From the NCBI RefSeq assembly GCF_004010195.1, contig NC_057754.1, positions 10,748,344-10,797,571 of the forward strand: DNA of 49,228 nt, read 5' to 3'. The number at the start of each line of letters is the position of its first letter. The first letter of the stretch is position 1. The notes beneath the pieces were generated by a model. That model was not told where the DNA came from. It did no database searches and saw only the letters and a program-made list of their open reading frames with translations. The stretch comes from Chiloscyllium plagiosum (taxonomy: Eukaryota). This document shows positions 1 through 49,228 of this stretch, piece after piece. The position numbers were made by a program, and so were the translations under genes.

Positions 1-5
1 ATAGT

Positions 6-66
<61 letters not shown>

Positions 67-70
67 TGAC

Positions 71-161
<91 letters not shown>

Positions 162-250
162 CAGAAACAGACAGACAGACAGATAGATAGATAGACAGAT
201 CGAGAGATAAATAAATAGATAGATAGATAGATGGATAGACAGATAGATAA
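1..250. repeat. (GATA)n/(GACA)n microsatellite
   Basis: Uninterrupted AGAT runs with interspersed AGAC units; explains the spurious YLSI ORF at 5..298. Confidence 0.98.
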
Positions 251-809
251 AAAAGGGAGGATGGGAAAAGAAAGAAAGGAACATAAGGACGGGAGCACGA
301 AGGAATGGAACGAAGGAGGATGGAACGGGTAAATACACCAAGAGTATGTATATTGTTTTTTTCATGACTTTAGGACTACCAAATTATGTTGCAGCGAATA
401 ATCCTTTCGTGTTTTGGCAGCAAATGTGACAAGGAATAAGTCTGCGACTGCAGAGGTGAAGAATCAGGAACCTGTTTTCTGTGGTGTTGAACAGAGATAT
501 ATATTGTCCCAGATCCCCGGAGCAGATTTCTGCCTTTACATTTTGACGGAATCGTGGGTTATTTTACATTCCATGTGAAAGGGTTAAAAGGACAGTGAAT
601 GACCATGTAATCTCAGAACTTTGCATCCTTTTATTGGACACCCTATGAGTATTAGGAGCAGGGAGCTGCAACATTAGCATTTGGGATTTATGCCTCCTGC
701 ATGCAAAGGGTATCTCACAAGACTTTCTGAGTCTATGGAAAGATTGTAATGCTGTGAGCCACACTAATAGAAATCAAATAAGTGGAGACATCATTCTGAT
801 TTACCACTG

Positions 810-1705
810 TTAAAAACAAGCAGCGAGCCTGGTGAAAGGACCTATCAGCAAGTTCTTCAGCTCCCCTCGAAACCTTTTCTGTGATACCGCATAGATAAAG
901 ACGTTATTACAACAGCTGAGAAACGTGAGCATTATGGCTGTCTCTTGAAGGACATACTGCACATTGTTGGTATTCAGGCTCGTGAAATACCCCTCCCCTG
1001 TCACCCGCACGTAGAGGAAATGTCCGACATATGTGACCCAAAGGAGGAGGAAGCTGAGAGAGATGGCAAAGAGCAGCACAATGGACCTCCTGCGGTTGGT
1101 CATCTCCTGGTCTTCACGATTGTCAGTGCTGTGGAGCCTTCTGCGGGCTCTGTTGGCTTCGAGGATGTGTCTTACTGTCAAGGCATTGAGCATCAGAATG
1201 AGGAGGAATGGCAGAAAAGGAGTGAGGATATGATCCAGCCAATCATACGCCTGCCAGATGGTTGAGGTGTAGAAGATAGATTTGATGTCACAGAACCAGG
1301 GCACTCCATCTAAGATATACAAAGGCTTGTAGATGAAGTATAAAGGGATGTTCTTGATATAGCTCAGGACACAGATTATTCCAATGATCAGCGATGCAGT
1401 TTTCTCAGTGCAGTATCTGGTCTTCAAGTTCTGGCAGCAGATGGCTATGAAACGGTCGACGGTAAAGGCCACTGTCAGCCATACTGAGCTATCCCTTGTA
1501 GAATAAACAAGCACCGGGCTGATACTGCACACGGGGGTGGTGGACAGGACACTGTTACTAAAGTAGAGACGGCTGATCCGATTGAGAATGACAGCTGTAA
1601 TGATCACAAGTAAATCATTCACTGCTATCGCCACCAGGTAGTAGGTGATGCACCGAGAGAGACCACACCGTCCTCGGATTAAGATTAAAATTGCAAGGAA
1701 GTTGG
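810..1705 (-). CDS. Exon 2 of a class A (rhodopsin-like) GPCR, GPR139/GPR142-like
   Basis: Open frame with hydrophobic TM segments and family motifs ANFLAILILIRGRCGLS, YLVAIAVNDL, SVWLTVAFTVDRFIAIC (DRY-like), PFLLILMLNALTVRHI, RRSIVLLFAIS, NNVFIY (NPxxY-like); stop TAA at 810-812. Acceptor ttttgtctctcgcag|CC on the minus strand, exon starts at 1705 (phase 1). Confidence 0.93.
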
Positions 1706-2168
1706 CTGCGAGAGACAAAAAGGAAGTGATGTTTCTAATTGAACTTCAAACACCAGTTACTACCTCAAGCTACATGCAACTGATATCCAAAAGACCTGCC
1801 CACTTGCCATCCGCAGACTGAATATTATTCTTTCTGATGACAGATTCAATCTTCATGGCAAGTTAATGAACTTAATCCAGATTTGTTTTCTCTGTTCATT
1901 ATCTTAACCAACCCAAGTCAGATTATGCATCAACAAGATGCTTGCTGGCTCCAAATGGATACCTTTCCAGGAATATCTTGATCTTAATAATCACAGTTGT
2001 CAAATTTTTGTATGCTTCCATAGTCTCGCTGGTTAGTTCCTACAATTCCTGAACTCATTTTGGATCTCAGAATGCCTTCAATTCTGTCGTATTAATCTCC
2101 CTTGACATCACTCCCTTCATCAATATCAGTCATGTCTTGAGCCACTAAGGCCCTAATCTCTGCAATTA

Positions 2169-2497
2169 CGGAGGCACAGTGGCTCTGTGGTTAGCACTGC
2201 TGCCTCATGGTGCTACTTGCCCGCGTTCAATTCCAGCCCTCAAGCGACTACCTGTGTGGAGCTTGCACATTCTCTCCATGCCTGCGGTGCTCTGGTTTCT
2301 TCCCACAGGCCAAAGATGTGCAGGTTAGATGAATTGGCAATGCTAAATTGCCCATAGTGTTTCAGGGTGTGCATGCTAGCTGCATTGGCTGTAGGAAATG
2401 TAGAATAATGGAGTATTGCGAATGGATCTGGGTGGGACATTCTTCGGAGGGTCATTGTGAGCTCGTTGGGCATTTTTCCGTACTGCAGGGATTCTAT
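2169..2497 (+). mobile_element. HE1-type tRNA-derived SINE, in the GPCR intron
   Basis: Head GGCACAGTGGCTCTGTGGTTAGCACTGCTGCCTCA, body ...CAAAGATGTGCAGGTTAG...AAATTGCCCATAGTG, tail GGGATTCTAT; matches other copies in the window. Confidence 0.88.
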
Positions 2498-3498
2498 AAT
2501 TTTTATGACTACATCTCGCAACCACTCCCTCTCTTTCATTTTAAAGCTGTTCCTTTAGATATAACCCTTTGGTGAAATTTTAGGTCAATTCTTTTCTTGT
2601 CCCGTTTCGTATCCGGTTTGCTTATTAAAGCTCCTGAAACCCAATCCCCATTAACATTGAAGTGGCTGAAGAAACAAGCACAGATCCAGCTTCTCAAGTG
2701 AATTTTTGTGAGAAGCAACCAATGTTGACCTATCCAGTATTAGCGATATCCAGCTGATGATTGAAATATAATTAGACTAATTATTAAAATTAAAAGCCAA
2801 TTCCTCAATTTGATGAGCAGAATATAAAATATATGAAAAGTTTAAAAGTCTTGGATCTCTACACATTTATAAAGTTCATTATTATTGTTAAGATCTGCCC
2901 AGAGAAACTGTTGCACCATATAAATGCACCTGTACATTTATACAACCACTGATTAACCGTTATTACCATTTATTTGACATAACAATCATACTTTAATAAT
3001 TCATTTTCGAACACTACAGTAAGATGAGCGCATGAAATGCAATTTCCATTGCTGTAATACGTTTAAGAACAGAACAATTGATATTATGACACTTGTGATA
3101 AAGTTTTATTCCACATATTACTGAAAATACTGGATTAGATTTATGAAATTGCCAAGAAATTTAATATTCAATAATGTAAGCAAAACTTTTCATGCAATGC
3201 CATACATTACAAGTCATAGATTAGCAATCTGATAAATTGCATTTCCTTTTAGGTGCAGCATGATTATTCAATAATATATTTCAATGTTCCATGATACAAG
3301 CAAGAATTGCAGCGTGATTTATTATAAAGGTGTAATATTCTATATTTCACCTGCATAAATCTTAGAACCTATTTACAATACTTTACACTCAGACAGCACC
3401 AAATGTTTGAATAATTCAGTCTGCTCTATAAAGGGAAGTTAAAACATTTCTTTAAATTTACAGCAGCATAAGTCCATTATTTGTGATCCATTGCTTAC

Positions 3499-3568
3499 CA
3501 GGGACACCCACGACAGCCAGAATGGGGTAGCAGATGGCATAGAAGAGACCCTTTGTCGGTGCATGCAT
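3499..3568 (-). CDS. Exon 1 of the GPR139-like GPCR (MHAPTKGLFYAICYPILAVVGVP)
   Basis: ATG at 3568; 70 nt ending CCT G|gtaagc (canonical donor). Phase 1 joins exon 2 in frame to give ...VGVPANFLAI..., completing TM1; 70+896=966 nt = 321 aa + stop. Confidence 0.9.
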
Positions 3569-4007
3569 GATCTTTCTGAAACTAAGAGAACTAAACCAAT
3601 TACAAAAGTTGTTGAACTTAGCTCTGTGATAAAGCATCCCTCATTTATTGCAAGCGGGATTCTCTGGAGGGCCAATTAGGTTGGAAAATACCAACTTACA
3701 CGCAAATTAACTCACAGTTTAATGCTTGGACAAACCTACGCATCCTACCACCTGGAAGTACATTGGAAGCAGATACATGAGAACACGACCACGGGCATAC
3801 TCCCTACCATGACCCTCAGAAAATCCTGAAATGGAACCACGTCACCACTGCTTCACTGGCATTAACTGTTAAAATAATCTGAAGTCCCTCACAGTGACAT
3901 CGGCAAAAGCAGAGCAGCCCTGCTAGAATCACTGAGATTTTACATAAGAGATTTAAGCATCCCACAAGGATGGGAGCAAATTTCATATTCGTCTGCTCCT
4001 AGATAAT

Positions 4008-4208
4008 AGGTAAAAACAATGACTGCAGATGCTGGAAACCAGATTCTGGATTAGTGGTGCTGGAAGAGCACAGCAGGTCAGGCAGCATCCGAGGAGCAGT
4101 ACATCGACGTTTCGGGCAAAAGCCCTTCATCAGTTTATTCCTGATGAAGGGCTTTTGCCCGAAATTCGATTTTACTGCTCCTCGGATGCTGCCTGAACTG
4201 CCATGCTT
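4008..4208. mobile_element. Short fold-back Penelope-like element with hammerhead core
   Basis: Inverted arms around 4134-4140; minus-strand core CTGATGA-A-GGGC-TTTT-GCCC-GAAACGTC at 4106-4133, degenerate plus-strand copy at 4141-4168; 9-bp TSD CTAGATAAT at 3999-4007 and 4209-4217. Confidence 0.85.
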
Positions 4209-4546
4209 CTAGATAATGGCCAGAGTGCGACGTAAACCCCGCTCTTTCGTGAAACACACATGATTCTTAGCGTGCTTGACAGCGTGGATACATCCAAGTC
4301 ATTCCCCCTTCTTGGACCTCTGAGATCATAATCTGAGAATAAGGATCGCTGATGGGTCATAAAGTCGTGAACAAAATGATAGAAAGTTCGAGCAATGACA
4401 GTGGAAATACTGAAGCAACTACTGAAGTGGGCACCTTCGAATTGAATTTTTATCTGAGATTATCTTTGCTGGTTGTTCACGTTGTACATATTAGCATTCC
4501 TGCTCTCGTACCTGTTCACAACATATGCAGGGGTTAGGCCTGCACA

Positions 4547-4619
4547 GAGCCAATGGTGCAATTAATAACGCTCCAGATTTCGGATTAGAAGGCTGTAGAT
4601 TCGACCCCGACATTGGTCG
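4547..4619 (+). pseudogene. Degenerate tRNA-Arg
   Basis: 73 nt colinear with vertebrate tRNA-Arg (GGGCCAGTGGCGCAATGGATAACGCG...GGATCAGAAG...TTCGAC...TCG); TCG at the anticodon position; broken stems and mutated A/B boxes. Confidence 0.72.
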
Positions 4620-5114
4620 AGAGCAATTTGCATCTGTTCAATCAGCAAATGTCTCTGAGGGCATCAGAGACGATGACCCACCGTCAGGACAGAAGGACAA
4701 GGCCTCCTGATTGTCCCTGCTTGTTCGCGCAGTTCACATTCTATTCCCGCTCTTAAAGAGCTCCTGAAGATTCAGAAACCTGAAAATTGGATTTTCTGTC
4801 TTGTTCCCTTTACGTTCTCACGAACCATAGTGCTTGGACCAGTACGTTTGGGAAATTGAAGGTTGCACATGAGCAGTTTTAGGATTATTTCACCTTGTCC
4901 TTCTCTGATGACACTGGGAAATTGACTCTGATGTTCTTGAGGACATTTACGAATTCTGAAAAGATTGTCATTCCTGCACGACAGGAATTCAAACCTCGTC
5001 CTGGCCTCACGATTTAAATATATGATTTGCATGAGAATGCAGAAGGCATGGTTAGTAAGTAGAGGGATGAAAACAGAATTGAGTTGTAAATCAAACATCA
5101 TCAGATTATAGTGC

Positions 5115-5230
5115 AACAGGTTTGTTTGGAAGTTCAACCTTTCGAAGCGCTGCTCCTTTGTCAGGTAGCTACTGGACTAGCTACCGTGTGTGATTTTAAA
5201 CATTGTCTACCCAGGCCAACACCGGCACCA
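5115..5230. mobile_element. Degenerate short PLE-derived element (second family)
   Basis: CTTTCGAAGCGCTGCTCCTTTGTCAG is a decayed reverse complement of CTGATGAAGGAGCAGCGCTCCGAAAG, followed by a GTGTGATTTT...CCAACACCGGCA tail. Confidence 0.55.
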
Positions 5231-5249
5231 TCGGCACAGTAGACAGTGA

Positions 5250-5492
5250 AAAACGTTTTCCAAGATTACAAAGGATCTTGATGAAATGGGTAAATGGGCT
5301 GACAATTCGAAGATGGGATCAATCTGGATAAAGCGAGACATAAGTAAATTGTTTGGATAAGTGTATGAATAAGAAAATATTGGAGGGCTACGGCCCATAA
5401 GCAGACAGATGGACTAGTTTAGTTTGGGATTATGTTCGGCATGGACTGGCTGGACAAAGGTGTCTATTTCCATGCTGTATGGCTCTATGACA
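5250..5492 (+). mobile_element. CR1 LINE 3' fragment
   Basis: Typical CR1 3' UTR (GGCATGGACTGGCTGGAC...TTTCCATGCTGTATGGCTCTATGAC). Confidence 0.65.
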
Positions 5493-5904
5493 AAGAGAAA
5501 GCTCAGTTTAGAAGTATAGAAAAGTTGAAAATTGCTCTAGAGCTTGATAGGACTGGAACCTAAAATCTTCTCATCTGGAGTCAATCAAATCATGGTCTCC
5601 ATGAGTCAAGATTCTGAACAAATTCAGAGACGTTTTTGGTCTTTTCTCGGTCAGCGTCTCAAATCAGGTGACTTGGTTGAGCCAAGCTTTTACAGCGGCG
5701 CAGCATCTCATAACAGGTCCCCATTACTGTCAGCCTGTTCTCAACTTTCCTGTAGTACACTGCTGAACAACGTCATGTTATCCCAGTACCCCTTTCTTCA
5801 CATTGAAACCCGTGATGACATAAGCCATATGGCAAAGCTTCCCGTCAGCATAACTGGTTATACATTGATTATTTCACTAAGAATTTGCTTCCATTGATGT
5901 CGCT

Positions 5905-6055
5905 TGGTCTAAATCCTGGAATACCCTCCTAACGTCATTATGGCTGCAACTACGTCATAATGACATCAACTGCTCAAGGAAATAGCTCATCTCCTCCATC
6001 GCTGGTGTAATTACACATGGGCAATAAATCTCAGTGAGGGACGCGAGTATCACAG
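5905..6055 (+). mobile_element. Old LINE/SINE 3' tail remnant (CR1/L2 group)
   Basis: AAATCCTGGAATACCCTCCTAAC...CTCAAGGAAATAGCTCA...GGGCAATAAAT pattern recognised from memory; heavily diverged. Confidence 0.45.
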
Positions 6056-6627
6056 GAATCATTTTTTTGTAAGTTGTGTTTTCTGATTAGAAGTCTGCAA
6101 AACAAGTTGAATGGCAGAGTGAGGGCGTGAAAACAGAAGTGAAATGCATTGGTGACGGGGAGGCATTATGCAGGAAGTGAGTGGAGAGCTGGTGACGGTG
6201 CTAATGGGTCAAACTTTACTGTCCACAATTTACACTGACTCCTACATTATTTTTTGTCAATTAACTACAATCATGAGCATCCTCTTATAACGTTTCCTAC
6301 GTATGTATAAACACGGCTAGTAGAGAATGAACGTATTCCCTTTATCGAGTTAATTTAGGAGGTAAAATGTTACTTTTAAACCAATGCAAAACGGGAATGT
6401 CTCATTCTGTGTGTTTTCCGTGGAAACTGTTCAGCTGTCAATTTTCCGTTCACTTTTTTGCAAAACTGGAAGGTGATTGACATTTTCACTGAGCAACACT
6501 GAAACAAAAAAAACCATCGAAGCTTGTTTACCAGCTCATTTAGCACATAGTCATCTCCCTTAAAGGACTTTCGACAGCACCATTAAGTAACATGCCGAAG
6601 AAATGTAATGTAGTTGAATTGAGCTCG

Positions 6628-8395
6628 AACATATAAAACAAAGAACATTACAGTGCAGGACAGGCCCGTCGGATCGATGTTGCGCCGACCTGTGAAACCA
6701 ATCTGAGGCATGTAAAGTACACTACTCCATTCTCGTCCATGTGCCTATACACTGACTAATTAAATGCTCGTAAAATTGGCGAATCTCCGACTGTTGCAGG
6801 CAGTGCATTCCACGCTCCTACTGCTCTGAGTAAAGAAACTACGTCTGACATCTGCCCTATATCTATCACCCCTCAATTTGAAGCTATGTCCCCTCGTGCT
6901 AGCCATCACCATCCTCGGAAATAAGCTTTCACTGTCGACCCTATCCAACCCTCTGATTATCTTATATGTCTCTATTAAGTCACCTTTCACCATTCTTCTC
7001 TCTAACGAAAACAGCCTCAAGCCCCTCAACCTTTCCTCATAAGACCGCCCCCCATACCAGGCAACGGCCTAGTAAATCTCCTCTGAACCCTTTCCAAAGC
7101 TTCAACATCCTTCCTATAATGCGGCAACCGGAACTGCATGTAATACTCCAAGTACTGGTGCACCAGAGTTCTGTACAGTTGCAGCGTGATCTCATGGTTC
7201 CGAAACTCGATCCCTCTACTAATAAAGACTAACACGTTGTAGGCCTTCGTAACAGCCCTACCAACCTGGGTGGCAACGTTGAGGGATATATGTACATGGA
7301 CACCGACATCTCTCTGCTCATCTACACTACCAAGAATCTTACCATGCGCCCAGTACTCTGCATTCATGTTAGTCCTAAAGTGAATGACCTCACACTTTTC
7401 TGCATTAAACTCCATTTGCCACCTGTCAGCCCAGCTCTGCAACTTACCTATGTCCCCCTGTAACCTAAAATATCCTTCAGCACTATTCACAACTGTACCA
7501 ACCTTAATGTCATCTGCAAATTTGGTAGATTAGAGTGGTGCTGCAAGGGCTGATTAAGGACTTTTGCCCGAAACGTCGATTTTTCTGCTCCTAGGATGCT
7601 GCCTGACCTGCTGTGCTTTTCCAGCACCACTCCAATCTAGACTCTGGTTTCCAGCATCTGCAATCCTCACTTTTGCCTTGCAAATTTGGAACCCATCCTT
7701 CTACGCCCTCATCTAGGTCGTTTATAAAAATGACAAACAGCAGTGGACTCAAAACAGATCCGTGCGGTACACCACTTACAACTGAACTCCAGGATGAACA
7801 TTTCCCATCAACCATCACTCTCTGTCTTCTTTCAGCTAGCCAATTTCTAATCCAAACCGCTAAATCACCCTCAATCCCGTTGCCTCTGTATTTTGTGCAG
7901 TAGCCTACCATGGGGAAAATAAACAAACGCCTATGTGCACCACATCAACTGCTTTACCCTCATCCACCTGTTTTTCCACCTTCTCAAATAACGCTGTAAG
8001 GTTTGTGAGGCACGATCTACCCTTCACAAAAGCATGTTGACTATCCCTACTCAACCTATTCCTTTCGAGGTGATTATAAATTCTCTGTCTTATAACCTTT
8101 TACAACACTTTAACCACAAACGAAGTACGGCTCACTGATCTATAATTACCAGGGTTGTCTCTACTCCCCTTCTTGAACAAGGGGACATTTGCCATCCTCC
8201 AGTCTTCTGGTACTATTCTTGTAGACAATGACGACATAAAGATCAGAGACAAAGGCTCGGCAATCTCCTCCCTGGCTTCCCAGAGAATCCTAGGATAAGT
8301 CCCATCCGCCCCAGGGGACTTACCTATTTTCACACTTGCCAGAGTTCTTAACACCTTCTCTTTGTGAACCTCATTCCCATCTAGTCTAGTACCAT
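6628..8395 (-). mobile_element. CR1 LINE, 5'-truncated, disrupted ORF2 (reverse transcriptase)
   Basis: Translated fragments [98 protein letters not shown]-type tail near 6628. Confidence 0.93.
7526..7678 (+). mobile_element. Short PLE-derived element inserted in the CR1 RT
   Basis: Decayed core CTGATTAAGGACTTTTGCCCGAAACGTC plus family arm and tail; 11-bp TSD TGCAAATTTGG at 7515-7525 and 7679-7689. Confidence 0.85.
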
Positions 8396-8596
8396 TGGTC
8401 TATTTAGAGTCCATGTAGTCCATCTAGTATCATTCAGAGTTGGTCTGAACAATTGCTGCACCTGATTAAGTATGTACTCGATGAAAAGGGAATCATTCCA
8501 TCTTTGTACTGAAAAGACCAGAGATCTTTTCCAGCATATCATGTCTGATACTGACAATTCATAAACTGAAGTGGTGACATGACTTGTTGAAATTTA

Positions 8597-10800
8597 AGAC
8601 CAGAAGACCATAATACATGCGAGCAGAAATTAGGCCATTCAGCACATCGAGTCTGTTCCGCCATTCAATATGGCTGATAGGTTTTTCACACCCAATCTCC
8701 TGCTTTGTCCTTGTAACTCTTGAGCCCCGTTGTTACTCAAGCATCTATCTTAGTCTTACATATCTCAATGACATGGCCTCCACAGGCTTCTATGGCAATG
8801 AATTCCATAGATTCGCCACACAGTGGCTGAAGAAGTTTCTCCTTATCTCTATTTGAAAAGGTCTTCCTTTTACGCTCAGACTTCATCAGATCCTTGTCTT
8901 TCCTACCAATGGAAGCACCTTCCCAACATTTACTCTGTCCTGGCCATTCAGTATTCTGTCTGTTTCAATTAGATCATCTTCCTAAACTGCACCGAGTATA
9001 AACACAGAGCCCACCAATATTTCTCATAGGTTCAGTTTTTCCTTCCTTGTACGATTCTTGTGAACTTTCTCTGAGCACGTTCCAGGGTCAGTACATGCTT
9101 TTTGAGATATGGAGACCGAAACTGCACAGAATACTCCAAATGTGGTCGGACCAGAGCCTTATAGAAACACAGAAGTACACCTTGCCTTTATATTGAAGTC
9201 TTCTCAAAATAAGTGACATAATTGCATTTTCCTTCCTAACTCCTGGCTCAACCTGCAAGTTTACCTTGAGAGAATCCTGCAGGAGAACTCTGAAGTTTTG
9301 TTGCACTTCAGACTTCTGAATTATCTACACATTTTGAAAATAGGTCATGCCTCTATTTTTCCTGTGGAAGCTCTTTTTGCTGGCCTGCCTGTTTGCAGCC
9401 ATTTAGTCAGTCATGATATTGCTCTTGCCTAGCTTAATCCCTCGCCCTGGGTGGCCTCTAGCAAACTAGAATATTCTGCATCAACTGCACAACTTCTGCT
9501 TTTCCCACATAACTTCTACTTTGCTTATCTGCAGCCACCTGTGAGGCAAAACCATAACCCAGCCAGACGTTATCATCGGGTGGATGTAGAATCTGGAGTG
9601 TGCATTGACTCATGATCTGAGAACAATAGTTTGTTATGGACAGTCTTAGAAGGCCGACCTTGGACTCTGCCTGTTGTATAGCCAAGTAGGGCCTCTAGTG
9701 ACTATTTTGTGATTTTGCATTTGATTGAGGAATTACCAGCTCAGTGTCTGTTGTACTAAATAAATCCACAGCGATCTGGAACATTTTGGAGTAGCATTGG
9801 ATCAATATAAGGGATGGTGTGCTCCCCATGATGTCATGCAATAGAGTTTCTCAATGCTCAAGGTCTGAGTCCGGAGAATTTCTTCAACACTTCCTACCAA
9901 GGTGCATGACCTCACACTTTTAAACGTTGTACTCCATCTGCCATTTCTTTGCCCAATCTCCAAGCCTGTCTAAATCTTTCTGCAGACTCCTCTTCTCCTC
10001 AATGCTACCTGTTCCTCTACCTATCTTTGTATCATCCGCAAACTTAGCCAGAATGCCCTCAGCTCCTTTATATAAAGTGGAAAATGGTGGTCCCAACACT
10101 GAGCCTTGTGGAACATCGCTTGCCACTGGGTGCCATCCTGACAAGGGCCGTTTTATCCCCACTCTCTGCTTTCCGCCGAACAGCCAAGCTTCTATCCATA
10201 CTAGCATCTTGCCTTTGACACCATGGGCCCTTATCTCACTCAGTAGTCTTCTGTGCTGCACTTTCCTAAAGGCTTTCTTGACGTCCACGTAGATAACATC
10301 CTTTGGCTTTCTCAAAGGATTTTGAAGTTTTGTCAGACATGACCTCCCCTTCATGAAACCATGCTGAGCTTTACTCTATTTTATCAAGTATTCAGAAATC
10401 GCATCTTTTGCAATGGATTCCAGAAGCTTACCCACGACTGAGTTTAGGCTAATCCGTCTGTAATTTGCCATACTCCCTTTTTAAACAGGGGTGTCACGTT
10501 AGCGATTTTCCAATCCTTTGGGGCTCTTCCTGATTCTATCTATTCCTGAAAGATCACGACGAAAGCCTCCCCTATATCTCCCGCCATCGCCCTTAGAATT
10601 CTGATGGAGTCCATCCAGTCCAGGTGATTTCTCCATCTGCAAGCCATTCAGTTTTTCCAGCGCCTTCTCCTTGGTGATGACCACTATACTCAGCATTGCC
10701 CGCTCGTGAATTTTTGGTGTATTATACGTGTGCTCCGCCGTAAGGACTGACGCAAAGTAATTACTCAGGTCCTCAGCCATTTTCCAGCGGGCCACTCTCC
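8597..10800 (-). mobile_element. CR1 LINE ORF2 remnant interrupted by an unrelated insert at about 9363-9890
   Basis: KSPGLDGLH, KGRSCLTKL, SDVPQGSVLGP, AKFADDTKIG, WAKKWQMEYNV; 3' tail AAGACCA repeats near 8597. Confidence 0.9.
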
Positions 10801-11152
10801 ACTTTTGCCTCTCTTCCTTTACCTGAGACAAGTGCTGAGATCCGCTGAAACGGTGTGAACTGCTGCTGATGTTTCGTTTCCTGCTTCGTTCCCTTCCACT
10901 ATTGTTCGTGCCTTAATTTGAGCTTGAAGAGATTATTTACACCATCGCCATACTCCATTTTTTCGTCGATGAATTTCACGCTGAATTTGCGCTCGTTTGA
11001 GGTCATCTGTCCGCACTGATATTTAACATGCCGTCCTGTACACTTCAGACCTGATGATAAGCACCTTGAAGGGGAATTCGATCTACGTGTACTGAAGATA
11101 AAGTTAAAGCAATTAAATGCGTCATCGCTGAGTTTAACCATGCTGATTTTGA

Positions 11153-11461
11153 TCCGAGCTTAAAAATGTGTTGCTGGAAAAGCGCAGCAGGTCAGGCAGC
11201 ATCCAAGGAGCAGGAGAATCGACGTTTCGAGCATAAGTCCTTCTTCAGGAATCCTAGATCGATTCATAGAAACGATGTAACACTGCAGACCAGAACTATG
11301 TCAGGCTAGAAAGAAAAATACAGAACAGTAACTGTGCGCACAGATCGGAAGCGTCCTGAATTGCACGCGTTCATAAATAAACGTTTGGATGCTGCCTGAC
11401 CTGCTGCGCTTTTCCAGCAACACATTTTTAAGCTCGGATCCCCAGCATCTGCAGCCCTAGT
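11153..11461. mobile_element. Fold-back PLE-derived element with a 124-bp captured segment
   Basis: Inverted arms GATCCGAGCTTAAAAATGTGTTGCTGG.../...CCAGCAACACATTTTTAAGCTCGGATC; hammerhead-like core on minus at 11221-11248; TSD TGATTTTGA at 11144-11152 and 11462-11470. Confidence 0.88.
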
Positions 11462-11813
11462 TGATTTTGACCCGTCAAAGCTTCTATCAAAAATTGCGAG
11501 AATGAATGTGACCACATTAGGCGAATTGGCCACCCTAAATTGCGCTGAGGGATGTGTAGTTCAGGCGCTTTCGTCAAGGGAAATGCAGAGGAATAGGGGA
11601 GGGGGATGAGTCGAGGTGTGGACTTGATGAGCCGTTTCCACACTGTAGAGATTCTATGCAGATGAATAACACAAACGCACTTATTTGATGATTCATAGAA
11701 ACGATGTAACACTGCAGACCAGAACTATGTCAGGCTAGAAAGAAAAATACATAACAGTAACTGTGCGCACAGATCGGAAGCGTCCTGAATTGCACGCGTT
11801 CATAAATAAACGT
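11261..11813 (+). repeat. 124-bp direct repeat (11261-11384 and 11690-11813)
   Basis: GATTCATAGAAACGATG...CATAAATAAACGT present twice, one mismatch seen (CAGAACAG vs CATAACAG). Confidence 0.95.
11515..11660 (+). mobile_element. HE1-type SINE 3' fragment
   Basis: TTAGGCGAATTGGCCACCCTAAATTG...GGTGTGGACTTGATG...TTTCCACACTGTAGAGATTCTATG. Confidence 0.75.
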
Positions 11814-11893
11814 AACTGCGAAACTGGATATGCCCACTTTGAATACAATTAATTAACCTGGAAAATTCTGCTTGGGAAACAGCTAGTGTTACT

Positions 11894-12082
11894 GGGCGAC
11901 ACGGTGGCACAGTGGTTAGCACTGCCGCCTCACAGCGCCAGACGACCCGCGTTCAATTCCCGACCTCGGGCAACTGTCGGTGAGGTCAGTTTGCACATTC
12001 TCCCCGTGTCTGGGTGGGTTGCTCTTCGGTGTGGACCTGTTGGGCCGAAGGGCCTGTTTCCACACTGTGAGCGATCTAATCT
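11894..12082 (+). mobile_element. HE1-type SINE, internally deleted
   Basis: GGGCGACACGGTGGCACAGTGGTTAGCACTGCCGCCTCACAGCGCCAG head and GGGCCGAAGGGCCTGTTTCCACACTGT...TCTAATCT tail. Confidence 0.88.
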
Positions 12083-14199
12083 TTTAAAAAAGTGGGGTTT
12101 TGCGCACTGTAAGGCATTTTCGCTTAGCTATTTTTACTGATTACAGAGTTCATTGCGCTTAAATGGATGTAGAAAGGAGATGCAGAAACACAATTGCACC
12201 TGAATAATGATTGGGAGTGAGATTTTGCCCTAATTTCCCTTCCACTTTCGAACAGCTCTGCTCTGTTAATGTTTGTGCTGAAGCAACGTATATCGGCCTT
12301 GTGAGCGTATATCAAAGATTCGATATATGTGACGATCAACTTTGAGTTTGCGACTGACTAATTCATTTCCCAATACTTAAACGCGATGTGTTCATTTTAC
12401 TTTGAGACAATGTCTGGAGCTCGACGGACGTTCTCAGCCATTGAACCGTAAACTAGCCCAACAGCAACAACACCGATCTGTTTGCTTCGAACAATATAAT
12501 TAAGGTGCAAGGGCAGCAATTCGATATTTCCTTGGAGTATTACGTGAGGCATTAACGTCCAATCATTCAAGATTGTGCAGAGCTTGCTCTCAGCTGCGTA
12601 AAGAAATGAATGGAGCAGCAAAAGTTCTGTTGTTTGACATTTATTATGCAGCCCTTGCAGTTCTCCTGGTTCCAGGAAAAAAAGATGGCCGCCGATAGAT
12701 GCATAAAGTAACCTCTTCTCTAATTTTCTTACATCTCATCATTTCTCGGCTTGTTTATCAGGGTATTTCTGTCAGCACTGATGGTCTACCGCACTAACAA
12801 AATGCGTAATCCCTAGTCGCAAAACATCTCAATATTTTTTACCTTCAATGGTATTTCTGCTTTACAGCATATTTTATCTCCCTGTTATTCTATCTACATT
12901 TAAGAAGGAAATACTATATGGTCAGATTGGATTCAATCATGCCCATCAATTGTTTTCTCTTCCCCAGTACCACAGTGAATGAGACAGAGACAAGGAGCGG
13001 AATTTTAACTCACAATCTCCATCTCCCCATTACCCGGCCAGTGCAGTTTCAGGCAGTGACTTCCTGCTAATCTCTGAGAGCTGAGATCCTCCAAAACGCA
13101 CCAAGCCTCCCAATACACCAAGCACAGGCTTGGAAAAAAACGCAGCGCAATTATCATCCGCTCACCAAATCTTCAAATATCATTGATGCAATCCCTGACT
13201 GAGAGAGTCACAAATTAAAATTCGACAAACTTCCCAAGTAGGTCAGGTACCACATACCTTCACTCTGTCGAAAAGCTGATTGCTATGAATTGGAAAGGGC
13301 GCTCCATGACATTCACACGAGGCTGTGATTCGTGTTCCGTTGTTTGTCCATCAATTCAATGGACAATTTCACTGGGAATGCGACTGTCATTAGAAATAAA
13401 TCAATGTGTGGTGTTACTGGAAGATGGCGGGAGATCAGCATGAAGTCAGGTCATCATTCAGAGAGCCAAAGCAAATACGATGCGCGGAGTGCAACATTCT
13501 CCCACAATGCAATAATTCTGTAATTAAAAATCATTCTGGAAGGAAAGTCGTGTGCATATTGGAACTACTCTTGATTTGAAGTTTTCCCATGAGATTTATC
13601 CTTCTTATCCCTAGATAAGAAGGCAGAACATATTCATTGAGGATTACTTTTGGTACGTCTAAGAAAAGAGGAGGAGGCAGAGACAGGGAGACACGGAGTT
13701 TGGAAGAGAGGCCCATTCCAAGTAGCTGTCGAGGGATCTGGACAGTTGACGGAACTTGGGAGAGTGTCCTGCTTCACGCCTTCCTTAGCAGTGTCTAAGT
13801 AGCAGTGGAAAAAACGATTGGGACTAGCGTTGATAGATCTGCTATTTTGTAAGGCTTAATCCAGGAGTCGGAGGGATTGGCATATTTTCACTCAGAGCCG
13901 GAAAGGGCTGAACATTTGCCCGGAATGGCCGCCTGATAGAGGATCTAAGGAGGACACTGTTTCGGTTCGTTGGAGCTAAAATTCAAATTCCATCATTTTT
14001 CTTTTGCATACTTAACATTTGAAACATTTAAGGGAAGGGTAGACAGTTTTTTTTTCTTTCGAAGTTGTATTCCGAGCTGCTTCATATCGGCCTTATGATA
14101 CAAAATATAGGCATCAAACTTTCCCAGCACAGAGCGTCAGCAGCACCAATGTGCACAAACAAACGATGATTTGCGCGGTGTGGGTCTTTTTAGGTAAGT

Positions 14200-14411
14200 T
14201 GAAACTTTATTGCTGGAACAGCACAGCAGGTCAGGCAGCATCCAGGGAACAGGAGATTCGACGTTTCGGGCACAGGCCCTTCTTCAGAAGAAGGGCCTGT
14301 GCCCGAAACGTCGAATCTCCTGTTCCCTGGATGCTGCCTGACCTGCTGTGCTGTTCCAGCAATAAAGTTTCAACTTTGATCTCCAGCATCTGCAGACCTC
14401 ACTTTCTCCTC
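14200..14411. mobile_element. Young perfect fold-back PLE-derived element with hammerhead core
   Basis: Palindrome 14196-14376 (90-bp arms, 1-nt centre at 14286) plus tail; intact minus-strand core CTGAAGA-A-GGGC-CTGT-GCCC-GAAACGTC at 14260-14287; 16-bp TSD GTCTTTTTAGGTAAGT at 14184-14199 and 14412-14427. Confidence 0.93.
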
Positions 14412-14449
14412 GTCTTTTTAGGTAAGTATATATTCGCTAATTTTTAAGA

Positions 14450-15862
14450 TTCATTGATGGCAGTCAGTGGAGTGGTATGCTCCGTTTGTCGAATGTGACA
14501 AGTAAGGGAACATTTGACTGTCCCTGGAAACTATGCCTGTAAAGAAATATGTTTGGATGCGTCTCACATCAGACCGCTTGGATGGGCTGGAGAGGCAGTT
14601 GTAGTCACTGAGGAGAATACAGAAGGCTCGGAGTGTGATGGTTAGTAACTTTAGAGAGATGGTCATCCCACAGGTAGAGTCAGGTAGATGGGTGACTTTC
14701 AGGAGAGGTAGGAAGGTAGTGCAGGATACTCATATGACTATCCCTTTCTCAAGCAAGTACACAATTTCAGATAAGACAACTATGCATGGTGTTGCGCGGA
14801 AAGTACTAGCATGGATAAATGACTGATTAACTAATATAATGCAGAGGTTTGGTTAACTGGATATTTCTCTGGTTGGAGATCAGTGTTGCACGGTGTGCCA
14901 CAGAGGTCATGTTGGCCCTGCAACTTCCATGATTTAAATAAATGATTTGGAAGGGAGGTGTCATGTATCCAATATGGTGACGACACTAAATTGAGTGGAA
15001 AGGCAAACTGTGCAGAGGATGTGGAGTATCTGCTGAGATATTTAGATCGCTTTAGTAAGTGGGCAAAGGTCTGGCAGATGGAGTACAATGTTGATAAATA
15101 TGAGGTTATCCACATTCGAAGTAAGAAAATTGATCAGAGTATTATTTAAATGATAAACGATTGCGGCATGTTGATGTGCAGAGGGGCTAAGGAGTGTTCA
15201 GTGCAAATCACTGAAAGTCGATTTGCAGGTACAACATGTAGCCAGTAAGGCAAACGGAATATTGGCTTTCATTACCAGAGGGATGACTTTAAGAGCAGTG
15301 GGGTTCTGCTGCAATTGTACAAAGTATTAGTGAAGCTACACCTGCAGTATTGTGCGCATTTCTAGTCACCTTACTTGAGGAAGGACATATTGGCTTTGAA
15401 GGTGGTTTCAATCCGAACGGGTTACCCTATGAGGAGATTTTGAGCCACATGAGACTATACTCACTTGAATTTAGAATGAGAGGGGATCTTTTAGAAACAT
15501 ATAAAATTATGAAAGGGATAGAGAAAATAGAGGTGGTGAAGTTGTTTCTGCCGGTGGGGAGACTAGGACTAATGAACATGGTCTGAAGATTAGGGGTGGT
15601 AGATTTAGGACAGAGAAAAGGAAGAGCTACTTTTCCCAGAAGTAGTGAATCTATGGAGTTCTCTGCCCAAGAGACCAGTAGAATATTAAACATATTCAAG
15701 ACACAGTTGGATGGCTTTTTGTATGGTAGGGGAACTCCTACCATATGGTTATGGGGATAATGCTGGGAAGAGGAGTTTGGATGATGTTTAGATCAGCCCT
15801 AATCTTAATGAATAGTGGAGGAGGTTCGATGGGCCCAATGGCCTACTCCTGCTTCTATTACC
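14450..15862 (+). mobile_element. CR1 ORF1 remnant (about 14450-14770) followed by a CR1 ORF2 3' end
   Basis: ORF1-like GRWVTFRRGRKVVQ; ORF2 YGDDTKLSG, WAKVWQMEYNVDKYEVIH, LYSLEFRMRGDLLETYKI; 3' UTR GGCCTACTCCTGCTTCTA. Confidence 0.85.
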
Positions 15863-15869
15863 ATGATGG

Positions 15870-18790
15870 TATAAGTGGAGTTGGGGCAGCTCAGCCTCTC
15901 AGAGGACAATAGCAGTGTCATCCAGGTTTTGAGCACCTTAAATGAATCATCTGTTAAGAGGAGTTTGTCAAAGTAAATGGTGCCTTTGACATAGGGGATT
16001 CTGCAGGCAGGAGCACAGACAGGCGTTTCTGCAGTCATGAACGAGACTTCAAGATGCGATGTTGCTCCGTCATGCCAGGATTAAGGTTGGGAGATGAAGG
16101 TGATAGGTCAGGGAGGAGAAGGTGGAGTGGATAGGTGGAAAAGGAGCTAGGCAGGTCGGACAAATCCAGACACGTCAGGGGATCGTATTGCTGGAGGTTA
16201 GAAACTAGGATGAGGTGGGGAAGGGGAAATGAGGATAGCGGGTTTGTTTCAGCACATGGTTGAAGAGCTTCAGGGCTGAGAAAATGACCTGGGAGTTGCA
16301 GTGGGAGAGAGACTCCTGAGATTCTTGTAGAGAGAGGAGGAAAACTTCTTCAAGGCTCTTCCAGCACCACTGATCCAGAATCTTGCAGTAAAATGTCAAG
16401 GGGAGAGTGAGCACCGGAGGCCGTTGAATTCATTGGTGCCAAAGACATAGGTAGAGGAAAGGATGAGATTCTGTAGACTGATTATAGGAAATTGCGTGAG
16501 AGGTTAAAAGGCAGGCCCTCAAAGGCAGCAATCTCTGGATTGCTTCCTGTGCCACCTACTATTAACAGAATGAACAGGAAGATAGGACAGAGATGGTGCA
16601 GGAAGCAAGGATTCTCACTTTTTAATCATTTGTATCTCTTTTCGGGTAGCAAAAGCCTCTTCATAAAGATTGGGTTTCGCCTGAATGACAGGGGATATTC
16701 CTGGTGAGAAGATTTGCTAGAGCTACTCGGAGGGTGTTAAATGAGGGTGAAAGGGAAGGGTATAGAGAAAAAGCAGAATATGGTTCGGTAGGCAAAGAAA
16801 ACACGTTATGCGCACAGAGCAGGTAAGTGCATGGCAGATAATGAGGTGAGTCTGAGGATGTAAACTACATTTATTTCAATATAAGAAGCCTGACAGGTAA
16901 GTCAGAGGAACTCTGGACATGTGTAAAAACAGGATTGGAATACATTAGCTATTCCAGAGACATAGCTGTGGGTGGTGGGTGGATGTCTGTTGTTGCTGGT
17001 TCGATGTTTCAGTGCTCAGATACTACAGGAAGGTAAGAGAGGAAAAAGAATGGTGTTTTTGATTAAGGAAAAATACTGCTGCTGCACTTAGAGAAGATAT
17101 TTCTGGGCATCTTGTAGTGAAGCTATATAGTAGAACTGAGAAAAATGAAGGGTATGGTCACCTTGATAAGATTGTTAATAGCAGAGCACGTTGGGACGAG
17201 TGATTGTAATGTAATTAATTTAAAACCAGTATTTACTGTGAATGAGATGTCGAACGAGACAACTTCGGGAAAGAAATAATTATGTTTTGAAAACGGTCCA
17301 ATTTACTGAATCGGAGGTGCTAGAGATTTTAAAAAGGATGAAGATAGATACATCTCCGGAACCGATCAAGTGTGTGCAAGTAACTTGCGGGAATCTCGGG
17401 AAGAAATTGAGGGAATACGACAGAAATATTTAAATCATCCATAGCGATATGTGCGGTGCTGGATGACTGGAGTATGTCTAATAATCTACCTTTACTTAGC
17501 AAGTTTGCACGTAGAAGTCTGGGAACTATAGACCTGCGAGTCTGACATTACTGGAGGAGATTCTGAGGGACAGAATTGACATGCTTTCGGCGAGACAGGA
17601 AGTGATTAGGGACCGCCATCATACCTTTGTGCGTGGGAACTCGTGTTTTTAAAGTTTGTGACGAAAAAAATAGACGAGGGCAGTGCGATAGACGTTGTCG
17701 ATATGGACTTTAGCAAGGCCTTTGACAGGGTTCCACAGGGTATATGGGTCAGCAAAGTTACATCATCCGGGATTTGGGGAGAGCTTGCCAATTGACATCA
17801 AAATTGACTTGACGGTAGGAGACAGAGGGTGGTGATGGAGGGTTGTTTTTGAGACTAAAAGCCTGTGGCCAGTGTTGTTCCGTGGGGATTGGTGTTGGGA
17901 TCATTGTTGTTGGTCATTTATTTCAATGATTTGGATGATAGTTTACGAAGCACAGCACGGGTCACACCAAAATTAGTGGCATAACCGAGAGTGAAGTATA
18001 CAAATGGCAGCTAGAGCTTAACTTGGATAAAAATGCGAGGTGTTGCATTTTGCTAAGACATGCAAGGGCTGGGCGTACACAGACAATGGCCGGGCCCTGG
18101 GAATTGTTGTCACACAGAGAGACCCATCGATTCAGGTACATTCCTTGAAAGATGCATCACAGTTGGACAATGTGGATCAAAAGGCTTTAGGTACTCTTGC
18201 CTTTATTGCTCACACCTGTGAGTGTAGGGAGTTGAGACATGTTTCGAATGTACGGGATGTTGGTTAGGTCACTTTTGGAGTTCTGTGTAGAGTTTTGGTC
18301 TACTATTTTACAGTCTTGCTACAGGGAGGATGTTATTGAATTGGAAAAGGTGCAGAAAAGATTTAAAGAATGTTGCAAGGCTTGAGTTTTCAGGAGAAAC
18401 TGAAAGGCTAGACTTTTACACTGGATGGTAGAACGTTGAGATTTATAAATTCAAAATAAGGTTTAACAGCAAAGGTCTTTTCCATAGGGTAGGGAAGTCC
18501 AAAACTAGAGGGCATAAGTTTAAGGTGAGAGTGGAAAGATTTAAATGGGACTTGAAGGACACGCTTTTAACATAGATGTTCGTATGTGTAATGAACTATC
18601 AGGTGAAGTCATGGATACAGTCACTGTGACGTCATTTTAAAGACATTTTGACAGGTACATGGACAGAAAAGATTGAAAGTGATGTGGACGAAAAGCAAGC
18701 AAATGGAAGTGACCTTGTTTGGGAAACCTAGTCAGGATGGATGAGTTGGAATGAATGTCTCTTTTCGTGCAGTATGACACTATGACTAGA
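15870..18790 (+). mobile_element. Long degenerate CR1 (ORF1 esterase, endonuclease and RT remnants, 3' end)
   Basis: IGDS-like codons ATAGGGGATTCT near 15992, ISGLLPVP...WCRKQGF, endonuclease start TATTTCAATATAAGAAGCCTG, YMDFSKAFDRVP near 17700, tail TATGACACTATGACT. Confidence 0.85.
16085..16384 (-). mobile_element. Penelope-like element fragment with a short inverted terminus
   Basis: GATGAAGGTGATAGGT shared with 47899-47914; ends in CTCTTCCAGCACCACTGATCCAGAATC, the reverse complement of the arm at 4043-4070. Confidence 0.7.
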
Positions 18791-19540
18791 GGATCATCAC
18801 CTCACAAGTGCAGGAAAGATGGTTAGACAATTCATTACACTTGAATCGTTTATGCAATGTCAGAATGACTCTGCAGGATGCAATAAAACAGCCTGATTGT
18901 CAGCCGTATAACACTTTCCAGCATTACCTCTAAAGATGCTTTGCAACCTGTTACAAAACTTTTCTCTTCTAACTCATTTTCTCCCTGGATTCGGTCCTGA
19001 TTTTGAAGCTCTGATATAAAAGTTCCAATCTTACTGCAATTGTATTTGGAGTTTATTTAAAGTTCAAGCAAGGAAAAATAGAATTGCTTTGCGTAGACAT
19101 TTGGCTCTGGAACAATGCACCGCCCTTCCAAAGGGGAATTGGACCTAGGTCATAACATTGAGAGTGCCAAATTATAAGCACTAAATCATCAGTAAACATG
19201 ATTGAAAAGGACAACTCGTCCTATCGACCCACTGAGACCATCTGGTATTTTGCGCATTTCCTATAGTTTTGGCAGAGACAGGTTTATCCTGCGAAGTGAT
19301 CATAGAGAGCCAGGAGAAAAAGATTGAAACCAGGACCTTGTAGGTGGCAATCTCCAGATTACTTCCAGTGCCACATGCTCGTGAGGGTAAAGGCATAGCT
19401 GATCGATGCGTGAGTAAAGAATTAATGCAAGGAGCAGGGAATCAGATTTTTAGATCATTGGGATCTTTTCTGGGGTAGAGGTGACCTGTTTAAGAGGGAT
19501 GGGTTACATCTGAACTGGAGGTAGACCAATAACCTTTTTA

Positions 19541-19686
19541 AGATTAGATTACTTACAGTGTGGAAACAGGCCCTTCGGCCCAACAAGTCCACACCGACCC
19601 TCCTAAGAGCAACCCACCCAGACCCATTCCCCGGGTCTCTGGCGCTGTGAGGCAGCAATGCTAACCACTGTGCCACCATGCCGCCC
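19541..19686 (-). mobile_element. HE1-type SINE, internally deleted, inside CR1 ORF1
   Basis: AGATTAGATT tail and CTAACCACTGTGCCACCATGCCGCCC head (reverse complement). Confidence 0.88.
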
Positions 19687-20028
19687 ATACTTGGCGGGCC
19701 AGATTCGCTAATGCGATAAGGGAGCGTTTAAACTAGAGGGGCGGCGGCGGGATCCTCAACAGCAGAGACCAGAGCGCGAGGCTGGAAGGGGATACAGTAA
19801 TCAGAAATAATAAAGCGAAGGGACAGGTCAGGGTGGAGCACGACTGGTAGCAAGGAATGCTGGTTGGGGTAAATTGTACCTATTTTAATTCCAAAGGACT
19901 ACAGGTAAGGCCGATGGACTCAGGGCATGAATAAATACGTGGGACTGAGACATTATAGCGATTACAGGAACATGGTTCAGGGAGGGACAGGACTGGCAGT
20001 TTGATGTACCGGGGTGCAAGTGCTTTAG

Positions 20029-20119
20029 AGTTGAGAGTGTGTTGCTGGAAAAGCACAGCAGGTCAGGCACATCGGAGAAGCAGGAAAAATGACGTTTTGG
20101 GCCGGAGCCTTTTATCAGG
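20029..20119 (-). mobile_element. Single-arm PLE-derived element with decayed hammerhead core
   Basis: Family arm TGCTGGAAAAGCACAGCAGGTCAGGCA...GACGTTTTGGGCCGGAGCCTTTTATCAG; 11-bp TSD AAGTGCTTTAG at 20018-20028 and 20120-20130. Confidence 0.82.
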
Positions 20120-20586
20120 AAGTGCTTTAGGATGAACAGAAGTGTTGGAAAGAGGGAAGGGGAAGTTGCATTTTTGGTTAAGGTGAGTATCACAGCAGTA
20201 ATCAGAAATGAAGTAACTGAATAATCATCTATTGCGGCTTTGTGGGTGGAGCTAAGAAATAAGAAGGAGATGGTGACGTTATTGGGGTCATACTATAGGC
20301 CTCCAAATAGTAAACAAGAACTAGAGGAACAAATATGCAGGAAGACTGGGGAGACTTACAGGAGCAATAAGGTTGTCATTGTAGTGGTTTTTATTATTCC
20401 TAGCATAGACCTGGACTTCCATAGCGCCAAGGCCTTAGTAGATGGGGTGGAATTTGTTAAGTGCGTTCAGGAAAGTTTTGAGAAGCGGTATATAGAGAGT
20501 CCTACTTGGGAAGTGGCAAAACTCGACCCACTCTGAGGAAATAGGGCAGGACAGATAAATGAGGTTACAGTGGGGAACAGTGACCA

Positions 20587-21000
20587 ATTATAAAATAGTT
20601 ATGGAGAGGACAAATCTGGTCCACAGGTTCAAATTCTAAATTGTGGCAGGGCGAATTTTGCTGAAATTAGTCAGGAGTTTGAAGGGGTTCATTTGCAGCA
20701 AAGGAACCTCGAACAAATGGTCAGCATTTAAAAGTCAGATAGCTAACACACTCTCTCATTGTTACAAACCCTTTAGCTCACATTCATTTATACATTATAA
20801 AATAGTTATGGAGAGGACAAATCTGGTCCACAGGTTCAAATTCTAAATTGTGGCAGGGCGAATTTTGCTGAAATTAGTCAGGAGTTTGCAGGGGTTCATT
20901 TGCAGCAAAGGAACCTCTAACAAATGGTCGGCATTTAAAAGTCAGATAGCTAACACACTCTCTCATTGTTACAAACTCTTTAGCTCACATTCATTTATAC
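20587..21000 (+). repeat. 207-bp tandem duplication
   Basis: 20587-20793 and 20794-21000, about 4 mismatches; ORFs at 20643 and 20850 have near-identical N-termini. Confidence 0.95.
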
Positions 21001-21392
21001 GTACACCCCATCTCACACACAAATATGCAAATATGTCCTCTCAGTCACCCTTGCACACTGCCAAACTCACTCTTAGACAAAATCTCCTGCACACTTACAC
21101 TCTCTTGCTCTCTCATTCACACACAGTCTCCCGCTTGCCCTCTCTAATGCTGACACATTTTCTCACACCTTCACTGTTACATATCAAGGTCATTCTCAGA
21201 CAAACTCTCATTCAAACATACGCACATTCGCCCGTAAACCCACAATCACTCTCTCTCACTCATTCACACTCTGTCTCTTGCAGTCGCACATCCTCTACAA
21301 CACTAACGTATTTTGTCACTCACATACATGCATACAGTGAAATTCACACTCAACCAACTCTCATTCAAGCACTCATATACTAAACCGTCTCA
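21000..21392. repeat. Degenerate CA/CT-rich low-complexity tract
   Basis: Decayed (CA)n/(CT)n units, G-poor on the plus strand. Confidence 0.8.
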
Positions 21393-22500
21393 CTGATTAC
21401 TGAGGTGACAGTGGTGTTGAACTTTAGGACCAGTGATCAATTTTAAAATAATTATGGAGAGGGAAACATCTGGTCCACATGTTCAAATTCTAAGTTGTAG
21501 CACAACGAAGTTTGGTGGAATCAGACAGGAGCTTGCAGGGGTTCGTTTGCAGGCAAAGGAACCTCTGGCAAATGGTAGGCATTTAAAAGTCAGATAGCTA
21601 GAGATCAAGGTCTACATGTTCCAGTGAAGGTGAAAAGCAGCATTGACAGGAAGACGGAAGCCTGGATGACAAGAGATACTGAGGCTTTGACCAGAAAAAC
21701 GAAGGAGGTATGGTTCATGTGCAGGCAACTGGGATCAAGGGAATCCCTGTTGATATATAAGAGATATAAGTGTTTACAAAAGAAGGAATCAGGAGGGCAA
21801 AAATGGGACGCTAGATAGTCTTGGCTGAGAAGATTAAGGTGAATGCTAGGAGGTTCTTTAAGTATATTAAAGGACAAAGAATAACAAGAGAGACAATAGG
21901 ACTTCTCATGGACCAAAGTGGACATGCAAGTGAAGAACTGAAGGAAATGGGCGATGTCCTCAATGAATATTTCTCCTCTGCATTTACCGTGGAGAAAGAC
22001 ATGAAGACTTGGGAATTTGGAGAAATTTAGTGGTCACATCTTGGGGACAGTACATATCACAGTAGAGGAGGTGTGGAATGTATTAGAATGTTTGAAGGTG
22101 GATAAATATCCTCCTCCTGACCAGTTATATCCCAGAACACTGAAAGAGGCGAGAGAAGAAATTGCAGGGCCCCTGGCTGATATTTTTGATTCATTGTTAG
22201 CCATTGGTGAGGTCCCAGGAGACTGGAGGGTAGCGAATGATGTGCCCTTATTCAACAAGAGCTGCAAAGAAAAACTGGGAACTATAGACCAGTTCAAGCC
22301 AAACATCTGTCGTAGGTAATTTACTTGAGAAGATTCTGAGAGATAAGATATACATGCAATTGGAAAGACAGGGGTGTTTCAGAATAGTCTGCATGGCTTT
22401 GTGCATGAGAGATCATGCCTCACAAATTTGTCAGAGTTCTTTGATGAAGTGATCAGGAACGTTGATAAGGGCAGAGCGGGATACATATTCTATATGGATT

Positions 22501-23165
22501 TGTTATGGACCAGGCCAGACTCCTTCAAAACATTTCAAGAAAGTAGCCCAGACCCTAACTTTGCTCGTTGTTTTTAGCAGGTGTAATGCAGATAATCCAG
22601 GAGAGATGCAGTTAGTCAAACCATGTCGTTTTGAACAAAGCAAAATTTATTTACAAGATTACCGAATGAAACACAAACAGAAGAACAGAATTCGGAATAT
22701 CTTAACCAATCTGAAAACTCAACAAATCATCCCAGCTTATTGATGCTGTTTCAAATGCTCGCAATAATCCCCATGCACACACCTTGGCACAAAAGGTGAA
22801 ATCAGACACAGGGTCTTACAAGAGAGATGTCAGAGAGAGAGAGAGAGAGAGAGGGATCAGCCTGGACCTGCTTCTTTCGGTCCAGCAGCAATTACAACGG
22901 CCTGAGTGCTTTTACTGAAGAGCTAGACTCGTAAAAAACAAACCAAACCATAGAAAAGCTGAGCTGGGAGAACTGGCCACTCCCCTTTCATTGTACAATT
23001 ATTTTTACAAAAAACTTGAAAACGTTTATCCTGAGGCAGTATCTGTTAGCTATCATCAAATTAGCCTGAAAACAAACCCAGGCCCAGACGTTTCTGAACC
23101 TGTGTTCTTTACAACCACCTGAACAAAAAAAAAGGACAACATAAATTTGGAGCATCATCATCACA
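22501..23165 (-). mobile_element. Solo LTR (TG...CA) inserted in the CR1 RT
   Basis: Splits the CR1 YMD|FSKAF codons; ends TGTTATG...CATCACA; approximate 4-bp TSD GATT/GGTT; TTTATT near 22646 would be AATAAA on minus, so strand is tentative. Confidence 0.75.
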
Positions 23166-24061
23166 GGTTTCAGTAAGGCCTTTAATAAGTTTCCATATGG
23201 TAGACTGCTCTGGAAGGTTACATCACATGGAATCCGGGGGAGCTGGCAAAATGGATGTGCAATTGCCTTGATGATAAGAAACAGAGTGTAATAGTGGAAG
23301 GATGCTAGATGGATTAGAGGCCTCTGACTAGTGGAATGCCTCAGGTGTCCGTGCTGGGTCCATTGCTGTTTGTTATCTATATCAATGATTTGGATGAGAA
23401 TGATTAGTAAGGCATGATTAGTAAGTTTGCAGATTAGATATCATGGACAGCGAGAAAGGTTATCAGGAATTGCAGCAGGACATTGATCAGCTGGGATGGT
23501 GAGTCAAGAATTGGCATATGGAGTTTAATATTGAGAAGTGTGTGGCCTTGCATTTTAGCAAATCAAGTCAAGGTAGGAGTTTCATGGTGAATGGTTGGGC
23601 CTTAATGAGTGTAGTGGAACAGAGGGTCATTGGCGTTCAGGCAGACTGTTCTCTGAAAGTGAATTTACAGGTAGATCAGGTAATGAAGATGACATTTGGA
23701 CAAATACATGTTAAAGAGAGGTGTAGAAGGATATGGGCCATGTGTAGGTAAATGTGGTTAGCGTGGATAGGTATTTTGGTCAGCATGGTCCAGTTTGGGA
23801 CAGAAAGAATGTCTCTGCACTGTATGATTCTATGGCTCAATAAGACGAGGCATTGAATTGGAACCAAAGCAGTTGCCTCAGCATGTACAACAGCTATTGT
23901 TGTTCGTTGTAACATGATCCATTCTTCTCATTCAGGACAGTTTGTCAAACCCACACTCTCTGTCTGAGCTGTAGCTGGCATTCCCTGAGAACTCTCTGAT
24001 TTAAATATTGTGTGACATAATGCCCTGAGAAACTGTCTTGGGTTGTTTCATGGGATTAACG

Positions 24062-24735
24062 AGTTTTGAGAAGATTTGTAGTTCAGGTTGAGGTTCTGGA
24101 CATAGGTTTGCTCACTAAGCTGGAAGGTTCATTTTCAGACGTTTTGTCACTATACTAGCTAACATCATCAGTGAGCCTCCGAATGAAGCACCTGGTGTAG
24201 ACCACTTTCTATTTATATGTTTGAGTTTCCCCTACGTTGGTGATATCATTTCCTGTGGCGACGCTATTTCATATGGTGGCGATATTCCTGTTCTTTTTAT
24301 CAGGGGGTGGCAAATGGGATCCAAGTCAATGTGTTTGTTGATAGAGTTCCAGTTGGAATGTCATGCTTCTAGTAATTATCATGCTTGTCTCTGTTTGGCT
24401 TGTCTTAGGATGGATGTGCTGTCCCTGTCTAAGTGGTGTCCTTCCTTATCTCTATGTAAGGATACTAATGAGAGGGAGTCATATTGGTGTGTGGCTATTT
24501 GATGTTCATGTATCCTGGTGGCTAGCTTTCTGTCTGTTTGTTCCAGGTCTTGGAAGTTATTTTGTAAATGACATTAGTTTTGCTTGTTTTCTGTATCGAT
24601 CCTTAGCTGCTGTTTTAGTGTGTTGGTGGGTTTGTGGGCTACCATGATGCCAAGGTGTCCGAGCAGTCTGGCAGTCGTTTCTGAGATGTCTTTGGAGATT
24701 GGCTAGGGTTTCTGGACGTATTTTGCCTACTTGTT
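24062..24735 (-). mobile_element. Penelope-like element 3' part (GIY-YIG region and terminal repeat), degenerate
   Basis: Colinear with 29620-30040; decayed core CTGATGATGTTAGCTAGTATAGTGACAAAACGTC on minus at about 24138-24171. Confidence 0.82.
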
Positions 24736-36190: not shown

Positions 36191-36409
36191 GCTGGAAATG
36201 TGTTGCTGGTAAAGCGCAGCAGGTCAGGCAGCATCCAGGGAACAGGAGAATCGACGTTTCGGGCATAAGCCCTTCTTCAGGAATGAGGAAGAAGGGCTTA
36301 TGCCCGAAACGTCAATTCTCCTGTTCCCTGTATGCTGCCTGACCTGCTGCGCTTTTCCAGCAACACATTTCCAGCTCTGATCTCCAGCATCTGCAGACCT
36401 CACTTTCTC
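36191..36409. mobile_element. Young fold-back PLE-derived element with hammerhead core
   Basis: Inverted arms with 9-nt spacer; intact minus core CTGAAGA-A-GGGC-TTAT-GCCC-GAAACGTC at 36253-36280; 15-bp TSD CTTGAAGGAAGCTGG at 36176-36190 and 36410-36424. Confidence 0.92.
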
Positions 36410-36635
36410 CTTGAAGGAAGCTGGCCCCTGTTGTAGAAGCGCTGGTTCCCATTGACATGGATGTGTCTCCAGTATGTGGGATCACACCGTTCCCACGTCT
36501 CCACAATGCAAGTACCAGTCTTTATTCTGGACAAGTAACACTGACAGAGGATAATTGACATTTAGGAGCTACGATCTGAAGCATGAACTCACTGACAGCC
36601 TGCACCGGGAGATCGTACAAGCTGCTGGACCACTA

Positions 36636-36709
36636 GTCTCTGTGGCGCAACTGGTCAGCACGTTCAGCTGTTAAGCGAAAGATTAGCAATTTCACATCAT
36701 CCGAAGTGC
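36636..36709 (+). pseudogene. Degenerate tRNA-Asn(GTT)
   Basis: GTCTCTGTGGCGCAACTGGTCAGCACGTTCAGCTGTTAAGCGAAAG matches the 5' two-thirds of vertebrate tRNA-Asn; T-arm and acceptor 3' strand decayed. Confidence 0.82.
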
Positions 36710-37859
36710 AGAGTTCGCACTGTTTTCATTCCAGCAGTTTTCCTGACTGCACAGTTCCGGGTCATTAATGAGGTCAAGATGTTCCTCAAAAAACGATTCT
36801 AATCCAGTGAGTAACCGCAAACGTGTTTCAAATTATTTAAATGGCATCACGCATGGCAATGGGATTAATCATGTAAGGTCAAATTACACACCAAATGGGA
36901 CTGAAGTTTGAGATTTTCACCCACAGAGGCAGACAGGCGGACTCATCCCCACTACAGTGACATAGGCCTCAGGATTATACCTTTGCCTCATGTCAGGTCT
37001 CCGGCCCCACGCACAAGTTTCTCCAACAAAAGGCAGCTTGAGGTGGGACACTAGTGATTTCTCCAGGCAATGGGAATGGTTGCAGTGAGCTGGGATATGA
37101 AATGGACAGTGAGCTGAAATAGTCCCACAAGCTGCTCAAGTGCAACTTGCAATTTCCAAAACCCATCCGAGCAAATCCCTGTGGCTCCTGGGAATCTGAC
37201 TAGTTAGCGCCAGGCAGACATTCCTCACTGAAAACAATTAATACACAGCCAATTCTAAACACTTTCATGTCGCATTTTTTTCTGCTTTTGACTCTGTCTG
37301 ACCTCCAGCTCCCTCTGACTGTCCAGTTTCGACGGCGATGGGCTGCTTGACACAAACACAGGCAGATCACCAGGCCAAACTTTAAGTGGAGAGCAGGAGT
37401 AGGGAATGTCAGACGCAAGGTACTGAGAAGCGATCGGTTTGTACACGGCTGGAAAAGAGACAACAGGGTCTCATCTTCCTGATTCTCCCAGATACTGCTC
37501 CTAGGAACGTGCACAGTGCCAGTTATCTCCAGTCACAATGTTCCAATGGAATACATGCCGGTCAGACAGATCAGGGGAGCGTCCGTTCAACTCCTTCTTG
37601 CCTTGGGTGTATTTTTGTAACTTCACAAACTGAGCTGACTGCAACTGATGTACAGCACAGAAAAAGGCTCTTCTGCCCATTAACTCTGTGCCAGCCAAAG
37701 GCAAAGAATTGACTGTTCATAGAACTTGGCACATAGCCTGCACCTAAGGGTTTCTGTCTGCTCCACCGTGACAGGCAGTGGATTTGATCACTATTTGTAT
37801 TGGATATTTTTCTTGACTTGGAAACAAGAAAAGGTAGGCAAACTCCACTCCTGCCCTCA

Positions 37860-37940
37860 GCTCTCAAGTAGGTTCGAGCCTATGCAGGGAAACTCCAATA
37901 GATTTCCAATCTAACGCTTTAACCACTCGGCCACAACCAC
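37860..37940 (-). pseudogene. Degenerate tRNA-Ser
   Basis: Reverse complement GTGGTTGTGGCCGAGTGGTTAAAGCGTTAGATTGGAAATCTATTGGAGTTTCCCTGCATAGGCTCGAACCTAC; acceptor 3' strand lost; GGA at the anticodon position. Confidence 0.82.
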
Positions 37941-38230
37941 TGAAACATGCTACTGGCTGCTTTTCTGGGACATTCGCCCTATGAAGCTGAGGAAAAATTA
38001 GTCTTTCATCGGTTTATTTGAATCCGGTCACTTCACAGATTTCTGAAGGGTTAAATGTATTTGGTAGGCCTCGTTGTTTCATTACAAAATTTGAAATTAA
38101 CATGCATTTACAATTGAACAGAAGTTACTCGAGAAACTCAATAGATCAGGCAGCGCCTGTGGAGACAGAAACAGAGTTGACATTTCTGAACTTCTTTCGA
38201 ACTTTATTAGTATTCTGTTTTCACCCACAC

Positions 38231-38512
38231 ATGGTGTGGACTCTCCCCGTGTCTGCGTGGATTTCCTCCGGGTGCTCCAGCTTCCTCCCACAATCCAAAA
38301 ATGTGCAGGTTAAGTGAATTGTTTAGGTGAATTTAGGTGAATACTAAATTGCCCATAGTGTTCAGGGTTGTGTAGGTTAGGGGGTACATGTAGAGTAATA
38401 GGGTAGGGGAAAGAGTCTGGGTGGGTTACTCTTTGGAGGGTTGATGTGGACTTGTTGGGCCAAATGGCCTGTTTCCACATTGTAGGGATTCTATGCCTGT
38501 AGGGATTCTATG
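38231..38512 (+). mobile_element. HE1-type SINE, 5'-truncated, lying within a degenerate fold-back element (about 38115-38590)
   Basis: CTCCCCGTGTCTGCGTGGATTTCCTCCGGGTGCTCC body; duplicated TGTAGGGATTCTATG tail. Confidence 0.85.
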
Positions 38513-38730
38513 GCATGCTGCCAGATGTCCTGAGTTCTTCCAACAAATTCTGGTGTTGCTTTCGATTTCCAGCATCCACAGTTCTTTACATTAGTCATTT
38601 AAACCAATATAAAAACTTCAAGATTAATGGCAAGGTAAAAATTATGTTTGGGGGAGCGTTTTCCTGACCCCATTTCCAACATGGAAATGTGCAGCAAAGA
38701 GAACTGATCAAGTGGAAAAAGCGATAACGT

Positions 38731-38766
38731 CGTACCTGGGTGGTGTCGAATCCACGCTACAAAAAC
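38731..38766 (-). pseudogene. tRNA-Asn remnant with internal deletion
   Basis: Reverse complement GTTTTTGTAGCG|TGGATTCGACACCACCCAGGTACG equals the 5' and 3' ends of tRNA-Asn, followed by a T-run; its upstream flank is homologous to that of the 36636 copy. Confidence 0.65.
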
Positions 38767-39264
38767 TGGTGTGCAGCAGCTTGCACCATCCCATAAAGCA
38801 GGCTCGTGGGGAGTTCAAGCTTCAGACTGTGTCTCCCAGAATGACAATTGTCCTCTATCAGTTTTACATTTCTAAAATAAAGGTTGGGACAATCTTTACG
38901 GAGACATGGGATTAGTCTGATTCCACCTTCGCAAACACATCCATGTCATGGTGAACAAGCTCTCCTACAACTGGGGCCATCTTTGTTTGAGCCAGTGTTT
39001 TGTCTGTTCCTGACTTTTCCTATTGTCCCGGAGCCAAGGTGGGGTTTGAATTCCTGATGTGCCTGAATGAGAATTCTTTCACTGTCTCAGTTCAGTTAAT
39101 GTCCCAGAGAACATCAGAGTCAATGTCGCAACCTCTTAAAGACGGGGAAAGTGTCTCGAATGTCTCTACTCATTTGGACAGTTCACCCTTCATTCTCCTC
39201 TAATCCCAGTTCCCAAAGAGTTTCCAAAGATGCAAAAATCCGGATAGTGGGCCTTCTGTTCTGT

Positions 39265-40692
39265 TTAGAACATAGAACAGTACATCACAGTATAGGGCAA
39301 TTGGCCCTCGATGCTCTGCAGGTGTCTATCCTACTCTACATTCAGACTAAGCAACAGACCCTTCGTTGCACTGTCTTCCACATGCCTACACAAGAGACAC
39401 TTAAATGTCCCTAATGTATTTGACTCTACTACCACTGCTGGCAGTGCATTCCACGCACTAAAGAACCTGCCTCTGACATTTCCTTTAAACATTCATCCAA
39501 TTGCCTGAAAATTATGCCCCCTCGTGATAGACATTTCTGCCAGGGAATAAGTCTCTGGCTACCCACTCTATCTATGCCTCTCAATGTCTTGTATATCTCT
39601 ATTCAGCCATCTCTCATCCTTCTTCACTCCAATGAGAAAAGCCCTAGCTCCTTCAGACTTTCTTCATAAGACATTCCCTCCAGTACAGGCATCATCCTCG
39701 TAGATCTCCTCCGTACCCTCTCTAAATATTCCACATCTTTCCTCTAATGAGTCAGCCAGAACTGAACACAATATTACAAGTATGGCCTAACCAGGACTCT
39801 ATAGAACTGTGGCATAACCTTGTGGCTCTTAAACTCAATTCCCCTGCAAGTGAAAACCAACACACCATATGCCTTCTTGACAACACTATCAACCTTGGTG
39901 GCAACCTTGAAGGATCTATGGACATGGACTTCAAGATCACTCTGTTCTTCCACACTGTCAAGAATCCTGCCTTTAACCCTGCCATATGTATTCAAATTTG
40001 ACCTTTCAAAGTGAATGACATGTCACTTTTCCACGTTGAACCCCATCTGCTATTTATCAGCCCAGTTCAACATTCCTGTCAATGTCCCATTGCAAACTAC
40101 AACAGCCCTCCACACTATCCACAACTCCATCAACATTTGTGTCATTGGCAAACTTACTAACCCAGCCTTCCACTTCATCATCCAAGTCATTTATAAAAAC
40201 CAAAACGAGCAGAGGTCCCAGAACAGAACCCCATGGAATACTACTGGTCACTGAGCTCCAGGCTGAATACTTTCCATCTACCACTACCCTCTGTCTTCTA
40301 AGGACCAGCTAATTTTATACCTAGACAGACATGCTTCCCTGTATCCCATGCCTTCTTACTTTCTGAATGAGCCTACCATGGGGAACCTTATCAAGTGCCT
40401 TGCTAAAATCCATGTACACCATATCCATTGCTCTATCTTCATCAAAAACTTTTTGTCACATCCTCAAAGAATTCAAAAGATTTGTGAAGCATGACCAGCC
40501 CCTCACAAAGCCATGTTGACTATCTCTAATCAAACTATGGCTTTCCAAGCAATCATAAATCCTGTCTCTCAGAATCCTCTCCACTTTGCACACCACAGAT
40601 GCAAGACCGACTGGTCGGCAATTCCCAGGATTATCCCTGTTTCTTTTCTTGAACAAGGGAATAACATTTGCCACCCTCCAATCATCTGGCAT
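39265..40692 (-). mobile_element. CR1 LINE, 5'-truncated
   Basis: DWRVANVIPLFKKRNRDNPGNCRPV, SQHGFVRGWSCFTNL, GSVLGPLLVLVFINDLD, SKFANDT; AGAACAT tail. Confidence 0.93.
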
Positions 40693-40719
40693 TTTCAGCA
40701 TTTGTTCTGCTCTGACTTA

Positions 40720-42345
40720 CATGCAGCAGAGTTAAGGGTCAGAGGACCTAAACCCAGAGAAGGGGGTCATCCATTTAATACAGAAATGAGGAGAATTTTC
40801 TCTTTCAGAGGATAGCAAATCTAGAATTATTTATTTACAATAGAGGGCTTTCAAGACTAGGTATATTCAAGACTGAAGTAGACAGATATTTAGTCACTCA
40901 GGCAATAAATGATCATGACAAGAAAGTGGAGTTGACAATGATCAAATCAGCCATGATCTAATTGAAAAATGAAGGAGACCTGATGGACCAAATAGCATCT
41001 ATCTGCCCCGATTACTTATGGTCTCAGCCCAGTGTCTGTCATTTGGAAAATACTAAAGACCATTGCTAAGGAAGAAATAGCAGGACATTTTGAAAAGATT
41101 ATTGCAGCCAAATTAAATTAGCATCTGTGTTGAAAGGGAAGTTACATTTAAGATGTTTGCTGGAGTTCTTTGCAGATATGACAACAGAATTGATAAAAGG
41201 ACATGTAGGTGATGTGTATTTGAATTTCTAGTAGGCACTCAATGAGAAGGCATACATAAGTCATTCCACAAGTTAGGAGATCACGGTATTGGGTAATAAT
41301 TGAACAGGGACTAACCATTGTTTAACAAACAGAAGACAGAAATGGGCATTTTTCAGGTTCAAAAGATGCAACCTGTGGAGTGCCAGAACGATCAGTTTTA
41401 GGCCCTCAATTATTTACCTCTACAATAAAGACATGGATGAAGTGGCAGAGTGTAATGAGTTCAATTTTGCTGATGATACAATATAAATGTGAGAGCATGT
41501 TGCAATGAGGACATGGGAATCTGTAAGGGGGTATAGATAAGTGGAGTGAGTGAGCAAAATCTTGGCAGATGCAGTTTAATGGAGGGAGTGTGAGGTCATC
41601 CAATTTGGCATGAAGAGTCAAACAGCAGATTATTATTAAAATCAAGAGAAACTCCAAAGAAACGTGCTGTGCAGAGGGACCAGGGTTCTTGTGCATAAAA
41701 CAGACAAAGGTTATTGAGATACATTAAACATGTCGTAAGACAAATGAACATTTTTTTCCCTTTATTACTACGGTTTGAAGATTTAGAAAAGGAAGTCTTG
41801 CTACAAACAGAGCGTTCCAGTGAGTCCACACATACAATTTGTACAATTTTGGACCGTTAATTCAAAAAAAGACATCAAGCTATTGGAGGCTATTCAAAGG
41901 GATTGATTCCTACGATGAAGGTTAAGAACGATGACCATAGTTTATTAGATTTTAGAAGAATGAGGGGTGATCTTATTTTAAACAGTACAAGGTTCTGGCG
42001 GGGCTTGACAGGATTGATGTTAAGATCTTTACACAAGTGGGCAAATCTTGAACTAGGAATATGTTTACAAAATACAGTGGCACTGAGTTGGATGTGAAGA
42101 ATTTGCTCACTGAGAGTAGAGAATATCCGGAATTATCTGCACCAAATAGTTGTGGAGGCGAGATCACTGAAAGTATTCCAAAGGCAGTAAATAGACTGTT
42201 TTCCTTCAAAAAAAATCCAACTTTAGTAATATAAGGATCTGGGAGAAAATAGGAATTGAGGCCTGCTGCAGATTATCTCTGATGTTGTTGAATGGTGGTT
42301 CATATCAGAGGGGCTGAATGTACTCTTCTTGTTCCTATTTCCAAC
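40720..42345 (+). mobile_element. Two degenerate CR1 3' fragments in tandem (about 40720-41030 and 41035-42345)
   Basis: GGHPFNTEMRRIFS, FADDT codons TTTGCTGATGATACA near 41466, DFRRMRGDLI, CR1 3' UTRs. Confidence 0.82.
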
Positions 42346-42399
42346 GTCCTCATGTTGTCACCAGACGGGACAGTGTGCCCCTTGTCCTCCGGCTGGAGA

Positions 42400-42760
42400 G
42401 GTTCGAGCAAGCGCAGTGGCCACGGTGATTGGATCATGCGAAAAACATAGCCGGGTTGACGCATGCGACGTGTGAGGGCTCACTCTGCAGGAACGTGACG
42501 GTATTGGCTCCGTAACCGGTGAGAAAAAAAACAGATTTACGAGGGTCTTGGCGGAGGCCATGTGGACGGGAAGGCTTCATAAATGTACAGTGGAAACATA
42601 ATACCCCAAATAAAGCACTCTGGTTCAGCATTGACAACGAACGGGCCGGAGGCAGCGAGGTCGCGTCTCTCGGCGAAAGCCCCCTGTAACGACCGCCATC
42701 TTTGTAGGGAGAAAGGGGCATCAGGGCGCATGTGCGGTCATCTTGCCAGGAGTGAGGATG
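42400..42760 (+). promoter_or_regulatory. CpG-rich putative promoter / first exon of the zinc-finger gene
   Basis: Local CpG enrichment in CpG-poor surroundings; YY1-type CCGCCATCTT at 42693-42702; NRF1-like GCGCATGTGCG at 42726-42736; 2.7 kb upstream of the ZNF ORF. Confidence 0.55.
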
Positions 42761-43139
42761 TTGTGAATGTCTCTCCTGGATTGACAGGGATGGAATTTAT
42801 AAACACCTTTTACAGGAGGTGTGCAGGGGAGCATTAGCACACAGCAAACCCAAGTCAAGCGACAGACAGACAGAAAGTTCACGAAATCTCAGGTCTGATA
42901 ATATCAAGGACTGAGAAACAGCTTCCACTTTTCAAATGACAAAGACGAGTAACTGGACTGAAATGTTAATTCTGATGTAGTTTTATCAGTTGCTGCTGGA
43001 CCTGCAAAGTCTCTGCAGCATTTTCTGTTCTCATTTTTCTGGCATTTGCAGTAACGGTTTTTATTCAAGGGGAATGTTTATTTCATCTGAACTTCTATCC
43101 TGAACTCACCCCAAAGTTAATGTAAATTTTATTTTGCAG

Positions 43140-43301
43140 AATATTGGAAGCAGAGAATCAACAGCTGGGGAACCTAAATCAAATGTAAAATCTAGATCTG
43201 ACAGAGTCACTTAATTCATCAGGATGTGATTATCATCAAGTGTTTCATTTGTGAGGAAAAGATTTGATACTTCCAACTGTGGACAAAGATTTCAGCTGCA
43301 A
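43140..43301 (+). other. Putative 5' UTR exon of the zinc-finger gene
   Basis: Acceptor TTTTATTTTGCAG ends at 43139; donor CAA|GTAAGA at 43302. Confidence 0.45.
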
Positions 43302-43585
43302 GTAAGAGTAATTAATTGGCAAAATGCCAACACCTGTAGAGTATGAATTAGAAGCAAAACTAAACAATGATCTGCCTTTAAAGAAGAATTACTGCTGACA
43401 TAGTAATGCTACATATTTTCCTGCTGTTGCATAAGACAGTGCCTTTCAAGGATTAACTCAGAACCTTTGGTACAGTCCAATGAATTGAGACGTAGATGAC
43501 TGTGTCTAAGCAGTGCCAGTTGGATTCTCGTTTCTTGTTCAGTTACTTGTTCTATGTTACAATCGCATGTCGCCCTGACTTAGTA

Positions 43586-43921
43586 TGGCAGCACAGTGGC
43601 TCAGTGGTTAGCACTGCTGCCTCAAAGTGCCAGGGACCTGAGTTTGATTCCCTCCTCAGGCAACTGTCTGTGTGGAGTTTGCACATTCTCCCTGTGTCTG
43701 CGTGCATTTCCTCTGGGTGCTCCTGTTTCCTCTCGCAATCCAAAGATGTGCATGTCAGGTGAATTGGCCGTACTAAATTGCCCATAGTGTTAGATGCATT
43801 AGTCAGGGTAAATATAGCATAGGGGAAGAGGTCTGGATAGGTTACTCTTCAGATGGTCAGTGTGGACTTGTTGGGCCAAAGGCCCTGTTTCCATACTGTA
43901 GGGAATCTAATCTAATCTAAT
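43586..43921 (+). mobile_element. HE1-type SINE, full length
   Basis: GGCAGCACAGTGGCTCAGTGGTTAGCACTGCTGCCTCA head; (AATCT)n tail. Confidence 0.92.
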
Positions 43922-44019
43922 GCCTGTTACCAAGCGTGAATGTTTAACCTGTTATCTTATTGTTACTTCTGTTATTTTAGTACTCCTCTTCTGCCAAAGA
44001 CTCATTAGTTCATCACTTA

Positions 44020-45165
44020 ATATTAGCAAGTAGAATGGTATTAGAAGGAGGATTAGTGTCAGCATGTCTACACAAAGAAGATCCAAGCAAAACCAAGTGT
44101 CAGCTGCAGGCATACATTACAGCACGCACAAAGCAGAATGTTAGAGAAAACAAATCCAAAGCACACAAGATGGCAAAATAAAGAAATTCAAATGAATGAC
44201 TAAAGAGTGCTTGTGACAGATGTCAGTTTGCCAGTTCAACTAGAACCAGGAGGAATTTGGAAGGTTCAGGGGAAACTAAATGAGCAAATAAGAGAGGCAA
44301 AGAGAAAGGATGAGCAGAAAGAAGAAGGAAAAATAAAAGGCTTATTGATTCAGGCTTGTCAGCATATAAATTGTAAATATGATAAATGAGAAGTGAAGCC
44401 AATTAGGAATTGATAAATAGATTTACAGCTGGAGGCAGAGAGACAGCTGAGGTATAAAATGTAGATTGCCACGGAATTTGATGATACCAGAGCCATGGTG
44501 AAAGAGGGAGAAATTGAGGCACTACATGTGTTTAAAGTTGACAAGGAGGAGGCATCAGATAGGTTGTATGTTAATGTTGATAAGGCATCAGAATCAGATG
44601 ACACTGAGGGAAATGAGTGTAGAGGTTCAGGAGGCAAATCAGTCCCCCTAAGAATCAGGGGTGGTGACAAAATCCTGCAGAATTGTTCAAAAAGGCAGTA
44701 GAAACAAGCTCAACAATGACAGGTCAGTCAGTTCACTTTGGTGGTGGCGAAGCCTACAAAACCAATGATTCAGGACAAAATGAACAAAATTTGGTGTATT
44801 TCAGAAAAGCCAATACAGATTTGTTATAGACAAAATATGTTTTGCTACCTTGCTTACATTTTTGATGTAGTAACAAAGAACATTGTTACAGTTAATGTTA
44901 TTAATGTACTTTACATGGACTTCCAAAATGCATTTGAGCAAATGTCATGCAATAGGTTTGAGAGTGAGGTTAGAAGTTAATGGAAACACAAGACCAGAGG
45001 CAACTTGAAGTTGAAACTGACTGACAGGAGAAAGAGATTACTGATTACTGGATACTTTCAGGCTGCAGGAAGGTTAATAGTGGAGTTCCCTAGGAATTGC
45101 TGTTCGGAATCCTACCTTTCCTGATTTACATAAATGATTTAGGGCATAATTTCAAAACCTGCAGA
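44020..45165 (+). mobile_element. Highly degenerate CR1 ORF2 remnant
   Basis: IREAKRKDE, NVLYMDFQNAFEQM, SGVP...FLIYINDL. Confidence 0.7.
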
Positions 45166-45451
45166 GTCTTCCGTAGGTCCAGACCAGAGGCAGGTTCCCT
45201 TCCCTGAACGACATCAGTGAACCAGTTGGGTATTTGTGACAGTCCAGTAGCTTTCATTGTCACTTTTATCACATGCCAGCCCCACAATTGACCAGATTCA
45301 TTGAGCTGCTTTTCATAACCTGCCTTTGTGATTTTATGTTTCTGTCTCACTCTCTTTATTCTGTTTTTCAAACCAGTTTCACAGGGTGTTACAAACAGAG
45401 CATCTACAATAAGGAAACTGAAACCAATCATTATATCAGGATTGGACAGAT

Positions 45452-46615
45452 ATGCCCCATTTGCCACAACCTGAATCGCAACGGACTTTGAACATGGAAG
45501 GAAAAAACACCATTCACAGTGGAGAGAAACGATGGAAATGTGGAGATTGTGGAGAAAGGTTCCGTTACTTGTCAGTGCTGGAAATTCATCGCCGTAGTCA
45601 CACTGGGGAAAGACCATTCACCTGCACAGAGTGTGGGAAAGGATTCACGCGGTCATCCATCTTACTGAAACACCAGCGAGTTCACACTGGGGAGAGACCT
45701 TTTAAATGCCCAGTTTGTGGAATGTGCTATAAAAGTTCCAGCAACTTAATGGCCCATTTACGTGTCCACAGTGATGAAAGACCTTTCCAATGCCCAGACT
45801 GTGGGAAGTGCTATAAAGGTTCTGGGGATCTGATGCGCCATCAACATATTCACACTGAGGAGAGGCCTTTTAAGTGCCCAAATTGTGGGAAGTGCTACAA
45901 AAGTCCCAGGGCACTAATGAACCATCAACAAGTTCACACAGAGGAGAGACCTTTCGAATGCTTAGACTGTGGGAAATGTTTTAAAACATCCAGCAATCTG
46001 ATATCCCATCGGCGTGTTCACACTGATGAGAGACCTTTCAAATGCACCGACTGCGGGAAATGCTTTAAAAGTTCGAGAGATTTGATGAACCATCAACGTG
46101 TTCACTCTGATGATAAACCTTTTAAATGTTCAGACTGTGGAAATTGCTTTAAAAGTTCTGGGGAACTGATGTCCCATCAACGTGTTCACACTGATGAGAA
46201 ACCTTTCAAATGTTTGGATTGTGGGAAATGCTATAAAAGTTCTGGAGAACTGACTTCGCATCAACGTGTTCATACTGAGGAGAGATGGTTCACGTGTTCC
46301 CAGTGTGGGACCAGATTCAGACGATCGTTTGATCTCACGGAACACCGGCGAATTCACACTGGGGAGAAGCCGTTCACCTGCTCCGTGTGTGGGAAGGAAT
46401 TTACTCGGTCCTGTCGCCTTGTGGCACACCAGCGAGTTCACACTGAGGAGAGACCGTTCAGATGCTCTCACTGTGGGTCTGGGTTCAGGCAATCATCCCA
46501 TCTCACTGCGCACCAGCGAGTTCACACTGGAGAAAGGCCATTTGCCTGCACAGAGTGTGGGAAGAGATTCACTCGGACTTGTAACCTGCTGAGACACCAA
46601 CGAGTTCACAAGTGA
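45452..46615 (+). CDS. C2H2 zinc-finger protein, 13 tandem fingers, no KRAB/SCAN/BTB domain seen
   Basis: 387-aa ORF with 13 intact CxxC-x12-HxxxH fingers and TGE[KR]PF-type linkers. The in-frame ATG at 45494 (AACATGG, strong Kozak context) may be the real start; acceptor ...TTTCACAG ends at 45384. Confidence 0.95.
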
Positions 46616-47711
46616 CGTTAGGAGTTGGATCTTTCTGTTAATTACTTCCAGGACTGAATCTTGTTCATTGCTTTCCTTTCTCCTGATGTTAACAAATTCA
46701 AACATCATTTTTGGTGTTACCATCCTGAATGAAAGGCAACTAAATCGGCTTTGTGTTAAACACGTAATGTGTTTAGACATGTTAATATCTCAGATATAGT
46801 ACGATTACCTTTGTAGAACTTTCTCTTTCCCTTGTCGCCTCTGGGTTCACCTTCAACTTGTGTGAGTCATGCTCTGGCAATGAGCTTTCAGTTCAGATGG
46901 GGAGCTGTACAGTTGCAAGAAACCTTGATTATGTTTAAACAAAATTTCTGCAGTTGAATATATGTTGCATAAGTTACTTGAGTGGAAAATAATAAGTAGA
47001 AACTGTGTACTGCAGAAAGCATGGAGTGAATGTTCAAGCACTGAGCACTAAAATGACAAGCACCCCATTGCTTGAGTAAGATGATTGGAGGAAATGAGTG
47101 AGTGGGAGTGGATATAAAATTATGAGAACGTGAGCCCCACAGAAATCAGAAGGAAGGTGACGGAGATTGGCCACTCACAAAACTTTTGAAGTTTTACCAA
47201 TAAATAATTTTTTCACAACTAACCTGGTGATTTCGTGTGTGCTTCATTCTGAAAACTTCGGGCCCAATACCATATGTCTGTGATTACATGTTGGCATTGT
47301 ACGTGTTCATGTTACTGTCAGTTTGACGACCATTTGAGTCTGCCTCAAGATGGCAGCAGCGGCAGGGTGGGGCAGCCTTCAGGCTTCTGGGTAAAAGCAG
47401 CTCTGTTGATGATCTACATTGACATTGTTTATAAGTGTTGAACCATTAAATAATACTAGGATGAATTTGACATGTGAATGTTTTGAAGGAACATCATCAG
47501 GCAACAAGATTTTGAGAGAATTTTCACAGTGACTCAAATAGCATTTTCTAAGCAATCTACTCATCCCAAAATCTAGCTGTAGTGTTTAAGCTGTCTGTGT
47601 TTTACCTTCAATTCTTCAGACAAATAAGCTGCTGTTGCTGTCATGCAGTAGCCACAGCAGACTTTACATGTTCCTTTAGACTTCAGGTCACTTGATGTTG
47701 ACATTTCTTTT

Positions 47712-47914
47712 TGGATTAGTGGTGCTGGAAGAGCACAGCAGTTCAGCCAGCGTCCGAGGAGCAGCAAGATCGACGTTTCGGGCAAAAGCCCTTCATTAGG
47801 AATAAAGGCAGAGAGCCTGAAGCGTGGAGAGATAAGCTAGAGGAGGGTGGGGGTGGGGAGAAAGTAGCATGGAGTATAATAGGTTAGGGGGGGTGGGGAT
47901 GAAGGTGATAGGTT
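47712..47914 (-). mobile_element. PLE terminal fragment with mutated hammerhead core
   Basis: Same arm as 4048-4133, continuing into purine-rich element body; core reads CTAATGA on minus. Confidence 0.8.
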
Positions 47915-48054
47915 GTCAAAGCTAGAAAGTTTTCAATAATATCCTTCACATCAAGTTGGCCTTATATGCCAACGGCATGAAGCAAGACCGGAGAGGTCGG
48001 CATTGTAGAAGGGGATTTACTTTGATTCAGACCTCATACTCCCATCACTTTCTA

Positions 48055-48450
48055 TGGTTCAGATGGACACAATATCGGACTGAAGCTGTATTCACTCTTG
48101 AACATAATGAATGATCCAGCCTCAACAGCTTTCTGTGGTAAATGATTCCACAGATTCACTATGCACTGAGAGAAGAAATTACTTCACATGTCTTAAATTG
48201 CTCCTCCTTGTTTTGAGATTACACCCTCTGGTCATAGATTCTCCCACAAAGGGAAATAAGCTTTCTGCATCTAACCTGTTAAATCCTGATGAAGAGTCAA
48301 AAGGCTCACAAAGTTAACTCGACTTTCTTCCCCCAGATGTTCCCAGACCTGCTGGGTTTCTCCAGCAATTTCTGTTTTTGTTTTAGATCTTAAGATCCAT
48401 AGTTCTTTCTTTTACTTTTCCCCTGAGAATCTTGTATGTTTAAATAACAC
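48055..48450 (-). mobile_element. CR1 3' fragment carrying a degenerate PLE-derived insert at about 48285-48420
   Basis: TGATTCCACAGATTCACTA...GAGAAGAAAT...ACCCTCTGGTC (CR1 antisense); insert starts CTGATGAAGAGTCA and carries CAGACCTGCTGGGTTTCTCCAGCAATTTCTG. Confidence 0.65.
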
Positions 48451-48614
48451 ATGGTGCTTTTTTGCAGTACTGTGGCTGAGTAGCCTTAGGCAGAGGATGT
48501 TGGTGTTTCCTCCTGTTTGTTCCCAGTTTCATGTGATACTTTCAGGTTGAAATGAAACCCTCAGTAATTCTGTTGTGTCTGATGTCAGCAATTCATGGTT
48601 TTTTTTGAGCTTCG

Positions 48615-48686
48615 AGAAGGAACCAGGAATCGAATCCTGGCTGCAGTGGTGAAAGTGCTGAATCCCAACCACTACACCAGCATGGA
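48615..48686 (-). pseudogene. Degenerate tRNA-Glu(TTC)
   Basis: Reverse complement TCCATGCTGGTGTAGTGGTTGGGATTCAGCACTTTCACCACTGCAGCCAGGATTCGATTCCTGGT versus TCCCTGGTGGTCTAGTGG.TAGGATTCGGCGCTTTCACCGCCGCGGCCCGGGTTCGATTCCCGGT; many CpG transitions; acceptor stem broken. Confidence 0.8.
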
Positions 48687-48949
48687 ACATGCCAGCCAAG
48701 GTTGCATGATTTCTCAATAACATTGCTTTTGACATTTAATTTTTCATTTGATAGTATGTTAACCAGAGGTACGTTTTTCAGACAAAATTGTCATATCATT
48801 GGGTTTTACAGCATGCAAAGAGGCCCTTGAGCCCAGTGACCTTTCTTCAGAACTGGATTTGAATCTGCTGTGGGAGACACATTGACTTCACTACACAGTA
48901 ATGTTTGCAAACTCCATACATAATGTGCAAGCTTCATACAAAATCACAG

Positions 48950-49062
48950 AGAGAAAGTAAGAGAGCTTCTTCCTGAAGAAGGGCTTATGCCCGAAACGTC
49001 GATTCTCCTGTTCCTTGGATGCTGCCTGACCTGCTGCGCTTTTCCAGCAACACATTTTCAGC
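48950..49062 (+). mobile_element. Single-arm PLE-derived element with intact hammerhead core
   Basis: CTGAAGA-A-GGGC-TTAT-GCCC-GAAACGTC at 48973-49000; 16-bp TSD TCATACAAAATCACAG at 48934-48949 and 49063-49078. Confidence 0.9.
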
Positions 49063-49094
49063 TCATACAAAATCACAGCCAGGTTTCCATAATG

Positions 49095-49228
49095 AATAGG
49101 GATAGCATAGGGAATTTGCGTGTGGAGTCTGAGGAGGTAGGGGAAGCCCTAAATGAGTTTTTTGCTTCTGTCTTTACGGAAGAAATGAACTTTGTAGTGA
49201 ATGAAACCTTTGAAGAGCAGGTGTGCAT
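49095..49228 (+). mobile_element. CR1 ORF2 fragment running off the window
   Basis: GNLRVESEEVGEALNEFFASVFTEE. Confidence 0.85.

What the first reader, a model, noticed from the sequence alone, without database searches (positions are those of the whole stretch)
3999..49078. Window-wide set of short, hammerhead-bearing, fold-back Penelope-derived elements
Seen: more than 15 insertions, mostly 90-310 bp, from at least 3-4 sequence families share CTGA[AT]GA-N-hairpin-GAAACGT[CT]. The hairpin covaries between families (GGGC/GCCC with loops TTTT, TTAT, CTGT; GAGTC/GACTC; GTTACCT/AGGTAAT) while the catalytic boxes stay fixed. Ten have readable TSDs of 9-16 bp (3999, 7515, 11144, 14184, 20018, 26404, 32178, 35735, 36176, 48934). 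Many are head-to-head palindromes with a 35-40 bp tail on one side only. Known: PLE terminal repeats carry minimal hammerheads with a palindromic stem III thought to cleave as dimers, and PLEs often insert with an inverted terminal segment. Inference: at about one copy per 3 kb, these may be non-autonomous ribozyme-processed retroelements, or stereotyped abortive PLE insertions, that seed self-cleaving and dsRNA-forming motifs through this genome.
Basis: partly seen in the sequence, partly recalled or inferred. Interest (0 to 1): 0.8.

Follow-up and report, generated by a model that had tools for sequence, protein, structure and literature searches.

The report
Fold-back Penelope retroelement stumps in shark
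These short mirror-image inserts in shark DNA are real, but they are truncated ends of Penelope-like jumping genes in a layout already described for that class, each likely built at its own landing site rather than spread as a ribozyme-processed family, and where their arms stop may mark the start of the element's RNA.

Summary
The observation mostly holds: 19 related loci in 49 kb, 10 of 10 target-site duplications exact, 9 of those 10 inserts two-armed with a tail on one end. The exact hammerhead motif survives in only 8 arms at 7 loci; other cores are decayed or absent. Three loci join the motif directly to a GIY-YIG endonuclease C-terminus of Penelope/Poseidon type, so they are element 3' ends. 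The parents of the other two families were not tied to a reverse transcriptase. Inverted copy, one-sided tail, duplication and minimal hammerhead are all published features of Penelope-like elements. All nine centres differ, one holds a 124-bp copy of nearby host DNA, and 11 of 16 arms of the main family cross the predicted cut site, so a self-copying or ribozyme-cut family is not supported. Best mechanism (inferred): both target strands prime a cDNA from two start sites; 10 of 16 arms stop within 11 nt just 5' of the core, probably the RNA's start. This scan already reached the same reading on other shark DNA. One weak lead: the deepest listed read joints end at the predicted cut site.

The parts
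3999..4217 (.). Family A fold-back; 9-bp TSD, insert 4008-4208; tail on left arm; intact core 4106-4133 (-), mutated core at 4141 (+)
7515..7689 (+). Family A two-armed insert in a LINE fragment; 11-bp TSD; 21-nt inverted arm, long arm with mutated core and 39-nt tail
11144..11470 (.). Family A two-armed insert; 9-bp TSD; intact core 11221-11248 (-); arms 54/54 identical; 23-nt tail on right
11261..11384 (+). Filler between the arms: 124-bp copy of nearby host DNA, at single-copy-like depth in contigs
11690..11813 (+). Donor of the filler (123 of 124 identical), about 230 bp downstream of the insert
14184..14427 (.). Family A perfect fold-back; 16-bp TSD; arms 85/85 identical; 39-nt tail on right; intact core 14260-14287 (-)
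16080..16384 (-). Rearranged family A relative: short inverted end piece, start of an ORF shared with carpet-shark proteins, then a piece of the C-rich upstream repeat; no core, no TSD found
20018..20130 (-). Family A single arm without tail; 11-bp TSD; decayed core; 5' end 3 nt upstream of the core
24062..24702 (-). 5'-truncated Poseidon-type copy: decayed endonuclease region, terminal repeat, decayed core, tail
26404..26544 (.). Family A two-armed insert without core; 14-bp TSD; tail (45 nt) on left
29618..30084 (-). 5'-truncated Poseidon-type copy: GIY-YIG C-terminus, TATA-like box, intact core 29696-29729, open 37-codon ORF start, tail
30085..30210 (-). Family C arm beginning at the core (GAAAC box mutated); no TSD found
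32178..32499 (.). Poseidon-type fold-back; 13-bp TSD; both arms include the last ~22 codons of the ORF and an intact core (32268-32301 -, 32417-32449 +); 40-nt tail on left
35735..35945 (.). Family C old two-armed insert; 12-bp TSD; decayed core on left arm; tail on right
36176..36424 (.). Family A fold-back; 15-bp TSD; arms 85/88 identical; 9-nt centre; 34-nt tail on right; intact core 36253-36280 (-)
38115..38190 (-). Old family C fragment
38506..38590 (+). Old family C fragment without core
42945..43057 (+). Old family C fragment, core decayed
47712..47915 (-). Family A single arm running ~110 nt upstream of the core into a multi-copy C-rich repeat; no tail; core mutated
48284..48420 (+). 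Family C arm beginning at the core, inside a LINE fragment; no TSD found
48934..49078 (+). Family A insert; 16-bp TSD; short tail-like inverted piece on left, then arm with intact core 48973-49000

Best explanation
The inserts are truncated 3' ends of Penelope-like retroelements (shown for three loci, likely for the other sixteen), and each fold-back was likely assembled at its own landing site from two short DNA copies of an uncut element RNA. Inferred steps: the element's endonuclease makes a staggered cut (9-16 bp TSD); each exposed strand primes reverse transcription, one at the outer and one at the inner of two start sites about 35-40 nt apart, which gives a tail on one end only; the copies mostly run to a point just 5' of the hammerhead core, probably the RNA's 5' end, because the start sites lie near the front of the transcript; repair then joins the two inward-facing ends head to head with loss, microhomology or filler DNA. 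The hammerhead is a passenger from the terminal repeat and decays after insertion.
For: Shown: tblastn of carpet-shark RT/GIY-YIG proteins covers 24205-24702, 29665-30040 and both arms of 32178 up to the core. The tail ends 104-106 nt after the ATG in stem II in three copies and the short end at 64 nt; in Anolis Poseidon the ORF starts at stem II, reverse transcription starts at two sites (the outer at +111-118), both target strands are cut and extended, and ribozyme mutants insert normally (PMC11167929). 9 of 9 two-armed inserts carry tail sequence on exactly one end (8 clear, 48934 by eye; 0.5^9=0.002). All nine centres differ and none holds a TSD copy. The 11144 centre is a copy of DNA 230 bp away, at depth 18-30 against 1e6-2e7 on the arm in run X2. 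11 of 15 listed joints are strand switches, each at its own coordinates, depth 8-89. 10 of 16 family A arms end within -8..+2 of the core's first C; 2 of 200,000 constant-rate simulations did as well. Family A continues upstream as a longer multi-copy element.
Against: No RT or endonuclease ORF was tied to families A and C (searches gave none); their assignment rests on layout. Arm ends were assigned by hand, arms of one locus are not independent, and the 16384 piece was left out. The Poseidon-type copies do not stop at the core (58 nt to 500 nt upstream). The read-depth drop at the core's 5' side (1058 to 142) is confounded by subfamily divergence. The joint tables list no near-symmetric centres, although such centres are in the window, so they cannot exclude a common symmetric centre. 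Later deletion inside palindromes (recalled, not tested) could also make centres unique; 48934 looks like such a case. The initiator-like motif at the stop point occurs at 1.2% of positions by chance. No empty site was seen (the related organism's contigs did not cover the flank).
Confidence: 0.68

Rival explanations
1. Self-priming (snap-back): one strand folds on itself and is copied, making the mirror arm, as proposed for Penelope palindromes in a rotifer; later deletions make the arms unequal.
For: Proposed in PMC3846280. Arms within a locus share subfamily-specific letters and are 85-100% identical. 14184 and 32178 have 1-nt centres.
Against: A copy made from a tail-started strand must be nested in it, but the arm without tail reaches further inward in 7 of 9 inserts, with 1 tie and 1 opposite (7:1, p=0.07). 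The arm without tail ends at the same place as the 3' end of single-armed copies (20018, 47710), so that end behaves as a start site.
Confidence: 0.15
2. A short non-autonomous hairpin element copies itself as a unit from a master copy, and its centre is revised by deletion after insertion.
For: Short, similar lengths; outer ends stereotyped; all two-armed family A centres could be derived by deletion from a symmetric ancestor centred near -8; the read tables may miss symmetric centres.
Against: Four copies of the same subfamily by shared letters (11144, 26404, 36176, 48934; 92-97% alike among the three compared) have four centres, including young ones; single-armed copies with a TSD exist (20018); the family has longer 5'-extended members (47710); no listed joint in table 5 exceeds depth 89.
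Confidence: 0.09
3. Retrozyme-like elements: the hammerhead cuts a multimeric RNA, the monomer circularises and is reverse-transcribed by Penelope enzymes.
For: Type I core present; animal retrozymes derive from Penelope terminal repeats (bioRxiv 10.64898/2026.07.22.740005). In one search the deepest listed strand-switch joint (11220/11252, depth 51-89 in three runs) and the deepest listed head-to-tail joint (11220 to 11163, depth 282, one run) both end at 11220, the first base after the predicted cut.
Against: No tandem array of these units in the window. 11 of 16 family A arms cross the cut site and none ends exactly on it (nearest 2-4 nt away, 26404). The 11220/11252 joint has a 2-nt microhomology; the other subfamily shows no listed joint at its cut site 47771; no pile of read ends (table 6, from a poly(A) library not suited to see them). 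Minimal hammerheads showed no activity as monomers (PMC4209133).
Confidence: 0.05
4. Two separate insertions at the same site in opposite orientation.
For: Double insertion is a known source of transposon dimers (PMC5932611 passages).
Against: It predicts a target copy between the two units; none of the nine centres holds the TSD, and both arms always come from the same subfamily.
Confidence: 0.02

Closest known systems
Endonuclease-bearing Penelope-like element insertions with inverted pLTR and tail (PMC3846280, parts 1-4 of 5 read; PMC8557442 and PMC8969392, passages read)
   Same: 5'-truncated copies, an adjacent inverted copy head to head, a 30-40 bp tail often at one end only, TSDs of similar length, ORF start inside the terminal repeat and tail, capture of host DNA between repeats.
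   Different: Here the inserts are reduced to the two terminal arms (90-310 bp), occur every 2.6 kb, and in families A and C stop just 5' of the hammerhead; those papers propose self-priming or endonuclease resolution, not priming from both strands.
Anolis Poseidon element in vitro (PMC11167929; main text read, supplement figures gave lettering only)
   Same: ORF begins at stem II; two internal start sites define the tail; distances match the Poseidon-type copies here (104-106 nt against 111-118 nt); both target strands extended; ribozyme cutting not needed.
   Different: The text read does not describe joined head-to-head products or run-off at the RNA's 5' end; it found no strand difference in start sites, whereas here the two ends of an insert always differ.
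Minimal type I hammerheads of metazoan Penelope-like elements (PMC4209133, parts 1-2 of 4 read)
   Same: Core boxes, extra base before stem II, G-C closing pair, CG in place of stem III, thousands of dispersed single motifs, some in opposite-strand pairs 100-700 bp apart.
   Different: Stem II is 4 bp in family A and stem I only 2-3 bp; sharks are not among the taxa named in the parts read.
Non-LTR retrozymes (PMC7229834 passages; bioRxiv 10.64898/2026.07.22.740005 parts 1-3 of 5)
   Same: Short, non-coding, hammerhead-bearing, derived from Penelope terminal repeats; reported in one cartilaginous fish.
   Different: Retrozymes are head-to-tail tandems with a hammerhead per unit on one strand; these inserts are head to head with at most one sense motif per strand.
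Twin priming of LINE-1 (recalled, from no call)
   Same: Second target strand primes a second cDNA; inverted segment; junction with microhomology; one TSD pair.
   Different: In LINE-1 the second primer lands upstream, so the inverted part does not duplicate the 3' end; here both arms start near the same 3' site, giving a palindrome.

Membership tests
Penelope-like elements, Penelope/Poseidon type (loci 24062, 29618, 32178) | ORF with reverse transcriptase and C-terminal GIY-YIG endonuclease adjoining the terminal repeat | tested here: met
   Window holds only the C-terminal part; it aligns to P0003/P0007/P0008 (56-85% identity), which carry RVT_1 (E 3e-6, P0007) and GIY-YIG (E 0.003, P0003), both under Pfam's cut-off.
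Penelope-like elements (families A and C) | Parent ORF with reverse transcriptase and GIY-YIG endonuclease | tested here: inconclusive
   An ORF start at 16235-16356 matches three carpet-shark proteins (75-89%) that have no Pfam family; searches for a full-length relative found none.
Penelope-like elements, Neptune clade (families A and C) | [quoted passage not shown] | not testable with these tools
   No parent ORF recovered; the Neptune label is only a recalled guess.
Penelope-like elements | Inverted 5'-truncated copy adjacent head to head | tested here: met
   9 of 10 TSD-bounded inserts; strand-switch joints in contigs of two organisms.
Penelope-like elements | Optional 30-40 bp tail at one end | tested here: met
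   34-40 nt in 4 of 9; longer, shorter or partial in 5 of 9; never on both ends.
Penelope-like elements | TSD of variable length in AT-rich target | tested here: met
   9-16 bp; 88 of 126 TSD bases A/T against 57% in the window, p=0.005.
Penelope-like elements | Partial head-to-tail tandems forming pseudo-LTRs | tested here: inconclusive
   None in the window; low-depth 'goes back' joints in contigs of family A.
Minimal type I hammerhead | Core boxes, extra base, closing G-C, CG stem III | tested here: met
   8 arms (7 with G-C, 1 with G-U closing pair); 0 in 200 shuffles; 8 further arms mutated.
Minimal type I hammerhead | Compensatory change in stems I and II | tested here: inconclusive
   Stem I pair 6-45 takes three Watson-Crick forms in four Poseidon-type arms; scores reached by 25/500 and 19/500 shuffles, above all slid controls.
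Minimal type I hammerhead | Self-cleavage after the triplet | not testable with these tools
   No assay possible; read ends showed no pile in a library unsuited to the test.
Rfam hammerhead families | Match to a curated model | tested here: not met
   13 matches at E<=5, none a hammerhead family.
Non-LTR retrozymes | Head-to-tail tandem units, each with a hammerhead on the same strand | tested here: not met
   None of 9 tandem-repeat rows involves these units; paired motifs lie on opposite strands.
Non-LTR retrozymes | Circular RNA of unit length | not testable with these tools
   Only poly(A) reads were available.
MITEs / DNA transposons | Symmetric terminal inverted repeats and a fixed TSD length (recalled) | tested here: not met
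   One-sided tails and TSDs of 9-16 bp.

The most novel reading that the evidence does not exclude
The short inserts are a genomic record of Penelope replication: paired run-off cDNAs primed from both target strands at different start sites, whose inner ends map the 5' end of the element RNA at the hammerhead; and a minority class of arms ends exactly at the hammerhead cut site, which would be the first in vivo footprint that a vertebrate minimal hammerhead of these elements cuts its RNA.
Probability: 0.2. Interest if true: 0.62.

Novelty: new member of a known kind. Interest (0 to 1): 0.3.

Why it matters
How Penelope-like elements make their inverted repeats and one-sided tails is stated as open in PMC8557442 and PMC11167929. 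A genome with one such insert every few kilobases gives very many independent insertion events, so the strand rule (one tail per insert), the stop point at the hammerhead's 5' side and any excess at the cut site can be counted directly and checked against the in vitro system. As repeats, they also matter for annotation: they resemble MITEs and microRNA hairpins (top Rfam matches were microRNA models). As a new kind of element they do not qualify.

Tried and rejected
No whole genome is held for this window, so no genome-wide clustering was possible. Rfam gave no hammerhead match. Searches for the family A parent ORF: none, three N-terminal matches without RT, none among 130 candidates, uninformative helical look-alikes. 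Run search: no RNA holder listed; run X22 laid no reads, which is no test. The empty-site test failed because the related organism's contigs did not cover the flank. RNA reads of run X21 lie on the family on both strands but none on the flank or filler of the 11144 locus, so they say nothing about these loci. No TSD was found for 16384, 24062, 29618, 30085, 38506, 42945, 47710 or 48284. The inverted pair at 4640-4955 and chance CTGA..GAAA hits (for example in the zinc-finger gene) were looked at and rejected as non-members. A splice acceptor as the cause of the stop point was considered (the Drosophila intron ends at helix I, PMC4209133) and not favoured: no AG at the boundary and no shared upstream exon in the centres. 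Literature searches listed no paper on shark fold-back stumps or on two-strand priming of Penelope elements; the library lacks most subscription papers and repeat databases, so this is weak.


Full report
Setting. The window is 42.6% G+C and holds LINE reverse-transcriptase fragments, a single-exon GPCR ORF and a C2H2 zinc-finger ORF. The best protein matches to a repeat-derived ORF are from Hemiscyllium, Stegostoma and Chiloscyllium, so this is carpet-shark-like DNA. No whole genome is held.

Checking the observation. All ten TSDs are exact, 9-16 bp, at the stated positions; 1 of 300 random position pairs gave a repeat of 9 bp or more. Blast and profile scans found 19 related loci in three groups: family A (10), family C (6, distantly related to A) and a Poseidon-type group (3), one per 2.6 kb. 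The strict motif occurs in 8 arms at 7 loci and never in 200 shuffles. Of 16 arms spanning the core, 8 have changes in the boxes, so the boxes are not held fixed in the copies. Stem II variants are as described, and stem I also varies compensatorily in the Poseidon-type arms, but controls are borderline. Rfam has no matching hammerhead model at E<=5. Nine of the ten TSD-bounded inserts have two opposed arms; unpaired tails are 34-40 nt in four, and 16-60 nt in the rest.

What they are. At 29618-30084 and 24062-24702 the motif follows directly on the C-terminus of a GIY-YIG-type endonuclease, and both arms of the 32178 palindrome include the last ~22 codons of that ORF (domains of the homologues, weak scores). 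An ATG lies in stem II and the tail ends 104-106 nt later in three copies, the short end at 64 nt, close to the Anolis Poseidon layout (PMC11167929). Family A is also the end of something longer: the 47710 copy runs ~110 nt upstream into sequence that is multi-copy in contigs of two organisms and continues beyond, and a rearranged relative at 16080-16384 carries an ORF start matching carpet-shark proteins. I could not tie that ORF to a reverse transcriptase, so families A and C are filed as Penelope-like by layout only. Inverted truncated copy, one-sided tail and TSD are described as typical of these elements (PMC3846280; PMC8557442), and dispersed minimal hammerheads, including opposite-strand pairs, are described in PMC4209133.

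Are they a self-copying family? All nine centres differ and none contains the TSD. The 11144 centre is a 124-bp copy of host DNA lying 230 bp downstream; in run X2 it has depth 18-30, the flank 11-21 and the arm 1e6-2e7. In one search, 11 of the 15 listed joints (5 more not shown) are strand switches, each at different coordinates, with depth 8-89; the 15 listed joints (6 not shown) reach depth 80 and the 12 listed joints with letters between reach 109. Limits: no near-symmetric centre is listed although the window has several, so the tables cannot exclude a common symmetric centre; and deletion inside palindromes after insertion (recalled) could also make centres unique. The 48934 insert may be such a case, since its left part ends in a 7-nt mirror of the core.

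Were they cut by the ribozyme? Eleven of 16 family A arms cross the predicted cut site, so their template was uncut there; none ends exactly on it (alignment, positions entered by hand). In a fold-back the two motifs lie on opposite strands and the predicted fold is one long duplex (-128 to -242 kcal/mol for five inserts), which would block a hammerhead fold. Published minimal hammerheads were inactive as monomers and weak as dimers, and ribozyme mutants did not affect insertion in vitro. Against this: the deepest listed strand-switch joint (three runs) and the deepest listed head-to-tail joint with letters between (depth 282, one run; 12 of 43 rows shown) both end at 11220, the first base after the cut. 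The first has a 2-nt microhomology, the other subfamily shows nothing at its cut site, and an earlier scan note found no such link in another genome. I keep it as a lead.

How they likely form. Shown: one TSD pair, two arms of the same subfamily, tail sequence on exactly one end in 9 of 9, stereotyped outer ends shared with single-armed copies, and inner ends of 10 of 16 family A arms within -8..+2 of the core's first C (2 of 200,000 simulations; the 16384 piece and families B and C were left out, arms of a locus are not independent). Three family C arms also appear to begin at the core. Inferred: both target strands prime, at different start sites; because these sites lie about 100 nt into the ORF, they are near the front of the transcript, and copies started there run off its 5' end. 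A structural stall would be expected on the 3' side of the motif, not the 5' side (reasoning from general knowledge). An initiator-like motif sits at the stop point, but such motifs occur at 1.2% of positions. The arm without tail reaches further inward in 7 of 9 inserts, which fits its 3' end landing on the second cDNA at a variable place and argues against snap-back from a tail-started strand (p=0.07); snap-back is the published proposal. The Poseidon-type copies do not show the stop, and the in vitro study saw no strand difference in start sites. Whether the template is full-length mRNA or a transcript of a truncated copy that kept its promoter is not resolved.

Novelty. The kind of insertion is known. 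Seven searches listed no paper on these shark stumps or on two-strand priming for this class, but key subscription reviews and repeat databases were not available and the figures of the PMC11167929 supplement could not be seen. I wrote down the twin-priming and run-off reading before consulting earlier scan notes; 28 notes in at least 6 genomes hold the same words and the eight shown reach much the same reading. They are not independent evidence. What this window adds is the locally templated filler and the cut-site lead. Labels CR1-like, Neptune, LINE-1 twin priming and palindrome revision are recalled and come from no call. Verdict: new members of a known kind; interest 0.3.

Noticed in passing
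window 30205-30330 (-) and 48130-48290 (+): Two family C arms sit at what looks like the same position of a LINE-like (recalled as CR1) antisense fragment; their upstream flanks are 68-71% alike and the target resembles the arm's first bases. Either a preferred site, 5' joining by microhomology, or an old duplication. No uninterrupted copy was found in the window.
   Followed up: partly
window 16080-16384 (-): Internally deleted family A relative joining an ORF start (one frameshift) to part of the upstream repeat, with a short inverted end piece; a handle for recovering the parent element.
   Followed up: partly
window 10700-11900: CpG-rich stretch (observed/expected about 1 against 0.44 for the window), which contains the 11144 insert and its filler donor; may be a promoter island.
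   Followed up: no
window 810-1745 (-): Uninterrupted 311-codon ORF of a rhodopsin-family GPCR (7tm_1, E 1e-22).
   Followed up: no
window 45422-46615 (+): 397-codon ORF with 13 C2H2 zinc fingers; its repeats give chance CTGATGA..GAAA matches.
   Followed up: no
window 20587-21000: 207-bp tandem duplication, 98% identical, inside LINE-like sequence.
   Followed up: no
proteins P0001, P0002, P0005, P0006: Annotated carpet-shark isoforms of host genes end in the Poseidon-type endonuclease tail, suggesting exonised or mis-annotated element ends.
   Followed up: no
window 29618-30210 (-): A Poseidon-type truncated copy directly abuts the tail of a family C arm, without a readable TSD.
   Followed up: no
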